Shown piece after piece: positions 1 through 51,808 of a DNA stretch of 51,808 nucleotides; the first letter of the stretch is position 1; each line of letters begins with the position of its first letter. The stretch is from Candidatus Firestoneibacteriota bacterium. Lineage in GTDB: Bacteria; Oederibacteriota; D2-FULL-39-29; JBBTED01. The notes beneath the pieces were generated by a model that searched no databases, was not told the DNA's origin, and worked only from the letters and a program-made list of their open reading frames with translations. The DNA lies in contig JBBTED010000163.1 in the NCBI GenBank assembly GCA_038042445.1, positions 1 to 51,808 on the forward strand, in the 5' to 3' direction. The translations under genes were made by a program, and so were the position numbers.

Positions 1-3000
1 GATACAGGTGGTTCTAATTTATCATACACGCAGTATACAATTTGGACAAATACAGGTCAAATTGGCACACAGTTAAAGACATGGACAAATATTGCAACGA
101 GTATAAATTCAAGTTCTTATAGCACTGATTGGCAAGTGGATTTTTCTGTATTACAGCAGGGAACAAATTATGTATCAGTTTTAGTTTTTGACAATGCCGG
201 AAATTCAGCAACTTTAAGCGATGTATTTTATGTCCGAAAAGATAATACAAATCCGCAAATTACAGATTATCAAACTGGTGATGATTCCTGGAGAAGTACA
301 AATAATGGAACTTATAATATAGATTTTGCAGATACAGGTGGAAGTAATCTTTCTTATGTTCAGACAAAAGTATGCAGTTCACAGGGACAAAGTGGATTAA
401 TACAAGATTGGACTACAGTAGTAAGCGGAATTAATTCTGCTACCTATGATACAAACTGGTCATTGTCTTCATCTGTATGGAATGCGCTTTCGCAGGGAAC
501 AAATTATATTTCAGTTCGTGTTTATGATAATGCAGGAAATTATTCTGAGTTGTCAGATGTGTTTTATGTCCGAAAAGATACTCAAAATCCGGGAATAACA
601 AATAATATTTCCGGTGGTGACAGTGTATGGAGAAAAACTACAGGCACAACTTACAATGTGGATTTTTCTGATGCAGGTTCATTAGTGGATTATTTCCAAT
701 ATACAGTTTATAGCAATACAGGACAAACTGGAAGCACATTAAAGTCGTGGACAAGTGTAGCAACTGGTATTAATAATGCAAGTTATACATACGACTGGAG
801 CGTAGATTTTGCAAGTTTGCAGGAAGGTGCAAATTATGTTTCAGTTCGTGTTTATGATATTGTAGGAAATGGGACAACCCTTGCAGATGCATTTTATATA
901 AACAAAGATACTGTCCTGCCAAGTGCTATTAGCAATTTATCTGCATCATCGGGCATTGAAGGTGAGATAAATCTTGTATGGACTGCTACTGGTGATAATG
1001 CAGGTTCAGGTACAGCTTCAAGCTATACTGTGAAATACAAAACATCTGCTAATTTTGATGGAACACAAGGTGATTTTGATTCAGCAACTACTTATGATAC
1101 TTCGGGTTGGTCTTCTCCGCAAATTGCAGGCTCTGGTGAAAATCGTGTTTTAACAGGTCTTACTCCGAATACACTTTACTATGTTGCAATTGAAGCTATT
1201 GATAAAGCAGGAAATAACGGAGCAGTATCAAATCTAACTGGTAATTCAGCTACATCAGGTGCTGATGTAACTTCACCTGGCCAGATTGCTAATTTAACAG
1301 CTTCAACAGGTGCATATCCAGGTGAAATAGATTTAAGCTGGACAGCACCAGGTGATAATAATTCAACAGGAACAGCGACTTTATATACTGTTAGATATTC
1401 TACATCAGCTGCTATTTCAACAGAAGGTGACTGGACATCTGCAACAACTTATAACCAGAACTGGACACCTTTAATTGCCGAAAGTACAGAGCAAAAAACT
1501 TTAAGTATGCCAAGTCCGAATACTACATATTATTTTGCAATTAGAGCAAAAGACGAAGTTAATAATGAAGGCAGTATATCAAATAGTCCGTCTGCAACTT
1601 CTGCTGCTACAGGTCCTGCTGCTGGAGTTATTGTTTATGGAGAAGGCACATATCAGGAGCCAAGATATATGAACTGGACAGGTTCAGGATGGCAGGGAGA
1701 GCAAACAGGCCCTGATGGTTCTGCTTCTACAGGTGTTATAAACTGGGTTATAACACGTTCGTGTCCTGTTGTCAGAAACGAAAAAATGGCAGGAATATTG
1801 TATTCAGACGGAACTTTATCTGTGCAAAGATGGAATGGTAGCATATGGGCAGTAGAATTTTCTACAACAGGAATAAGTGCTGCAAATAGTGCTTATCGTG
1901 GTTTTGATATTGCTTATGAGCAAAATACAGGCAGATGTATGGTGGTTTATTCTAAAGGAACAACAACAAATGAAATTGCATACAGGGTATGGGATGGAAG
2001 TTCATGGGTAATTGGAGAAACCAATGTAGAACTTGGGACAACTAATATTGTGTATTGGGTAAGAACAGAGCCGAAAAAAGGAAGCAATGAAATTATGATT
2101 GCAACATCAGATGCAAATAATGATATTTATGCAAACAGGTGGACTGGTTCTGCGATTTTAAATGGAAAAACTTTAACTACAGCAACTAATAGTTTAACTA
2201 CTCAGGGTTTTGATATTGCATGGGAAAACACATCAGGGAATTGCATGGTTATATGGAAACAAAGTTTAGTAACTAATTATGATTATTGGAATGGCTTAAA
2301 TTGGTTAGGTTCAGCTGGAGCTGGTCCTAATATTGCAACTTCTGCTGCTGGAAATGGATGGATAAAAATATCTGCAGATACTTCTTCCGGCTCAAATAAA
2401 ATTGGTTTTGCGTCTTTGGACAATAATGTTGACTGGAATTTATGTATTTGGGATGGTGCTATCTGGGGTTCTTTGCCTACAGAAGATGCATCAATGGCAT
2501 CAGTTACATACAGAGGAATAGATATTGCATGGGAAAAAGATTCAGGCAAATGTTTAGCAGTTGGAGGAGATTCTGCTTCAAGGCAAATTAGTTATGTAAC
2601 ATGGACACAAGCAGGTGGATGGAGTTCTGCTAATTTAAGTACAGCTCCAAAAGATTCATATTTGTGGGGAGGTACACTTCGCTGGTTACAATTAACTCCT
2701 GATCCAAATACAAATAAAATGACTTTAGTTGGAATAGACGCAAATGCTGATATTCGTTCACGTAATTGGACAGGTTCTACGTGGTCAGGTGGAACTCAGC
2801 ATGAGCCAGGTGCATCAAATTCTACAAAAGAATGTGAATTTATTGTATTTGACAGACACGATATAACTCCACCTACTATTGCTGATAATCAGACAGGTGA
2901 TGATACCTGGAGAATTTCCAATAACGGAACTTATGATATTGATTTTACAGATTCAGGCGGTTCAAAATTATCTTATATTCAGACAAAAGTTTTTTCAAAC

Positions 3001-6000
3001 ACAGGCCAGACAGGTTCAACTTTGCAGGATTGGACAACTGCTGTTTCATCTATAAATGCGGATTCGTATACTACAAATTGGTCATTGGCTGCTTCTACAT
3101 GGACCGCTTTGCAAGAGGGCACAAATTATGTGTCAGTCAAAATATTTGATGGTGTTGGCAATTCAGATAATTTAACAGATGTATTTTATGTGAAAAAAGA
3201 TTCAGTTTCTCCGGGTATAACAGATAACCAGACAGGTGATGATACCTGGAAAACATCTGCAGGGACAAATTATAATATTGATTTTAGTGATGGGATTTCT
3301 TTGTTAAACAATGTTCAATACGCTGTATATTCCAATACGGTTTTAACAGGTTCTACATTAAAAGACTGGACAAATATTGCAAGTTCTATAAATTCAGATT
3401 CATATACACAGGATTGGGCTGTAGATTTTGCTTCTTGTAATGAAGGCACAAATTATGTTTCAATCCGGGCGTATGATAATGCAGGTAACTGGTCAACATT
3501 ATTAGATTCATTTTATGTCCGAAAAGATACGACTAATCCGGGAGTAACAGATAATCAAACAGGAGATGATACCTGGAAAACATCTGCAGGTACAACTTAC
3601 AATGTAGATTTCACAGATACAGGCGGTTCATTGCTTTCATACACACAATATACTGTCTGGACAGATTCTAATCAGGCAGGAACGCAGCTTAAAGACTGGA
3701 CAAATATAGCCACAAGTATAAATGCTTCAGATTATACAGATAATTGGCAGGTAGACTGGGCAAGTTTGCAACAAGGTACAAATTACGTATCAGTTCGTGC
3801 CTTTGACAATGCAGGAAATTCAGTTGCTTTAGCAGATGTGTTTTATGTGAAAAAAGATACAACTTCTCCTGCAATTACTGATAACCAGTTAGGTGACGAT
3901 ACCTGGAAAACTGGAACTGGCACAACTTATAATATAGATTTTTCTGATAATGAGTCACAACTTTCATACACACAATATACAGTTTATTCTAATACAGGGC
4001 AAACCGGAACTACACTTAAAGACTGGATAAATATTGCAAGTTCTATAAATGCATCTTCATATACAAATGATTGGCAAGTAGATTGGGCGAGTTTGCAACA
4101 AGGCACAAATTACGTATCAGTTCGTGTTTATGACAATGCAGGTTTGTCTGCTACTTTGAATGATGTATTTTATGTGAAAAAAGACACAAATAATCCTGTA
4201 ATAACAGATACACAAACAGGTGATGACACTTGGAAAAATTCTTCAGGGACAACCTACAATATAGATTTTTCAGATTCAGCAGGTGCAAATAATTCGTTAT
4301 TATCTTATGCCCAATACACAGTATATTCAGATACAGGACAAACTGGTAGCACGTTAAAAGACTGGACAAATATTGCATCTGGTATAAATGCATTAGAATA
4401 TACTGATAATTGGCAGATAGATTTTGCTTCAGGACAGCAGGGAACAAATTATGTATCAGTTCGGGTTTATGACAATGCAGGCTTGAGTGCTACTTTAAAT
4501 GATGTATTTTATGTGAAAAAGGATACAAATAATCCGGGAGTTACAGATAATCAGACAGGTGATGATATATGGAGAACTGCTGCAGGAATTTCTTACAATG
4601 TAGATTTTTCAGATACAGGAGGTTCTTTATTATCTTATGCTCAATATACAATTTATGCGAATACAAATCAGACCAGCACACAATTAAAACCATGGACAAA
4701 TATTGCAAGTAGTATAAATGCTTCGGATTGGACAGATAATTGGCAGGTAGATTTTGCTTCTTTACAGGAAGGCACGAATTATGTATCAGCACGTGTTTAT
4801 GACAATTCTGGGAATTGGGCAACATTAACAGATGTTTTTTATATTAAAAAATCTGCAACTGCTCCAACAATAGGTGATAACCAAAATGGTGATGATACGT
4901 GGCGGGCTTCATCAGGAACTTCTTATGATGTAGATTGGACAGATGCAGGTTCGTCTTTGCTTTCGTATGCCCAGTGGACAGTTTATTCTAATACAGGGCA
5001 AACTGGTTCTACTTTAAAAGACTGGACAAATATAGCAAGCTCAATAAATGCGGCACAATACACAGATAACTGGCAGGTTGACTGGGTTTCTTTAAGTGAA
5101 GGCACAAATTATGTAAGTGTCAGGGTTTATAATAATGCAGGAGCTTCGACAAGTTTAATCGACGCATTTTATGTTAAAAAAGATGTATCAAATCCTACAA
5201 TTACAGATTCCCAGACAGGAGATGATACATGGAAGAATGCAAGTGGTACTACTTACAACATAGATTTTGTAGATACAGGCAATTCGTTATTATCTTATGC
5301 ACAGTATGCAGTATATTCAAATACAGGCTTAACTGGTTCAACACTTAAAACGTGGACTGCAATTGTTGCAGGTATAAATGCATCGGATTATACAAATAAT
5401 TGGCAGGTAGATTGGGCAAGTCTACAGGAAGGAACGAATTATGTGTCAGTGAAAGTTTTTGATAATTCCGGAAATTCAGCGAGTTTGTTAGATATGTTTT
5501 ATGTTAAAAAAGATACGAATTTGCCTACAATTACGAATAATCAGGCAGGTACAGATAATACATGGCGGACTTCTTCTGGCACAACTTACAATGTTGATTT
5601 TTATGATACTGCTGGAAGCACGAATTCTTTGCTTTCTTATATCCAGTATGCAGTATATTCAAATACAGGACAAACTGGTTCAACACTTATAGACTGGACA
5701 AATATAGCAAGCAGTATAAATGCTTCGGATTATACTACTAACTGGTCAGTTAATTTTTCATTACTTACCCAAGGAACGAATTATGTGAGTGTTCGTGTTT
5801 ATGACAATTCCGGAAATTCGGCAAATTTAACAGACGCATTTTATATTAAAAAAGATATTACTTCTCCGGGTATAGCTGATGATCAAACAGGTGATGATAC
5901 ATGGAAATCTACATCAGGTACAAGCTATAATATAGATTGGACAGATACGGGGAACTCACAACTTTCCTATGCCCAATATACAGTATACTCAAATACTGCT

Positions 6001-9000
6001 TTAACAGGTTCAACACTTATAGATTGGACAAATATAGCAACAAGTATAAATTCAAATTCATACACGAATGATTGGCAAGTGAATTGGACGAGTTTACAAC
6101 AAGGCACAAATTATGTTTCAGTGCGAGTTTATGATAATGCAGGACTTTCTTCAAATGAAACAGATGCGTTTTATATTAAAAAAGATACATCGGTTCCGGG
6201 AGTTACAGATAATCAATCAGGTGATGATATCTGGAAAAAAGTCAGTGGCACAGCTTATGATGTAGATTTCACAGATACAGGTGGTTCATTACTTTCTTAT
6301 GCCCAATATACAGTATATTCCAATACGGGACAAACTGGAAGTACACTTAAGGTGTGGACAAATATTGCTACAGGTATAAATGCAAATTCATATACTATAG
6401 ATTGGCAAGTTGATTTTTCAAGTTTGCAGGAAGGCACAAATTATGTTTCAGTTAAAACTTATGATGTTGCAGGAAATTCAGTAACACTTATAGATCCATT
6501 TTATGTTAAAAAAGATACTTTAGGACCTGTTGCAACTAATAATATTTCTGGTGGAGATAATACATGGCGAACTGCTTCTGGTACAACTTATGATGTAGAT
6601 TTTACTGACACTAAATCATTGCTTTCTTATGTACAGTATACGGTTTATTCAGGTACAGGTTTAACTGGTTCTACATTAAAGGATTGGACAAATATAGCAA
6701 CAAGTATAAATGCTTTTGATTATACAGATAACTGGCAGGTAGATTTTACGAGTTTACAAGAAGGAACAAATTATGTAACAGTTCGCGCTTATGACAATTT
6801 ATCAAATTTGACAACACTTACAGATGCATTTTATGTGAAAAAGGATACTACTAATCCGGGAATTACAGATAATCAAACAGGTGATGATACCTGGAAAAAA
6901 GTTTCAGGCACAACTTACAACGCAGATTTTTCAGATAATCAGTCTTTGCTTTCTTATGCTCAATATACTATTTGGAGTAATACAGTTCAGACGGGATCAT
7001 TAATTAAGGACTGGACAAATATAGCAACAAGTATAAATGCTGCATCATATACTATTGACTGGCAGGTGGATTTTAATGCTTTGCAGCAGGGAACGAATTA
7101 TGTGTCAGTGAGATGTTATGATAATGTGAGTAAGGTTCTAACACAAAACGATATTTTCTATGTGAAAAAAGATACAAATAATCCGACTATTGAAGATTTG
7201 CAAAGCGGTGATGACACTGTTCGCAGTTCTGGTGGCACAACTTACAATGTTAATTTTTCAGATACATTTGCATCTTCAAATTCTTTATTATCTTATGTCC
7301 AGTATACTGTTTATAATGATACTGGTTTAACAGGTGAGTCAATTATTCCATGGACAAATATAGCAAGTTCAATAAATGCTTCGGATTATACTACAGATTG
7401 GGAAGTAAATTTTGGTGCATTGCAGCAAGGAACAAATAACTATGTTTCAGTTCGTGTCTATGATAATGCGGGTAATTCTGCAACACTTATGGATCCATTT
7501 TATGTGAAAAAAGCAATAGGTCAGCCGACTATCACGGATAATCAATTAGGCGATGATGTATGGAGAAATACGAATGCCGGAATATATAATATAGATTTTA
7601 CTTCTGGAAGTGGTGAAAATCTTTCTTATTTCCAGACAAAAGTTACAAGTTTGCCAAATCAATCTGGAAGCACTTTGCAGGATTGGACTACAGTAGTTTC
7701 TTCTATTAATGCAACAAACTATACAAATAATTGGGCTATATTGGCATCTACATGGAGTGCAGCACAGGAAGGAACAAATTATGTATCTGTTCGCATATAT
7801 GATATTGCGGCAAATACAACTACAACAAATGATGTGTTTTATGTCCGAAAGGATACAACAAATCCTGGAATAACAGATAGCCAGGCAGGTGATGATACAT
7901 GGAAAAATTCTACTGGCACTGCTTATAATGTAGATTTTTCAGATGCAGGTTCGCTTCTTTCCTATGTTCAATATACAATATACTCAAATACTAATTTAAC
8001 AGGTAGCACCTTAAAGGATTGGACAAATATCGCAACGAGTATAAATGTTTCAGATTATACCACAGATTGGCAGGTGGATTTCTCAAGTTTGCAACAGGGA
8101 ACTAATTATGTTTCAGTACGAGTTTATGATACAGCAGGAAATTCTGCTACGTTGAAAGATCCATTTTATGTCAAAAAAGATACAACAAATCCTGGGTTCA
8201 CAGACAATCAAACAGGTGATGATACATGGAGAACTGCATCAGGTACATCTTACGATGTTGACTTCACAGATACAGGAGGAGCTAATTTATCTTATGCTCA
8301 ATACACAATATACTCAAATACTAATTTAACAGGCAACACATTAAAAACCTGGACAAATATAGCAACTGGAATAAATGCTGCATCGTATACAGATGACTGG
8401 CAGGTAGATTGGGCAAGTTTGCAACAAGGAACAAACTATGTATCAGTTCGCACTTATGATAATGCCGGAAATTCTGCAACACTTGTAGATCCATTTTATA
8501 TAAAAAAAGATACTGTTAACCCGGGAATAACAGATAACCAAACAGGAGATGATAACTGGAAAACTGCATCAGGCACGAGTTATAATATAGATTTTTCAGA
8601 TGCAGGTTCTTTGGTTTCCTATTTCCAATATACAGTATATTCCAATACAGGATTTACTGGGAGTACACTTAAGGATTGGACAACAGTAGCAAGTTCAATA
8701 AATAATTCCAATTATACTACCAATTGGCAGGTGGATTTTGCGAGCTTACAGCAAGGCACAAATTATGTGTCAGTTCGCGTTTTTGATAATGTTGGAAATT
8801 CAGAAACACTTGCGGATGCGTTTTATGTTAAGAAAGACACTTCAGCGTCGACTATAACAGATAATCAAACAGGTGATGATACATGGAAAAATGCAAGTGG
8901 CACAAGTTATAATATAGATTTTTCAGACGCAAATTCACTTTTATCTTATGCTCAATACACAATTTATTCAAATACTAATTTAACAGGAACTACACTTAAA

Positions 9001-12000
9001 ACTTGGACAGATATAGCAACAAGTATAAATGCTACGGATTATACAGATAACTGGCAGATTAATTTTAATTCATGCCAACAGGGAACAAATTATGTGTCAG
9101 TGAGAGTTTATGATAATGCCGGAAATTCTGCAACACTTGTAGATCCATTTTATATAAAAAAAGATACAACAAATCCGCAAATTGGAAATAATCAAACAGG
9201 GGATAATACATGGAAAAACATATCAGGTACAACTTATAATGTAGATTTTTCAGATACAGGAGGAGCTAATTTATCTTATGTCCAATACACAGTATATTCA
9301 AATACACTGATGACTGGCTCTACATTAAAGGATTGGACTAACATAGCTACAAGTATAAATGCATCAGATTATACAGATAATTGGCAGGTTGACTGGGCAA
9401 GTCTTAACGAGGGAACAAATTATGTATCAGTTCGTGCTTATGATAATGCAGGAAATTCAGATACATTATTAGATGCGTTTTATGTCCGAAAGGATGTAAC
9501 AAATCCGGGAATAACAGACAGCCAGGCAGGTGATGATACATTTAGAAATTCATCAGGAACAATTTATAATGTAGATTTTTCAGATACAGGTAATTCAAAT
9601 TTATCTTATGTGCAATATACAGTTTATTCAAATACAGGTTTGACAGGAAGCACATTAAAAACATGGACAAATATAGCAATAACTATAAATGCGGCAGATT
9701 ATACTAATAATTGGCAAGTTGATTGGGCAAGTCTACAAGAGGGAACGAATTATGTATCAGTATGTGTTTATGACAATGCAGGAAATTCAGCAACACTTGT
9801 AGACCCATTTTATGTCCGAAAAGATGTAACGAATCCCGGAACAACAGATAGCCAGACAGGTGATGACACTTGGCGTTCTGTATTAGGCACAAGCTATAAC
9901 ATAGATTTTTCTGATACAGGAAACTCGCAACTTTCTTATGCCCAGTACACAGTATATTCTGGTGCTGGAATGACAGGTTCTACATTGAAAACTTGGACAA
10001 ATATAGCCACAAGTATAAATGCAAATGATTATACGAATAATTGGCAGGTAGATTTCGCAAGTTTACAAGAAGGAACAAATTATGTGTCATCGCGAGTTTA
10101 TGACAATGCTGGAAATTCTGTAACTTTACAAGATGCATTTTATGTTAAAAAAGATACTCAAGGTCCGGGAATAACAGATAATCAAACAGGAGATGACACA
10201 TTTAGGAAAACAAGTGGAACAACTTACAATGTAGATTTTTCAGATACAGGTTCATTGCTTTCTTATTTTCAATACACAATATATTCTGATACAGGACAAA
10301 CTGGAACAACGTTAAAAGATTGGACAACACTTGCAAGTTCAATAAATAATTCTGATTATACTACAAACTGGCAGGTAGATTGGGCAAGTTTGCAACAGGG
10401 AACAAGTTATGTATCAGTTCGTGTGTCCGATAATTTGAATAATTCATCAACCTTGTTAGATGTATTTTATGTCAAAAAAGACACAAATAATCCTACTATA
10501 CCTGATAATCAAACAGGAGATGATACTTGGAAAAATGCGAGTGGGACAACTTATAATGTGGATTTTTCTGATACTGCTGGTTCTGTGAATTCACTTTTGT
10601 CTTATGCTCAATATACTGTTTATAGTAATCCGGGTTTAGCTGGTTCAACATTAAAAGATTGGACAAACATAGCAAGTTCAATAAATGCTTTAGATTATAC
10701 AGATAATTGGCAGGTAGATTTTGCAAGCATACAGCAGGGAATAAATTATGTGTCAGTTCGTACTTATGATAATGCGAATAACAGTAATCAATCAAATGAT
10801 GTGTTTTATGTCAAAAAGGATACACAGGGACCGATAGTTACAGATAATCAAACAGGTGATGATACCTGGAAAAATACGGGCGGGACAACTTATAATATAG
10901 ATTTTTCTGATGCTAATTCTTTGCTGAGTGTTGCCCAATACGCAATATATTCAAATACTAATTTAACAGGAAGCACACTTAAAGATTGGACAAATATAGC
11001 AAGCTCAATAAATGCCGCAGATTATACTGACAATTGGCAGGTGGATTGGACAGCATTACAAACAGGAACGAATTATGTGTCAGTTCGTGTGTCCGATAAT
11101 TTGAATAATTCAACAACTTTGTTAGATCCATTTTATGTGAAAAAGGATACAACAAATCCTGGGATAACAGATAATCAAACAGGTGATGATAATTGGAAAA
11201 ATTCCAGTGGTACAGCATACAACATAGATTTTACAGATACAGGAAATTCAAATCTGTCTTATGCTCAATACACAGTTTGGACAGATACAGGTCAAACAGG
11301 CACACAACTTAAAACTTGGACAAATATTGCAAGCTCAATAAATGCTACGGATTATACTGATAATTGGCAAATAGATTTTTCAGTTTTACAGGAAACTACA
11401 AATTATGTATCAGTGAAAGTTTTTGATAATGCAGGAAATTCAGCAACACTTGTGGATCCATTTTATGTGAAAAAAGATGTAACAAATCCTGGAATAACAG
11501 ACAATCAAACAGGTGATGATACATGGAGAAATGCATCAGGCACGAGCTATAATATAGATTGGACAGATACTGGAAATTCATTACTTAATTATGTACAGTA
11601 CACAGTATATTCAGGCGCAGGAATGACAGGAAGCACATTGAAATCGTGGACAAATATTGCAACAAGTATAAATGCGAATTCATATACTGATAATTGGCAG
11701 GTTGACTGGGCAAGTCTACAAGAGGGCACAAATTATGTAACATCACGGGGTTTTGATAACGCCGGAAATTCTATAACTTTGCAGGATTCATTTTATGTAA
11801 AGAAAGATACAGTAGGTCCGGGCATAACAGATAATCAAACAGGAGATGATACATGGAAGAATGCGAGTGGCACAACTTACAACATAGATTTTTCAGACAC
11901 AGGTTCACAGCTTTCTTATTTCCAATATACAATATATTCTGGTGTAGGTTTAACTGGTTCTACTTTAAAGGATTGGACAACAGTAGCAAGTTCAATAAAT

Positions 12001-15000
12001 AATCCTAATTATACTACAGATTGGCAAGTGGATTTTGCATCTTGCCAAACAGGGACGAATTATGTGTCAGTCAGATGTTATGATAATCAAAGTAACGTTA
12101 CAACACTTATAGACCCATTTTATGTGAAAAAAGATACAACCAACCCAAGTGCAATTGCAAATCTTGCAGTTTCTACAGGAACAGAAGGTGTTTTAAATTT
12201 AACATGGACAGCATCAGGTGATGATGCAGGTTCTGGCACTGTATCAAATTATCTTGTGAAATATAAAACTTCTGCACAGGGAAATTTTGATGGTAGTGAT
12301 GTTGATTTTAATGCAGCTGCTACTTTTAATCATAGTTGGACAGGTTTTGCAGGTGGTGGGTCGGGAGAAAGCAGAACTATTACAGGTTTAACTGCAAGTT
12401 CTCTTTATTATGTTGCAATTAAGGCAATTGATAAAGCAGGTAATTATGGCGCAATTTCAAATCTTTCAGGAAATTCAGGAACAACAGGTTCTGATGTTAC
12501 AAACCCCGGAATAATTTCAAGTCTAAGCGCTCAAACAGGTGATTATGCAGGTGAGATTAAACTTTCATGGACAGCACCAGGTGATAATGACACAACTGGT
12601 GATTTGCAGGCTCCACCTAATGGTGGTTATTATGCCAGATATAGCGCATCAGCTATTACTGATACAGCAACGTGGAATGCTGCAACAGTTTATTCGCAAT
12701 CATGGACGCCACTTGCATCCGGGCAAACAGAAAACAGAGTCCTTTCAGGGCTTCTTGCAAGCACTACATATTATTTTGCAGTTCGCGGATATGATGAAGT
12801 TAATAATACTTCAGCCATAGGAAATAGTCCGTCTGCAACAACAGGTTCTCCAGGAGCTGCTGCTGGATTGGTCCTTTATGGGGAAGGTTCAAGTGCTACA
12901 ATACCTAAGTATATGCTTTGGACTGGTTCAAGCTGGGGCTCTGCCCAGTCTGCGGCAAACGCAACTTCTACAATGAGATGGATAATTACAAAATCTTGTC
13001 CTGTTGTTAGAAATGAAAAAATGGCTGGTGTTCTTTCAAGTTCTGGAACACTAACTATAATGAAATATGATGGTCAGGCAAATTCATGGGCTGCACAATT
13101 TTCTGTGTCAGGAATAGGTTCTGCAAGTAGTATTTATCGTGGGTTTGATATTGCTTATGAACAAAATACAGGTAGATGTGTTGTGATATATTCTACTGGT
13201 GCATCTTCCAATGAAGTTGCATATAGAATATGGAATGGAAGTTCATGGGTAGTAGGTGAAACTACAATAGATTTAGGGACTACAGGTGTTGCATATTGGG
13301 TAAGATTAGAGGCAAGACTCGGAACAGATATTATGATGCTTTCAACATTAGATTCAAATTCAGATATTTATGCGTTGAGGTGGACAGGTTCTGTTTGGCA
13401 AGATGGTAAAACTCTAACAACTTCTGCTGCAGTGAATAATAAACAATGCTATGACATTGTCTGGGAATATACAACAGGTAATTGTATGGTGCTTTGGGGA
13501 ACAGGCACAACTACAAATTATGATTATTTCAATGGAGCAGCCTGGCTTGGGAGTGCAGGAGTTGGTCCAAATATAGTTGCAACTGCTAATTGGCTTAAAC
13601 TTTCTGCTGATACACAGACAAGTTCTAATAATATTGGTATGTCAAGTATTGATGGTTTGTCAGACTGGAATGTTTCTATATGGAATGGTTCTTCCTGGGG
13701 AGCATTGCCAACTGAAAATACAGGTATGGAAGCAACTGCTATGTCTCGTTGCTCAGATATTGCATGGGAAAAAGATTCAGGGAAATGTATAGCTGTTGGT
13801 GTGCCTTTATCTTCAACAAAGTTTAGATATATTACATGGTCTACTGGTTCTTGGGCATTGAATCCTTCCGGGACTGCGAATGATACTTATGATTGGGCTA
13901 ACCATATCCAGTGGATGCAGCTTATTTCTGACCCAAATCAGAACAAAATGACAGTTATTGGTATTGATGAATCAGCAAGTATAAGATCAAGAAACTGGAC
14001 AGGTTCTGTATGGACAGGAGGAACGATTCATTCTTCATCAGCTTCTGATTATTTATATGAATGTGCTTATGTTTCTTTTGACAGACAAGATATTGTTCCG
14101 CCATCAATTACAGATAACCAGACAGGTGATGATACATGGAGAATTTCCAATAATGGGACCTATAATATTGATTTTTCAGATTCAGGTGGTTCCAAATTAT
14201 CTTATTTCCAGACAAGAGTTTATTCAGGTGCAGGAGCAACTGGCTCAACTTTGCAGGATTGGACAACTGTTGTATCTGGAATAAATGCTGATATATATAC
14301 AACTGACTGGTCTTGTGCTGCGTCTACATGGACAGCACTTGCACAAGGCACAAATTATATTTCTGCTAAAATATTTGATGGTGTCGGTAATTCTTATCTT
14401 TTAAATGATGCATTTTATGTGAAAAAAGATATAAATAATCCAACAATAACAGATAATCAGACAGGTGATGATACATGGAAAAATTCTTCAGGCACAAGTT
14501 ACAATATTGATTTTCTGGATACAGCATCTTTGCTTTCTTATGTCCAATACACAGTTTTTTCAGGAGCAGGTATGACAGGTAGCACTTTAAAGACGTGGAC
14601 AAATATTGCAAGTTCAATAAATGCTTCACAGTATACTGATAATTGGCAGGTAGATTGGATAAGTTTAAATGAAGGAACAAACTATGTTTCTATTCGCGCT
14701 TATGACAATGCAGGCCAAAGTTCAACACTAACAGATGGTTTTTATGTTAAGAAAGATACAGTAGCACCTGCTGTCCTTGGTAATTTGGCAGCATCCCCAG
14801 GTATTGCACGTGGTCAGGTTAAATTGACATGGACAGCACCTGGCGATAATGGTGCTTCAGACAATAATACTTCAGGTAATTATATTGTCAGATATTCTAC
14901 ATCTCCTATAACTAATGATACTGAATTTGGGAATGCTACTGATTTTGCAAATTCCTGGGTTCCTGCAAATGCGGGTACTCTTGAAACACGTTATGTGACT

Positions 15001-18000
15001 GGTTTAACATCCGGCACTACATATTATTTTGCAATAAAAACAAGAGATAAAGTTCCAAATACAGCAGGTATTTCTAATAACCCAAATTCATTGCCTCAAT
15101 CAGGCAATGTTCATATAAATGAAATATATGCACTTGGTGCTACAGCAGGACAGGATTGGGTAGAATTATATAATGATACAGGAGCAAGTGTTTCTTTAAA
15201 TGGTTGGACACTTGTATATAACACAGGAACTATTTCATCACCAGGTGGCGATACAACAGTATGGACAGGTGGTCCTTCTGATTCTATTGCAAATGGAGCA
15301 AGATTTGTAATTACACCAAATACAAATTTAGATGGAGCTTCGGGTTATCATCTCAAATTAAGAGATGCTATACCTACGCAGGCTGATATTGTTCAGTGGA
15401 TCGCATTATCATCTGGTGCAACTAATATTTCTTTTGCAAGAATTTCTGATGGAAGCAAATATTTTGAAAATGATTCTACTCCAACACAAAATTTATCAAA
15501 TACAGGAACTGATGTTATAAAAATAAATGAAGCGTCTTACCAGTCTGTAAGTTCTGACCAGTTTATTGAATTATATAACACAGATAATATAAATGCAGTT
15601 ACAGTTACTAATTGGATACTCAGAAATAAAAATTCTGTGACTGGGACTTCTCCATACAGAAAACCTTTCCAGTTTACAAGAAAACTTTATCAGAATAGTT
15701 TTACACAAATATATTTCTCAAGCACAGATAATAGTGCAAATGTGTTCGCGTATACTGATTGTTTTGGAGCAGGCGGGTTAGCTACATCAGGAGATTTTGT
15801 TGCTTTGGAAAATTCAAGTGGTCAGGTAATTGATAGGGTTACATGGCAATCCGGTAGTAATTATGTTTACTATGATTATACAGCAACTCTTATATCTTAT
15901 GAAAATCCTGCAATTGCTGATTTGAGTTCGCCAAATACTGTTGGAAGAAATACAGATGGAACTGATACAAATATAGACAATTCGGATTTTATTTCGTATG
16001 CAGAGCCAAATGACGGAATCAGAAATCCGCAAGGCACACTTGCTACAGCTAATACAGTTACAGCACCTGCAAGCCCTATTCCAAAGAAATTCAAAATAGA
16101 ACTACAATTAGGTGAAAATTGTTCAGGTGGAACAACTGATAATATTATATTTATTCGTACAGGAGGAAGTACTGATTCAAAATCTCCGCATATATTCAGA
16201 TTAACAGATTTAGGATTTAGTATTTCATCAACTGCTGTTCAATCTGTTGAGTTTGATGGTGCAACTTTAACTGATATTGATGGATTTTCTTTGGTGAATG
16301 GGGCAGTATACAAAATGTTTTTGAACACTGATACAGGCAATGGAAGAGCTGCAAAGGTGATAAAAACAAGTGTTACTTATGATGCAAGTGTGCATACTTT
16401 AACTGCTAATGACACAGCTAAGGAAAGAGTTGGAAACAGCAAAAAAGTGGATGTACTTAGAATAGATGTTGTAAATAATAGTCCTGCTGGATTAAATAAC
16501 ATTCAGCTTACAATATTAAATGTTAAATGGACAGATGGTTCTGGAACTGCTCTTACAACTGCACAGGCGCAAGGATTATTTGGAAATATATACGTATATC
16601 AGGATAATCCTAATTCTGGTTCTGCTAATATTTATGAATCTGCAATAGATACTACAGCAATTGTTACAATTGCAAATAGTTCAATAAGTCTTGATGGAAG
16701 CGGTATACAGGTAATTACAATATCAGATTTAACAAATGCAACAGTTAATTCTAATTCAACAAAGAGATATTTTGTTGTAGTGGAATTAGCAAGTAATGCA
16801 GATGTGCAAACTCCAAATAATTTCAAGGCATCAATAAAACCTGATACAGATTCTACAATAAGAGATGCTGCTTATTTAGTTAATCAGGTCCCGAATGCTA
16901 CATCTTTGGTTACATCTTCTGCAACAACTGCAATTACAACAACAACTACTACTGAAACAAATTTAGGTGGTCCTACAGAAGCAATAATTGGTTCAGTTGC
17001 CCCAAACTGGGATTCAGGTTCAGGTTCCTATGTTGGCACAGATAATAGCAAACTTTATGCGTTAAATGATAATGGAACCCAGAAATGGACAGCTCCGTTT
17101 GCTACAGTTGGAGCAGTTCGTTCAACTCCTGAAGTTCATGTTGAAGGCAGTGATACTTTTATATATGTTGCAACAGATGGTGGATATTTGTATAAGGTTC
17201 GTGATACAGGAACTGCTGGTAGCACAGATGGAGGTGGCTGGAGTACTAATTTAGGTGCAGTTCTAAGTTCTTCACCTGCAGTATATAATAGTTCTATTTA
17301 TGTTGGATGTAATGATCAAAAATTAAAGAAAATAAATAAAGATACAGGTGGTTTGACATGGGAAACAGATGCTAATGTAAGTGGTCAACTCACTGGAACA
17401 GTATCTGTTGATGAGTGGACAGTTGGTGTAGATTCTGCATGGATTGGTTCTGAAGGAAGTTCAATGTACAGAATTAATACTGCTAATGGTCAGATGTTAA
17501 ACAGTTTTGCAACAGGCAATGCAATAACTGCTTCTCCTTTTGTGGATGCAGGTTATATTACTGCAAGCAATAATTTGTTTATTACTTCCAAAGATGGAAA
17601 AATATATTGTAGAAATTCGTTAAACTTGTCTACAATACCAGCGGGATGGATAAATAGAGGTGGTCAGCAGGATGGAAATTATAATGTAGGAAGTGCTATA
17701 GAATCTTCACCATATATGTCTATTGAAGGCGCAAATAAATATTTATATTTTGGTGCAGATGATGGTAAATTATATAAAATTGATGCTACAACTGGAACAT
17801 TAGTATGGGCATTTCAGACTGAGGGTCCTATAAAATCTTCGCCAATTGTTTATAATAACTGGGTTTATTTCGGAAGTAACGATGGTAATTGTTATTGCAT
17901 TGATACAACAAATGGAACAATTAGAACCCCAGGTTGGCCTGTTTTAACAGGCGCAGCAGTTAAATCAATGCCAGTTGTAAGTGATTGGGTTGATGAATGG

Positions 18001-18057
18001 ACAAAGATAACATTTACATCTTCAGATGGAAAAGTGTATAAATTAGACATACAGTAA
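1..18057 (+). CDS. Giant repetitive surface protein/adhesin (5'-truncated, >6018 aa): Ig-like repeats, FN3 domains, two Trp-rich propeller-like domains, two lamin-tail domains, C-terminal PQQ-type beta-propeller
   Basis: Frame 1 is open from base 1 and reads DTGGSNLSYTQYTIWTNTGQ..., the same repeat as downstream, so the GTG at 136 is internal. Stop TAA at 18055-18057. FN3-like LxWTAPGD...YYFAI motifs, INE...WVELYN/FIELYN lamin-tail motifs, and SSP...YFGSxDG PQQ/BamB-like blades. Confidence 0.93.
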   Translation, partial: DTGGSNLSYTQYTIWTNTGQIGTQLKTWTNIATSINSSSYSTDWQVDFSVLQQGTNYVSVLVFDNAGNSATLSDVFYVRKDNTNPQITDYQTGDDSWRSTNNGTYNIDFADTGGSNLSYVQTKVCSSQGQSGLIQDWTTVVSGINSATYDTNWSLSSSVWNALSQGTNYISVRVYDNAGNYSELSDVFYVRKDTQNPGITNNISGGDSVWRKTTGTTYNVDFSDAGSLVDYFQYTVYSNTGQTGSTLKSWTSVATGINNASYTYDWSVDFASLQEGANYVSVRVYDIVGNGTTLADAFYINKDTVLPSAISNLSASSGIEGEINLVWTATGDNAGSGTASSYTVKYKTSANFDGTQGDFDSATTYDTSGWSSPQIAGSGENRVLTGLTPNTLYYVAIEAIDKAGNNGAVSNLTGNSATSGADVTSPGQIANLTASTGAYPGEIDLSWTAPGDNNSTGTATLYTVRYSTSAAISTEGDWTSATTYNQNWTPLIAESTEQKTLSMPSPNTTYYFAIRAKDEVNNEGSISNSPSATSAATGPAAGVIVYGEGTYQEPRYMNWTGSGWQGEQTGPDGSASTGVINWVITRSCPVVRNEKMAGILYSDGTLSVQRWNGSIWAVEFSTTGISAANSAYRGFDIAYEQNTGRCMVVYSKGTTTNEIAYRVWDGSSWVIGETNVELGTTNIVYWVRTEPKKGSNEIMIATSDANNDIYANRWTGSAILNGKTLTTATNSLTTQGFDIAWENTSGNCMVIWKQSLVTNYDYWNGLNWLGSAGAGPNIATSAAGNGWIKISADTSSGSNKIGFASLDNNVDWNLCIWDGAIWGSLPTEDASMASVTYRGIDIAWEKDSGKCLAVGGDSASRQISYVTWTQAGGWSSANLSTAPKDSYLWGGTLRWLQLTPDPNTNKMTLVGIDANADIRSRNWTGSTWSGGTQHEPGASNSTKECEFIVFDRHDITPPTIADNQTGDDTWRISNNGTYDIDFTDSGGSKLSYIQTKVFSNTGQTGSTLQDWTTAVSSINADSYTTNWSLAASTWTALQEGTNYVSVKIFDGVGNSDNLTDVFYVKKDSVSPGITDNQTGDDTWKTSAGTNYNIDFSDGISLLNNVQYAVYSNTVLTGSTLKDWTNIASSINSDSYTQDWAVDFASCNEGTNYVSIRAYDNAGNWSTLLDSFYVRKDTTNPGVTDNQTGDDTWKTSAGTTYNVDFTDTGGSLLSYTQYTVWTDSNQAGTQLKDWTNIATSINASDYTDNWQVDWASLQQGTNYVSVRAFDNAGNSVALADVFYVKKDTTSPAITDNQLGDDTWKTGTGTTYNIDFSDNESQLSYTQYTVYSNTGQTGTTLKDWINIASSINASSYTNDWQVDWASLQQGTNYVSVRVYDNAGLSATLNDVFYVKKDTNNPVITDTQTGDDTWKNSSGTTYNIDFSDSAGANNSLLSYAQYTVYSDTGQTGSTLKDWTNIASGINALEYTDNWQIDFASGQQGTNYVSVRVYDNAGLSATLNDVFYVKKDTNNPGVTDNQTGDDIWRTAAGISYNVDFSDTGGSLLSYAQYTIYANTNQTSTQLKPWTNIASSINASDWTDNWQVDFASLQEGTNYVSARVYDNSGNWATLTDVFYIKKSATAPTIGDNQNGDDTWRASSGTSYDVDWTDAGSSLLSYAQWTVYSNTGQTGSTLKDWTNIASSINAAQYTDNWQVDWVSLSEGTNYVSVRVYNNAGASTSLIDAFYVKKDVSNPTITDSQTGDDTWKNASGTTYNIDFVDTGNSLLSYAQYAVYSNTGLTGSTLKTWTAIVAGINASDYTNNWQVDWASLQEGTNYVSVKVFDNSGNSASLLDMFYVKKDTNLPTITNNQAGTDNTWRTSSGTTYNVDFYDTAGSTNSLLSYIQYAVYSNTGQTGSTLIDWTNIASSINASDYTTNWSVNFSLLTQGTNYVSVRVYDNSGNSANLTDAFYIKKDITSPGIADDQTGDDTWKSTSGTSYNIDWTDTGNSQLSYAQYTVYSNTALTGSTLIDWTNIATSINSNSYTNDWQVNWTSLQQGTNYVSVRVYDNAGLSSNETDAFYIKKDTSVPGVTDNQSGDDIWKKVSGTAYDVDFTDTGGSLLSYAQYTVYSNTGQTGSTLKVWTNIATGINANSYTIDWQVDFSSLQEGTNYVSVKTYDVAGNSVTLIDPFYVKKDTLGPVATNNISGGDNTWRTASGTTYDVDFTDTKSLLSYVQYTVYSGTGLTGSTLKDWTNIATSINAFDYTDNWQVDFTSLQEGTNYVTVRAYDNLSNLTTLTDAFYVKKDTTNPGITDNQTGDDTWKKVSGTTYNADFSDNQSLLSYAQYTIWSNTVQTGSLIKDWTNIATSINAASYTIDWQVDFNALQQGTNYVSVRCYDNVSKVLTQNDIFYVKKDTNNPTIEDLQSGDDTVRSSGGTTYNVNFSDTFASSNSLLSYVQYTVYNDTGLTGESIIPWTNIASSINASDYTTDWEVNFGALQQGTNNYVSVRVYDNAGNSATLMDPFYVKKAIGQPTITDNQLGDDVWRNTNAGIYNIDFTSGSGENLSYFQTKVTSLPNQSGSTLQDWTTVVSSINATNYTNNWAILASTWSAAQEGTNYVSVRIYDIAANTTTTNDVFYVRKDTTNPGITDSQAGDDTWKNSTGTAYNVDFSDAGSLLSYVQYTIYSNTNLTGSTLKDWTNIATSINVSDYTTDWQVDFSSLQQGTNYVSVRVYDTAGNSATLKDPFYVKKDTTNPGFTDNQTGDDTWRTASGTSYDVDFTDTGGANLSYAQYTIYSNTNLTGNTLKTWTNIATGINAASYTDDWQVDWASLQQGTNYVSVRTYDNAGNSATLVDPFYIKKDTVNPGITDNQTGDDNWKTASGTSYNIDFSDAGSLVSYFQYTVYSNTGFTGSTLKDWTTVASSINNSNYTTNWQVDFASLQQGTNYVSVRVFDNVGNSETLADAFYVKKDTSASTITDNQTGDDTWKNASGTSYNIDFSDANSLLSYAQYTIYSNTNLTGTTLKTWTDIATSINATDYTDNWQINFNSCQQGTNYVSVRVYDNAGNSATLVDPFYIKKDTTNPQIGNNQTGDNTWKNISGTTYNVDFSDTGGANLSYVQYTVYSNTLMTGSTLKDWTNIATSINASDYTDNWQVDWASLNEGTNYVSVRAYDNAGNSDTLLDAFYVRKDVTNPGITDSQAGDDTFRNSSGTIYNVDFSDTGNSNLSYVQYTVYSNTGLTGSTLKTWTNIAITINAADYTNNWQVDWASLQEGTNYVSVCVYDNAGNSATLVDPFYVRKDVTNPGTTDSQTGDDTWRSVLGTSYNIDFSDTGNSQLSYAQYTVYSGAGMTGSTLKTWTNIATSINANDYTNNWQVDFASLQEGTNYVSSRVYDNAGNSVTLQDAFYVKKDTQGPGITDNQTGDDTFRKTSGTTYNVDFSDTGSLLSYFQYTIYSDTGQTGTTLKDWTTLASSINNSDYTTNWQVDWASLQQGTSYVSVRVSDNLNNSSTLLDVFYVKKDTNNPTIPDNQTGDDTWKNASGTTYNVDFSDTAGSVNSLLSYAQYTVYSNPGLAGSTLKDWTNIASSINALDYTDNWQVDFASIQQGINYVSVRTYDNANNSNQSNDVFYVKKDTQGPIVTDNQTGDDTWKNTGGTTYNIDFSDANSLLSVAQYAIYSNTNLTGSTLKDWTNIASSINAADYTDNWQVDWTALQTGTNYVSVRVSDNLNNSTTLLDPFYVKKDTTNPGITDNQTGDDNWKNSSGTAYNIDFTDTGNSNLSYAQYTVWTDTGQTGTQLKTWTNIASSINATDYTDNWQIDFSVLQETTNYVSVKVFDNAGNSATLVDPFYVKKDVTNPGITDNQTGDDTWRNASGTSYNIDWTDTGNSLLNYVQYTVYSGAGMTGSTLKSWTNIATSINANSYTDNWQVDWASLQEGTNYVTSRGFDNAGNSITLQDSFYVKKDTVGPGITDNQTGDDTWKNASGTTYNIDFSDTGSQLSYFQYTIYSGVGLTGSTLKDWTTVASSINNPNYTTDWQVDFASCQTGTNYVSVRCYDNQSNVTTLIDPFYVKKDTTNPSAIANLAVSTGTEGVLNLTWTASGDDAGSGTVSNYLVKYKTSAQGNFDGSDVDFNAAATFNHSWTGFAGGGSGESRTITGLTASSLYYVAIKAIDKAGNYGAISNLSGNSGTTGSDVTNPGIISSLSAQTGDYAGEIKLSWTAPGDNDTTGDLQAPPNGGYYARYSASAITDTATWNAATVYSQSWTPLASGQTENRVLSGLLASTTYYFAVRGYDEVNNTSAIGNSPSATTGSPGAAAGLVLYGEGSSATIPKYMLWTGSSWGSAQSAANATSTMRWIITKSCPVVRNEKMAGVLSSSGTLTIMKYDGQANSWAAQFSVSGIGSASSIYRGFDIAYEQNTGRCVVIYSTGASSNEVAYRIWNGSSWVVGETTIDLGTTGVAYWVRLEARLGTDIMMLSTLDSNSDIYALRWTGSVWQDGKTLTTSAAVNNKQCYDIVWEYTTGNCMVLWGTGTTTNYDYFNGAAWLGSAGVGPNIVATANWLKLSADTQTSSNNIGMSSIDGLSDWNVSIWNGSSWGALPTENTGMEATAMSRCSDIAWEKDSGKCIAVGVPLSSTKFRYITWSTGSWALNPSGTANDTYDWANHIQWMQLISDPNQNKMTVIGIDESASIRSRNWTGSVWTGGTIHSSSASDYLYECAYVSFDRQDIVPPSITDNQTGDDTWRISNNGTYNIDFSDSGGSKLSYFQTRVYSGAGATGSTLQDWTTVVSGINADIYTTDWSCAASTWTALAQGTNYISAKIFDGVGNSYLLNDAFYVKKDINNPTITDNQTGDDTWKNSSGTSYNIDFLDTASLLSYVQYTVFSGAGMTGSTLKTWTNIASSINASQYTDNWQVDWISLNEGTNYVSIRAYDNAGQSSTLTDGFYVKKDTVAPAVLGNLAASPGIARGQVKLTWTAPGDNGASDNNTSGNYIVRYSTSPITNDTEFGNATDFANSWVPANAGTLETRYVTGLTSGTTYYFAIKTRDKVPNTAGISNNPNSLPQSGNVHINEIYALGATAGQDWVELYNDTGASVSLNGWTLVYNTGTISSPGGDTTVWTGGPSDSIANGARFVITPNTNLDGASGYHLKLRDAIPTQADIVQWIALSSGATNISFARISDGSKYFENDSTPTQNLSNTGTDVIKINEASYQSVSSDQFIELYNTDNINAVTVTNWILRNKNSVTGTSPYRKPFQFTRKLYQNSFTQIYFSSTDNSANVFAYTDCFGAGGLATSGDFVALENSSGQVIDRVTWQSGSNYVYYDYTATLISYENPAIADLSSPNTVGRNTDGTDTNIDNSDFISYAEPNDGIRNPQGTLATANTVTAPASPIPKKFKIELQLGENCSGGTTDNIIFIRTGGSTDSKSPHIFRLTDLGFSISSTAVQSVEFDGATLTDIDGFSLVNGAVYKMFLNTDTGNGRAAKVIKTSVTYDASVHTLTANDTAKERVGNSKKVDVLRIDVVNNSPAGLNNIQLTILNVKWTDGSGTALTTAQAQGLFGNIYVYQDNPNSGSANIYESAIDTTAIVTIANSSISLDGSGIQVITISDLTNATVNSNSTKRYFVVVELASNADVQTPNNFKASIKPDTDSTIRDAAYLVNQVPNATSLVTSSATTAITTTTTTETNLGGPTEAIIGSVAPNWDSGSGSYVGTDNSKLYALNDNGTQKWTAPFATVGAVRSTPEVHVEGSDTFIYVATDGGYLYKVRDTGTAGSTDGGGWSTNLGAVLSSSPAVYNSSIYVGCNDQKLKKINKDTGGLTWETDANVSGQLTGTVSVDEWTVGVDSAWIGSEGSSMYRINTANGQMLNSFATGNAITASPFVDAGYITASNNLFITSKDGKIYCRNSLNLSTIPAGWINRGGQQDGNYNVGSAIESSPYMSIEGANKYLYFGADDGKLYKIDATTGTLVWAFQTEGPIKSSPIVYNNWVYFGSNDGNCYCIDTTNGTIRTPGWPVLTGAAVKSMPVVSDWVDEWTKITFTSSDGKVYKLDIQ
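907..2862 (+). repeat. Module copy 1: FN3-FN3 plus ~415-aa Trp-rich domain
   Basis: DTVLPSAISNL...WTATGD, DVTSPGQIANL...WTAPGD, then AAGVIVYGEG...SCPVVRNEKMAG...FDRHD; homologous to 12133-14091. Confidence 0.88.
2863..12132 (+). repeat. Central array of 28 tandem ~110-aa (~330 bp) Ig-like repeats within the giant gene
   Basis: Consensus KDTTNPGITDNQTGDDTWK.ASGTTYNIDFSDTG.SLLSYAQYTVYSNTG.TGSTLKDWTNIATSINASDYTDNWQVDFASLQQGTNYVSVRVYDNAGNSATL.D.FYVK, counted by hand. Two more complete units plus a partial one lie at 1-906, and two more at about 14092-14754. Confidence 0.92.
12133..14091 (+). repeat. Module copy 2: FN3-FN3 plus Trp-rich domain
   Basis: DTTNPSAIANL...WTASGD, DVTNPGIISSL...WTAPGD, then AAGLVLYGEG...SCPVVRNEKMAG...FDRQD. 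Confidence 0.88.
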
Positions 18058-18092
18058 AGGCAGATTGGAAGGCAGACGTCAGACTTAAAAAA

Positions 18093-18115
18093 ATAGGTCA
18101 GGCATCTTGCCTGAC
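18093..18115. repeat. GTAG-type REP-like palindrome (ATAG variant), possible terminator hairpin
   Basis: ATAG-GTCAGGCA-TCT-TGCCTGAC just after the giant gene stop. Confidence 0.7.
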
Positions 18116-18146
18116 ATCAGACGTTGGTGGTTGAAAAGTAGTTTTG

Positions 18147-18214
18147 CCCCATCTCTCTTTGTGGGAGAGGGCGTGCTCTATACCTGAGCATAGCGAATGG
18201 TATAGGGTGAGAGG
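18147..18214. repeat. CCCTCTCCC..GGGAGAGGG..GGGTGAG-type palindrome with a nested CTATACC-TGAGCATAGCGAAT-GGTATAG hairpin
   Basis: The outer element resembles 36137-36164; the inner stem is 18178-18184 paired with 18199-18205. Confidence 0.6.
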
Positions 18215-18230
18215 TTAGTAAAATAGGAAA

Positions 18231-20909
18231 ATGAAAAGTTTAAAACGAAAAATGAAAAACTATAAATTGAATGTAGTCGCAGGCTTTAGCCTGCGGTATT
18301 ATCTTTTACCATTTTTCCGCAGGCTAAAGCCTGCGACTACTATTTTAATATTCCTATTTTTAACTTCAACACTTTCCGCTGCGGATTGGAGAACATTCAA
18401 AAAAAATCCTGCACGTGTTGGGGAAGCAATAGAGCAGGCGCATCCACCTCTAACTTTGAAATGGCAGTTTACTGCTCAAGGCGCATTCCTTTCTTCGCCT
18501 ATAGTATATAAAGGTAGAGTCTACATAGGTAGTGAGGGAGGAGATGTTTTTGCTTTTGATGCATATACAGGAGCTATGGTATGGCAATATTCAACAGATG
18601 GTCCGGTTAGAGGGACACCATCTGCGGCGAATGGTATTATTTATGTATCTTGTCAGGATGGATATTTGTATGCATTTGATGCTAATACTGGAGACATTAA
18701 ATGGAAATATTTAACAGGAAGCAAAGATTGTTCTTCGCCTGTTGTTGAGAATGTTAAATTGTATGGGGCAAGTGGTTTTCCACAACAAGCTGTTTATTGT
18801 CTCAATGCAAGTACAGGAGCTGAGTTATGGAAAGTATCTTTAGATAAATATATTTATTCTTCACCTGTATATAAAGATGGTATTGTTTATGTTGGAGCTA
18901 ATAATGGAAAATTTTATGCATTAGATGCTAATACTGGAAGTATTAAGTGGTCATTTACCACAGAAGGTAGTATATATTTTTCTACAATGGCACTTGCAAA
19001 TGGAGTTGTTTATGGGGCACCTGGAAGTGATGATAGAAAAGTTTACGCACTAAATGCAAATGCTACAGGTGGTTTAAAAACTGGATGGAGTTTCACTGAC
19101 CTTGGAACAGCTCCAACAATTGTTTCTTCAATTGCAATATCAAACGGATTTTTATATATAGCAAGTGGAACAACGCCTTTTACTCTTTATAAATTAGATG
19201 CAGGCACAGGTGTAAAAATGGCAGAACGGGAAATTGGTATAAATTCCAATTTAGGATTTGCTTCTTCCCCTGCAATTTCAAATGGTGTTATATATATTGG
19301 AGCAGCAAATTCTATTTTTTATGCACTTGATGCAGGGACACTTGATATTCTTGGACAAATTACACTTGATGCACCTATTCTTTCAACAGCATCAATTTCC
19401 AATGGGTGGGTATATATTGGCACAGGTGATTTAGGTGATGGAACAATTTATGGTTTTGAATGTGCAAAAGCAGCAGCAATTACAAGTCCTGATGATGAAA
19501 CAGGCTCGGAAAATATTGTAGGTACAGTATTGGATATAAAAGGAATCGTTAAAAATCCTGATATAAAAAATTATAAACTCGAGTATAAATCAGAAGGTTT
19601 AAATGAATGGAATCTTTTTGCCACAGGAACAGGTGAGATAAATAATGCTATTCTTGGAACTTTATCTACATATAATATTCCACAAGGTAATGTTGATATA
19701 AAACTTACAGTAGAAGAATTAAGCGGAAGAATTCTGAATAATTTTGCTATGTTTCGTATTTATTTGGCTCAGACTTTTGCTATGATTCGCAAATGGGTGA
19801 CTGCAATATTAGGGGCAGTGATTACTGCTTATGATGGAACTGAGCTTACAATTGAGCCAGGTACTTTAAAACAAGATACTTATGTTACTATAAAAACCCC
19901 TATAGAGTATCCTGAAATGCTTGTGTCTACGAAATTCAAGCCAAGTCCTGTTGTCCGAGAATTTTTGATAGATATTGAAGATAAAACTTTTAATAAACCT
20001 GTTACTATTAAGATTCCATTTAAAGATGCAGATTTTGATATTAAAAAAGTTAAAAAAGAGAATTTAAAAATGTTCTATTATAATGAGAAGGATAAAAATT
20101 GGGAATTTATTTCGGATTCTTATGCTATAGCATCTCAAAATCTTGTTGTAGGCAAGGTAACGCATTTTTCAATGTTTGGAGTTTTTGGAGTTGCAAGTTC
20201 TTATGCCCAAGGTATAATTACTGTTGCTTTAGGTGGTACTTTAATGGCTGCAGATGGAACAACAGCTATATTTGAGCCTGGAGCTCTAACTGATGATGAT
20301 ACAGTAACTATTCAGGAACCACTTTCTTATTCAAATGATGGTATATCCAAATTTTATAAAAGCACAACTGTTACAAGAGAATTTTTAGTAACAAAACCAA
20401 GAAATTCCAAATTTAACAAACAAGTTACAATAAAATTGCCTTATACAGATGAAGAAATTCAGGGAATGAAAGAGAAAAATTTAAGAATATGCTGGTGGAA
20501 TTCTGAAAAATCTAAATGGCAGATGCTAAATTCATCTAAGCCGTCAATTGAAGAAAAAAAAGTTGTTGGAAAAGTTACACATTTTTCAATTTACAGGATT
20601 TTTGAATATTTGGGTGGTGAAGATCTTATAAATAAAGATACAGTTTATACATATCCAAATCCTGCTTTGGGAGACACTTTGGTTTTTAAATGTTATTTAG
20701 GTGATGATGCAGATATAACCATAGATGTATTTAATATAGCCGGAGAAAAGATAGCCATTTTGAACAATACAGGTATAGCAGGTGTAACTTTGGAAACCAC
20801 ATGGGATATAAACAATATCGCAAGCGGAGTATACATATATAAAATAGAAGCAACAGCTAAAAGCGGAGCAAAAAAATATGTCATTAAAAAACTCGCAATC
20901 GTCCATTGA
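18231..20909 (+). CDS. Secreted protein: PQQ/BamB-like beta-propeller, Ig-like linker, two ZU5-like domains ending in THFS, and a T9SS type-A-like C-terminal sorting domain
   Basis: Signal h-region ILIFLFLTSTLSA; W.TF..NPAR.G propeller start and repeated SSP..VY.G..G..YA.DA.TG...W blades; two copies of DGT....EPG.L..D..VTI...F.K.VTIK.P...W...GKVTHFS; C-terminal YPNP...WD...ASGVYIYKI...KKLAIVH. Confidence 0.85.
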   Translation: MKSLKRKMKNYKLNVVAGFSLRYYLLPFFRRLKPATTILIFLFLTSTLSAADWRTFKKNPARVGEAIEQAHPPLTLKWQFTAQGAFLSSPIVYKGRVYIGSEGGDVFAFDAYTGAMVWQYSTDGPVRGTPSAANGIIYVSCQDGYLYAFDANTGDIKWKYLTGSKDCSSPVVENVKLYGASGFPQQAVYCLNASTGAELWKVSLDKYIYSSPVYKDGIVYVGANNGKFYALDANTGSIKWSFTTEGSIYFSTMALANGVVYGAPGSDDRKVYALNANATGGLKTGWSFTDLGTAPTIVSSIAISNGFLYIASGTTPFTLYKLDAGTGVKMAEREIGINSNLGFASSPAISNGVIYIGAANSIFYALDAGTLDILGQITLDAPILSTASISNGWVYIGTGDLGDGTIYGFECAKAAAITSPDDETGSENIVGTVLDIKGIVKNPDIKNYKLEYKSEGLNEWNLFATGTGEINNAILGTLSTYNIPQGNVDIKLTVEELSGRILNNFAMFRIYLAQTFAMIRKWVTAILGAVITAYDGTELTIEPGTLKQDTYVTIKTPIEYPEMLVSTKFKPSPVVREFLIDIEDKTFNKPVTIKIPFKDADFDIKKVKKENLKMFYYNEKDKNWEFISDSYAIASQNLVVGKVTHFSMFGVFGVASSYAQGIITVALGGTLMAADGTTAIFEPGALTDDDTVTIQEPLSYSNDGISKFYKSTTVTREFLVTKPRNSKFNKQVTIKLPYTDEEIQGMKEKNLRICWWNSEKSKWQMLNSSKPSIEEKKVVGKVTHFSIYRIFEYLGGEDLINKDTVYTYPNPALGDTLVFKCYLGDDADITIDVFNIAGEKIAILNNTGIAGVTLETTWDINNIASGVYIYKIEATAKSGAKKYVIKKLAIVH
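18273..18340. repeat. GTAG-type REP doublet (inverted pair), in-frame in the signal peptide of the 892-aa gene
   Basis: GTAGTCGCAGGCTTTAGCCTGCG at 18273-18295 and its exact reverse complement at 18318-18340; translated as VVAGFSLR...RRLKPAT. Confidence 0.95.
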
Positions 20910-21423
20910 TAAATATGTAAAAATTCCCACTTTTGTAAAGGGGGATAAAGGGGGATTTGTAGCCGCAGGCTTTAGCCTGCGAAAGCATAAATCCATAGGT
21001 ATTTTTTTGATAACTATTTTTCTATTTGGCTGTGCTCCCCAAAAAGATATTATTAAACAAGATGTAGTTGCCGATTTATCGGCAATCAAAGAACCAGTAT
21101 ACATCACTGCAAGAGGAGTTGGTTCTCCATCTTTTGATTTACAAAAGATTCAGGAGAGAAGAATGTCTGCTAATAGGTCGTCTATATCTGCTGCAGTGTA
21201 TCAATTGATAAGTTTTCTCAAAGGATTGAGGTTAGAGAATGGTCAGATAGTAGGTAGTGCAATGGATGCAGATACAAAGTTTAAAGAAGTAGTAGAAAAT
21301 GCTGTTAAGGAATTATACGAAGTAGTAACACAGGATTTTACTACAACTGAAACATGTAGCAGTACTATTAGATTAGACAAAAACAAACTTGAAGATAAAC
21401 TAAAGGTAAAATTCAATGAATGA
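20878..21423 (+). CDS. Lipoprotein, LPP20-like (start codon uncertain)
   Basis: Lipobox IFLFG-C (Cys at 21031) after a hydrophobic stretch; ITARGVG.P...A.R.....A..QL...LKG pattern reminiscent of LPP20. Confidence 0.7.
   Translation: MSLKNSQSSIDKYVKIPTFVKGDKGGFVAAGFSLRKHKSIGIFLITIFLFGCAPQKDIIKQDVVADLSAIKEPVYITARGVGSPSFDLQKIQERRMSANRSSISAAVYQLISFLKGLRLENGQIVGSAMDADTKFKEVVENAVKELYEVVTQDFTTTETCSSTIRLDKNKLEDKLKVKFNE
20925..20981. repeat. Adjacent CCCCCTTT-type and GTAG-type palindromes, in-frame in the lipoprotein N-terminus
   Basis: TCCCACTTTTGTAAAGGGGGATAAAGGGGGATTT (20925-20958), then GTAGCCGCAGGCTTTAGCCTGCG (20959-20981). Confidence 0.9.
21064..21085. repeat. GTAG-type palindrome variant, in-frame (VVADLSA)
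   Basis: GTAG-TTGCCGAT-TT-ATCGGCAA; near-identical copy at 23341. Confidence 0.85.
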
Positions 21424-23041
21424 GTTATTTGTCATTCCCGCGAAAGCGGGAATCCAGTATTTTAGGGATAAAATTATGAATTTAAATTGTAGTGATCGAC
21501 AGTTGTCATTGCGAGTAGTTGTAGAGGTAGTCGCAGGCTTTAGCCTGCGGTCTTTCCTTCGCAAGCTAAAGCTTGCGGCTACAATTATGATATTTATATT
21601 TGCTATTTTTAACACCTGCTATTCCTCAGAAATTCATCCGAATGCAGGCACTACAAGTGCGTCTTTTCTTAAAATAGGCATAGGTGCAAGACCTGTAGGA
21701 ATGGGTGAAGCTTTTGTTGCAGTTGCAGATGATGCTAATTCAGTATACTGGAATCCTGCAGGTTTGGCTCGTGTTAAAAAAATGGAATTTACTGCAATGC
21801 ATAACGAATGGTTTCAGGATATAAGATATGAATTTATTGCTTATGCTCATCCTTTTGAAAATGGTTCAACTGGAGCTTTCCATTTAGGAAGTTTGTATTT
21901 AAAAGGTTTGGAAAGGCGAAGCTGGTTAACAGAAGATCCTGAAGATGATCCTAGTTTAGCAGAAGATTTATTTGGCGCAGCAGATTATGAAGGGGCAATT
22001 TCTTATAGTGGTTGGTTAACAGAAAATCTAATGGGAGGAGCAAATTTAAAATTTATTTATGAAACTATAGATAAATACAATGCTTCTGGTTTTGCATTTG
22101 ATTTGGGTTTAATTTATAAAATAGCAGGAGATAATTTAACTTCAGGACTTGTTCTGCAAAATTTAGGGCCAAAATTAACATTTATCCAAAGAGGGTATAT
22201 GTTGCCTTTAACAGCAAAATTAGGATTTGCATGGAAAATTCCTCTTCTTAATTTGTTATGGGCTATAGATTTGAAACAACCAATAGATAATTATCTTCAT
22301 ATAAATTCAGGTTTGGAATACTGGTTTATGAATACAATTGCATTAAGAGTTGGATATAGATACAAATGGTTTGGAAATGACTTAGGAACATTATCAGGGT
22401 TGACATCCGGTATGGGTTTTCAGGTGAATAATTTATTTGGTACGTTAGATATGGAATTAGATTATGCTTTTGTTCCCTATGGAGATTTAGGTTTCACGCA
22501 TAGGGTTTCATTAACAGCAAGATTTGGAACTTCTGTTGAATTACCAGAGTCTGAACCAGTTAAAGGAAAAACTGCTGATGAATTAAAACAGGAAATAATA
22601 TCAGAAGTAGATTCAAAAATAGCTGTAGCTGCAGAGCTTGCTCTGCAAAATAGTGATAATATTTCTAATAATTTAAATAAAATAAATACAGACATAACTA
22701 CAATTTCAGATAATATGAAAGTAATAATGGAAAAACTTAACACTCTTGATGAAAAACAGAAGGCTCAAGTTCTTAAAGATGAAGCAAAACAGGAAATAAA
22801 TACAGAAAAGGATGAAGCGAATAAGTTGCCTGAAAATATTAATATGCCATCAGACAATATAAAGCAAGAAACAAAATATGAAACATACGAAGTGCAACAA
22901 GGTGATAACCTGCATACTATTGCAAAAAAATTCTATGGCACTTCGGCAAAGTGGAATATTGTATATGAAGCAAATAAAGATACAATGAAAACACCAGATA
23001 ACATTAAAATCGGTAATAAACTAAAAATCCCCAAAGAATGA
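21416..23041 (+). CDS. PorV/PorQ-family outer-membrane beta-barrel fused to a coiled coil and a C-terminal LysM domain (true start may be downstream, e.g. 21476)
   Basis: FLKIGIGARPVGMGEAFVAVADDANSVYWNPAGLA N-terminal motif; DYAFVPYGDLGFTHRVSL barrel end; LysM YEVQQGDNLHTIAKKFYG...NIKIGNKLKIP. Confidence 0.88.
   Translation: MNELFVIPAKAGIQYFRDKIMNLNCSDRQLSLRVVVEVVAGFSLRSFLRKLKLAATIMIFIFAIFNTCYSSEIHPNAGTTSASFLKIGIGARPVGMGEAFVAVADDANSVYWNPAGLARVKKMEFTAMHNEWFQDIRYEFIAYAHPFENGSTGAFHLGSLYLKGLERRSWLTEDPEDDPSLAEDLFGAADYEGAISYSGWLTENLMGGANLKFIYETIDKYNASGFAFDLGLIYKIAGDNLTSGLVLQNLGPKLTFIQRGYMLPLTAKLGFAWKIPLLNLLWAIDLKQPIDNYLHINSGLEYWFMNTIALRVGYRYKWFGNDLGTLSGLTSGMGFQVNNLFGTLDMELDYAFVPYGDLGFTHRVSLTARFGTSVELPESEPVKGKTADELKQEIISEVDSKIAVAAELALQNSDNISNNLNKINTDITTISDNMKVIMEKLNTLDEKQKAQVLKDEAKQEINTEKDEANKLPENINMPSDNIKQETKYETYEVQQGDNLHTIAKKFYGTSAKWNIVYEANKDTMKTPDNIKIGNKLKIPKE
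21430..21457. repeat. TGTCAT-type palindrome with ATTCCC-N8-GGGAAT core
   Basis: TGTCATTCCCGCGAAAGCGGGAATCCAG; relatives at 42659-42733 and a degenerate one at 36072. Confidence 0.88.
21527..21582. repeat. GTAG-type REP doublet in-frame before the PorV-like signal h-region
   Basis: GTAGTCGCAGGCTTTAGCCTGCG...CGCAAGCTAAAGCTTGCGGCTAC. Confidence 0.93.
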
Positions 23042-25563
23042 TACGACCAACAACTATTTTTGCTTTTATTGTAATTTTCACTTCCTTTTTGTTTTATCTT
23101 TTTACTATATCACCTACTGTTGTAGTAGGTGATAGTGGTGAGTTAATTACAGCAGTCCATTCTTTGGGTATAGCACATCCACCTGGCTATCCTGTTTTTT
23201 GTATTTTAGGAAAAATATTCACTTTTTTGCCAGTTGGAACTATTGCCTTTCGCGTTAATCTAATGAGTGCATTTTTTAGTTCAATATCTTTACTGTTTAT
23301 ATATTTGATTTTGTTGAAAATATGGGGGCACAGTAAAGTTGTAGTTGCCGATTTATCGGTAAAAAATGAATCTAATGTTAATCCTGTATTTCTTTCTGCT
23401 TCTATGGCTCTTTGTTTTGCATTCACAAACACCTTTTGGTCGCAAGCATTAATGTCAGAAGTTTATGCCTTAAATACATTTTTTTTATCCGTTTTAATTT
23501 ATATTTTAGTTCTCTGGTATGAAAAGCTGCAAAACCAGATTTCCGACAATAAATTGTTATATTTATTTTCTTTTATATATGGAGTAAGTCTTGCGAATCA
23601 TAATACTATGGTTCTATTTGGGCCTATTGCTTATGGCTGGATAATTTTGTGTACACCTGATATTTTAAAGAAGAAAAACGTGTTAATATTATTGTTGGCA
23701 CTAATTTTTCTTGGATTAACAACTTATTTTTATATGCCTATACGTGCTTTAACTTCACCTGCAATAAATTGGGGAAATCCTGATACTTTAACACGTTTCA
23801 TTGATCAAATTACACGAAGGCAATATGGAGATCTTGCTAAAGATCCAAGGGCATTGGCGTTGTTTGGAAGACAGATATTGGAATATTTAAAACTATTAAT
23901 CAAGCAAATTTCTCCATTCCTGACTATTTTTTCTGTAATAGGAATATGGTACTTTTACAAAATTAACAGAAAATATTTTGTTCTAACACTTGCACTTTTT
24001 TTAGGTTTAAGTTTGGGTTTTATACTTTTGCTCAATTTTCAGCTGACTACTGAGACTATTCTTTCAGTGGCAGAGTTTTTTACAGCATCTTATGTTATTG
24101 CTATTATATGGTTATGTTTTGGATTCAAATTTATTCTTGAAAGGCTATATCCCAAAAAACAACTTTTTTATATGACTTATGGAATTATTTTTTTAATCCC
24201 AATTCTTTCACTTAAATTGAATTACTTTGAAAATGATCTAAGCAGGAAATATATAGCTTATGACTATAATATAAGTGTTATGAAATCAATGCCTAAAAAT
24301 TCAATGCTCCTTGGTATGGGCGATAATATAATATTTCCTTTATCATATCTTCAAAAAGTTGAAAAAAACAGGCAAGATTTAAAAATTTATGATGATATAG
24401 GTTGTGTATTTGAAAATATTTATGGTGAGGATTTTTTGAAATTTCCAGAAGATTATAAGAAGCAAAAAAGAACTGAAATACAGAAACTTTTGATAAAAAA
24501 TTCACAAAATCCGGTATATTGTGTTTTAGGAAGTAATTTGTCTAATATCACAGGAATATCTTTGACTCCGGAAGGTTTAGTTTGTAAAACACTCCCAAAA
24601 AACACAATAAATTCAGACAAAGATGATATTGTCAATATGGATTTTCAATCAGGGAAAGGAAAGTTGATTGCTATACCTGTTAATCAATCTGTTAACCGTA
24701 AGAAAAATGTAGACACTAAATTTGATTGGTCAAAAATCTATATACGTGGGATAGATGATGATACAGTCTATAAGGATTATTTGAATAGAGATTTAATTGC
24801 CCAATACCATTTTTTTTATGCAGAGCATTTGTTTTTTAAAAATGATATAAAAAATGCAAAAGAGGAATACAACAAATCATTTAAAGTGGCACAGGATATA
24901 GAGTGGATAAAAAATAATATTATGGTTACATTAAATGTCAGGGGTTTGTCAGATGAAGTGGAAAAAATTGCAACTGAATCAGTAAAAATTGATTCTAATA
25001 ATGCCCAGATATATGTTAATTTAGGAATATCTTTTTATAATAAAGGTGTTTTGGATAAAGCAATTGAATCATATAAAAAAGCAATTGAAATAGATTCTAA
25101 ATGTGTTGAAGCACATTCAAATTTAGGTGTGGTTTATGAAAAGATGGGGTTAACAAATGATGCAATCAATGAATACAAAATTACAATTGAACTTGAGTCT
25201 AACCATATAATTGCACGTCATAACCTTGGGGTTTTATATAAAAAAGAAGGTAAATATATAGAAGCAATTAATGAATTTGAAAAGGTGATAAAGATTAATC
25301 CTGATTTAACTGAAGCATATATATCGCTGGGAATTTCGTATGGAAAATTAAACCAGTATGAAAATGCTATAAAGGTATTTAAAAAAATAATAGAAAAAGA
25401 TGATTCAAATGCAGAGGCACATTATAACCTTGGAGTTGCATATTACAAAATAGGAGTTCTAAAAGATGCCAAGCAAGAGTGGGAAAAAACTTTAAGTATA
25501 AATCCAAATTATCCCTTAGTAAAAGAACATTTAGCTCACATTTTCGGCAACACTAAAAATTAA
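23038..25563 (+). CDS. DUF2723/TMEM260-like multi-pass GT-C glycosyltransferase with C-terminal TPR repeats
   Basis: PTV..GDSGEL......GIAHPPGYP motif, WSQA...EVY.L, many TM helices, and about six TPRs (A..NLG..Y...G....AI..Y.K.I). ATGA overlap with the upstream gene. Confidence 0.9.
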   Translation: MIRPTTIFAFIVIFTSFLFYLFTISPTVVVGDSGELITAVHSLGIAHPPGYPVFCILGKIFTFLPVGTIAFRVNLMSAFFSSISLLFIYLILLKIWGHSKVVVADLSVKNESNVNPVFLSASMALCFAFTNTFWSQALMSEVYALNTFFLSVLIYILVLWYEKLQNQISDNKLLYLFSFIYGVSLANHNTMVLFGPIAYGWIILCTPDILKKKNVLILLLALIFLGLTTYFYMPIRALTSPAINWGNPDTLTRFIDQITRRQYGDLAKDPRALALFGRQILEYLKLLIKQISPFLTIFSVIGIWYFYKINRKYFVLTLALFLGLSLGFILLLNFQLTTETILSVAEFFTASYVIAIIWLCFGFKFILERLYPKKQLFYMTYGIIFLIPILSLKLNYFENDLSRKYIAYDYNISVMKSMPKNSMLLGMGDNIIFPLSYLQKVEKNRQDLKIYDDIGCVFENIYGEDFLKFPEDYKKQKRTEIQKLLIKNSQNPVYCVLGSNLSNITGISLTPEGLVCKTLPKNTINSDKDDIVNMDFQSGKGKLIAIPVNQSVNRKKNVDTKFDWSKIYIRGIDDDTVYKDYLNRDLIAQYHFFYAEHLFFKNDIKNAKEEYNKSFKVAQDIEWIKNNIMVTLNVRGLSDEVEKIATESVKIDSNNAQIYVNLGISFYNKGVLDKAIESYKKAIEIDSKCVEAHSNLGVVYEKMGLTNDAINEYKITIELESNHIIARHNLGVLYKKEGKYIEAINEFEKVIKINPDLTEAYISLGISYGKLNQYENAIKVFKKIIEKDDSNAEAHYNLGVAYYKIGVLKDAKQEWEKTLSINPNYPLVKEHLAHIFGNTKN
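23341..23362. repeat. GTAG-type palindrome variant in-frame in an inter-helix loop (VVADLSV)
   Basis: GTAGTTGCCGATTTATCGGTAA, 21/22 identical to 21064-21085. Confidence 0.85.
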
Positions 25564-25568
25564 ACAAA

Positions 25569-25615
25569 AATTCCCCCCCTACCCCCCTTTAGTAAAGGGG
25601 GATTAAGGGGGAATT
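25569..25615. repeat. CCCCCTTT-N3-AAAGGGGG-type palindrome, intergenic
   Basis: AATTCCCCCCCTACCCCCCTTT-AGT-AAAGGGGGATTAAGGGGGAATT. Confidence 0.9.
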
Positions 25616-25629
25616 AAAAAGAGTTTCAG

Positions 25630-26790
25630 ATGGAAAAAATTGATTTTTTAAAAGAACACCAGTTGCTTTTACAAAAAGCAAATAAAGAACAGCAATTCCT
25701 ATTGCATTGTTTGCAAGGATCTTTTCTTAATCCACAAGAAAAATTAAATTGGGAATATTTTGCCAAGCAAGTTATAGAACATAATGTTGCAGGAGTTTTA
25801 TTTAACTATTTTAGTAAAAATGAAAATATTGTGCCTATTGATGTTTTAGATACCTTCAAAAATATTTATGAAAAAAATATAATGCGTCATATTTTGTGGG
25901 CTAATGAGGCAACAAATATTACAAATGCTTTATCAGAAAATGGGATAAATACGGTTTTGCTTAAGGGAATAGGGCTTGCTGAGACTATATACCCTCATCC
26001 TGGGTTACGGTCGTTTTCTGATATTGATTTTCTTGTGCCGCAGGATAAATTGCTTAAAGTAAAAGATATATTGATTGATTTAGGGTATGATTTAATTTAT
26101 ACAGATAGTCTGAAATGGTTATTAAAAAACAATCTCGCGTTGTCTTTTATAAATAAAAAAAACAAAATTTATTTGGAAATCCATACTGATATAGTAAATA
26201 ACAAGTGGTATGCTGAATCTACAAATATTGATATGGATGCAATATGGCAAAATGTTATATCAAAAGAAATCAATGGTAAAAAAGTATTCTTACTTTCTCC
26301 AGAAGATAACATTTTGTATCTTTCGATACATCTTGCAGTTGCTCATGGGTTTCACGGTTTAATATGGTTTTATGACATAAATGAATTTATAAATTTTTAT
26401 AAGAATAAAATAAATTGGGATATTCTTTTTGAAAGAGCTGAAAAATTTAATATCGTGAAGCCGGTTTATCTTACTTTGTTGTATACAGCTATTGTTTTCC
26501 AAAATGAAATATGCATAAAGAACTTGGAACATTTTAGATCATTTAAAATATCTAGATTTGAAAATCAGTTATGGGTAGGAAACATCTTAAATAACAATAA
26601 ATATGCCCATTTCTTTTTTTGGCTAATGCCTAATTCCAGAACAGAACAATTTAAACTTTCTCTTAAAATGTTTTTTGCAAGAAGAGAACATTCAATAGTA
26701 AAATCAGGCATATATACTCTAATGCTTTCAACTAAAACTATAATAGCTTTGTTAAATAATTATTTCCCTTCGCCTAGGCGGAGGGATTAA
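25630..26790 (+). CDS. Uncharacterised nucleotidyltransferase (NTP_transf_5-like)
   Basis: LLKG..LA...YP.PGLR...DIDFLV and E.H motifs. Confidence 0.85.
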   Translation: MEKIDFLKEHQLLLQKANKEQQFLLHCLQGSFLNPQEKLNWEYFAKQVIEHNVAGVLFNYFSKNENIVPIDVLDTFKNIYEKNIMRHILWANEATNITNALSENGINTVLLKGIGLAETIYPHPGLRSFSDIDFLVPQDKLLKVKDILIDLGYDLIYTDSLKWLLKNNLALSFINKKNKIYLEIHTDIVNNKWYAESTNIDMDAIWQNVISKEINGKKVFLLSPEDNILYLSIHLAVAHGFHGLIWFYDINEFINFYKNKINWDILFERAEKFNIVKPVYLTLLYTAIVFQNEICIKNLEHFRSFKISRFENQLWVGNILNNNKYAHFFFWLMPNSRTEQFKLSLKMFFARREHSIVKSGIYTLMLSTKTIIALLNNYFPSPRRRD

Positions 26791-26891
26791 GGGGTATTTT
26801 TAAAAATATGGTACCCCCCCATTGCGTAGAGACTCATTGCAATGCGTTTCTACTTGTATGCCCACTTTATTAAAGGGGGTAGGGGGGAATT
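26764..26891. repeat. Cluster of palindromes: TCCCTTCGCC-TA-GGCGGAGGGA element containing the stop codon, a GTAG-type element (26826-26853) and a CCCCCTTT-type element (26861-26891)
   Basis: GTAGAGACTCATTGCAATGCGTTTCTAC is a near-perfect palindrome; CCCACTTTATTAAAGGGGGTAGGGGGGAATT matches 25569 and 28503. Confidence 0.85.
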
Positions 26892-26894
26892 GTT

Positions 26895-26922
26895 TTGACA
26901 AACCAACAAAATTCTGTATAAT
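26895..26922 (+). promoter_or_regulatory. Sigma70-type promoter
   Basis: TTGACA (26895-26900), 16-bp spacer, TATAAT (26917-26922); the ATG follows 10 nt later with no SD. Confidence 0.8.
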
Positions 26923-26932
26923 TATATAAACA

Positions 26933-27307
26933 ATGAATAAAATACTGGTTGTAGATGACGAAGTAGATATAGCAGAGGTTTTAGCTGCTTTTTTGATTAA
27001 AGAAGGTTATGATGTAGTTACTGCTTATGATGGTAATACTGCCTTACAGAAATTTTCAGAAGTTAATCCATCTTTAATTTTATTGGATATACAATTACCT
27101 GACATAAATGGTATAGAAGTATTAGGAAAAATTAAAGGAATAAATAAAGACATAAATGTAATTATGATAACTGCATTTAGAGATGCAGATAAAGTTGTTG
27201 AAGCATTTCGCCTTGGTGCTTATGATTGTATATTTAAACCTTTTGATTTTAACTATCTAAAAAATGCAGTTCTGGCTGTAATAGGTAAAGCAGATTTATG
27301 TAAGTAG
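26933..27307 (+). CDS. Single-domain response regulator (CheY-like receiver)
   Basis: ILVVDDE, LLDIQLP phosphoacceptor, MITA and FKPF motifs. Confidence 0.95.
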   Translation: MNKILVVDDEVDIAEVLAAFLIKEGYDVVTAYDGNTALQKFSEVNPSLILLDIQLPDINGIEVLGKIKGINKDINVIMITAFRDADKVVEAFRLGAYDCIFKPFDFNYLKNAVLAVIGKADLCK

Positions 27308-27327
27308 CGGTTGGATTACTATCCAAC
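27304..27327. repeat. GTAG-type palindrome whose TAG is the regulator's stop codon
   Basis: GTAGCG-GTTGGAT-TACT-ATCCAAC; same GTAGCGGT start as 34100. Confidence 0.7.
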
Positions 27328-27357
27328 TAAAAGAAATGGTGTAAACACAAATAAAAA

Positions 27358-28500
27358 ATGCGGATAGCAGATATTTTAAAAAACAAAAGTTCTGTGACCG
27401 ACGGGAATACTGGAAGTGCGACCAAAGAGAATGTTGTAATCACAAAACCTACTGAAGAAGTAGATAATGATAAAATGACGCGAAACGTCATTCCTGAAAC
27501 ATCTCAAAAATTCCAAATAGATAATATTATAGCCAAAAATACCACTATTCAGATTCCTAAAGAAGTAAAAGTTGAAACTGCAGATCCAATAGAAGCATAT
27601 ACATCTTTGACAAATTGGATTAAAAACATTTTGTTTAATATGACTGATTATTCTGTGTTGCATGAGGATATGATTATAGAAGTTTTAAATAAACTTGTTA
27701 AACTTAATTCAGGAAAATTACTTCTTATTGTGAATAAATCTACAACACATAATTATTTAATAGGACATTCGGCAAATGTTTGTATATTAGCACTTAAATT
27801 TGGAAGAGAATTGAATTATGATCAGGATAAATTATTGAAATTGGGAGCTGTAGCACTTTTGCATGATATTGGAATGTTTAAGATGTTAGATATTGTGAAT
27901 AAACCAGGTAAATTATCTGCTGAAGAATATACAGAAATTAAAAAACACGCTTTACTCGGGAAAAATATTGTTGAAAATATTGATATTACTGAAAATTTTA
28001 AAAAGGTGTTAATTCCTGTAGTTTTTCAGCATCATGAACGTAAAAATGGTAAAGGATATCCTTCTGGTGTGAAAGAAATATCTGAATTTGCTAAAATTAT
28101 AAGTCTTATTGATATATATGAGGCATTGACACATTATAGGCCATATAGAGAAAGACTTTTGCCGCATAATGCACTGAAATTTTTAATTGAACAGTGCAAT
28201 GAATTTGATACGGATTTGATTAAAATTTTAATCAAGGCAATGTCATTATTCCCACCAGGAAGTTTTATTAAATTAAATACAGGTGAAATTGCCAAAGTTG
28301 TATCAGTGCATTCGGAATTTCCAACACGTCCGGTTGTGGAATTATTTATGGATAGCCAAAGCAATATTCTATCTGAAAAGAAAATAATTGATTTATCTGC
28401 AACACCAATGGTACATATAAGTGAAGCTATTGATGAATTAAAATTAAAAGTTAGTAAAGAAGTAGCGTTTAAGCTAAAAAGCCAGCTGTATTGGATATAG
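27358..28500 (+). CDS. HD-GYP domain protein (putative cyclic-dinucleotide phosphodiesterase)
   Basis: HSANV, LLHDIG, HHERKNGKGYP, DIYEAL and RPYR motifs. Confidence 0.92.
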   Translation: MRIADILKNKSSVTDGNTGSATKENVVITKPTEEVDNDKMTRNVIPETSQKFQIDNIIAKNTTIQIPKEVKVETADPIEAYTSLTNWIKNILFNMTDYSVLHEDMIIEVLNKLVKLNSGKLLLIVNKSTTHNYLIGHSANVCILALKFGRELNYDQDKLLKLGAVALLHDIGMFKMLDIVNKPGKLSAEEYTEIKKHALLGKNIVENIDITENFKKVLIPVVFQHHERKNGKGYPSGVKEISEFAKIISLIDIYEALTHYRPYRERLLPHNALKFLIEQCNEFDTDLIKILIKAMSLFPPGSFIKLNTGEIAKVVSVHSEFPTRPVVELFMDSQSNILSEKKIIDLSATPMVHISEAIDELKLKVSKEVAFKLKSQLYWI

Positions 28501-28502
28501 AA

Positions 28503-28546
28503 AATTTCCATAACCCCCTTTATTAAAGGGGGATTAAGGGGGAATT
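28503..28546. repeat. CCCCCTTT-type palindrome, intergenic
   Basis: CCCCCTTT-ATT-AAAGGGGGATTAAGGGGGAATT. Confidence 0.9.
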
Positions 28547-28569
28547 ATTTTCGTAGGAGGTGGGGAAAA

Positions 28570-28746
28570 ATGCGTAAACTTGCAATAGTGGCACTAATAT
28601 TAGCATCTTTAAGTTTTGTAATAGGTGGTATTTCACGTGTTATTATAGCGGCTCCAATAGTTGTTGAATCCAGAGTGTATGCCGGGTTCACAGTTATAGC
28701 TTTGCTTTTTGCAATTGCGTTATTGTTGTTAGAACAGAAAAAATAA
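28570..28746 (+). CDS. Small two-TM membrane protein, 58 aa (not in the ORF track)
   Basis: AGGAGGTG SD at 28555-28562; MRKLAIVALILASLSFVIGGISRVIIAAPIVVESRVYAGFTVIALLFAIALLLLEQKK then TAA. Confidence 0.85.
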   Translation: MRKLAIVALILASLSFVIGGISRVIIAAPIVVESRVYAGFTVIALLFAIALLLLEQKK

Positions 28747-28778
28747 TATACTAAATTATCAGTTGCGAGTTTTTGTGG

Positions 28779-28847
28779 GTAGTCGCAAGCTTTAGCTTGC
28801 GGTATTGTTTTTTACCATTTTTTCCGCAGGCTAAAGCCTGCGACTAC
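28779..28847. repeat. GTAG-type REP doublet, intergenic
   Basis: Arms at 28779-28801 and 28825-28847; the spacer GTATTGTTTTTTACCATTTTTTC resembles that of the 18273 copy. Confidence 0.95.
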
Positions 28848-28889
28848 CTTTATGGCACAAGCTCTAAGGCGGATGTATAACAAATAATT

Positions 28890-29684
28890 ATGTACGAAGA
28901 ATACTGGAAATTAAAAGAAAAACCATTTGAGAATACTCCTGATCCAAGATTTTTATACTTATCTTCTCAGCATGAAGAGGGGTTTTCACGGCTTCTTTAT
29001 GTTATTAAAGAGAACAAGGGTGCTGGTATGCTTACAGGGTTATTTGGATGTGGCAAAACTCTTTTGGGAAGGGCTTTGCTTTCAGAATTACCTAAAGATT
29101 TGTATAAAATTGCATTTGTTACAAATCCAAGGTTGTCTGATGTAGATCTTTTACGTATGATAGTGTTTCAATTGGGAAAAGAAGAATCACTTTCAGGTAA
29201 GACAAATATTTTAGTTGCTTTAGAAAAACTGCTTAAAGATAATTTTAGAGATGGAAGAAAAACACTTGTAATAATTGATGAAGCTCATAGTATAGAAGAT
29301 TCAAATATCTTTGAAGAAATACGGCTTCTTCTTAATTTTCAGATGAATGATAAATTTTTATTAACATTGCTTTTATTAGGACAGCCGGAATTAAGAGAAA
29401 AAGTGGAATTATCAAAACAACTTGAGCAAAGAATGGCAATGAAATATCATCTTGAAGGTTTATCAAAAACAGATACGATAAATTATATAAACCATAGATT
29501 AAAAGTTGCAGGCGGAGAACATATTAATTGGACAGAAACTGCATCTATTATGATTTATGAACGTTCTGGTGGTATTCCAAGAAGGATTAATCAAATATGT
29601 GATACGGCATTATTAGTTGGATATGGTCATAAAGCTGATAAAATTGATGAAAATATAATTAAAGAAGTATTAGATACTTTATAA
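28890..29684 (+). CDS. ExeA/GspA-like AAA ATPase
   Basis: MYEEYW.L.EKPF..TPDP.F.Y N-terminus, Walker A GLFGCGKT, Walker B IIDEAH, L.GQPEL, GGIPR.IN. Confidence 0.92.
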   Translation: MYEEYWKLKEKPFENTPDPRFLYLSSQHEEGFSRLLYVIKENKGAGMLTGLFGCGKTLLGRALLSELPKDLYKIAFVTNPRLSDVDLLRMIVFQLGKEESLSGKTNILVALEKLLKDNFRDGRKTLVIIDEAHSIEDSNIFEEIRLLLNFQMNDKFLLTLLLLGQPELREKVELSKQLEQRMAMKYHLEGLSKTDTINYINHRLKVAGGEHINWTETASIMIYERSGGIPRRINQICDTALLVGYGHKADKIDENIIKEVLDTL

Positions 29685-29713
29685 TGACAAAAAAATGTGG
29701 AGGAGATATACTT

Positions 29714-29923
29714 ATGGAAAAAGAAATAATATTTCTTATTGAAGAATCATTGGATGGTGGATATGAAGCAAAAGCAATGGGCTATTCTGTTTTTACTGAG
29801 GCAGAAACTTTAGAAGAATTAAAAGAAGCAATTAAAGATGCAGTAAAATGTCATTTTGAAGAAAAAGATGTTCCTCATATTATTAGACTTCATTTTGTTA
29901 AAGATGAAGTAATGGTAGCATGA
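29714..29923 (+). CDS. hicB: Short HicB-like antitoxin
   Basis: GGAGGAG SD at 29699-29705 favours the ATG at 29714; EES.DGGY.A......FTEAETLEEL...I.DAV.CHF pattern; ATGA-coupled to a HicA-like gene. Confidence 0.75.
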   Translation: MEKEIIFLIEESLDGGYEAKAMGYSVFTEAETLEELKEAIKDAVKCHFEEKDVPHIIRLHFVKDEVMVA

Positions 29924-30168
29924 GACTGCCAAGAGATATTTCTTGTGAAGAATTAGTGAAAATAGTTTGTAAAAAATATGGATATCAAATTACTAGGAAA
30001 ACTGGTAGTCATCTTAGATTAACTACGTTTTTAAAAGGAGAACATCATATTACTATTCCAAAACATCGTTTTTTGAAAATAGGAACTTTAAACACTATTT
30101 TGTTGGATATTGCAAAATATTTAAAAGTAGACAAACAGAATCTGATAGATAATTTATTTGATGAGTAA
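29920..30168 (+). CDS. hicA: HicA-family toxin (mRNA interferase)
   Basis: GY...R..GSH.RL......HITIP.H..LKIGTL..IL. Confidence 0.88.
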   Translation: MRLPRDISCEELVKIVCKKYGYQITRKTGSHLRLTTFLKGEHHITIPKHRFLKIGTLNTILLDIAKYLKVDKQNLIDNLFDE

Positions 30169-30198
30169 AAAGCACTATTAAAGAGAGGTAAATGTACA

Positions 30199-30810
30199 AT
30201 GAATATTTTGGCAATTGGTTCGCATCCTGATGATATAGAGTATGGATGTGGTGGTACACTATTAAAATTTAAAGAAGAAGGTCATAAAATAAATATGCTT
30301 ATTATGACAAAGGGTGATGTTGGTGGGACTCCTAAAACTAGGTCAAAAGAACAAATATTATCAGCACGAATTTTAGATGCGAAAATTTACTGGGGTGGTT
30401 TAAAAGACACAAGAATTGTGGTAGATAGAAAGACTATAGGAATAATTGAAAAAACAATTGCACTTGTTAAACCGTATATAGTGTTTACACATTACCATAA
30501 TGATACACATCAGGATCATAGACATATTTCACAAGCTACAATGGTTGCAACACGCCATATGAGAAATGTGCTTTTTTATGAAGTTCCGACAACTATGGAA
30601 TTTTTACCTACGGTATTTGTAAAAATAGATAAACTACTGGATCGGAAATTGAAGTTATTGCATTCTCATGAGTCTCAGGTTTATGCGATGAAGATACCAG
30701 GATTAAATATATTGGAGAATGTGAAGTCCTGCGCAATTTTTCGTGGATTTCAGGATAGAGTCCGATTTGCAGAAGGTTTTATGCCTTTGCGACTTTCACT
30801 TAAATTATGA
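30199..30810 (+). CDS. PIG-L/LmbE family deacetylase
   Basis: HPDD.E.G.GG and HQDH motifs; GAGG SD upstream. Confidence 0.93.
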   Translation: MNILAIGSHPDDIEYGCGGTLLKFKEEGHKINMLIMTKGDVGGTPKTRSKEQILSARILDAKIYWGGLKDTRIVVDRKTIGIIEKTIALVKPYIVFTHYHNDTHQDHRHISQATMVATRHMRNVLFYEVPTTMEFLPTVFVKIDKLLDRKLKLLHSHESQVYAMKIPGLNILENVKSCAIFRGFQDRVRFAEGFMPLRLSLKL

Positions 30811-31910
30811 GTATCAAATATATTATTTTAATTATACTTATAATATTTTTTATTCAGCCAACAGGTGGAACGTGGTTTTATTTGTACCAAATTCGTTGGC
30901 TATATGTTCTAATTCTTTCGTTTTTACTTGCGTATGTATTTACTCCTGTTGTAGGAAAAATTGCAGAAAAATATAAATTTCTTGATTATCCTAATGAGCG
31001 TAAAATGCATAAAAATCCAATACCAAGAATAGGCGGTATTGCAATATTTGCTGCGATTTTAATTGCTGGAGTTAGAAATCTGCATTTTCCGCTACCAATA
31101 ATTGGGATTTTTATTGGGCTCACTATTATATTTCTTATAGGATTTTTTGACGATATAAAAGGTTTGTCAGCCAAAACAAAACTTTTGGGTCAGATTTTAG
31201 CTGCTTTAGTTCTTATAAAATTTGGTGTTACGATAAGTTTTATTCCTGAAATTCCATTTGAGCGAACAATTGAAGTTCTGATAACTATAATATGGGTTAT
31301 AGGTATTACTAATGCAATAAATTTTCTTGATGGAATGGATGGGCTTTGTAGTGGTTTAGGTATAATCAGTGCAATGTGTTTTTTTGTAATTGCCTGGCCA
31401 ACAAGGCAAAGTGATCTTGGATATTTTACAATTGCATTAGTGGGAAGTTTATTGGGATTTCTTCCATATAATTTAAAACCAGCTAAAATATTTCTTGGTG
31501 ATTCAGGAAGTACTTTGATAGGATTTAGTCTTGCAAGCATAGCTATACTGGGAACCTGGGCACATAAAGATACTGTTAAAGCTCTGAGTATTCCAATTTT
31601 GATACTTGGAATACCGATATTTGATATGATATATACAACTATTTCAAGAATAAAAAATGGGACAGTTAAAACAATTAAAGGGTGGCTGGAATATGTAGGA
31701 AAAGACCATTTTCATCATAGATTACATAAAATGGGTTTTAATGTTACAGGAGCTATAGCAATGATATTTGGTTTAAATCTTTGCTTGGGATTAGGCGCAA
31801 TTGTATTAAGAGAAACTTCTAAACAAGGGGCTATGTTGTTATTCATACAAGCATTTATAATATTTCTAATAATAACTGCATTGATGCTTCATGGGAGAGA
31901 AATAGAGTGA
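30807..31910 (+). CDS. wecA: WecA/TagO-like undecaprenyl-phosphate GlcNAc-1-P transferase (MraY family)
   Basis: RK.H..PIPR.GG, GFFDD, NAINFLDGMDGL, FLGDSGS and HFHH motifs; multiple TM helices. Confidence 0.88.
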   Translation: MSIKYIILIILIIFFIQPTGGTWFYLYQIRWLYVLILSFLLAYVFTPVVGKIAEKYKFLDYPNERKMHKNPIPRIGGIAIFAAILIAGVRNLHFPLPIIGIFIGLTIIFLIGFFDDIKGLSAKTKLLGQILAALVLIKFGVTISFIPEIPFERTIEVLITIIWVIGITNAINFLDGMDGLCSGLGIISAMCFFVIAWPTRQSDLGYFTIALVGSLLGFLPYNLKPAKIFLGDSGSTLIGFSLASIAILGTWAHKDTVKALSIPILILGIPIFDMIYTTISRIKNGTVKTIKGWLEYVGKDHFHHRLHKMGFNVTGAIAMIFGLNLCLGLGAIVLRETSKQGAMLLFIQAFIIFLIITALMLHGREIE

Positions 31911-32575
31911 TTGAAGCTTTTCTTAATGATAGTTTAATATGGGTAGGTGGTATAATTATTTTTATAATAATTTTAATAATTTTTTTACGTTCAAAATCAG
32001 ATGTTGTTATTTTTCATGAAACACAAGGACAGCAGGAAAAGGTAAATATTGTTGAAGGTACAAATAATACTGTAGAAATAGAAACTCGAGTAGATGAATC
32101 TCTACAAAAACATACACAAGAGAAAATATCAAACAATTATGCAGAAGATTTAACACGAATGGCAGAAGAAATAAATAGAATAGAAGAATTATATCTGAAT
32201 AATTTGTCTAAACTTGAGAATGAATTAAAAAAAGAAATAAAAGGCTTAAATAGTAGTATTTCTAAAACAGACAATAATGCGATACATAAGGAAATAAGTA
32301 ATTTATCTGCACGTATTGATAAAATAGAAAAAGTAGAAGCTTTTGTAGAAGCCTCTTTAGAGGCGAAAGATGATGGGAAAGATGATACAATTTCTACAAT
32401 CAATTCATTAAAACAGATGTTTGCAGGTATAGAAACCAGAATTACAAATATTGAAAACAAAAAGCCTGATATGGTAGAATCAGCTCAACCATCTTCTAAG
32501 TTACAGGAAGAAGTAAAATCGCTTCAGGAAAAAATAAATGAAGTAATTGCATATTTGAGGTCACTAACATCATGA
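31907..32575 (+). CDS. Hypothetical protein: N-terminal TM anchor plus coiled coil
   Basis: One hydrophobic helix followed by charged heptad-like sequence; GTGA/ATGA overlaps on both sides. Confidence 0.75.
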   Translation: MIEAFLNDSLIWVGGIIIFIIILIIFLRSKSDVVIFHETQGQQEKVNIVEGTNNTVEIETRVDESLQKHTQEKISNNYAEDLTRMAEEINRIEELYLNNLSKLENELKKEIKGLNSSISKTDNNAIHKEISNLSARIDKIEKVEAFVEASLEAKDDGKDDTISTINSLKQMFAGIETRITNIENKKPDMVESAQPSSKLQEEVKSLQEKINEVIAYLRSLTS

Positions 32576-34053
32576 ATATAATTTTAAATAGAGTTGTTAA
32601 ATATTTTGGGTTTTATGTAGGGCAAGGCTTTAGCCTTGCTAATGCAAACTTATTACAATATTTTAAATATTCAGTTTTATTATTAGCTGTATTTTTGAAT
32701 CTATTTGTAGTTCAGTATAGTTATGCTGAAACAATAGGAAATGTTGATCATGTGTTGGTTTCCAATAAAGAGGATTTAGCTAAAATAAGTGTTTCAATTT
32801 CACAAATAACTTCTTATAAGCATTTAATACTTGAAAATCCATTAAGAATTGTTCTGGATATTCAAAATGCAATGGATAGTTTAATTGCAAAAGCAAAGGA
32901 TATATCTCTTAAAATTGGTCCTGTGCAAAGTGTTCAGACAATGCAATTTGCAATGGAGCCTGTTAAGATAGTCAGAGTTATACTAAATATACGGGAAACA
33001 GAGATAAATAATAAAGAGGCTCTTTCTTACAAAGTTGATAATGAATCAAATGAAATAGTAATTTCAGTGACCAAAGTGAATAGTGCAACCATAGGACAGG
33101 CGTCTCGCCTGTCAATAAGTGAGATTTCGGAGGAGACCAAAGTTTCATCAGTGGAAGAGACTATAGGGTCATCAGGGGTTGAAAAATCCAAAGAGAAAGC
33201 TGTGGTTTCGCCAGAGAATGAATATATAGTAGATATAGGGGATCTTTTAAATATTGCAGTATATCCAGGAGAAGAGTTTAACAAAGAGACAGTTGTTAAT
33301 ACAGATGGTAAAATAACTATGTTAATGGTTGGAGATATTTTGGCTAAAGGCAGAAAAGTTTCTGAATTAACAGAGGATATAACAAAAAGAATTAGCAAAT
33401 ATGTATCTTCTCCTAAAGTTTCAGTTTCAGTGCGAAAATTTGGATATCGTAAGATTTATCTTACTGGAGAAGTAAGAGCTTCTGGTGCTTATGATTTCAG
33501 GGATGGACAAAAATTAACAGAATTTGTAACAGGTTCCGGTGGATTTACAGCAAAAGCAGATTTGAAAAACGTTAAGATTTATAGAGGTGAGCCAGACAAA
33601 CGTGAGATCATAAATGTTAATGTTGAAGAGATGATGAAAAATGGTGATTTCAAGAAAGATATAATCTTGCAAACCGGAGATATTATTGATGTGCCAAAAG
33701 GTGTAAAAGAAGTTTTCATAATTGGTCAGGTAAAATCTACAGGAACTTATGAACACAGAGTAGGTTTAAAAATGCTTGAGCTTATTTCCAAGGCAGGTGG
33801 TTTTACGGATATAGCAGATATAAGCAGTATTAGAGTATTCAGAGGTCTTGAAGAAAAAAAAGAAGTTCTTGAGGTTGATATGGCAAAGGTTATGAAAGAT
33901 GGTCAGCTTGATAAAGATATATTTCTTCAGCCTGGAGATATAATTTTTGTACCCTCCGGTAGTATCACAACATGGAATTGGATAATAAGTAGTATTGTTC
34001 CAACAATGTCTTTTATTGTTTCACTTGTAACTTTAATATATATAGTTAAATAG
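32572..34053 (+). CDS. wza: Wza-like polysaccharide export protein with AMIN domain and two SLBB domains
   Basis: AMIN-like LENPLRIVLDI; EY....GD.L.I.V...V..DG.I; two GEV/GQV...G.Y....GGFT..AD SLBB units; C-terminal hydrophobic helix. Confidence 0.85.
   Translation: MNIILNRVVKYFGFYVGQGFSLANANLLQYFKYSVLLLAVFLNLFVVQYSYAETIGNVDHVLVSNKEDLAKISVSISQITSYKHLILENPLRIVLDIQNAMDSLIAKAKDISLKIGPVQSVQTMQFAMEPVKIVRVILNIRETEINNKEALSYKVDNESNEIVISVTKVNSATIGQASRLSISEISEETKVSSVEETIGSSGVEKSKEKAVVSPENEYIVDIGDLLNIAVYPGEEFNKETVVNTDGKITMLMVGDILAKGRKVSELTEDITKRISKYVSSPKVSVSVRKFGYRKIYLTGEVRASGAYDFRDGQKLTEFVTGSGGFTAKADLKNVKIYRGEPDKREIINVNVEEMMKNGDFKKDIILQTGDIIDVPKGVKEVFIIGQVKSTGTYEHRVGLKMLELISKAGGFTDIADISSIRVFRGLEEKKEVLEVDMAKVMKDGQLDKDIFLQPGDIIFVPSGSITTWNWIISSIVPTMSFIVSLVTLIYIVK
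32617..32639. repeat. GTAG-type palindrome in-frame in the Wza signal region (VGQGFSLA)
   Basis: GTAGG-GCAAGGCT-TT-AGCCTTGC. Confidence 0.88.
33091..33113. repeat. ATAG-variant palindrome in-frame in the Wza AMIN-to-export-domain linker (IGQASRLS)
   Basis: ATAG-GACAGGCG-TCT-CGCCTGTC; same architecture as 18093. Confidence 0.75.
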
Positions 34054-34099
34054 AAATGGCTATATTATATTATTTTTTGTAATGTTTTTGCGGTTTTTT

Positions 34100-34121
34100 G
34101 TAGCGGTCAGCGTAAGCTGAC
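34100..34121. repeat. GTAG-type palindrome, intergenic
   Basis: GTAGCG-GTCAGC-GTAA-GCTGAC. Confidence 0.7.
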
Positions 34122-34138
34122 TTTTTAATATAATACTT

Positions 34139-36055
34139 ATGGCAAAATATGAATTAACTTTACATGATTACTGGAGAATTTTAAGAAGAAGAAGAGGTTT
34201 GATTTTCTTTTCTGAAATAGCAGTAGTGCTCGCCACAATTATTTTTACTCAGATACAAACACCGATATATCAAGCTTCTTCCTATGTAAAGTTAGAGCAG
34301 GAAGCATCTCCTAGTGCTACAATTCCTGGTCTTGAGAATTTAGGGCTTGGACAGGGGATGGTAGACAATCTTTCTATTGAATCAAAATATATTAAAACAA
34401 GAGAAGTCATAGAAAGCACAGCAGTGAAATTGGGATTAATTAATGATAATACACCTAAAATAGAAAAAGAACGTGTTATTCAGAGTCTTACTTCAAAAAT
34501 TAATACTACAGCAAATCAGGATACATATAATATTCAGATTATAGTAACTTCTACAGAGCAAAAAGAAGTAGCAATTATTGCAAATGCTATTGCAAGTGTA
34601 TATGTGGAGAAAGCTGTTGAAAACAAGAATAAAAAGGCATCTAACTTAAAAGAATTTGTAGGTAGACAATTAGAAGAAGTAAAAAAGAAATTGGAAACTA
34701 CTGAAGATGCACTTAAGGATTTTAGAGAAAAATCTGAAGCTACTGTTGGAATAGGTGGCACACTTTCTTCAAGATTATTTGAATTAAAATCACAGGAACA
34801 GGAATTATTAAAAAAATACACAATAGAGCATCCACAGGTTATAAAAATTAGGCAACAGATGAAAGAAGTAGACTCACGATTGAAGGATTTGCCTGCTGAT
34901 GAATTGGAACTTTCCAGATTAACACGGGAAGTCAGGGTGAATGAAGAATTATATTATATGCTTTCTAAAAAGTTTAAAGAATCGCAAATATCTGAAGCAG
35001 ATAGAAGTGAAGTGGCATCTGTTAGTAGTTTTGCGTCAGAACCAAAAACCCCAATTAAACCTAATAAAAAATTAAATATAATAGTTGGCGCAGTTTTAGG
35101 TTTAGTAATAGGATTTGTTTCAGCATTTGTAATGGAAAATGTTGATACTTCAATAGGGACAATAGAAGAAATTGAAACATATTTACAGATGTCTGTTCTT
35201 GGTATGGTTCCACATTTGGTAACCAAAGAAGATAAAAGTTCTTTTTTAAGAAGATTCGGAATTAGAGATGAAAAAATTGCAGATTTACGTGCTAAACTTA
35301 TATTTTATCATTCATCACGTTCTTCATTAACTCAATCATATCATACTTTAGCTACTAATATAAAATTTGCACTGGAAAAAACTCAAGGAAAAACAATTTT
35401 ATTTACAAGTGCAGGTCCGAGTGAAGGAAAAACACTAACTGTATGTAATTTGGCTTTAACACTTGCGCAATCAGGTGCAAAAGTATTACTTGTGGAAATG
35501 GATGTTCGCAGGCCTGCAATTTCAAAGATGTTTGGTTTGTCACGTGAACCAGGTCTTGGAGATATAATAGTTGGAAGTATGAAATGGCAGGATGTAGCAA
35601 GAGGAACAACAGATTTATTATTAACGGATTTAACTCTTGAAAAAATTCTTTCTGAGCCGGGAATTGAAAACCTAAAAATAATTACATGTGGCCATATTCC
35701 TTCTAATCCTGCAGAAATTGTTAATGCAGTTCAATTACGTCAATTTTTTAATAGTGTCCGTGCTGAATTTGATTATATTTTACTTGATTGTTCACCTGTA
35801 TTATTGTTTGCCGATGCTTTAGTAGTGGGTGCTCTTGTTGATTCCTGTATATTATTATATCAGATGGGTAGGATTCCACGTGAAGCTTTAAAAAGAGCAA
35901 AGACTCAATTGGATAATATAAAGGCAAATACTATAGGTATTATTTTAAATAGTGTAAAGACAGCAGAGTTTGGTCCGCATTACAGCTATTATCAATATTC
36001 AAAATACTACACAGATCAAGAACAAGAACCCGTCAATATTACTCCAACAAATTAA
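34139..36055 (+). CDS. wzc: Wzc-like polysaccharide co-polymerase / BY tyrosine kinase
   Basis: Two TM helices flanking a coiled coil, P..PIKP motif, Walker A SAGPSEGKT, D.RRP, LLDCSP, and C-terminal Tyr cluster YSYYQYSKYY. Confidence 0.93.
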   Translation: MAKYELTLHDYWRILRRRRGLIFFSEIAVVLATIIFTQIQTPIYQASSYVKLEQEASPSATIPGLENLGLGQGMVDNLSIESKYIKTREVIESTAVKLGLINDNTPKIEKERVIQSLTSKINTTANQDTYNIQIIVTSTEQKEVAIIANAIASVYVEKAVENKNKKASNLKEFVGRQLEEVKKKLETTEDALKDFREKSEATVGIGGTLSSRLFELKSQEQELLKKYTIEHPQVIKIRQQMKEVDSRLKDLPADELELSRLTREVRVNEELYYMLSKKFKESQISEADRSEVASVSSFASEPKTPIKPNKKLNIIVGAVLGLVIGFVSAFVMENVDTSIGTIEEIETYLQMSVLGMVPHLVTKEDKSSFLRRFGIRDEKIADLRAKLIFYHSSRSSLTQSYHTLATNIKFALEKTQGKTILFTSAGPSEGKTLTVCNLALTLAQSGAKVLLVEMDVRRPAISKMFGLSREPGLGDIIVGSMKWQDVARGTTDLLLTDLTLEKILSEPGIENLKIITCGHIPSNPAEIVNAVQLRQFFNSVRAEFDYILLDCSPVLLFADALVVGALVDSCILLYQMGRIPREALKRAKTQLDNIKANTIGIILNSVKTAEFGPHYSYYQYSKYYTDQEQEPVNITPTN

Positions 36056-36071
36056 AATTCCAGTTTTTTTA

Positions 36072-36164
36072 TCATTTCCGCGAAATCGAGAATTCAAAGG
36101 TAGCCGCAGGCTTTAGCCTGCGATTTAGTTGTTTTTCCTCTCCCCTTGTGGGAGAGGGTTAGGG
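36072..36164. repeat. Three-family palindrome cluster between convergent operons (possible bidirectional terminator)
   Basis: Degenerate TCATTTCCGCGAAATCGAGAATTC (36072-36095), GTAGCCGCAGGCTTTAGCCTGCG (36100-36122) and CCTCTCCCCTTGTGGGAGAGGGTTAGGG (36137-36164). Confidence 0.85.
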
Positions 36165-36821
36165 TTTTTTTGCTTCTATTATTATAATAGGCGCAAATGC
36201 TTTAAAGACAGGAAAAATATAAATTTTTCTTGCAATAATAAGATTGGATTTTTTCAAAATATTAGCAATATCTTTCACTTTGTAAGTTTTGAAAGGTAGT
36301 TTGTCAGCTTTTGGTTCATAATATTTTGCAAGTTTGTATGCAAAGTAAAAAAATGGATTTAGACTGTTTCTAATATCAAATACTATTTTTCCGTTTGTTT
36401 TGCATACACGCCCCATTTCCTCTATAATTTTTTGCACAGTTTCTATTGAATCTATATTAATCAATAGATTAAATGCAAATACAGTGTCAAAAATTTCATT
36501 TTTAAATGGCAAATTAGTTCCATCTCCAAATACAGCGTGAATATTTTTAATGTTATTTTTGTCGCAAGTGTATTTCAGTTTTAGAAGGTTTTCCTCATAG
36601 TTATCAATTCCATATATTTTTAATGCAGAATTGATTTTGGCTAATTTAGTTAGGTACAATCCTTCTCCGCATCCGACTTCAAGAATAGTGCCGCTATATT
36701 CTTGTGATGCATTTAATATTTTTTTTCGTATAAGATTTGGGAAAAAGCCTGCAGAATATTCTTCTTTTTCATCAGAAGCTGATATTAGCCTGTGAAACCA
36801 CACATACAGTTTTTTAATCAT
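36159..36821 (-). CDS. Class I SAM-dependent methyltransferase
   Basis: ILEVGCGEG, YGID, D...LPF....FD, E..RV.K..G. Confidence 0.9.
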   Translation of the reverse strand: MIKKLYVWFHRLISASDEKEEYSAGFFPNLIRKKILNASQEYSGTILEVGCGEGLYLTKLAKINSALKIYGIDNYEENLLKLKYTCDKNNIKNIHAVFGDGTNLPFKNEIFDTVFAFNLLINIDSIETVQKIIEEMGRVCKTNGKIVFDIRNSLNPFFYFAYKLAKYYEPKADKLPFKTYKVKDIANILKKSNLIIARKIYIFPVFKAFAPIIIIEAKKP

Positions 36822-36836
36822 AAAAATTCAAGTAAA

Positions 36837-36872
36837 TCCCCCTCTTTAAAAAAGAGGGGTTAGGGGAGATTT
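36837..36872. repeat. CCCCCT-type palindrome, intergenic
   Basis: CCCCTCTTT-AAA-AAAGAGGGGTTAGGGGAGATTT. Confidence 0.85.
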
Positions 36873-37958
36873 TTAAGAATTTCCCCTATTTAATAATTTT
36901 AATGTTGCGTTTATTACTTCTTCTGGTGTAATTTTATCAAAACATTTCATTGATGAACATTTTATTTTTTCACAGGGTGCACAATTGGTTTCATTATGTA
37001 AAACAATCGTTTTGTCGGAAATCTTAGACGGGTCATATCTGTTTGTATCACCTGGTCCAAAAATAGCTATCATAGGTGTTTTTAGCACAGCGGCTATATG
37101 CATAGGGCCTGTATCGTTTGTAATATAAATATTGCATCTTTTTATCAAAGCTATCAATTCAACCATATCGATTTTACCAATAAAATTAATCACTTTGTTA
37201 TTTGGCTTCTTTTTAAACTGTTGAGATAAATTAACTTCTGATTGTCCACCTGTAATTGCTATTTTGCAATTTAATTTTTCTGTTAGAATTCCAATAACTT
37301 TAATAAAATTTTCAATTGGCCAACGTCTTGAGATTATTCCGCCAGGATGTATTCCGATAAGTGTATCACTTTTGTCAACTCCATTATTTTTTAAAAGTTC
37401 TTCTATTTTGTTTTGGTTTGAGGGAGAAATATGAAGATTTATTTCTTTGTTTGAAATATCTGCACCAAGGGTTTTTACTGTTTCCAAGTCATATTCCATT
37501 TCATGCATTTTGCCGACATAAGTCTCAGGAATTTTGACGTTAAAAAAGAATCCTCTTTTGTCTGTATCTCTGCCAACATTTAATTTCGCGTTTATAATGA
37601 AGAAAATAATAGCCATTTTAAATGCGCTTGGGGTTGATGTAATGGTTCGCATATTAATTGCTATGTCAAATTTTTTTTTGCGAAGTGTATAAAGAAGTTG
37701 TATTACATCTTTAACTCTTTTGAAATTAAAAAAATGCTTGCCACCGTGTGATTTGTCAGTAATGAAATGAAAAGGAATGACTTCTTTAATAAATGGTATG
37801 GTTTTTGTGATTTCAACAATATGTGGTGCCACAAGTATAGAAATTTCTGCTTCAGTATAGAGGTTTTTTAAAGCGGACAATGCAGGTTTTGATAGAAGAA
37901 TATCTCCAATACCTCCGAAATTTACAATTAAGATTTTTTTTATACCTTCAAGTCTCAA
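36873..37958 (-). CDS. GT9 family glycosyltransferase (heptosyltransferase-like)
   Basis: GGIGD.LL..P, IGIHPG....RW, TNDTGPMHIAA...P.IAIFGP, CAPC..C. Confidence 0.92.
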   Translation of the reverse strand: MRLEGIKKILIVNFGGIGDILLSKPALSALKNLYTEAEISILVAPHIVEITKTIPFIKEVIPFHFITDKSHGGKHFFNFKRVKDVIQLLYTLRKKKFDIAINMRTITSTPSAFKMAIIFFIINAKLNVGRDTDKRGFFFNVKIPETYVGKMHEMEYDLETVKTLGADISNKEINLHISPSNQNKIEELLKNNGVDKSDTLIGIHPGGIISRRWPIENFIKVIGILTEKLNCKIAITGGQSEVNLSQQFKKKPNNKVINFIGKIDMVELIALIKRCNIYITNDTGPMHIAAVLKTPMIAIFGPGDTNRYDPSKISDKTIVLHNETNCAPCEKIKCSSMKCFDKITPEEVINATLKLLNRGNS

Positions 37959-38809
37959 AGATAGTTACTCCTTTTTTTGAAAATTTTGCATTTTATAATT
38001 TCATAAAGATATCCATAAATATAAACTAATTTAACCAAAAGAAATAAGAATTTACATTTTATAACAGCACTAATTAATTGTGAAAGAAATCTTGAACCTC
38101 TTGAAAATTTTCCAATTTTTTTTGAAGTATAAAGAACTCCTTTGGGATTAACATCTATATTTAACTGCGGATAATTAATATCTACAAAAGCAGAGCCTCT
38201 TCCATTTCTAAAATTCATTTTAATCAGTTCTTGTATGTTTTGTGGTTGATGATGATAACAGAATGTTTGTGGAATAAGAACTGTTCGATATCCAGCTTTT
38301 TGCATACGGTTAGAAATCTCAGAATCTTCTCCTCTGAGTATTTGTTCGTTAAATTGCCCAATTCTTAAAAATATATCCTTGCGAATAGCACAGCAGGCAG
38401 AAGTCGCTACCCATATATCTGTTATTTTATCAACAATAGGAGAATAAGAAGTGGGGATTTCTCGGGCATATCTTTGTTCAAACATTTTAGCATCTTCAGG
38501 AATTCTAATTGAGCCTGCAGTAATACCAGTATTTTTATTGTCTAATAATGGCTGAATCAAATTAGCAAGAACGTATTTATTGCCCAATCGAATATCATCA
38601 TCAAAAAAAACTAAAATTTCACCTTGGGATTTATTGGCACCGATATTTCTGGCTTTTCCAGGTGGAGAGATTCCTCGGATTTTATGAATTTCCACATCAG
38701 CATTGATTTCTTGTATAGATATATCTTCCATTAATTTTAAAACAAAATGCTCACGGCTTTCATCTTTGCTTGGTATAATGATTGAAACCAAAAGTTTATT
38801 TGTTGTCAT
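37955..38809 (-). CDS. GT2 family glycosyltransferase
   Basis: VSIIIP, ARN.GA, FFDDD, GF.E....GED. The ATG at 38809 is preferred because the ATG at 38848 lies inside a palindromic repeat. Confidence 0.88.
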   Translation of the reverse strand: MTTNKLLVSIIIPSKDESREHFVLKLMEDISIQEINADVEIHKIRGISPPGKARNIGANKSQGEILVFFDDDIRLGNKYVLANLIQPLLDNKNTGITAGSIRIPEDAKMFEQRYAREIPTSYSPIVDKITDIWVATSACCAIRKDIFLRIGQFNEQILRGEDSEISNRMQKAGYRTVLIPQTFCYHHQPQNIQELIKMNFRNGRGSAFVDINYPQLNIDVNPKGVLYTSKKIGKFSRGSRFLSQLISAVIKCKFLFLLVKLVYIYGYLYEIIKCKIFKKRSNYL

Positions 38810-38842
38810 ATTGTCATTCAGACTGCGTTGCAATCGGTTTTT

Positions 38843-38916
38843 TGTCATCCTGAACTTGTTTCAGGATCTCAAAACACCTTGATTTTATTAGATGCTGAAA
38901 TAAATTCAGCATGACA
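38843..38916. repeat. TGTCAT-type doublet, intergenic
   Basis: TGTCATCCTGAACTTGTTTCAGGATCTC ... AGATGCTGAAATAAATTCAGCATGACA; a further TGTCAT...GCAATC element at 38812-38835. Confidence 0.9.
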
Positions 38917-38949
38917 AAATACTAATTATTCTAATTGTGAGACAAATCT

Positions 38950-40398
38950 TTAAAAAAATATTCTTACAATTTTAGATATTAAATTTTTGAAAGTTTTTAT
39001 CCGGAGCAATTTATTCTGAACAAAACTTGTAGTATACATATTAGATGCAATTTCCCCTGCAAATCCATATTTTTTCATTCTTTTTTGCCAGATTTTTCGC
39101 ATTGTTTTTCGCATAATTTTAGATGCATCTTTTAAGGCTTTTTGTCTTTCTTTCTTGGACATTTGGGGTGTTTCAAAAACTGGAATCATATCTAATATTG
39201 GGTTTTCATTTAAATAATCTTGTGATTTTTTAAGAAACCTTCCATTTTTTTCTATCCATTCATAAAGCTGGGTTTTTGGAAATGGAATGATGTTGTAGAA
39301 ATAAGCAGAAGCAATGGGAAAATCCTCTACAATTTTAAATGAATCTTGTAAATCTGATAATGTTTCACCTGGTGCACCTACAAGAAAAAATAAATCTACT
39401 TCAAATCCTAAATCACAAGCATCTTTAATAACTTCTTTAATTTGCTCGATTTTTTCCTGTTTTTTTAGGATTTTGAGTATTTTATCATTTCCTGCTTCTA
39501 CACCAATAGCAATACGCCAGAATCCGGTTTCTTTCATTGTTTTTAATAAATCTCTATCAACTTTATCAGCTCGTATTCCATTGTCACAGCTTAATTTTAA
39601 ATCTTTCATAGGGCTTTGATTTATTAAATCACAAATTTTATAAACCCTGTCTTTTAAAAGAGTAAAATTATCATCAGCAAAACTGAAACGTCTGTATCCG
39701 TATGAATACCAGTATTTTAGTTCTGCAATGATATTTTCCGGGCTTCTAACTCTAAATTTGTGTCCTATTGCTAAATTAACAGGGCAATAGATACATTGAA
39801 ATGGGCAACCACGAGATGAAACAATAGGTAAAGCAGAAGTTTCTTTATTTATCAATTTATCCAAATTAAATTTTTCGTATCTTGGAAACGATATACTGTC
39901 CAGATTTTCAATAAATTCCTTATCACCTGTATAGATAATATTTTTGCTATTTCTATATATTAAACCTTTGATTTCTGAAGGGTTTTTACCTTGGCATAAT
40001 TCAATAATTGTTTTTTCTCCTTCTAATACAATACCGAAGGAAATTGAAGGACAATCTTCTAAAACTTGTTCCCTAAAAAGTGAAATATGGGGTCCACCGG
40101 CAACTATATCAATATCAGGGAAATTTTTTCTGCAATTATTAAGGGTTTCATAAGTTTCTTTGTATTTGTAAGTCATCATACCTATTCCTATAAGGTCAGG
40201 CTGAAAACCATTTATTTTCTTATGCAATATTTTGTAATTATGGCCAATACTCATATCTAATATATCATATTGGATAGAATTATCCTGAAGGGTTTGGGCT
40301 ATATATCCTAAACCTGCTGAAAGAACACGTCGGACTCTACTACCTGAGTATGTAGGTGTTATTAAAAGCACTTTTTTATACTTCATTTTTTGAACCAT
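38950..40398 (-). CDS. B12-binding radical SAM protein (class B methylase-like)
   Basis: GLGYIA, GGPH, SSRGCPFQCIYC (CxxxCxxC), F.DDNF, G.E.G, GAPGET. Confidence 0.92.
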   Translation of the reverse strand: MVQKMKYKKVLLITPTYSGSRVRRVLSAGLGYIAQTLQDNSIQYDILDMSIGHNYKILHKKINGFQPDLIGIGMMTYKYKETYETLNNCRKNFPDIDIVAGGPHISLFREQVLEDCPSISFGIVLEGEKTIIELCQGKNPSEIKGLIYRNSKNIIYTGDKEFIENLDSISFPRYEKFNLDKLINKETSALPIVSSRGCPFQCIYCPVNLAIGHKFRVRSPENIIAELKYWYSYGYRRFSFADDNFTLLKDRVYKICDLINQSPMKDLKLSCDNGIRADKVDRDLLKTMKETGFWRIAIGVEAGNDKILKILKKQEKIEQIKEVIKDACDLGFEVDLFFLVGAPGETLSDLQDSFKIVEDFPIASAYFYNIIPFPKTQLYEWIEKNGRFLKKSQDYLNENPILDMIPVFETPQMSKKERQKALKDASKIMRKTMRKIWQKRMKKYGFAGEIASNMYTTSFVQNKLLRIKTFKNLISKIVRIFF

Positions 40399-40407
40399 AT
40401 AATAAAG

Positions 40408-40462
40408 GTAGTCGCAGGCTTTAGCCTGCGGTTTTTTTTCGCAAGCTAAAGCTTGCGACTAC
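40408..40462. repeat. GTAG-type REP doublet containing the stop codon of the GT4 gene
   Basis: Arms at 40408-40430 and 40440-40462; the GT4 ends ...GSRKL* inside the right arm. Confidence 0.95.
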
Positions 40463-41705
40463 CATTTTTTACCAATTCTTCCAATAGTTTTAGTTCTTTT
40501 TCCATACGTTGAGGCCATGTTTCCAGAACTTCTTTTGATTTAATTAACATAGCATTTGCCAATTGCTGTCTATATGAAGCATTTTCTAATAATTCTTTTA
40601 AAACTTGCGGTAATGTATGAAGTTTGTCTTTTTGAATGAGAATTCCATCTTTTCCTGAAACAATTATTTCTTTGGTTAATTCATCTTCTATAGTAACAAT
40701 ACATTTTCCTGTAACCATTGCTTCCCACGTATTATTGTTGCAATTACTATAGTCACTCGTGGAAACATATATATCTGCTGTGTTTAATAAATCTTTTATA
40801 TATGTTCTGTCTACTTTTCCTGTCCAAAAAACACGAGATTGAATGTTGTGTTTCTGCACAAATTCTTCTAATGATTTCTTTTCTGGTCCATCTCCTGCGA
40901 TTATGCATACACTTTCAGAATTTTCTTTGAACAATTGGGGGAGTGCATATACTAATTTGCCAACATCATAGAAAGGTATTATTCTTGCAGTGGAAATAAT
41001 AATTTTTAATTTAGGATTTATTCCTAATTGTTCGCAAATCCTTTTTTTTATTTCAGGGTCTGGATTATACATATCAAATTCAACACCATTCCTATATGAT
41101 TTTATTTTGTAATCAGGGACACCAAGTGTTTTTGCAAGTAAATCAGCTCTTGTTGCATCTTTTGTAATTATTAAATAACTAGCAGGTATTTTGAGTGCCC
41201 AATAATCACGAAATTCTTTCATTCTGGACAGTGTATTTTTATATGCCCAGTATAACTCTCTTGTCCCATATACTCGTATTATAAATTTAGTGCGAAATAT
41301 TTTACTTACTATCCATGCAGGAAAAACTGGAGACAATCCGTGTGCATATATAATATCCGGTTTAAATCTGTAGGCAATTTTAATTGCCCATACTAAGCTG
41401 CAAATTTCAAACATCAGCCAGTCAAGGTTAAAAATAAATGAGCTTATTAATCTAGTTAAGAATTTATGCAGAGTTAAACGTGAGAGTAATGATGGTAGAA
41501 TATGAAAATTTAAAGGGAATTTGAATCTATATATATTGATTCCATAATAATTTTCATATCCCTGTTCTTTAGCATTTGCAGGGCAAATAAAATGGACAGT
41601 ATGACCTTTTTCTACAAAATATTTTTGGGAATTGAAAATAGAAGGTATTCCCATGTTTTCTCCACTAGGCCAGATATTCATATGTGAAACACTCAATATT
41701 TTCAT
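40446..41705 (-). CDS. GT4 family glycosyltransferase
   Basis: PDIIYAH, NGV, I.GDGP, ADIYV.TS.......EAM..GK. Confidence 0.88.
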   Translation of the reverse strand: MKILSVSHMNIWPSGENMGIPSIFNSQKYFVEKGHTVHFICPANAKEQGYENYYGINIYRFKFPLNFHILPSLLSRLTLHKFLTRLISSFIFNLDWLMFEICSLVWAIKIAYRFKPDIIYAHGLSPVFPAWIVSKIFRTKFIIRVYGTRELYWAYKNTLSRMKEFRDYWALKIPASYLIITKDATRADLLAKTLGVPDYKIKSYRNGVEFDMYNPDPEIKKRICEQLGINPKLKIIISTARIIPFYDVGKLVYALPQLFKENSESVCIIAGDGPEKKSLEEFVQKHNIQSRVFWTGKVDRTYIKDLLNTADIYVSTSDYSNCNNNTWEAMVTGKCIVTIEDELTKEIIVSGKDGILIQKDKLHTLPQVLKELLENASYRQQLANAMLIKSKEVLETWPQRMEKELKLLEELVKNGSRKL

Positions 41706-41727
41706 AATTTATTATATGAAATTAAAG

Positions 41728-42612
41728 TCATGTTTGAAAAGGAATTTTTTGAGGATGTGTTTTCGAAGCAGCAATGAATATTGAACATCGCGAGTTTTTA
41801 AAAAATAAGGCTATAAAGTCTATAATTTTTAAAATCAAATGTTTGATTAGATTTTTTTCTGTTGTTGGGCTGTATCCAAATGTAAATGTATATGCTTTAT
41901 CTGTATGATAGCCGATATCATTCAGTAATTTTATCAATCTGTTAATATCATAATTAACAATATGTCCATATAATCCTTTTTCAAGATTTTGTGTCCCATG
42001 ACCCCAATAAAAACTATCAATATGACCTAAGAAAAATTTTATCCTGTTTGGTAAACTTAGCAAATTAGGTGTTGTGATGATTAATATGGCATCTTCCCTC
42101 ATTTTTTTTCTTATACTAATAAGTAAATTAAGTAATGTTGAATGATCTAAATGTTCTGCAATCTCAGTAAAAATTACAATATCGTATATTCCATCTTTCT
42201 CACCATAGAGATTTGCTGTTTTTGAAAAATCAGATAATTCTATTGTTATCCCTAAACCCTTTAAATATTTTTTAAATAAATCAATACTGAGATATTTACT
42301 ATTAGGATTTTCATAAGCTTTCCATTCTATTTTGGGTTGTATGTTTTTACGCAAAAAATTAACTATTGAAAAATCCTGATGGCCACAAGATAGTCCCGAC
42401 GCATTAAGAATTTTTAATTCTTTTTTGTTATTATTCTTAATATATTCTAATATCATATGGATTGTATGGGAATGTCTTATTGAATTGGCTTTAGCCCAGA
42501 GGGTAGCGTCAATTTCAGAATGTCCAACAATATTTTTCTCCACATCATAACATATTTCATATATGTCATTTGCAATAGTTTTAATATACATAAGTGTATG
42601 GTAAATTCTCAC
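41728..42612 (-). CDS. Class I SAM methyltransferase-like protein (start may be the ATG at 42591)
   Basis: YDIVIFTEIAEHL and LIITTPN motifs; motif I is degenerate (LNASGLSCG). Confidence 0.75.
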   Translation of the reverse strand: MRIYHTLMYIKTIANDIYEICYDVEKNIVGHSEIDATLWAKANSIRHSHTIHMILEYIKNNNKKELKILNASGLSCGHQDFSIVNFLRKNIQPKIEWKAYENPNSKYLSIDLFKKYLKGLGITIELSDFSKTANLYGEKDGIYDIVIFTEIAEHLDHSTLLNLLISIRKKMREDAILIITTPNLLSLPNRIKFFLGHIDSFYWGHGTQNLEKGLYGHIVNYDINRLIKLLNDIGYHTDKAYTFTFGYSPTTEKNLIKHLILKIIDFIALFFKNSRCSIFIAASKTHPQKIPFQT

Positions 42613-42637
42613 TGAACACCGGTAACCAAAGTAATAT

Positions 42638-42755
42638 TGTAAATACGTTTTATTTCTTTGTCATTCCCGCATGTAGTAAGCGGGAATCCAGTGTCTTGTT
42701 GTTTTCTGGATTCCTGCTTTCGCAGGAATGACACGTATTTTACTGAGTATTTACA
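42638..42755. mobile_element. MITE-like element: TGTCAT-type doublet enclosed by 9-bp terminal inverted repeats
   Basis: TGTAAATAC (42638-42646) and GTATTTACA (42747-42755) enclose TGTCATTCCCGC..GCGGGAATCCAG (42659-42691) and CTGGATTCCTGCTTTCGCAGGAATGACA (42706-42733). Confidence 0.55.
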
Positions 42756-42779
42756 GTGTATCCATAAATGCTGTTTTTT

Positions 42780-44765
42780 TCATTTTGTCTTAGTCAATTC
42801 TACAAATAAAACATAGCCTATATCATCTTTGCTCAAATAATAATCTAATCGGACAGCTATAAAAAAAAGAAGGGGTCTTAAAATGTATAATCCTCTTATT
42901 CCATATACAATATCTGCTGCTATGGCGCTGAATGTTTTTAAGGTGTATTCATAGTGGACGATTTTTAAAGTGGGGGGGATGGTTTTTTTTAAATATTCTA
43001 CTGTGTATAATCTGCGATAGCCAAGCTTTTTCATAATATATTCTTCGGTAATTTCGAACCATGCTTTTTTATCAGGAAAATCTCTTGTGTAAAGAAATTT
43101 TGGAAGGAATTTTCTTAATAATTTTTGAACATTGAATAATTTGGCACTGGGAGATAAATTGTGTGGTATTGAAATTATAATTTTCCCATTTGGTTTGAGA
43201 ACTCTGGAAAATTCATTAAAAACTGCAATATCATTTTCAATTTCATCTATGGCATCTAATGATATAATCTTGTCAAAAAAATTGTCCGAAAAAGGTAAAT
43301 GTGTCATATCTGCAGGAACAAAATTAAATTTATCCTTGTCTTTGGTTTTTATTTTTTTATATATCCCATCAATTTTTTTGTCATTCAAATCAATACCTGT
43401 TATTTTCGAACATTTTTTGAGAAGTTTTAATAAAATAAGTCCTTCTCCACAGCCTGCATCAAGAACTATATCGTTTTTGTCAAACTTGATTTTTTTGAAT
43501 AAAGTGTAATACCTTGGCAACCATAATGCTTGTGAAGGGATAAATTTTTTAAGTATGTTTTTAAGGAAGTTTTTCATCTGCTTCTCTAAATTGTCATGCC
43601 GAACTTGTTTCGGCATCTCATATTTATCAAATATATTAAATAATGTTTTTTTTATTGCAGTGAAACTATATTTTTCAATACATTTTTCTCTTGCTTTTTT
43701 GCCTAAACTATCTGCAAATTCACTATTTTCTGATAGGAATATTATTTTTTTAGCTAATGCGCTAATATCATCAGCTTTTACTATTATACCACAATTTTCT
43801 AAGATTTGTGGCATATCTCCAACATCTGTAGCTATTATTGGTTTTGCCATAGCCATTGCATCAAAGAGTTTTGCTGGAACTTGTCCTTTAGTTGCCCAAT
43901 TGTATTTTTGTGGAATTACAATTATGTCACTTATTGCTAAAAATTCTGGGAGTTTTGCTATTGGTTGTTCACTAAAGATTTTAAATTTATGATGCCGTAA
44001 TTTTTCTTCAATCATTGTACGCAATTGTTTATTGTATTTACTATTATCTAATCCTACAAGCAGTAATAATAAATTTTTATTCGTAATTATACTTATAGCG
44101 TTAATCAAATTCTCAATTCCTTTGTGTTCTCTTGGAGTGCCTATAAATCCAATAACTTTCTCATCTTTTATTCCAATTTTTTTTCTTAAGTTGTTTCTAT
44201 CAAAATGTTCGGGATTAAATATCTCTGTGTTTTTTATATGAGGTATAATTGTTCCACCAAATTTTTTTTGTAAAAAAGAATTTGAAACTGTAATTTCATC
44301 TGCTAATGGAATTAATTTTTCAACAAAAAATATATTCCAATAAGAATAATATGCTTTAATTGACGAAAGAAAATTTTTAATCTTTTTCAATAAAGAGAGT
44401 TTAATATAAGATTCTTTTGAAAGCCCTAGCTCCCAATCATCTATATCTAAAATTAATGGTTTTTTGAAGAAAAATTTTTGAATTAATCCAGGAATGAGAT
44501 TTACAAAAAAAGGTTTGCAGATATAAATAATATTTCCTGTGGTTTCTTTTAACATAGCAGATATTATTTTATAATACAATATGCTGTGTTTGCCTGAGAT
44601 ACTTTTAAAATTAGTTTCTTCTGTAATAAGTGGAAACCAGATAGATTTATCAAATTTAGGACCAATTATTTCTATTGTATATTTTTCTTTAAGTATTTCT
44701 CCTAATATATATGCCCGTCCAAGAGAATTGCTGTTCAAGTTTTCTGTTAAGATAGAGATTTTCAC
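42780..44765 (-). CDS. GT4 glycosyltransferase fused to a class I SAM methyltransferase
   Basis: GFIG....HKG, P.KLFDAMAMAKPII.T.VG in the N-terminal part; VLDAGCGEG, LPF.D..FD, RVLKP.G in the C-terminal part. Confidence 0.88.
   Translation of the reverse strand: MKISILTENLNSNSLGRAYILGEILKEKYTIEIIGPKFDKSIWFPLITEETNFKSISGKHSILYYKIISAMLKETTGNIIYICKPFFVNLIPGLIQKFFFKKPLILDIDDWELGLSKESYIKLSLLKKIKNFLSSIKAYYSYWNIFFVEKLIPLADEITVSNSFLQKKFGGTIIPHIKNTEIFNPEHFDRNNLRKKIGIKDEKVIGFIGTPREHKGIENLINAISIITNKNLLLLLVGLDNSKYNKQLRTMIEEKLRHHKFKIFSEQPIAKLPEFLAISDIIVIPQKYNWATKGQVPAKLFDAMAMAKPIIATDVGDMPQILENCGIIVKADDISALAKKIIFLSENSEFADSLGKKAREKCIEKYSFTAIKKTLFNIFDKYEMPKQVRHDNLEKQMKNFLKNILKKFIPSQALWLPRYYTLFKKIKFDKNDIVLDAGCGEGLILLKLLKKCSKITGIDLNDKKIDGIYKKIKTKDKDKFNFVPADMTHLPFSDNFFDKIISLDAIDEIENDIAVFNEFSRVLKPNGKIIISIPHNLSPSAKLFNVQKLLRKFLPKFLYTRDFPDKKAWFEITEEYIMKKLGYRRLYTVEYLKKTIPPTLKIVHYEYTLKTFSAIAADIVYGIRGLYILRPLLFFIAVRLDYYLSKDDIGYVLFVELTKTK
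43591..43621. repeat. TGTCAT-type palindrome forming the GT4-MTase linker (EMPKQVRHDN)
   Basis: TTGTCATGCCGAACTTGTTTCGGCATCTCAT, identical over 31 bp to intergenic 47597-47627. Confidence 0.95.
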
Positions 44766-45416
44766 TTAGTATTTAATTTTTACAAATTTATGGTAAATAT
44801 CTAAAACTATTGGTGGAATAAATAATTTTGCTGATTTTTTCCATCGACTTTTTGGTGGGTTATCCCAATATGTTTTCCAAACAGAAATCTTTTTTAGGAA
44901 TTCATTTTTAGTATTTTCTGAAATCGAATTTTTGAAACCAACACCTACAACACTATGCGGAAAATCATTTTCACCTAAAGATTCTACAATGGAAAATGAA
45001 AACATTCGTAATAAACTTTTAAATGCTTCAGGAGTAAATCTCCAATAGTCCGAAGGGTGGTTGTGTATTGGATAGTTCATAGCAGAACTAATAATTAAAA
45101 TTCCATTTGGTTTGAGAATTCTATAAGCTTCTTCTACTGCTTTTCCTGGAAATTCTACATGTTCAAGTGTTTCAAGGATAAGCGTAGTTCCTACTGATTC
45201 TGATGGGAGATCAATGTTGTGTAGGTTCAAAATTACATCTACTCCTAAACCTTCTCGCATATCAGTTCCAATATATTTTTTGTTTGGAAAAAATGATCTC
45301 ATATCTGCAAGAATCTCTTGACCTTGTGGACGAAACGAACCAAATTCATAAATAGGTTCTATAGTTGGCAATGTTTCAGCACATATTTTTGCAAATTCCT
45401 TAATAAATTGACGCAT
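44766..45416 (-). CDS. Class I SAM methyltransferase (type 11-like)
   Basis: EFGS, Y.G.D...G.GVD, ETLEHV, RILKP.G, H..P.DYWRFT. Confidence 0.88.
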   Translation of the reverse strand: MRQFIKEFAKICAETLPTIEPIYEFGSFRPQGQEILADMRSFFPNKKYIGTDMREGLGVDVILNLHNIDLPSESVGTTLILETLEHVEFPGKAVEEAYRILKPNGILIISSAMNYPIHNHPSDYWRFTPEAFKSLLRMFSFSIVESLGENDFPHSVVGVGFKNSISENTKNEFLKKISVWKTYWDNPPKSRWKKSAKLFIPPIVLDIYHKFVKIKY

Positions 45417-45418
45417 AG

Positions 45419-46090
45419 TTATGGCTCCATTTTGTAGATTATATACTTATATCCCAGATTTTCTATATAATCTGTTATTTTTAAAATAGTGCATTTGTAT
45501 TGTAAAAATGTATGTTCATTAAAAAGATATCTGTGTTCACTCTTTGCGTAAAGTCTGGGATTGTCAAATTTTTCTATATATGGTGTAATAATTACCAATG
45601 CTTTATTTGTAAATTTAAGACATTTGTCAACTATTGGGAATGGGTCATTGAAATGTTCTAATATATGGCTCAACACAATAAAATCATATTTTTGAGGAAG
45701 CAAATCTTTTTTTAAATCCAAAATATAAAAATTAATTCCGGCAGAATTTTTCCTTGCTTTTTCAATTGCAACAGAACTCAAATCTGCACCATTGATTTTA
45801 GCTTCTGAAAAATTTGCTTTGATTAATTTACATCCATCGCCCATAGCGCAACCAATATCCAGAAGTGAAAAAGTTGTGTTTTTAGGAAAAACATTTATAT
45901 CTAGAAGGAATCTATACGGAAGATCTCGATAAAAGCTTTCATATTTCGAAAAATATTTATCCCAGTATTTTTTTGAATTAATATTTGTAATTTTGCGAAA
46001 GATATCGCCTAATATATAAAATGTAGCTTTATCTATTTTTTTAGCCAACGAAATCATCCAGCTGCTTGTCTGTATATTTTTTTGTGCCAT
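45419..46090 (-). CDS. Class I SAM methyltransferase
   Basis: LLDIGCAMG, GADLS..AI, YD.I...H.LEH..DP. Confidence 0.9.
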   Translation of the reverse strand: MAQKNIQTSSWMISLAKKIDKATFYILGDIFRKITNINSKKYWDKYFSKYESFYRDLPYRFLLDINVFPKNTTFSLLDIGCAMGDGCKLIKANFSEAKINGADLSSVAIEKARKNSAGINFYILDLKKDLLPQKYDFIVLSHILEHFNDPFPIVDKCLKFTNKALVIITPYIEKFDNPRLYAKSEHRYLFNEHTFLQYKCTILKITDYIENLGYKYIIYKMEP

Positions 46091-46132
46091 AATTTTTTCC
46101 CTTATGCTGTGTGTTTTAAAGATACAGCATAA

Positions 46133-47584
46133 TTAAATCATTCTACGTGAAATTGCTATTAAACTTTTAAATATATTACTGTTTATTAGATATAAAGAAA
46201 AGAAATAAATTAATGTTCCACATAAAATTGAGCTAACAAGTAATATAGAAGGGGGCAATAGGAAAACGAAACCAACTAATTTTAAGAAGATAATTAAACC
46301 AAGAACCATAATCGCAGAACTAATTGTTGCTGGTAATAATGCGCGTAAATAATCTAAAAATTTAGATTTAATTATGGATTCCACCATTTTTTCACCCACA
46401 ATATTTATTAATATAGAATATATTGATACTCCAATTGCTATCCCTATTATACCATATTGGGCAGCATAAAGTAGAATCAAAAAAATACCAACTAATGCAA
46501 TGAGTGAGAATTTAAAAGAATAATCAGAATGTCCTGTAGACCAAAATATCACTCCTATAAAAGTAGTTATTGAAGAGAACATTCCGCCTATACATAAAAT
46601 TTGTAAAGGTAAAATCATTTCATTCCATTTTTGTGTGTATACAGTAGTAATAAAAAGACTGGCTAAAACTAATAAACCTGCAAGTAAAGGAAAGGTTACT
46701 ATAGATATGTAAGTAATAGTTTTTAAGTAGCCTTGACGTAAAACTTCATAATCATCCTGTATTTTTGAAAAAGCAGGGAAGGTAACATTACTTACAATAG
46801 ATGAAAGCTTCTCACGTGGGAAATTTGCCATATTAAAAGCTAATGTGTAATATCCTAAAGGGGTCATTCCTAAAAATTTTCCAACTATTAAGTAGTCTAT
46901 ATTGGAAATAAAATAACTTACAATTTTAAATCCCATTACACTTTTGCTAAACATAAAAAGTTCTCTAAAACTGGTAATGTCAAACTGTATTTTAATAGGA
47001 ATTGGATGGTTTTTCCATAACAAAATTGCTTTTACAAAGCTGCTTATTGCATATCCCCATGCAATACTGAATATGCCAAATCCATTTAACACTAAAATAA
47101 TAGCAGTAATTCCATAAGCGATAGTTTCACCCAAGTCAATAAAGGCTAATTTTTTGAAAGCCATATTTCTTCTTAATAATGTGTCTGGCACTATACTAAA
47201 TGAGTCAACTATGATTTTAATTGCAAATATTCTTATTATAGGTGTTATCATTTCTTTGTGAAAGAACAGAGCAATTAAAGGTGCGCTGAAAATTATAATA
47301 ACAAAGAAAACTGCACTTATTAAAATACAGATCCAGAAAGAACTTGTAAGGTGTGAATCTTTAAGTTCTTTTTTTTGAACTATGGCAAATCGCAAGCCTA
47401 AGTCGTTGAATATTCCAATTAAATTAACAAATGTTAGAACAATACTGATGATTCCAAAATCTTCAGGGAATAATTTTCGTGCTAAAAATATACTGAAAAT
47501 GAATTGCAAAATGTATCTGGAAATCTGAGAAATCCCAGACCATTTTAAACCTTTTGCCATTTGATCTTTTAATTCTTCATTCAT
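46133..47584 (-). CDS. wzx: Wzx flippase (PST family, WzxC-like)
   Basis: LAR.L.PEDFG, DLGL..AIVQ, D.LIVGKFLG...LGYY..A, FPAFSKIQ; many TM helices. Confidence 0.92.
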   Translation of the reverse strand: MNEELKDQMAKGLKWSGISQISRYILQFIFSIFLARKLFPEDFGIISIVLTFVNLIGIFNDLGLRFAIVQKKELKDSHLTSSFWICILISAVFFVIIIFSAPLIALFFHKEMITPIIRIFAIKIIVDSFSIVPDTLLRRNMAFKKLAFIDLGETIAYGITAIILVLNGFGIFSIAWGYAISSFVKAILLWKNHPIPIKIQFDITSFRELFMFSKSVMGFKIVSYFISNIDYLIVGKFLGMTPLGYYTLAFNMANFPREKLSSIVSNVTFPAFSKIQDDYEVLRQGYLKTITYISIVTFPLLAGLLVLASLFITTVYTQKWNEMILPLQILCIGGMFSSITTFIGVIFWSTGHSDYSFKFSLIALVGIFLILLYAAQYGIIGIAIGVSIYSILINIVGEKMVESIIKSKFLDYLRALLPATISSAIMVLGLIIFLKLVGFVFLLPPSILLVSSILCGTLIYFFSLYLINSNIFKSLIAISRRMI

Positions 47585-47596
47585 ATATATGATAAT

Positions 47597-47655
47597 TTGT
47601 CATGCCGAACTTGTTTCGGCATCTCATTAGACCCTGAAACAAGTTCAGGGTGACA
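47597..47655. repeat. TGTCAT-type doublet, intergenic
   Basis: TGTCATGCCGAACTTGTTTCGGCATCTC followed by AGACCCTGAAACAAGTTCAGGGTGACA. Confidence 0.92.
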
Positions 47656-47677
47656 TATTAATCTGTTACTGTAAGCA

Positions 47678-48706
47678 TCAATAAAATAAATTCCGATAAA
47701 ACATTTCAAATCCGGACACTTTGTAAACAAATTCCGATAAACTTTCTTCAGTTATAAATATCCGTTTTAATCTATAATTATCCTCATCTTTTTTATTTAA
47801 TCCGAAATCTCCAGTTAAATTACATACAAAATTTTTCTCTTTTAAAATCTCAATGATTTTTTCATTGTATCCTCCAAAAGGGCTGGAATATAATAGCATA
47901 TCATTTTTGGTTAGTTTTTTAATAACATCTACAGAGTCATTTATTTCTTTTGTTATGTTAGACGTGTTCAAATTAGTCAAATTATTGTGGGACATTGAAT
48001 GTGCTCCTATGTTTATAATATTTTCTTTGTAAAGGATAGCAAGGTCATTTTTAGTTAAATAAAGCTCGTCAGGTTTAATTTCTTTGGATACATTTAATAC
48101 CTTTTTAATCCTCTCAATTATATTTTCTTTTTGAGTATCAGGATATTGTTCTATGATTTCCAACAAAGCATTTAATGTTTGTTGTTTTTTTTGAGCATTA
48201 ACTAATGAAATATCAATGTTTAACTCTGGTGTTACTTTAAAATTTATAAATTTTATCTCTGCACAATCTAAAATTGAATATAATTTATGTTTCCAGTAAA
48301 TTGTTTCTGTAGCATCGCCTATAATAAATACAGTTGCCGGGCAATTGTATTTATTTAATATCTCTAAACCTATTGTTAAAAAATCTTTAAAGCCATCATC
48401 AAAAGTAACAACAGCATATCCTGATAAATTTTCACCACGCAGCTTTTTATTAAGATATTCTGTTAAACTGATGACGTTGTATTTCCCGGTTAAATATTTT
48501 ATTTGTTTTTCAAATCTTTTTTTTGATACCAGTAATTTTTTCAGGTAAAATGATGATTTGTCTGTTTTTGTATTAAAATCTTCTCCAATTCTATGGTATA
48601 TTAAAATAGGAACCAATTCTTTTTTATTGCAAATAATTCTACATATATTAAGAATGCTAAACCAATTCAATAAATTTTTTATAAATCTGCTTAAAAATCG
48701 CGGCAT
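47678..48706 (-). CDS. Polysaccharide deacetylase (NodB/CE4)
   Basis: L.YHR, VTFDDG, P.TVF, IGAHSMSH, P.G motifs. Confidence 0.92.
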   Translation of the reverse strand: MPRFLSRFIKNLLNWFSILNICRIICNKKELVPILIYHRIGEDFNTKTDKSSFYLKKLLVSKKRFEKQIKYLTGKYNVISLTEYLNKKLRGENLSGYAVVTFDDGFKDFLTIGLEILNKYNCPATVFIIGDATETIYWKHKLYSILDCAEIKFINFKVTPELNIDISLVNAQKKQQTLNALLEIIEQYPDTQKENIIERIKKVLNVSKEIKPDELYLTKNDLAILYKENIINIGAHSMSHNNLTNLNTSNITKEINDSVDVIKKLTKNDMLLYSSPFGGYNEKIIEILKEKNFVCNLTGDFGLNKKDEDNYRLKRIFITEESLSEFVYKVSGFEMFYRNLFY

Positions 48707-48712
48707 AATTTA

Positions 48713-50074
48713 TTATTGTGTTTCTTGTGTCAATTTTGGATATATTTCCGGTAATACCACAACAATTGCGGCTAAAAACCAGAAAGGTTCCATAATTCGT
48801 ATGAGAATAAAAGTTTCACAGGATAATGACTGTATTAAGAGTCCTGTTAAACCGGCAATAAAACCTAAACTTAATCCCTGTGCAAAATTATAACCTTTGC
48901 AAATTTTAAATGTCTTCCATGCTGATTTATATAGCATAATTATTAGCCAACTCCATACTATAAAGCCTATAATACCTGTTTCTCTTAATACTCTAATGTA
49001 TTGATTATCTCCTACTGCACCAAATCCAGGGACACCATATCCTAATAAAGGACGTTTATACCATTTTTCAAGGGAACCTCTTACTGCATCAAGTCTGGCT
49101 ATGATAGCTTCGTCAAGTTGTAATTCTTTTCCAAATATAGCATAGGTTCGTACATATGTAAATGTGGATTTTACACGATATTTAGCTTCTTTGGGAATGA
49201 GAGAAGGAATTAATAATATACTTATTATTAATATTCCTAAGAGCATATATTTTGCTTTTTTAGTCAAAGCCACCATAGATATATACATTGGATAAAAACC
49301 TATCCATGCTCCTCGTGAAAAAGTGAAGATGAAAGGTAGTATTATAAAAGACAGGAGTCCTGAAAGTACAACTCGTTGTATTAATGATTTAGAATAAATT
49401 GCAAGTGCAGTAATTATTGCCATCATTAGAAGTAAATATCCTGCTAATGTATTTGCTTCACCTTCTTTACCTTCAAAAGGCGCGCTTACTCTTCTAAAAC
49501 TTCCGAAATGAAGATGTTCCCACCATGCATATATAGCTACTACCAAGCAGGTTAGTAATAAGCAACGGATAAATAGTTTAATCTGGTTTATATCGTGGAT
49601 ATTATTGACGACTATAAAGAAAAGCAAAAAATATTCTATATATTTTAGATTATAAAAAATACTCTGGATTATTTTCCCTTCGCCTGCTATGAGTCCAATA
49701 CAGGTACTTACTATACATATAAAAATATACACAAGAATAGGAAAATTAAGTGGGGTGTGTTTAAGTAATCCAAGTTTTTTAAATACTGCCATTTTAGCAA
49801 ACCAGCCAAATGAAATTACAAGGAGGAAGATATCATCTATTCTTAGTGCTACTTCTCTGGATGTTATTGCTCCAGCTTTTAATTCTGGAGATAGAAGCAT
49901 AGAAAAAATTAAAATAATTAAAGCTACATCAGTATTTAAAAAAGTAATTATAAGTACAATAGATGCGAGAAAAATGATAAGAGGAAGTTGGGATGTTGTT
50001 TCAGTAATAATGAAGCTTGCAATGATAACAAGAAACAATATAAAAATTACAATAATTGTATTAAACCGTTCCAT
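48713..50074 (-). CDS. O-antigen ligase/Wzy polymerase-like membrane protein
   Basis: About 12 TM helices; R....F..E.N.L.GY, TFSRG.W, P.LG.G, N.Y...L.E.GIIG. Confidence 0.85.
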   Translation of the reverse strand: MERFNTIIVIFILFLVIIASFIITETTSQLPLIIFLASIVLIITFLNTDVALIILIFSMLLSPELKAGAITSREVALRIDDIFLLVISFGWFAKMAVFKKLGLLKHTPLNFPILVYIFICIVSTCIGLIAGEGKIIQSIFYNLKYIEYFLLFFIVVNNIHDINQIKLFIRCLLLTCLVVAIYAWWEHLHFGSFRRVSAPFEGKEGEANTLAGYLLLMMAIITALAIYSKSLIQRVVLSGLLSFIILPFIFTFSRGAWIGFYPMYISMVALTKKAKYMLLGILIISILLIPSLIPKEAKYRVKSTFTYVRTYAIFGKELQLDEAIIARLDAVRGSLEKWYKRPLLGYGVPGFGAVGDNQYIRVLRETGIIGFIVWSWLIIMLYKSAWKTFKICKGYNFAQGLSLGFIAGLTGLLIQSLSCETFILIRIMEPFWFLAAIVVVLPEIYPKLTQETQ

Positions 50075-50080
50075 AGATAT

Positions 50081-51424
50081 TTATATAACTTTAATAATTT
50101 TGTTGCTAATTATGTTTTTTGTGGCATTTCGTGTATCAAATACAAGTTTGCTGTTTTTTACTAAATAGTTGTAATTATAACGGGTGTGGTCTGTGGCAAT
50201 AAGTATTGCATCGTATTTATATAGATTTTTATAATTAAGTTTTGTGGAATTAAAAATTTTATTTTTAATTTTTACTTTTGGAATATATGGGTCATTAAAA
50301 TCAACAGGAATATTTTTATCTAATAAAGCACTGAAGATTTTAAGTGAAGGGGATTCACGATAATCATTAACATTTTTTTTGTATGCAAGCCCTAATACTA
50401 ATATTCTTGCACTTTTAAACTGGACATTGCGAGAAATTAATTCTTTTTTTAATATTCGCACAACATAATTAGGCATTTCCTGATTTATTTTTACTGCTAA
50501 TTTTATAAATTTTGAATTGAACCCACTTTTTTTTGCTTTCCATATTAAATATAATGGGTCTAAAGGAATACAGTGTCCTCCTATTCCTATACCGGGATAA
50601 AATGGCATAAACCCATAAGGTTTAGTTGCAGCAGCAGAAATAACTTCCCAGATGTCTATATCCAATTTTTTGCAAAGCATTGCCATTTCATTTGCCAAAG
50701 CGATATTTACATTTCTAAATATGTTTTCAAACAGTTTTTCGGCTTCAGCAATTTCTGGTGAGGATACTTTTATCACTTTGTCAATAAATTGGCTATAGAA
50801 AAAATGTGCAAGATTAGTGCATTTTTGAGTAATACCTCCAACAATCTTAGGAGTATTTTTAGTATTAAATGCTTTATCACCTGGATTAATTCGTTCAGGT
50901 GAAAACGCCAGAAAATAATCTTTCCCAATAGATGGGCGTCTTGCCCCCTTTAGTAAGGGGGGTAGGGGGGATTTATTCAAAATTGGCAGTATCACTTGTC
51001 GCGTTGTGCCTGGATAAGTAGTGCTTTCAAGAATTATTAATTGACCTGAATGTAAATATTTTGCAATATTTTTTGTGGAATTGATGATGTCCGATATTGC
51101 TGGCTCATGATGCACATTTACAGGTGTAGGAACACATATACAAATTATATCAATATTGTGCAACTCATCAAAATTTGAAGTTGGAATTAATAGTTTTTTA
51201 TTTAATGCTTGTAAAATAGTGCTATCTTTGATGTCAGATATATAGCTTTTTCCATTTTTTATTTTTTTTATACGTTCATAGTTTATGTCAATACCAATAA
51301 CTTTATAGCCAGCTTTAGTTGCTGCAATTGCTAAAGATAGTCCAACATATCCTAAACCAAATATACCAATAGTTGCATTACGTTTTTTAATTTTATCAAC
51401 TAATTGGGCATATATATCACTCAT
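50081..51424 (-). CDS. UDP-N-acetylhexosamine 6-dehydrogenase (WbpA/WecC family)
   Basis: GLGYVG, ICVPTP, ESTTYPGTT, SPERI.PG, GGHCIP.DP, GLAYK..V.D.RESP. Confidence 0.93.
   Translation of the reverse strand: MSDIYAQLVDKIKKRNATIGIFGLGYVGLSLAIAATKAGYKVIGIDINYERIKKIKNGKSYISDIKDSTILQALNKKLLIPTSNFDELHNIDIICICVPTPVNVHHEPAISDIINSTKNIAKYLHSGQLIILESTTYPGTTRQVILPILNKSPLPPLLKGARRPSIGKDYFLAFSPERINPGDKAFNTKNTPKIVGGITQKCTNLAHFFYSQFIDKVIKVSSPEIAEAEKLFENIFRNVNIALANEMAMLCKKLDIDIWEVISAAATKPYGFMPFYPGIGIGGHCIPLDPLYLIWKAKKSGFNSKFIKLAVKINQEMPNYVVRILKKELISRNVQFKSARILVLGLAYKKNVNDYRESPSLKIFSALLDKNIPVDFNDPYIPKVKIKNKIFNSTKLNYKNLYKYDAILIATDHTRYNYNYLVKNSKLVFDTRNATKNIISNKIIKVI
50928..50974. repeat. Composite ATAG-type plus CCCCCTTT-type palindrome in-frame in the dehydrogenase (KSPLPPLLKGARRPSI)
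   Basis: ATAGATGGGCGTCTTGCCC runs into CCCCCTTTAGTAAGGGGGGTAGGGGGGATTT. Confidence 0.88.
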
Positions 51425-51432
51425 TATTTTAC

Positions 51433-51461
51433 ATTATAAGGATAAAAAAAAGTTCTTGCAA
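51433..51461 (-). promoter_or_regulatory. Sigma70-type promoter of the minus-strand polysaccharide operon
   Basis: On the minus strand: TTGCAA (51461-51456), 17-bp spacer, TATAAT (51438-51433), then 8 nt to the ATG at 51424. Confidence 0.75.
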
Positions 51462-51468
51462 GATAAAT

Positions 51469-51506
51469 AAATCCCCCTTTGACAAAGGGGGAAAGAGGGG
51501 GATTTT
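51469..51506. repeat. CCCCCTTT-type palindrome, intergenic
   Basis: TCCCCCTTT-GAC-AAAGGGGGAAAGAGGGGGATTT. Confidence 0.9.
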
Positions 51507-51513
51507 GAAAACA

Positions 51514-51529
51514 TGTGGAAATTTTCACA
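51514..51529. promoter_or_regulatory. Possible CRP/FNR-family binding site
   Basis: TGTGG-AAATTT-TCACA, one mismatch from TGTGA-N6-TCACA. Confidence 0.4.
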
Positions 51530-51540
51530 TATGATACCTG

Positions 51541-51808
51541 TGTAACGCCAAAGTGATAATGTCCTAAAATGGCAAAGTAGAAATGTCCTAATCTGGTATA
51601 GTACTGAATAAGGAGGTATTATGACAGAGAAAGGAATAATCAGAATGAGCCAGAAGGAATTATTACGGTTGCATGTCCTACATCAAGTATTTGATAAACA
51701 AATAAAGCAAAGGGAAGCAGCAGAAAAGCTAAAAATCAGTGAAAGGCAGATAAGGAGGATAGTAAAACGAGTACGTAAAGAAGGCGACGAAGGAATAATA
51801 CATAAACT
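51541..51808 (+). mobile_element. Left end of an ISNCY/IS1202-like insertion sequence (3'-truncated)
   Basis: Starts with TGT; two 19-bp sub-terminal direct repeats at 51549-51567 and 51573-51591 (16/19 identical); then SD and a transposase-like ORF. Confidence 0.7.
51621..51808 (+). CDS. ISNCY-family transposase, N-terminal HTH fragment (runs off the window)
   Basis: AAGGAGG SD; MTEKGIIRMSQKELLRLHVLHQVFDKQIKQREAAEKLKISERQIRRIVKRVRKEGDEGIIHK. Confidence 0.8.
   Translation, partial: MTEKGIIRMSQKELLRLHVLHQVFDKQIKQREAAEKLKISERQIRRIVKRVRKEGDEGIIHK

Follow-up and report, generated by a model that had tools for sequence, protein, structure and literature searches.

The window analyzed here is a DNA stretch of 51,808 nucleotides that begins with five genes, all called as open reading frames on the plus strand. 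The first encodes the C-terminal 6018 residues of a giant repeat protein (1..18057), and its 5' end is open. It is followed by the genes for an 892-residue propeller-ZU5-CTD protein, here called the adaptor (18231..20909; ORF, domain profiles, and an AF2 model), a 181-residue lipoprotein with the lipobox LFGC and an LPP20-type fold (20878..21423), a 541-residue PorV/PorQ-family barrel with a LysM domain (21416..23041; domain profiles and tree), and an 841-residue DUF2723/TMEM260-like membrane glycosyltransferase of the GT-C type that ends in TPR repeats (23038..25563; profiles). The first-pass annotation had described these five genes as co-oriented, and their domains proved to be real. The overlaps that it reported among the last four genes amount to 32, 8, and 4 nucleotides for the longest ORFs, but the first two hinge on the start codon chosen. 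The next gene, also on the plus strand (25630..26790), encodes an NTP_transf_5 protein that is the downstream neighbor at three of four orthologous loci and is probably the first gene of an adjoining exopolysaccharide locus. A polysaccharide locus abuts the cassette in the window genome and in the related genome G001. No sprA or porKLMN gene was found in the window (Pfam on 26 ORFs and NCBIfam on 13 ORFs), in agreement with the earlier reading.

The window part of the giant contains 33 repeat units of ~110 residues each, two LTD domains, FN3, two copies of an FN3 pair with an unassigned beta region, and a C-terminal PQQ-type propeller. Its size of more than 6000 residues and its repeats were confirmed, but the label of Ig-like repeats comes from summed weak Pfam matches (Big_13 and others), with no single stretch passing. 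Serine and threonine make up 24.5% of the giant. The N-terminal 3336 residues are probably encoded on contig C36, where an ORF with the repeats of the giant and a signal peptide runs off the contig end; the open frame of the G001 orthologue is 9349 residues long, compared with 3336 + 6018 = 9354 residues here. The orthologue in G002 also has a signal peptide. No CTD was found in the giant, and domain scans revealed no other sorting signal at its C-terminus. We regard the giant as a surface protein of roughly 9,400 residues that has no export tag. Its terminal propeller (last 470 residues, 16645..18054, plus strand) is conserved. Orthologues of this propeller (E 1e-76 to 1e-149) terminate a large upstream protein in all four relatives that have the adaptor. 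Among the 150 representatives listed, 16 matched over the full length in a single stretch, and every one of these matches lies at the C-terminus of its protein.

The adaptor consists of a signal peptide, a PQQ-type propeller (residues 76-407), a linker Ig-like region, two ZU5 domains, and a type-A CTD. The tandem ZU5-fold domains (residues 524-652 and 664-791; 19800..20603, plus strand) were assigned using AF2, Foldseek, VIA, and an own-genome HMM; the Pfam ZU5 score of 18.3 bits is below the cut-off of 21. The AF2 model of residues 470-892 (pLDDT 87) matched the ankyrin ZU5-ZU5 tandem (4d8o, E 3.6e-12) in Foldseek, and VIA aligned the adaptor ZU5 with 3f59 (Z 13.4, rmsd 2.5 over 126 residues) and with the GAIN domain of CD97 (9mqr, Z 11.6). 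The motifs YPNPA, GVYIYK, and KKLAIVH in the tail read as previously described. The tail is a type-A T9SS C-terminal domain (residues 808-892; 20652..20906, plus strand), with scores of 31.7 bits for TIGR04183 (cut-off 23) and 35.6 bits for Por_Secre_tail PF18962 (cut-off 27, residues 808-886). Its proposed Ig-like fold was borne out by matches of the model to the CTDs of PorU (6za2, Z 11.8) and PorZ (5m11, Z 10.6). The named homologues of the adaptor are from Elusimicrobiota.

Each ZU5 domain of the adaptor ends in the tripeptide H-F-S, which by sequence would correspond to the motif at which PIDD and microbial GAIN-like domains cleave themselves, an assignment that is new here. The first motif (residues 645-647; 20163..20171, plus strand) is found in the turn joining the last two strands of ZU5a, and the second (residues 784-786; 20580..20588, plus strand) occupies the same turn of ZU5b, 21 residues ahead of the CTD. 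Two built-in self-cleavage sites are predicted in the adaptor. Of 39 aligned homologues, 26 have H-F-S or H-F-T at the site before the CTD, and the other 13 have RFS, SFS, SLS, SLG, KLG, or similar. An own-genome HMM detected a ZU5-like domain that ends 12-18 residues before the CTD start in 12 of the 26 CTD proteins of the window genome; H-[FL]-[ST] is kept in seven of these and is degenerate in five. Cleavage cannot be universal because the motif is degenerate in 13/39 homologues and 5/12 of the own ZU5-CTD proteins.

The ZU5 domains of PIDD (as well as the FIIND of NLRP1 and CARD8) and the microbial GAIN-like "MAIN" domains share with the adaptor the beta-sandwich fold and the position of H-F-S, in the turn that leads into the last strand, and PIDD likewise has two tandem ZU5 copies. 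The MAIN domains are described as being cut between F and S of HFS and as lying between a passenger and a surface anchor (bioRxiv 10.64898/2026.05.12.724683), which is also the placement in the adaptor. In contrast to these systems, cleavage of the adaptor is predicted from motif and fold, with the Pfam ZU5 match below cut-off, and the motif is degenerate in about one-third of the homologues. The anchor of the adaptor is a T9SS-type CTD, whereas the MAIN preprint makes no mention of T9SS, "type IX", or ZU5.

The barrel gene product was correctly described as PorV-like with LysM. It scored 192.3 bits with the PorV/PorQ family model NF033709 (cut-off 90) and 28.9 bits with LysM (cut-off 20.9), and the PorV, PorQ, and PorV2 equivalog models were all below cut-off. 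The barrel (residues 78-370) is followed by a low-complexity/coiled linker and the LysM domain (residues 491-539; nt 22886-23032). The description of the lipoprotein as LPP20-like is weakly borne out: the window protein has no Pfam match, but a paralogue matches LPP20 (E 0.014), and the best matches of the AF2 model are 9hmf_A (E 9e-4) and Lpp20 (5ok8, E 4.4e-3, prob 1.00). It is a diverged paralogue within a conserved lipoprotein family, and profile comparison detected no relation between this family and the CsgG/LpoB-like domains that are fused to other barrels.

The membrane protein encoded by the fifth gene matches PF11028 (TMEM260-like) at 146.8 bits (cut-off 24.2) and contains TPR repeats, as proposed. 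TMEM260, which is covered by the DUF2723 model, is reported to O-mannosylate IPT domains on their beta-strands, with the TPR part proposed as a substrate selector (PMC10214176). The window protein resembles this GT117 enzyme in the PF11028 match and in having, after a GT-C membrane part, TPR repeats that face the non-cytoplasmic side, and a candidate substrate is nearby in the Ser/Thr-rich beta-sandwich repeats of the giant. Unlike TMEM260, the gene is one of 16 DUF2723 paralogues scattered over the window genome, only two of whose sites adjoin a CTD/barrel pair. A second DUF2723-TPR gene lies on C36, ~5 kb upstream of the probable start of the giant. A DUF2723 gene is present at one of four orthologous loci, and the window gene may belong to the neighboring polysaccharide locus.

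The 2.8-Mb window genome contains 28 ORFs for PorV-family barrels and 26 CTD ORFs, and the NF033709 cut-off is exceeded at 12 loci. A barrel gene is found beside 18 of the 26 CTD genes: it follows within 770 nt in 15 cases and precedes the CTD gene in three. The cassette was first considered to be a dedicated one, but it is one among these 18 cargo-barrel neighborhoods. Identities among the CTDs correlate with those among the partner barrels (Mantel r 0.54, reached by 0 of 2000 permutations), although such a correlation is also expected from duplication of whole cassettes. The suggestion of a lineage without the canonical T9SS core needs correcting. A SprA-like ORF of 1745 residues is found on another contig, but GldL and GldM gave no match in the genome (the same searches matched nowhere, and there was no positive control), GldK gave only partial matches under the cut-off, and the PorU model matched CTD ends only. 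The RpoC sequence points to the Omnitrophota (12 of 12 organism-named matches among the best 120, 65-67% identity), as expected from the view that this is not an ordinary member of the Bacteroidota. Published accounts, in the portions available, place the T9SS in the Bacteroidota or the FCB group, and the window lineage lies outside the group known to own it.

The order of a giant with the terminal propeller, the adaptor, and a barrel is conserved in G001, G002, G003, and G006, that is, in all four relatives that have the adaptor; these loci come from a single family (f2) and represent few, mutually non-independent kin. The adaptor was not found in the other six genomes of the class (E ≤ 1e-35, the threshold for presence in the class search). 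Among 40 relatives, the propeller of the giant (E ≤ 1e-45) was detected in exactly the four that have the adaptor, and always directly upstream of it. In a tree of 33 rows, a single clade (SH-aLRT 99) unites the window barrel with the four barrels beside the adaptor orthologues and leaves out the other own-genome barrels included. The proposed pairing of cargo and receptor is therefore upheld, with CTD protein and orthologous barrel together in 4/4 adaptor-bearing relatives. A five-gene unit is not conserved: the lipoprotein and the LysM domain were found only at the window locus, and DUF2723 is present at the orthologous locus of G001. The conserved core consists of three genes, for the CTD-less giant, the propeller-ZU5-CTD protein, and the orthologous barrel.

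We propose, with about an even chance of being correct, that these genes constitute a surface-display unit composed of an untagged giant adhesin, a propeller-ZU5-CTD anchor, and the anchor's own PorV-family barrel. The CTD would carry the 892-residue protein through a SprA-like translocon, and the cognate barrel would retain it at the surface, by analogy with the retention of type-B cargo on PorP/SprF barrels. In the window genome the periplasmic LysM tail may pin the barrel to the peptidoglycan, and the LPP20-fold lipoprotein may assist the barrel. Each ZU5 domain would cut itself between F and S and leave the passenger non-covalently joined to the CTD stub; this could replace the missing PorU sortase and permit release under force. 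The conserved terminal propeller of the giant is proposed to bind the propeller of the adaptor, and the tagless giant would therefore be carried or tethered by it. The adaptor is likely the export and anchoring adaptor of the giant, and the support for this role is genomic context, namely the co-occurrence in 4 of 40 relatives and the adjacency of the genes. In the weakest step, the DUF2723-TPR enzyme would O-glycosylate the Ser/Thr-rich repeats of the giant in the periplasm.

It is possible, though we consider it somewhat unlikely, that the giant and the adaptor are neighbors rather than partners. The adaptor would then be one more tagged cargo, such as a surface lectin or enzyme, paired with a barrel of its own. 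The giant would be exported and anchored by another route such as a type II/IV-like machinery, and the genes would be linked through co-regulation with the adjacent exopolysaccharide locus, which also abuts the cassette in G001. The 18 cargo-barrel neighborhoods of the genome are free of giants, and other giants bear their own ZU5-CTD or CTD (5146 residues on C112; ORFs of 3726-4259 residues in G001). At published Omnitrophota loci, T2SS/T4P-like genes and a gene for a Rotamase_2 PPIase flank the giants, which have been linked to type II/IV-like secretion, and a SurA-like Rotamase_2 gene is found upstream on C36. However, the strictly C-terminal conserved propeller, its occurrence in exactly the adaptor-bearing relatives directly upstream of the adaptor, and a giant C-terminus in which no alternative sorting signal was found speak against this reading.

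PorV-family barrels are FadL-like, and the pairs could therefore be surface binders or degraders with importers, similar to a polysaccharide-utilization pair. Several barrels do have weak Pfam matches to Toluene_X/FadL and TraF_2, and the paired cargo has many different passenger domains. This reading is improbable, since the PorV/PorQ family model fits far better, the window barrel aligns to the solved PorV structure (6h3i_F, E 5e-7), the partner always bears a T9SS CTD, and CTD and barrel diverge jointly. An ordinary Bacteroidota T9SS cargo operon, to which the curated cut-offs passed by the type-A CTD and PorV-family matches might point, is effectively ruled out by taxonomy (RpoC and the named adaptor homologues) and by the 28 barrels in place of one shared PorV, and the equivalog, GldK, GldL/GldM, and PorU results given above, with their missing positive control, also disfavor it.

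The proposed display unit shares several features with the Bacteroidota type-A route (SprA/Sov, PorV, PorU/PorZ/PorQ). These include the Ig-like CTD resembling those of PorU and PorZ, a near-invariant lysine close to the C-terminus, a PorV-family 14-strand-type barrel, and a gene for a SprA-like giant barrel. In Flavobacterium johnsoniae a single PorV is reported to serve all type-A cargo (PMC10994853), whereas most of the 28 barrel genes here adjoin a cargo gene. The window genome further differs in its Omnitrophota-like lineage and in that searches without a positive control detected no PorU body, GldL, or GldM. Type-B cargo is described as having a dedicated barrel (PG1035-PorP-PorE and SprB-SprF) and as not needing PorU (PMC9143113). 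The likeness to this route is in the one barrel per cargo encoded adjacently, the involvement of a giant adhesin (SprB there), and a wall-binding periplasmic element on the barrel complex (PorE there and LysM here). In contrast, the tag here is type A, the barrel is from the PorV/PorQ family and not PorP, LysM is fused to the barrel instead of being a separate PorE, and the giant has no CTD of its own. With the Omnitrophota giants of the Archaeovorin and Dockerin types, the system shares an Omnitrophota-like genome, a Sec-exported repeat protein of >9,000 residues, and an upstream Rotamase_2 PPIase; in the published loci, however, the association is with type II/IV-like secretion genes, and the two preprints searched make no mention of T9SS, "type IX", or PorV.

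Within the adaptor ORF, at its 5' end, is a pair of palindromic REP-like hairpins (18276..18335, no strand assigned). Copies of the palindrome CGCAGGCTTTAGCCTGCG are found at 18279/18319, 20965, and 21533/21560, in each case within the 5' end of an ORF, and 17 matches to its pattern were observed with both strands counted, compared with 0.02 expected.

The genome to which the window belongs, as contig C163, is 2.81 Mb in 181 contigs (90% complete, 31.9% G+C). Positions 1-25563 of the window are occupied by five co-oriented plus-strand ORFs, which encode a giant protein (1-18057), an 892-residue propeller protein termed here the adaptor (18231-20909), a lipoprotein (20878-21423), a PorV/PorQ-family barrel (21416-23041), and a DUF2723-TPR protein (23038-25563). 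The successive overlaps among ORFs two to five are 32, 8, and 4 nt, the first two of which vary with the choice of start codon because ORFs two to four carry a REP-like palindrome within their 5' ends. The five-gene locus and its domains, as described in the first-pass annotation, were confirmed by the ORFs, the profile matches, and the folds. The accompanying interpretation, a dedicated cassette of cargo, adaptor, receptor, and modifier, was supported in part. What is new is that a tagless giant, the adaptor, and the barrel form a conserved trio, that H-F-S modules are found in ZU5 domains, and that the lipoprotein, the LysM tail of the barrel, and the DUF2723 protein are local additions.

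The adaptor was found to contain a signal peptide, a PQQ-type propeller, and, at residues 808-886 of 892, a type IX secretion system (T9SS) C-terminal sorting domain (CTD), which matched TIGR04183 with 31.7 bits (cut-off 23) and PF18962 with 35.6 bits (cut-off 27). Residues 470-892 were modelled with AF2 from an alignment of 39 homologues (pLDDT 87), and the CTD of the model was aligned with the CTDs of PorU (6za2; Z 11.8, rmsd 2.1 over 90 residues, 22% identity) and PorZ (5m11; Z 10.6). With both HMMs over their cut-offs and the tail aligned to these two structures, the assignment of an Ig-like CTD holds. A near-invariant lysine near the C-terminus is given as a hallmark of type-A CTDs in the available part of PMC10994853; Lys417 of the 470-892 slice, in the sequence KKLAIVH, is kept in at least 90% of the 39 sequences. 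The center of the model consists of two tandem ZU5-fold domains. The best Foldseek match was the ankyrin-B ZU5-ZU5-UPA-DD structure 4d8o (E 3.6e-12), and VIA-align returned Z 13.4 and rmsd 2.5 over 126 residues for ZU5-ANK 3f59 and Z 13.2 for the tandem 3ud2. The match to the CD97 GAIN domain (9mqr; Z 11.6 over 128 residues) fell below the ZU5 match. The earlier "ZU5-like" label thus stands on the structural matches to 4d8o and 3f59, with the Pfam ZU5 model (PF00791) scoring the adaptor at 18.3 bits, under its cut-off of 21.

Both ZU5 domains end in T-H-F-S, at residues 645 and 784, a feature that the first-pass annotation had not mentioned. In the AF2 model each H-F-S occupies the turn that joins the final two strands of its domain. 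The site preceding the CTD reads H-F-S or H-F-T in 26 of the 39 aligned homologues and has a degenerate form in the remaining 13. An HMM built from the two ZU5 domains of the adaptor identified 13 ORFs in the genome, 12 of which are among its 26 CTD proteins; in these 12 the domain ends 12-18 residues before the CTD starts, and H-[FL]-[ST] is kept in 7. A few further cargo tails were seen by eye to have the same pattern. PIDD, as described in PMC3210808, has two ZU5 domains and undergoes self-cleavage at HF/S following each of them, with the products staying associated. The adaptor shares with PIDD both the fold and the HF/S at the domain end, although its Pfam ZU5 score is sub-threshold. According to the available portion of a preprint (10.64898/2026.05.12.724683), microbial GAIN-like "MAIN" domains cleave their HFS motif between F and S and are placed between passenger domains and a surface anchor; that portion makes no mention of T9SS or ZU5. 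The motif and the domain order of the adaptor are compatible with a MAIN domain, and its structural match to GAIN is weaker than that to ZU5. A literature search joining ZU5 with T9SS returned nothing on such a link.

The 541-residue barrel was matched by the PorV/PorQ family model NF033709 with 192.3 bits (cut-off 90), and it fails the equivalog models for PorV (67.5 bits, cut-off 250), PorQ (98.7 bits, cut-off 220), and PorV2 (95.7 bits, cut-off 325). Its LysM domain at residues 491-539 scored 28.9 bits with PF01476 (cut-off 20.9) and matched the Kbp LysM structure 7pvc (E 6e-8). A contig search with the barrel returned distant matches only, at 36-37% identity to Ignavibacteria and Zixibacteria MAGs, and the Omnitrophota matches were via LysM only. 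The 181-residue lipoprotein has the lipobox LFGC and matched no family model. The first-pass label "LPP20-like" is plausible but weak for this protein: PF02169 gave no match at E ≤ 0.1, and 16.3 bits (cut-off 25.9) for a paralogue on contig C47, whereas the AF2 model (pLDDT 80.6) matched H. pylori Lpp20 (5ok8; E 4.4e-3, prob 1.00, TM 0.43-0.47) and, as its best match, a Campylobacter flagellar scaffold chain (9hmf_A; E 9e-4). That the lipoprotein might be a separate form of the domain fused to other barrels was not supported at the level of sequence, as profile comparison with the C-terminal CsgG/LpoB-like domain of the barrel on contig C42 showed no similarity (probability 0.15). The 841-residue protein has a DUF2723/TMEM260-like GT-C domain (PF11028; 146.8 bits, cut-off 24.2) and C-terminal TPR repeats (TPR_1/2/11, over their cut-offs), and GDSGE was seen by eye at residues 31-35. 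The genome has 16 DUF2723/TMEM260-like TPR paralogues in 2.8 Mb; contig C21 carries 4 of them, 2 of which lie just 3' of a barrel and CTD gene pair.

The giant ORF is open at the start of the window and has 6018 visible residues, with 33 repeat units of ~110 residues each (24.5% Ser+Thr in the repeats), 2 blocks composed of an FN3 pair and an unassigned beta region, 2 lamin-tail domains, and a C-terminal PQQ-type beta-propeller; no C-terminal sorting domain was seen. Contig C36 contains a 3336-residue ORF that combines a signal peptide with 23 units of the same repeat and runs off the contig end. The open frame of the orthologue in a relative, G001, is 9349 residues, almost exactly 3336 + 6018, and the ORFs on C36 and C163 are probably one gene of ~9,400 codons that was broken by the assembler within the repeats. 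Upstream of the probable start of the giant (C36:13080-24178, locus L042) are genes for a SurA-like Rotamase_2 PPIase, a DUF2723-TPR protein, two radical-SAM proteins (one of the B12 type and one SPASM), and an S24-like protein of the peptidase type. A Rotamase_2 PPIase has been found near giant genes of Omnitrophota in a preprint. Among 1.8 billion library representatives, the best 150 listed matches to the giant propeller module include 16 that span it in a single stretch, and all 16 end at the protein C-terminus. A second copy of this terminal propeller (E 1e-98) is located in a 980-residue open frame on another contig of a relative (G006:C85:20815-21960).

The locus was compared with the 12 other genomes in a class of 13 in the collection. 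Adaptor orthologues (47-53% identity over ZU5 and CTD) were found in 4 of the 12, all of family f2. The order of large protein, propeller-ZU5-CTD protein, and barrel is the same in all four orthologous loci, and every one of the four large proteins ends in the propeller of the giant (E 1e-76 to 1e-149) and lacks a CTD. The main rival to a functional pairing is that the giant and the adaptor are merely neighbours. The giant-type propeller (E ≤ 1e-45) occurs in exactly those 4 of 40 relatives. A tree of 33 barrels groups the window barrel with the four that adjoin adaptor orthologues in a single clade (SH-aLRT 99), from which the other barrels of this genome in the tree are separate. A single broken gene, with the giant and the adaptor as its two parts, was considered and rejected: a signal peptide is present on the adaptor itself, and all four orthologous loci are split in the same way.

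Synteny across all four loci was found for the giant, adaptor, and barrel only. Neither the lipoprotein nor the LysM tail is present at any of the four orthologous loci; lipoprotein homologues in 16 of 40 relatives resemble the C47 copy and are located elsewhere in the genome. The DUF2723 gene is 3' of the barrel in G001 only, and an NTP_transf_5 gene, found in the window at 25630-26790 (+), comes next in three of the four. In G001 (C18, locus L038; ORF 8760-10472, minus strand) a frame for a "23S rRNA intervening sequence" four-helix bundle separates the adaptor gene from that of the barrel, with whose ORF it merges; the corresponding family, PF05635, is also present on several database homologues of the adaptor. 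All 12 organism-named matches to RpoC among the best 120 are from Omnitrophota (65-67% identity), whereas every named adaptor homologue comes from an Elusimicrobiota MAG. These matches mark the genome as Omnitrophota-like, with a cassette family that it shares with Elusimicrobiota. The family is either old and shared or has moved between both phyla.

The window locus is one of many such loci in this genome. The NCBIfam PorV/PorQ model returned 26 matches (12 over the cut-off), and an HMM iterated on the ORFs of the genome identified 28 barrel ORFs; 26 ORFs were found to have a C-terminal CTD. A same-strand barrel gene follows 15 of the CTD genes within 770 nt, and a barrel is directly upstream of 3 more, so that 18 of 26 adjoin a barrel. 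PorV in the narrow sense is a single carrier that serves every type-A cargo, which a genome with 28 barrel ORFs does not fit. Here the arrangement is one barrel per cargo, and the pairing is stable across families. The pairwise identities of the CTDs and of their partner barrels are correlated (Mantel Spearman r 0.54, reached by 0 of 2000 permutations), which shows co-inheritance and is not proof of specific recognition, since duplication of whole cassettes predicts the same correlation. The nearest neighbours of CTD and barrel agree in 9 of 18 pairs.

The barrels seem, from their domain content, to collect periplasmic accessory modules. Those on contigs C170, C42, and C155 (loci L045, L048, and L049) have a C-terminal CsgG/LpoB/TolB_N-like domain (E 1e-7 to 4e-14), and the other C-terminal additions are TPR (C112, C142) and a weak LysM (C18). 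A 989-residue protein at C67:28786-31755 (L044), directly 3' of a ZU5-CTD cargo gene, combines a PorV-family barrel with TIG and a caspase-like Peptidase_C14; the attached cysteine peptidase might take the place of the PorU sortase.

Type IX secretion as described depends on a PorV carrier that cargo proteins share, on a motor driven by protons, and on a sortase. The first-pass annotation had allowed for a lineage without the canonical core; a search of the genome returned no match to GldL, GldM, or the body of PorU, and an SprA-like ORF. The SprA model TIGR04189 matched a 1745-residue ORF on contig C87 in five pieces of 109.7, 75.7, 37.3, 25.7, and 19.2 bits, each below the cut-off of 200. 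With the PorU model NF033707, 21 cargo tails were matched, only by the CTD end of the model (positions 954-1095); the body was not found. The GldK model returned partial, sulfatase-type matches only. No match to the GldL/PorL and GldM/PorM models was found in this 90% complete genome, and since these models also matched nothing in the genomes searched as a positive control (an Ignavibacteria MAG together with 16 genomes from its phylum, a Zixibacteria MAG, and two relatives), absence of the motor is not claimed. The available literature assigns the T9SS to Bacteroidota or the FCB group, and a search on Elusimicrobia returned nothing relevant for type IX secretion or the C-terminal sorting domain. 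Two preprints connect the giant proteins of Omnitrophota with type II/IV-like loci, and their main texts contain no occurrence of T9SS, "type IX", or PorV (domain tables may sit in supplements).

The tag, the barrel, and a candidate SprA-like pore occur together in this Omnitrophota-like genome in an arrangement different from that of the described T9SS. We tentatively propose, as a reading more doubtful than probable, a PorU-less and perhaps GldLM-less type IX-like system in Omnitrophota/Elusimicrobiota-type bacteria, with a dedicated PorV-type dock for each cargo, a force-breakable tether generated by ZU5/GAIN-type self-cleavage, and tagless adhesins of ~9,400 residues piggy-backed on a tagged propeller adaptor. 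In the mechanism judged most likely for the locus itself, the CTD would carry the adaptor across the outer membrane via the SprA-like pore, after which the adaptor would be held on its own barrel. Such retention may be likened to that of type-B cargo, which stays on PorP/SprF barrels with the wall-binding PorE according to the available text of PMC9143113. The LysM tail of the barrel, expected to be periplasmic, would pin the dock to the wall. Instead of a sortase step, the ZU5 sites would cut themselves, and the tether left behind would be non-covalent; the terminal propeller of the giant would bind the adaptor. The step with the least support is that the Ser/Thr-rich repeats of the giant may be glycosylated by the DUF2723-TPR enzyme, by analogy with TMEM260, which acts on IPT domains (PMC10214176, available part). 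The locus offers two testable ideas, that ZU5/GAIN-type self-cleaving modules do the job of the sortase and that a tagless giant adhesin is handled via a small tagged adaptor; the latter bears on the question from the Omnitrophota giant-gene papers of how giants leave the cell and stay attached.

The REP-like palindrome CGCAGGCTTTAGCCTGCG has 17 matches with both strands counted, against 0.02 expected, and a pattern search located it in the window at 18279-18335, 20965-20981, 21533-21576, 28785-28842, 36106-36122, and 40414-40456. It lies in frame in the signal-peptide n-region of three exported proteins, where it reads AGFSLR or, for the inverted copy, RRLKPA/RKLKLA. A scan of 17900-27400 for promoters and terminators found promoter-like sites to be not commoner than in shuffled sequence (40 vs 47.5). 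A perfect sigma-70 consensus (TTGACA, 16 nt, TATAAT) is present at 26895-26922, just 5' of a response-regulator gene, and this sequence makes an operon boundary likely there, after the NTP_transf_5 gene. Further along the window lies a large polysaccharide locus, on the plus strand from 26933 to 36055 and then on the minus strand from 36159 to 51424. The plus-strand block encodes the response regulator, an HD-domain protein, a PIG-L deacetylase, a WecA-like transferase, a Wza-like exporter with an AMIN domain, a Wzc-like kinase, and an XrtA/PEP-CTERM-type ATPase-like protein (229 bits, under the cut-off of 324.5). The minus-strand block encodes glycosyl- and methyltransferases, a B12 radical-SAM protein, a flippase, and a UDP-sugar dehydrogenase. 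A similar polysaccharide locus is found downstream of the cassette in G001.

Follow-up and report, generated by a model that had tools for sequence, protein, structure and literature searches.

In 2011, GTAG-tagged REPs and REPINs were reportedly associated with RAYT (TnpA-REP) genes by Bertels and Rainey. The parts drawn on here of a 2013 survey by Di Nocera, De Gregorio, and Rocco (PMC3733652) place REPs mainly downstream of genes and define a further group, the CGTC-tagged REPs, by a CGTC (or TGTC/CCTC) tag, an 8- to 9-bp stem that begins with AT, a 4- to 5-nt loop, and a short tail that is mostly CCA; they name no dedicated transposase for this group. Ssn nucleases, which are single-strand nucleases of the GIY-YIG type, are linked to motifs termed NTS or SRM (Chenal et al. 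2025; PMC11893778). In the parts of that article cited here, Ssn enzymes of other bacteria cleave near such motifs and modulate transformation, and the copying by Ssn of its own motif is not among the published findings. A third kind is formed by the BoxC/PIT/TM repeats, including TMECO of E. coli (Holder et al. 2015; PMC4666352).

Here we compare with these systems the short palindromic elements in a 51,808-nt stretch of DNA (the window) from a Candidatus Firestoneibacteriota bacterium (GCA_038042445.1 JBBTED010000163.1:1-51808), whose 2.8-Mb genome is represented by a 90%-complete assembly of 181 contigs. We consider it about three-quarters probable that the elements of the window are local copies of three described, genome-wide superfamilies, each likely propagated by its own nuclease or transposase encoded elsewhere.

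RESULTS

Elements in the window

The original prediction was that about 30 palindromic elements lie in 33 kb. The sequence it gave was present at 32 of 32 coordinates, and at 28 of them DNA folding together with copy counts identified a stable hairpin with further copies in the genome. The sites comprise 28 clear multicopy hairpins and four doubtful or degenerate ones (50928, 36072, 38812, and 18147); the hairpin at 50928 was a single copy with a 4-bp stem, and none was found at 38812 by folding. With a strict hairpin criterion, the window contained 30 hairpins, 29 in 18058-51808 and one in the 18-kb gene. Since the latter is a member of no family, the claim that the giant gene is free of such elements holds, although only about 0.6 hairpins would be expected there by arithmetic from the genome-wide in-ORF rate. 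The window elements (Table 1) are the commonest 14-mers of the genome.

Table 1. Palindromic elements of the window
Element	Coordinates	Strand	Context and remarks
ATAG-headed REP, ATAGGTCAGGCATCTTGCCTGAC type	18093..18116	+	intergenic; 51 copies at <=2 mismatches
TM-like hairpin, decayed, doubtful member	18147..18175	+	single copy
GTAG REP family A head-out doublet (GTAG...CTAC)	18273..18340	.	signal-peptide n-region of PQQ/T9SS-tail ORF 18231-20909
C5/TM-type element, one stem mismatch	20925..20958	+	within 5' part of ORF 20878-21423
GTAG REP family A, single copy	20959..20982	+	
GTAGTTGCCGA-type REP	21064..21086	+	translated VVADLSA in ORF 20878-21423; 110 copies
TGTC-tagged REP	21430..21457	+	matches published NTS consensus except first base (27/28 positions)
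GTAG REP family A heterodimer (CAGGC arm + CAAGC arm)	21527..21582	.	
GTAGC-GCAGAGC-type REP	22625..22647	+	in ORF 21416-23041, ~residue 405; missed in the original prediction
GTAGTTGCCGA-type REP, one stem mismatch	23341..23363	+	VVADLS in loop of TMEM260-like glycosyltransferase ORF 23038-25563
C5/TM-type element, C/G run both sides	25569..25616	.	directly 3' of ORF 23038-25563 stop
TM-type variant, C-rich stem	26764..26797	+	overlaps end of ORF 25630-26790
GTAG...CTAC imperfect palindrome	26826..26853	.	low copy (4)
C5/TM-type element, one stem mismatch	26861..26888	+	
GTAG-headed hairpin	27304..27327	+	at ORF 26933-27307 stop; low copy (6)
C5/TM-type element, main variant	28510..28546	+	sense; 14 nt 3' of ORF 27358-28500 stop
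GTAG REP family A heterodimer	28779..28847	.	
GTAGGGCAAGGC-type REP	32617..32640	+	first codons of ORF 32572-34053; 25 copies
ATAG-headed variant, in frame	33091..33114	+	between AMIN and Poly_export domains of ORF 32572-34053
GTAG-headed hairpin	34100..34122	+	intergenic; 4 copies
TGTC-type copy, decayed, stem not intact, doubtful member	36072..36095	+	
GTAG REP family A	36100..36123	+	convergent spacer
TM-type element near E. coli TMECO sequence, short third block	36137..36165	+	compared with published TMECO table
C5/TM variant (CCCCTCTTT...AAAGAGGGG)	36837..36871	+	between two minus-strand genes
TGTC-tagged REP (ATCCTGAA stem, 5-nt loop)	38843..38870	+	5' end of ORF 37955-38848; 83 copies
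GTAG REP family A heterodimer	40408..40462	.	overlaps stop of ORF 40446-41705
TGTC-tagged head-out doublet (ATTCCCGC and ATTCCTGC stems)	42659..42734	.	
TGTC-tagged REP, in frame	43592..43619	+	between glycosyltransferase and methyltransferase domains, ORF 42780-44765
TGTC-tagged head-out heterodimer (GCCGAA and CCTGAA stems)	47598..47655	.	intergenic
C5/TM element, in frame	50944..50975	+	in UDP-sugar dehydrogenase ORF 50081-51424 (minus strand)
C5/TM element	51469..51506	+	upstream of ORF 50081-51424

GTAG- and TGTC-headed families and their candidate partner genes

The GTAG/ATAG-headed hairpins are GTAG-tagged REPs, mostly in head-out doublets. Stems of 7 to 8 bp with a TTTA loop were found in the GTAG-headed hairpins. 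Of the 141 copies of family A, the largest REP family, 43 stood alone and the others were arranged in 49 pairs, all of them head-out and none tail-tail or head-tail; in 31 of these pairs, a CAGGC arm was combined with a CAAGC arm. When sites were anchored on GTAG plus the TTTA loop only, 464 of 1060 were complementary at 5 or 6 of the 6 arm positions, and 52 arm sequences occurred among them (1/77, 7/836, and 6/511 in controls), in agreement with the claim that the head stays fixed while the stems vary with compensatory changes. Five genes on contigs other than that of the window matched Pfam Y1_Tnp above the Pfam cut-off, and the best NCBIfam match of all five was "REP-associated tyrosine transposase" (REP_Tyr_transpos), the curated cut-off being passed by one. 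Each of these RAYT-like (Y1 HUH) genes was flanked by a different GTAG/ATAG variant (respectively, ATAGGTCAGGC; GTAGGGGCGAG/GGGCAGG; GTAGC-GCAGAGC; GTAGTTGC-GAT; and GTAGGGAATGGTC), on both sides in four cases and upstream only in that of GTAGGGAATGGTC. The REP type at 18093..18116 also flanks the RAYT-like gene on contig C59, and the type at 22625..22647 flanks that at C63:23635-24333. At the position where the other four proteins have YYEH, FYDY, or FYDH, that of C59 has FRDF and may thus be inactive.

With the GTAG REPs/REPINs and RAYT genes ("REPtrons") of the cited parts of PMC3733652, these elements share the 5' GTAG tag, 6- to 8-bp stem, and short loop, the predominance of head-out dimers, including heterodimers with differing stems, the coexistence of several families, each with its own flanked RAYT gene, and the presence of some copies within genes. 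Unlike the known GTAG REPs, those described here belong to an uncultured groundwater lineage and have a TTTA loop common to many stem variants, and no cognate RAYT gene was found for the largest family, family A, in the 90%-complete, 181-contig assembly. The ATAG tag of one family is absent from the degenerate tags listed in the cited part of PMC3733652.

The TGTCAT-headed hairpins are CGTC/TGTC-tagged REPs, alias the NTS/SRM motifs of Ssn nucleases. TGTCAY heads with 7 or 8 of 8 stem pairs numbered 271, with 40 different arms and with tails that included CCA (113), CTC (66), and CTA (56). The loops were GAAA, CTTGT, or TTTAT, plus one subfamily with a 9-nt loop; the commonest arms began with AT, and one abundant arm began with AC. 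The family fits the CGTC-tagged REP definition as given in the cited part of PMC3733652, and it shares with CGTC REPs and with the NTS-SRM motifs of SsnA, as described in the parts of PMC3733652 and PMC11893778 used here, the TGTC tag variant, an 8-bp AT-initial stem, a 4- or 5-nt loop, the CCA tail, and head-out dimers. Unlike these, it has extra subfamilies with CTC/CTA tails and 9-nt loops. The Neisseria NTS consensus, as printed in the cited part of PMC11893778, was fitted by one subfamily, that of 21430-21457; the other subfamilies did not fit it and were only SRM-like. TGTC hairpins lay on both sides of two small GIY-YIG genes, C79:17105-17437 (110 codons; 63.8 bits) and C63:19762-20100 (112 codons; 63.5 bits), the type at 38843..38870 being the one that flanks the C79 gene. 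Both frames match the single-domain, ~100-residue plan of Ssn nucleases, and a small GIY-YIG gene flanked on both sides is also described for SsnA in the cited part of PMC11893778. An NCBIfam scan of the two proteins, with no Ssn model in that collection, returned only weak matches to group I intron endonucleases. In contrast to the NTS/Ssn system, the 90%-complete assembly of 181 contigs yielded no cognate gene for the NTS-like subfamily.

C5/TM elements and DUF559 genes

Judged from their block structure, the CCCCC..GGGGG (C5) elements are G/C-rich repeats of the BoxC/PIT/TM type with a predicted "intrastrand triplex" architecture. Their three-block plan combines a C-run arm and a G-run arm with an additional mirror G-run, after which comes ATTT; the C-run/G-run/G-run pattern fits 119 loci genome-wide, and the mirror block covaries with the stem variant. 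A C-rich arm, loop, G-rich arm, short loop, and second G-rich mirror block are shared with BoxC/PIT/TMECO in the cited parts of PMC4666352, as are high copy number, patchy spread in relatives, and occurrence in many phyla. The main C5 variant, with C5TTT/AAAG5 arms, does not match the TMECO pattern as published (CCCTCNCCC-type arms of 9 nt) and was therefore filed as a variant of the BoxC/PIT/TM kind and not as TMECO. Only a minor variant (36137-36165; 7 to 10 genome copies), whose third block is short, approached that pattern, and it closely resembles the E. coli TMECO copies given in the cited part of PMC4666352. Nearly identical to the main variant is the consensus of an unnamed "multicopy nucleotide sequence" of Geobacter bemidjiensis, as it appears in supplementary file 12 of PMC2996986. 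Unlike TMECO, the main variant has a conserved ATTT tail, and C5 copies occur in frame within genes. The C5 copies are also sense biased, near stops, and associated with DUF559 genes, whereas the cited part of PMC4666352 reports E. coli copies without strand bias and no mobility genes near copies.

Two full-length DUF559 genes (Pfam PF04480; Vsr-like endonuclease fold) were found in the genome, on contigs C86 (112.8 bits) and C21 (88.7 bits), both above the Pfam cut-off. Both touch C5-type elements, the C21 gene on both sides and the C86 gene through a 3' doublet of the variant at 36837..36871. DUF559 aligned with PDB entry 3hrl ("endonuclease-like protein"; E = 4.9e-18) along the D...ExDGxxH stretch; the best NCBIfam match of the DUF559 proteins, PRK09767, was below its cut-off. 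Across the present genome and 19 relatives, 21 of 25 DUF559 loci had a hairpin with a pyrimidine arm, accompanied by a G-block, within 150 nt, and 10 had one on both sides; the other 4 loci had no such element. Element density was 5.9 per kb near DUF559 versus 0.07 per kb farther away in the same loci (~84-fold). In E. coli, a TM-like stretch lies at the last codons of the DUF559 gene ycjD, and one of the tabulated TMECO copies follows ~170 nt downstream. On this evidence, we lean toward the interpretation that the C5 elements are satellite repeats of DUF559 nucleases and form a third system of the "tag + hairpin + small nuclease" kind.

An unlikely explanation, yet the most credible of the alternatives, is that the adjacency has another cause, either a preference of the repeats for inserting there or the homing of DUF559 cassettes into repeats, in which case some enzyme other than DUF559 would spread the repeats. 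It would accommodate the finding that no cognate DUF559 gene adjoins the main C5 variant in the 90%-complete, 181-contig assembly, the presence of DUF559 in 22 of 41 genomes versus the exact C5 pattern in 4 of 41, and the report, in the cited part of the 2015 study (PMC4666352), of no mobility genes near 23 E. coli copies. It is countered by the enrichment within the same loci, by the consistent orientation, with tags facing the DUF559 gene, and by the gene-side variant, which in G005, G021, and G033 is the abundant dispersed variant of the same genome and in the genome studied here also matches the dispersed variant.

Position of the elements and copies within genes

Most copies lie between genes, and a minority lie in frame within genes; the elements are not restricted to positions behind stop codons. 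The best in-frame case is the C5 element at 50944..50975, a 10-residue insert in a UDP-sugar dehydrogenase; 6 of 6 orthologs and, among the structure alignments listed, two solved structures had a 10-residue gap exactly there. The loop at 23341..23363 was ~10 residues longer than that of the closest of 12 paralogs of the TMEM260-like protein within the same genome. Sequence reading found no canonical start codon between the doublet at 18273..18340 and the hydrophobic core, no ortholog spanned the AMIN/Poly_export linker of ORF 32572-34053, and the 661-residue ORF 42780-44765 may be a fusion of two genes. Roughly 10 to 30 residues are likewise added in frame by the Rickettsia palindromic elements RPE-4 and RPE-6, which the cited part of PMC3733652 classes as CGTC type, whereas the best in-frame cases here are of the C5/TM and GTAG types. 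Of the prediction that the elements are both intergenic and coding, the existence of in-frame copies stands, but many "coding" copies fall within the initial codons of ORFs whose beginning was set at the first start codon, and their coding status is therefore ambiguous. The stronger claim that the elements are actively remodelling genes was not sustained, as contigs of other samples provided no clean case of an empty site.

The positions would also suit structural signals (terminators, mRNA 3' stabilisers, or nucleoid sites) kept by host selection and immobile, which we regard as improbable. The median distance between C5 elements and the facing stop codon was 17 nt, and 48 of 84 elements were within 20 nt of it. 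In unidirectional spacers, 51 read in sense and 10 in antisense, and 16 were two-sided. Divergent spacers, which hold ~12% of spacer bases, contained only 2 of the 92 intergenic copies; of these 92, 6 were at contig ends. A terminator-like scan of 18000-37999 yielded 17 sites versus 8.1 ± 3.2 expected, and 10 of the 17 are these elements; the downstream location reported for REPs agrees as well. However, the C5 hairpin is followed not by a T-run but by a conserved G-run and ATTT, and the orientation bias of the GTAG (167:102) and TGTC (60:37) copies is mild. Nor do immobile signals account for the in-frame copies, for a nuclease gene adjoining each family, or for the same sequences across many phyla with a patchy distribution among relatives (C5 pattern in 3 of 40; family A in 5 of 40). 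Such a function could exist as a secondary role but does not fit with the origin of the elements; the C5 sense bias and closeness to stops also fit an RNA-level role.

Genome-wide abundance and attribution to RAYT

It is very improbable that RAYT moves all three families as REP/REPIN elements. The genome does contain five RAYT-like genes, and a tag, a hairpin, and head-out doublets are common to all three families; nevertheless, none of the five genes is bordered by TGTC or C5 elements, which instead adjoin GIY-YIG and DUF559 genes, respectively, and the 2013 survey, as cited above, has no dedicated transposase for CGTC REPs. The association with RAYT named in the original prediction holds for the GTAG/ATAG family alone; the TGTCAT elements are of the CGTC/Ssn kind, and the CCCCC elements are of the BoxC/TM type. 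The suggestions in that prediction that partner genes are flanked by each family and that the mobilising enzymes are encoded elsewhere were borne out by RAYT-like, GIY-YIG, and DUF559 genes, each beside its own family, as candidates on other contigs.

Several families coexist throughout the genome, as predicted, and are not confined to the window, all classes being in large excess over controls. Perfect GC-rich hairpins with a stem of at least 7 numbered 833 versus ~67 expected (order-3 Markov control), and GC-core hairpins at a 6-bp criterion numbered 1065 versus 187 and 169 in two shuffled controls. The counts were 401 versus 2 to 4 for GTAG-headed, 145 versus 0 to 1 for TGTC-headed, 140 versus 3 to 4 for C5, and 76 versus 17 for ATAG-headed hairpins. 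Chance matches or assembly artefacts, although the AT-rich background yields some ATAG-headed hairpins (17 per control), are refuted by the ~20- to 200-fold excess and by the same stretches on contigs from three further samples of four studies.

DISCUSSION

In the proposed scheme, each family is probably propagated by the product of a gene located on a different contig between or beside copies of that family. The partner enzyme would recognise the tag and hairpin on single-stranded DNA and cut there, and RAYT would additionally rejoin the ends. In this way, new copies would arise mainly in spacers close to the 3' ends of genes, and copies within genes would survive only where ~8 to 23 extra residues are tolerated, as in loops, linkers, and signal-peptide n-regions. 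The mobilising role of Ssn and DUF559 in this scheme is putative.

The three repeat families are of known kinds; the part of interest is the proposed DUF559 partner enzyme, and our literature search found no paper linking DUF559 with BoxC/PIT/TM repeats. If the proposal is true, DUF559 would supply the partner enzyme that was missing for the BoxC/PIT/TM repeats, which have been known since the 1990s, and the REP/RAYT, SRM/Ssn, and C5/DUF559 systems would exist side by side in one small genome.

Reality and abundance of the palindromic elements

The assembly of Candidatus Firestoneibacteriota bacterium comprises 2,812,258 bases in 181 contigs (G+C content, 31.9%; completeness, 90%). In the window, positions 1 to 18057 form a single open frame of more than 6,000 codons, followed by a polysaccharide/envelope cluster with glycosyltransferases, methyltransferases, a Wzx-like flippase, Wza/Wzc-like export proteins, and T9SS-type cargo. 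The original prediction placed at least three families of short palindromes, headed by GTAG/ATAG, by TGTCAT, or by a C run facing a G run (here C5), in this region, and the sequence that it claimed was present at every coordinate that it listed. When these sites were folded with DNA parameters and their 22-mers were counted with up to two mismatches, 28 of 32 were stable, recurring hairpins; those at 50928, 36072, 38812, and 18147 were decayed or doubtful, and an additional element was located at 22625-22647.

Repeats were then counted genome-wide by pattern and hairpin censuses. Perfect GC-rich hairpins with stems of at least 7 bp numbered 833, versus approximately 67 expected, and with a 6-bp criterion 1,065 hairpins were observed, whereas the order-3 Markov controls, run twice, yielded 187 and 169. 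The most frequent 14-mers of the genome were these same elements, and the sole other repeat among the 14-mers listed, GTTTCAATCCACGC, was part of a CRISPR-like repeat unit. At the 6-bp criterion the window held 30 hairpins, 29 of them outside the giant gene, a density about twice the genome mean, and 10 of the 20 spacers between 18058 and 51808 carried at least one element. A reading of the elements as terminators was rejected, since it gave loose matches only, part of them on the wrong strand.

Classes of hairpin in the genome-wide 6-bp census
Class	Observed	Markov controls
GTAG heads	401	2-4
TGTC heads	145	0-1
C-run stems	140	3-4
ATAG heads	76	17
CRISPR repeats	45	
Other hairpins	258	143-164

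Outside the window, the GC-rich hairpins also included two types of CRISPR repeat with GTGGATTGAAAC at their end (31 and 12 perfect-hairpin copies), and the crude open reading frame (ORF) calls ran through parts of these arrays. Among other genes of the window, the TMEM260-like/TPR glycosyltransferase at 23038-25563 had 14 further matches in the genome and many in relatives, i.e., this family is strongly expanded, and a HicA-type toxin ORF (PF07927) was noticed at 29920-30168, between an AAA ATPase gene and a PIG-L deacetylase gene.

GTAG/ATAG-headed elements and RAYT-like genes

The claim that the head stays fixed while stems vary with compensatory changes was borne out by a test anchored solely on GTAG and a TTTA loop 7 to 9 nt downstream. 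Five or six of the six arm positions were complementary at 464 of 1,060 anchored sites, with 52 distinct left arms among the paired sites; three control anchor pairs gave 1/77, 7/836, and 6/511. The largest GTAG family (family A) comprised 141 copies, found as 49 head-out doublets and 43 singletons and in no other pairing. The CAGGC/CAAGC pair that had been offered as an example is real, both arms being combined in 31 of the 49 doublets, and the CAAGC arm was nearly confined to these heterodimers (31 there versus 1 singleton). This anatomy is that of the GTAG-tagged REP superfamily, for which the available text of Di Nocera et al. (2013, PMC3733652) describes a tag, a 6- to 13-bp stem, a short loop, and head-to-head (HH) dimers, together with several families per genome, family-specific REPtrons, different-stem heterodimers, and some intragenic copies.

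Five Y1_Tnp matches above the Pfam cutoff were found in the genome. The top NCBIfam model for all five proteins was "REP-associated tyrosine transposase," although its curated cutoff of 80 was passed only by the protein on contig C59 (111 bits), the remaining four scoring 65 to 78. The five RAYT-like genes were bordered by five different repeat variants (see the table of features). None of these five loci placed a RAYT gene beside family A. The C59 protein has FRDF where the other four have YYEH, FYDY, or FYDH and thus lacks the usual tyrosine context; it was the best scorer of the five against the REP transposase model. The RAYT-like gene at C63:8398-8664 is part of a single 1,383-codon frame (4660-8808), in which its domain is continuous with a translated REP cluster and with a large secreted/surface repeat protein.

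The nearest relatives compared belong to the same class, with approximately 52% protein identity for one conserved enzyme. Among 40 relatives, family A was present in 5 (38 copies in genome G005 and 1 or 2 in the four others), a reversed-pattern control gave zero matches, and Y1 genes were present in 31.

Coordinates and flanking repeats of candidate enzyme genes and TGTC doublets (C, contig of the same genome)
Feature	Location	Flanking repeat or arrangement
RAYT-like gene	C59:5293-5787 (locus L002)	ATAGGTCAGGC type, both sides; ATAG-headed family
RAYT-like gene	C11	GTAGGGGCGAG/GGGCAGG doublet type
RAYT-like gene	C63:23635-24333	GTAGC-GCAGAGC type
RAYT-like gene	C63:8398-8664	GTAGTTGC-GAT type
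RAYT-like gene	C74	GTAGGGAATGGTC, upstream side only
Candidate Ssn-like GIY-YIG gene	C79:17105-17437	TGTC-type hairpins, both sides
Candidate Ssn-like GIY-YIG gene	C63:19762-20100	TGTC-type hairpins, both sides
TGTC doublet	window 42659-42734	head-out
TGTC doublet	window 47598-47655	head-out
DUF559 gene	C86:3675-4043	head-out doublet at 3' end, CCCCTCTTT variant
DUF559 gene	C21:22213-22680	CTCCCCCTGACAAGGGGGAG-type element before, CCCTCCC-type after; both tags face gene

TGTCAT-headed elements and GIY-YIG genes

The TGTCAT-headed family is not of the RAYT type. CGTC-tagged REPs, as described in the available text of PMC3733652, often have TGTC as their tag, 8- to 9-bp stems that nearly always begin with AT, loops of 4 to 5 nt, tails that are mainly CCA, and HH dimers. 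In the genome studied here, 271 TGTCAY heads with seven or eight of eight stem pairs were found on 40 different arms, with tails of CCA (113), CTC (66), or CTA (56). Small GIY-YIG single-strand nucleases (Ssn) are reported to be flanked by, and to cut, the Neisseria motif NTS and the related SRM motifs (Chenal et al., 2025, PMC11893778), and the window element at 21430-21457 differs from the printed NTS consensus at the first base only. Of the five GIY-YIG matches in the genome, one was UvrC-like, two small genes had no hairpins nearby, and two were the flanked candidates listed in the table.

C5 elements and DUF559 genes

The C5 architecture (C-run arm, W-rich loop, G-run arm, 2 to 8 nt, and a second G run) was matched at 119 loci genome-wide, and the two G blocks are mirror images, the second varying along with the stem variant. 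For intergenic copies, the median distance to the stop codon that they face was 17 nt. Few of them lie in divergent spacers, and of those in unidirectional spacers 51 were sense, 10 antisense, and 16 two-sided. This is the architecture of the BoxC/PIT/TM G/C-rich intrastrand triplex motifs (Holder et al., 2015, PMC4666352). A minor variant, at 36137-36165, closely resembles in sequence the E. coli copies of that study, whereas the main variant does not fit the pattern given there for these copies (TMECO). Mobility genes are reported there to be absent near the E. coli copies.

The exact C5 pattern occurred 43 times in the genome, 108 times in G033, 16 times in G038, once in G029, and in none of the other 37 relatives searched. 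In other phyla, with one genome per species, at least 130 loci were found with a pattern of 21 specified bases, for which approximately 0.3 chance matches were estimated. Record titles among the matches listed named Thermodesulfobacteriota, Geobacter, Nitrospirota, Beta- and Gammaproteobacteria, Schekmanbacteria, Omnitrophota, Chloroflexi, Pirellulaceae, Acidobacteriota, Parcubacteria, Methylomirabilota, and Nitrospinota, and an ATTT tail lying outside the search pattern was kept in nearly all of those listed. In the literature text available, the sequence was found in print only once, in a table supplementing the genome paper on Geobacter bemidjiensis (PMC2996986), which calls it a "multicopy nucleotide sequence" and gives it no name; and the portions available of RepRanger (PMC12306157) and Quentin et al. 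(2018, PMC6006769) do not mention the family. In a Nitrospirales chromosome record (locus L097, 1501-2566), four same-strand copies approximately 275 bp apart have identical left flanks and look like an element-bearing tandem array rather than independent insertions.

A gene bounded by C5 copies was considered and rejected, as pairs 150 to 2,500 bp apart in the genome enclosed ordinary genes only; three pairs in G033, each approximately 1.85 kb apart, resembled a bounded element, but the genes enclosed were unrelated. No recurrent Pfam family was found beside C5 in other phyla among 89 small ORFs (those of 80 to 280 residues among 229 neighboring ORFs at loci L021 to L100), as would be anticipated if the copies are dispersed, and this does not count against a partner.

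The list of small genes neighboring C5 copies in the genome itself contained two proteins of the same family, both DUF559 (Pfam PF04480; 112.8 and 88.7 bits) and both similar to the solved "endonuclease-like protein" 3hrl. We surveyed 25 DUF559 loci, drawn from 19 relatives in addition to this genome, measuring distances from the Pfam match. A pyrimidine-arm hairpin with a G block lay within 150 nt at 21 of the 25 loci, on both sides in 10, and such elements numbered 44 in 7.4 kb near DUF559 versus 4 in 56.6 kb elsewhere at the same loci. Upstream and downstream copies mostly shared one stem variant, which differed from gene to gene. In G005, G021, and G033 the variant beside the DUF559 gene was also the one that is dispersed abundantly through that genome; loose-pattern matches, in which overlapping matches are counted repeatedly, numbered 241, 80, and 622, versus 0, 29, and 9 in controls. 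The DUF559 gene of E. coli MG1655, ycjD, has a TM-like stretch at its end, and a tabulated TM copy lies approximately 170 nt downstream, beyond a partial duplicate of the ycjD 3' end. In this interval (1351000-1351450), a duplicate of the last 45 or so bases is followed by TM-like remnants and then by the full TM copy, an order that suggests repeated events at one site.

Copies inside genes

ORF calls were crude, covering 91% of the genome and leaving 9% as intergenic space. As had been predicted, both intergenic and coding copies exist: most lay in the intergenic 9% (GTAG, 307/401; TGTC, 124/145; C5, 92/140), and a minority lay inside ORFs. Copies lying over 50 codons downstream of the first start and over 10 codons ahead of the stop numbered 43 (GTAG), 5 (TGTC), 17 (C5), and 18 (ATAG); these counts are upper bounds because stop-free repeats can fuse adjacent frames. 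Of the 28 family hairpins in the window, 13 were inside ORFs called from the first start, mostly near the 5' end.

Of the in-gene cases in the window, the best is the C5 element at 50944-50975, exactly where six of six orthologs and two solved structures with printed alignments have a 10-residue gap. Next is the REP at 23341-23363, in a loop approximately 10 residues longer than that of the closest of 12 paralogs, the loop being variable in length. The copies at 18273-18340 and 20925-20982 rank third; the stretch from the repeats to the signal-peptide core has no canonical start codon, and they are therefore probably translated. The weakest cases, 33091 and 43592, are positioned in interdomain linkers. 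The ATAG copy at 33091, in an AMIN/Poly_export linker, is not scorable as an insertion because the matches in relatives begin at residue 199 or later. In the 661-codon ORF at 42780-44765 (minus strand), an in-frame TGTC repeat links a methyltransferase domain to a GT1 glycosyltransferase; the ORF may be a gene fusion via the repeat or the product of a lost stop codon. In a Nitrospiraceae locus, a 633-codon cobalamin gene carries two in-frame C5 copies.

Movement and proposed mechanism

Among the listed joints of contigs from four other samples (X2, X4, X5, and X10), compared with 18050-38000, no exact skip of a single element was found; as these are contigs, this absence carries no weight. The contigs of other samples break at repeats, and the joints listed link different repeat copies. 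In four groundwater runs, the depth summed over contigs jumped 10- to 150-fold in the repeat-holding bins 21380-22045, 28040-28705, and 36032-37363, indicating that the same repeats are very abundant across those communities, beyond this genome.

Direct observations cover the anatomy of the elements, their excess, covariation, and distribution, the enzyme genes that they flank, and one or more clean insertions in frame. The original prediction had read them as coexisting nonautonomous families with mobilizing enzymes encoded elsewhere. This stood insofar as the families do coexist and candidate enzyme genes on other contigs are flanked by their own family, but not all are RAYT-like, as TGTC elements adjoin GIY-YIG genes and C5 elements adjoin DUF559 genes; that genes are being "actively remodelled" is unproven. 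We propose that each enzyme would recognize its tag and hairpin on single-stranded DNA and thereby seed new copies, and that selection would then spare chiefly those copies that lie close to the 3' ends of genes or in protein loops able to tolerate them. That C5 copies are biased toward the sense orientation suggests an additional RNA-level effect or orientation-dependent tolerance.

Significance

The finding is mostly ordinary, in that REP-type repeats at high density, genomes with multiple families, heterodimers, and copies in frame have already been published. The GTAG/ATAG and TGTC families represent established systems, here in a host new to them. C5 is a known kind of repeat, and no paper linking DUF559 to repeats was found among the titles and abstract openings of papers naming DUF559. 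What the 2.8-Mb genome of this poorly known groundwater lineage offers is three tagged-hairpin systems, each with a candidate enzyme gene, a compact setting in which to compare coexistence and tolerated sites. Moreover, the C5 family ties the long-orphaned, pan-bacterial BoxC/PIT/TM repeat to the DUF559 nucleases, a family that is very common but has no known role. If DUF559 cuts C5/TM structures, this would account for the genome instability reported around them and would add a structure-specific nuclease to the toolbox, as with Ssn.

Follow-up and report, generated by a model that had tools for sequence, protein, structure and literature searches.

What are short palindromes doing within the coding sequence of genes for exported proteins? 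The window analysed here is a contig of 51,808 nucleotides from an uncultured groundwater bacterium, a candidate-phylum member with a 2.8-Mb genome of 32% G+C. Four genes of the window carry such a palindrome near their 5′ end; they encode an 892-aa protein, a 181-aa lipoprotein, a PorV-like protein and a Wza-like protein. Our reading, to which we assign a probability of about 0.7, is that the palindromes are REPs tolerated in the disposable n-regions of the signal peptides of envelope proteins, as survivors of in-gene landing.

Table 1. REP units and REPINs in the window.
Feature	Position	Strand	Remarks
REPIN-type inverted pair	18273..18340	+	892-aa gene; arm A 18273-18295, spacer, arm B 18318-18340
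Single REP unit (GTAGCC + GCAGGCTTTAGCCTGC + G)	20959..20981	+	181-aa ORF; in frame VAAGFSLR
Sister-family unit GTAGTTGCCGATTTATCGGCA	21064..21085	+	read VVADLSAI, mature part of the 181-aa ORF
REPIN-type inverted pair	21527..21582	+	PorV-like gene; arms of GCAGGC (A) and GCAAGC (B) type
TGCCGA-family unit	23341..23362	+	read VVADLSVK, loop of 841-aa membrane protein (23038-25563)
Intergenic REPIN, CGCAGGC family	28779..28847	.	ORF end at 28746 on one side, ORF start at 28890 on the other
REP unit, subfamily GTAGG + GCAAGGCTTTAGCCTTGC	32617..32639	+	read VGQGFSLA, Wza n-region
Intergenic single unit	36100..36122	+	between convergent genes 34139-36055 (+) and 36159-36821 (-)
REPIN	40408..40462	.	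between minus-strand genes 38950-40398 and 40446-41705; longest ORF of the second gene overlapped at its 3′ end

These palindromes belong to the GTAG-tagged REPs: they occur as units and as REPIN-type inverted doublets, and several sister families of them are present in the genome. Each unit has a GTAG head, a G+C-rich stem of 7-8 bp and a TTTA loop, with the consensus (G)GTAGYC-GCAGGCTTTAGCCTGC-G (166 units). The core motif is matched 17 times on both strands of the window (10 units), compared to 0.14 matches expected from shuffles. Across the genome, the 166 units of this CGCAGGC family group into 107 elements on many contigs, 58 of them inverted '+-' pairs. Intergenic DNA is the ordinary location of the family: 84 of the 107 elements are intergenic, 9 overlap the end of an ORF and 14 are found within the longest ORFs. 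Copies are near-perfect. Counting all families, we found 556 GTAG hairpins in the genome compared to 59 in a reversed-genome control; 455 have perfect stems and fall into 117 sequence types. Thus the elements resemble known GTAG REPs and REPINs in their GTAG-ended, short (20-40 bp) and G+C-rich palindrome, in their hundreds of dispersed and mainly extragenic copies and in their frequent inverted doublets, which can fold as one longer hairpin. Rfam gave no match at gathering score on either strand of positions 17900-33200.

GTAG-tagged REPs and RAYT transposases are reportedly the subject of work by Nunvar in 2010, and REP doublets (REPINs) and RAYTs are said to have been treated by Bertels and Rainey in 2011. 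The present genome contains five Y1_Tnp genes. For all five the best NCBIfam match is the REP-associated tyrosine transposase (NF047646), with one of the five above the cut-off, and each of these RAYT-like genes is bordered by its own palindrome family, a further likeness to the GTAG REPs and RAYTs, as is the presence of several families per genome. None of the five is bordered by the CGCAGGC family in this assembly, which is 90% complete; this differs from known GTAG REPs, as does the host, an uncultured member of a candidate phylum with 32% G+C. The family is patchily expanded among relatives (124 units in the present genome, G000, 52 in G005 and 0-6 in 39 others). Together with the near-identity of the copies, this patchiness would be an indirect sign of mobilisation by a RAYT.

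In the 892-aa gene (18231 or 18252 to 20909; PQQ-propeller and Por_Secre_tail Pfam domains), the n-region MKSLKRKMKNYKLN is followed by an inverted pair read in frame as VVAGFSLRYYLLPFFRRLKPATT (VVAGFSLR..RRLKPATT) and then by the h-region ILIFLFLTSTLSA. The public gene call (885 aa, start at ATG 18252) includes the element. The second pair is read as VVAGFSLRSFLRKLKLAAT (VVAGFSLR..RKLKLAAT) and abuts the h-region IMIFIFAIFNTCYS of a 541-aa PorV/UPF0164-like protein with LysM (21416-23041). Immediately past this element, ATG 21587 encodes the second h-region residue; one of the two public calls (541 and 484 aa) begins there.

The two remaining genes carry single units. That of the lipoprotein ORF (20878-21423) lies 4 residues ahead of the h-region and lipobox KHKSIGIFLITIFLFGC, the lipobox being LFGC by inspection. 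Ribosome sites of the organism are of the GGAGG type, and ATG 20878 has GGAG 9 nt upstream; the sole later candidate start is a TTG within the h-region, where the shorter of the two public calls (181 and 138 aa) starts. No homologue of this ORF was found anywhere. The Wza-like protein (493 aa, also in the public call; 32572-34053; Poly_export, SLBB and AMIN) starts at ATG 32572 with GAGGT 10 nt upstream. Its unit is not a decayed copy, being a member of the sister subfamily GCAAGGCTTTAGCCTTGC, which has 16 perfect copies in the genome. We found no orthologue of the N-terminal 215 residues of Wza.

As the preliminary description had proposed, the palindromes lie in frame in the n-regions of four exported proteins, between a plausible start and the hydrophobic core and in the only stop-free frame. 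With the element, the n-regions measure 30-50 residues, and the h-regions are visible by inspection. Two further points of that description hold: the element provides basic residues beside the h-region in two cases, namely the inverted pairs (RRLK, RKLK), and inspection of the 892-aa gene finds no ATG, GTG or TTG from the element to the cleavage site. Our own start predictor chooses the upstream ATG in four of four genes. Assembly artefact does not explain the elements: two of them, the lipoprotein unit and the PorV-like pair, are spanned with zero differences by contigs of a run from another study.

Alignment with orthologues reveals the N-terminal insertion that had been expected. The element is absent from four orthologues of the 892-aa protein in same-class genomes; those in G002, G003 and G006 have short, ordinary signal peptides (for example MMNKKIVNIMLAGFFLTALLSAADF), and that in G001 has a longer n-region. 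In G000, the N-terminus consists of MKNYKLN, 23 residues and ILIFLFLTSTLSAADW, and MKNYKLN aligns with the n-region of the orthologues. The predicted cleavage site, between SAA and DW, is conserved in the orthologues as xAA followed by DF. Because the orthologues lack the 23 residues yet keep the cleavage site, the element is very probably translated within a long n-region, at least in this gene. Four same-class orthologues of the PorV-like protein also have no element, with n-regions of 10-15 residues. Likewise, a TolC-like protein encoded on another contig carries an element in G000 that is absent from its orthologues, which have short, ordinary signal peptides. These alignments indicate that the elements in the 892-aa, PorV-like and TolC-like genes are lineage-specific in-frame insertions. 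Orthologue identity is only 39-51%, so that no true empty site is seen.

Coding copies are also enriched in signal peptides across the genome, as had been anticipated. By our own crude gene calls, coding sequence contains 33 of the 266 TTTA-loop elements, the other 233 being outside it. Signal-peptide zones, representing 2.9% of residues, hold 9 of the 33 (p value = 2.8e-7), with starts and zones set by crude rules that count N-terminal membrane anchors too. Leaving out this contig, the figure is 5 of 27 (p value = 1e-3). The first 75 codons hold 11 elements in signal-peptide-like genes compared to 6 in others, for a background of 26% (p value = 8e-4), or 10 versus 6 when counted by gene (p value = 0.002); for TTTA elements, the N-terminal contrast found on the remaining contigs is weak (6 versus 6, p value = 0.064). 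All coding copies use a stop-free frame, such frames making up 16% through pairs and 51% through single units.

Up to 120 nt upstream of starts, 48 of 191 copies (25%; 48 versus 143) are at exported-protein genes, compared to the 26% background. This absence of preference fits retention where the peptide is disposable. None of the 52 units in G005 is within a signal peptide, and about eight are deep in long ORFs; among 80 loci of other phyla, none of 89 units is convincingly within a signal peptide.

Signal peptides are not the sole haven. Many sister-family units are found in frame within mature-protein loops, for example in MurE and a GT-C membrane protein. By eye, two homologous-looking G005 proteins have a CGCAGGC-type unit (SQAKACDY / SQAKVCDY) seemingly in the unit-bearing loop of the 841-aa protein.

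We propose that these REP elements are non-autonomous, their kind being one that is associated with RAYT (Y1) transposases; most copies are intergenic. The minority in genes would survive only if their frame is stop-free and the extra 8-23 residues are harmless. Such an insert may be tolerated in the n-region of Sec and lipoprotein signal peptides, since that region is flexible in length and is removed after export, and the open frame of the reverse arm, encoding RRLK or RKLK, would keep basic residues beside the hydrophobic core. The element of each of the four genes (892-aa, lipoprotein, PorV-like and Wza) would thus be translated within an unusually long signal peptide of about 50-70 residues and then discarded. 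We infer that translation starts at the upstream ATG, that the proteins remain competent for export and that the enrichment stems from selection, not from targeting.

Mis-set starts would place the elements in 5′ untranslated leaders, with the real start downstream at the PorV ATG, the lipoprotein TTG or non-canonical codons; the in-frame reading would then arise incidentally, from the stop-free frames that G+C-rich repeats offer within an A+T-rich genome. Di Nocera et al. 2013 (PMC3733652), in the passages concerned, argue so for most N-terminal REPs. The real start is indeed clearly downstream in other N-terminal cases (e.g., C134:17129, C63:4527 and C15:12293), the public calls of 484 and 138 aa leave the element out, and four G005 units immediately precede the starts of signal-peptide genes. 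Nevertheless we consider this unlikely for the four genes, given that the stretch from element to h-region contains no ATG, GTG or TTG in the 892-aa and Wza genes, that ATG 21587 has no ribosome-binding motif ahead of it, and that MKNYKLN aligns with orthologous n-regions. Starts at ATG 21587 (PorV-like) or at the TTG of the lipoprotein would also leave signal peptides of only 8-14 residues without a basic n-region, whereas the n-regions of orthologues have 10-15 residues with Lys/Arg. Alternatively, the insertion machinery may favour the A+T-rich DNA of the Lys-rich n-region and the Ile/Phe/Leu-rich h-region, with selection playing a minor part. The reverse arm does abut the first h-region codon in six cases, and the 13 coding copies inspected have A+T-rich flanks, mostly with a T ahead of GTAG; intergenic copies too occupy A+T-rich DNA. 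Yet the same 13 copies display neither a target-site duplication nor a common target motif, copies upstream of starts are not commoner at signal-peptide genes, and G005 has none within signal peptides. To our knowledge no mechanism of REP insertion has been established, which also counts against targeting, and we find this account rather improbable.

The preliminary description had joined the idea of a safe haven to that of hairpins tuning translation or export. The haven fits the zone enrichment and the lack of upstream preference; nothing supports the tuning, and we hold it very unlikely that the hairpins are kept for a slowing or attenuation of early translation or transcription, or for a longer signal peptide, that would favour export of these envelope proteins. 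The pairs do form very stable RNA helices 40-110 nt past the start: in the 892-aa gene a 24-bp helix lies 40 nt past the start codon (150-nt stretch, dG -58.7 kcal/mol, z -9.8), and the PorV-like pair folds at -47.6 kcal/mol (z -7.5). REP arms with T-rich h-region codons make up 4 of the 12 terminator-like sites called in the region, and the encoded RRLK retains charge beside the h-region. However, single units give only weak folds (z -2.5 and -2.3), no orthologue has the elements, their near-perfect copies suggest recent arrival, the majority are intergenic, no excess is found upstream of exported-protein genes and G005, with 0 of 52, does not reproduce the pattern. Effects of the hairpins on the mRNA are possibly side effects rather than a function; for example, the 24-bp helix with its terminator-like features could make the genes poorly expressed. 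It is also doubtful that REP/REPIN landing in signal peptides is a general, functional habit across phyla, with the stop-free frame of the reverse arm (RRLKPA[AT]T) as a ready-made basic segment of the n-region and with the 24-bp helix, ahead of U-rich h-region codons about 40-110 nt past the start, as an attenuator or pause site for envelope-protein genes; REPs would on that view be more than tolerated passengers, repeatedly supplying secreted proteins with extended signal peptides and with expression control. Finally, the insertions may have broken the genes, through loss of export or decay, too recently to be purged. That the copies equal the family consensus, that the signal peptides are lengthened to 50-70 residues and that the lipoprotein ORF lacks homologues would agree with such damage. 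It is nonetheless highly improbable: the long ORFs (892, 541 and 493 codons) are unbroken, score positively as coding and encode full domain sets, two insertions are identical in the run from another study, and one would have to suppose that four hits within 15 kb coexist although every one of them is deleterious.

Intragenic GTAG REPs and a mobile repeat within a predicted signal peptide are both already in print, and no new system is revealed here. In the passages concerned, Di Nocera et al. 2013 (PMC3733652) describe intragenic in-frame REPs, of which the NH2 terminus has more than the COOH end; those passages treat most N-terminal copies as probably extragenic and do not mention signal peptides. 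Compared to them, the present analysis adds orthologue backing for three cases and a measure of the excess in signal-peptide zones. Rickettsia palindromic elements (Ogata et al. 2000, cited in the same paper) reportedly lie in frame in protein-coding genes without destroying them, and parts of that paper report that proteins with an N-terminal RPE-1 are expressed. The likeness considered here is one of behaviour, in-frame palindromic coding insertion; the literature searched reported no link between these elements and signal peptides. RPE-1 is much longer than the units described here, and we know of no transposase for it.

A closer parallel in location is the enterobacterial RU-2 repeat, a small mobile palindromic repeat that makes up a portion of a predicted signal peptide. 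According to sections of Delihas 2007 (PMC2759123), it provides the first ~30 residues of the SignalP-predicted signal peptide of YPO1552, homologues of which in other genera have unrelated signal sequences; the author there sees in RU-2 a raw material from which new proteins arise rather than the occupant of a tolerated niche. In those sections RU-2 is a 168-bp MITE-like element at a single locus, not a REP, with no insertion polarity drawn from orthologues and no genome-wide test.

The present locus offers a clean, orthologue-backed example of selfish palindromic DNA filtered by protein tolerance. Loops and termini would be places where intragenic REPs survive, and the discarded part of secreted proteins would hold a disproportionate share. 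Since gene callers differ on the starts, signal peptides may be truncated or missed in the annotations of REP-rich uncultured genomes. Natural signal peptides of 50-70 residues with a 23-residue insert would also form a test set for the tolerance of Sec to n-region length and mRNA structure.

The palindromes of the window are read in frame in the longest ORFs of all four genes named in the preliminary description: those of an 892-aa propeller protein, a 181-aa lipoprotein, a 541-aa PorV-like protein and a 493-aa Wza-like protein. Their core, GCAGGCTTTAGCCTGC, has 17 matches over both strands of the window (10 units), compared to 0.14 in shuffled sequence. By Pfam, the 892-aa protein contains a PQQ-type propeller and Por_Secre_tail, the 541-aa protein UPF0164, PorV (below its cut-off) and LysM, and the 493-aa protein Poly_export, SLBB and AMIN domains, which supports the view that these three proteins are exported.

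Palindromic units in genes of the window
Feature	Position	Reading	Location
Palindrome in 892-aa gene	18273-18340	in frame in longest ORF	
Palindrome in 181-aa lipoprotein ORF	20959-20981	in frame in longest ORF	
Palindrome in 541-aa PorV-like gene	21527-21582	in frame in longest ORF	
Palindrome in 493-aa Wza gene	32617-32639	in frame in longest ORF	
TGCCGA-family unit in 841-aa membrane protein	23341-23362	VVADLSVK	loop after early transmembrane helix

The 181-aa ORF (20878-21423) shows a visible lipobox (LFGC) and matched no Pfam family, and a search of 5.8 billion proteins returned only the window's own protein. It is missing from between the propeller and PorV-like genes of three same-class genomes (G002, G003 and G006), in which these two genes abut. 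With two REP units and a further repeat inside it, this ORF may be a young gene partly made of repeats. Repeats of other palindromic families are packed into the same 5′ regions (18092-18118, 20927-20956, 21431-21457 and 21508-21520), and the longest ORFs read through some of them. They include ATAGGTCAGGCATCTTGCCTGAC, whose family flanks a REP-associated tyrosine transposase (RAYT) gene on contig C59, one repeat read PTFVKGDKGGF, one read VIPAKAGIQ and one of TGTCATTGCGAG type. We also considered the h-region after the element as part of a larger repeat; the 892-aa and PorV-like genes have no more in common there than an A+T-rich identity of 11 nt, which falls in different frames and which we judged to be chance.

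Each unit consists of (G)GTAGYC, GCAGGCTTTAGCCTGC and a final G: behind the GTAG head comes a hairpin with a stem of 7-8 bp and the loop TTTA. The genome assembly (2.81 Mb, 181 contigs, 32% G+C) holds 166 units of this CGCAGGC family (at most two mismatches to the core), grouped into 107 elements, 58 of which are inverted head-out pairs (REPINs). Compared with the 2581 long ORFs of our own gene set, 84 elements fall between genes, 9 run across an ORF end and 14 are ORF-internal. One arm of a pair is often a doubly changed, still self-complementary variant: many pairs genome-wide combine GCAGGC..GCCTGC with GCAAGC..GCTTGC (29 perfect copies of the latter). The two changes compensate each other within the arm, so that each arm can still form a hairpin of its own; the long helix between the arms acquires one G-U pair and one mismatch. 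Several families share the architecture, with 455 perfect-stem GTAG hairpins of 117 sequence types. Allowing one stem mismatch gives 556 hairpins compared to 59 in the reversed genome, 356 of the 556 with a TTTA loop. The Wza copy belongs to a subfamily, GCAAGGCTTTAGCCTTGC, with 16 perfect copies.

Five Y1_Tnp genes are present, and the best NCBIfam match of all five is "REP-associated tyrosine transposase" (above the curated cut-off in one). Every one is flanked by units of its own palindrome family and three also contain them; none of the five is flanked by the CGCAGGC family. The contained units are in frame (C11:20136-20157, C63:24094-24117 and C74:19654-19681), the first reading GRVNPPLR. 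Elsewhere on contig C63 (4660-8772), a RAYT-like ORF runs stop-free through a REP pair of the sister TGCCGA family (VVADSSAK..ADKSATT) and on, with nothing in between, to a giant surface protein's h-region (IILAIILIVPAFCYA); the ORF is 1371 aa long, and no ATG, GTG or TTG separates its transposase domain from that h-region. In their architecture, copy numbers and flanking transposase genes, the palindromes of this genome match the GTAG-tagged REPs, REP doublets/REPINs and REPtrons set out by Di Nocera et al. 2013 (PMC3733652). An Rfam search matched no family.

The strongest evidence that the copies are probably translated comes from comparison with orthologues. The order giant adhesin, propeller protein, PorV-like protein is kept in four same-class genomes (G001, G002, G003 and G006), whose propeller proteins begin with ordinary signal peptides (e.g. 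MMNKKIVNIMLAGFFLTALLSAADF). In the genome under study, the propeller protein reads MKNYKLN, 23 element-encoded residues and ILIFLFLTSTLSAADW. Likewise, 19 element-encoded residues lie immediately N-terminal to IMIFIFAIFNTCYSSEIHPNAG in its PorV-like protein, compared to orthologues such as MLQKNSQLSIKKVTAVLFAAAALALAVEIHPNAG. The alignment proposed earlier as a test of N-terminal insertion thus finds the element missing in the orthologues of both proteins. A TolC-like protein on contig C110 has the same insertion pattern with a REPIN of another family. The comparisons show lineage-specific insertions, the orthologues being 39-51% identical and not true empty sites. For Wza, matches in five related genomes begin at residue 210, past the signal peptide, and a protein search with its N-terminus returned the window's own protein alone. 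The same search with the 892-aa N-terminus gave no closer relative (best 48% identity), and a metagenome scan added one locus at 32% identity. Among Logan contigs of four groundwater runs, none joined across a site without the element; most break at the repeats.

Genome-wide, coding copies are enriched in putative signal-peptide zones, an enrichment that had been proposed for testing. All starts and signal-peptide zones come from our own crude heuristics, a zone running from the start to the end of the first h-region-like segment (670 genes, 2.9% of 850,713 residues). Under the predicted starts, coding sequence takes in 33 of the 266 TTTA-loop elements and leaves out 233; 9 of the 33 lie in such zones (binomial P = 2.8e-7); the share is 5/8 for CGCAGGC-like families and 13/87 for all GTAG hairpins in coding sequence. 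Of the elements in the first 75 codons, 11 belong to genes with signal-peptide-like starts and 6 to others, against a 26% background (P = 8e-4). Counted by gene, the contrast is 10 compared to 6 (P = 0.002), and the six "others" include what is really a further PorV-like protein with a signal peptide. Candidate cases on other contigs are C4:13557, C67:32981, C110:2520, C87:51889 and C105:206. Because the window was chosen for this feature, we repeated the test without its contig, C163. The zones then hold 5 of the 27 TTTA elements in coding sequence (P = 1e-3) and 9 of the 79 coding hairpins overall (P = 5e-4), and the N-terminal contrast falls to 6 compared to 6 for TTTA elements (P = 0.064) and 12 compared to 15 for all hairpins (P = 0.028).

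The best-supported reading, to which we give a probability of about 70%, is a selection filter on REP/REPIN copies. Copies would land chiefly between genes, and gene-internal ones would persist only with a stop-free frame in a dispensable segment, such as the n-region of a cleaved signal peptide. Pairs have no stop-free frame in 25 of 59 cases (one in 12, two in 22), single units have three of six in 45 of 48, and all coding copies use a stop-free frame. In the two inverted pairs the element would supply basic residues beside the h-region, as described before: the reverse arm is read RRLK or RKLK, which would keep the positive charge there.

That the starts are mis-set, with the elements lying upstream of the real ones, we regard as unlikely. 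Several N-terminal copies elsewhere are clearly upstream of the real start. Among the four genes, that for the PorV-like protein encodes its second h-region residue by an ATG, and the sole candidate after the lipoprotein element is a TTG inside the h-region. Inspection confirmed that ATG, GTG and TTG are all missing from the 892-aa gene between element and cleavage site, and from Wza between element and h-region. Ribosome sites in this organism are of the GGAGG type; ATG 20878 (lipoprotein) has GGAG 9 nt upstream and ATG 32572 (Wza) GAGGT 10 nt upstream, ATG 18231 and ATG 21416 have weaker sites and ATG 21587 has none. For each of the four, our start predictor picked the upstream ATG. The element is part of the public call for the 892-aa gene, which begins at ATG 18252 and gives 885 aa, and of the call for Wza. 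For the PorV-like protein there is a public call with it (541 aa) and one without (484 aa), and likewise for the lipoprotein (181 aa with, 138 aa without). The lipoprotein and PorV elements are not assembly artefacts, since contigs from a different study's run span both with zero differences.

Insertion targeted to A+T-rich signal-peptide DNA is rather improbable: in 13 coding copies we saw neither a target-site duplication nor an insertion motif beyond a T that often precedes GTAG, and elements lying up to 120 nt before a start are not biased towards signal-peptide-like genes (48 compared to 143, 25%). Adaptive tuning of translation or export by the hairpins, as suggested earlier, we hold to be very improbable. 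The mRNA of the pair in the 892-aa gene does fold strongly (−58.7 kcal/mol over a 150-nt stretch, z −9.8), as does the PorV-like pair (−47.6 kcal/mol, z −7.5); single units fold weakly, and we see no sign that mRNA structure is selected for. Where a REP arm precedes T-rich h-region codons, a simple terminator pattern is matched; such sites are 4 of the 12 called in this region, compared to 6.2 expected in shuffles. Such helices or terminator-like sites could lower expression. Gene damage is the least probable rival.

Signal peptides are one niche among others for in-frame copies. The TGCCGA family (VVADLSAK) and others occur in frame deep within proteins, the MurE copy in a variable loop. Two homologous-looking proteins of a relative, G005, carry CGCAGGC-family units in another frame (SQAKACDY and SQAKVCDY; loci L199 and L216), by eye in the same loop as the unit of the 841-aa protein; these appear to be independent hits on a single tolerant loop. 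Elements on contigs C87 (51889-51953) and C105 (206-228) come behind the h-region, where cleavage is presumed to occur, and the latter (VAAEQSSA) may itself supply a small-x-small site. Among 40 relatives, the family is expanded in G005 only (52 units; 0-6 in others). Not one of these 52 falls within a signal peptide; four come shortly before the starts of signal-peptide or lipoprotein genes and about eight are deep in long ORFs. The suggestion that signal peptides are a safe haven is supported by the zone enrichment in the genome under study, but not by G005 or by the copies in mature proteins. The exact 23-nt unit GTAGYCGCAGGCTTTAGCCTGCG occurs at at least 80 loci (L036-L115) in MAGs labelled Nitrospirota, Desulfobacterota, Planctomycetota, Omnitrophota, Verrucomicrobiota, Ignavibacteria, Clostridia and others; of the 89 units at those 80 loci, none lies convincingly within a signal peptide. 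The presence of one REP in several phyla is a poor fit for REP-RAYT systems inherited only vertically.

Intragenic GTAG REPs with an excess at NH2 termini are already described in PMC3733652, whose relevant passages regard most N-terminal copies as extragenic and do not mention signal peptides. According to Delihas 2007 (PMC2759123), one enterobacterial MITE-like repeat forms part of a SignalP-predicted signal peptide. Our full-text literature search found no paper testing REP enrichment in signal peptides. To this picture our analysis makes a modest addition: three orthologue-backed cases and a first, crude, quantitative test of enrichment.
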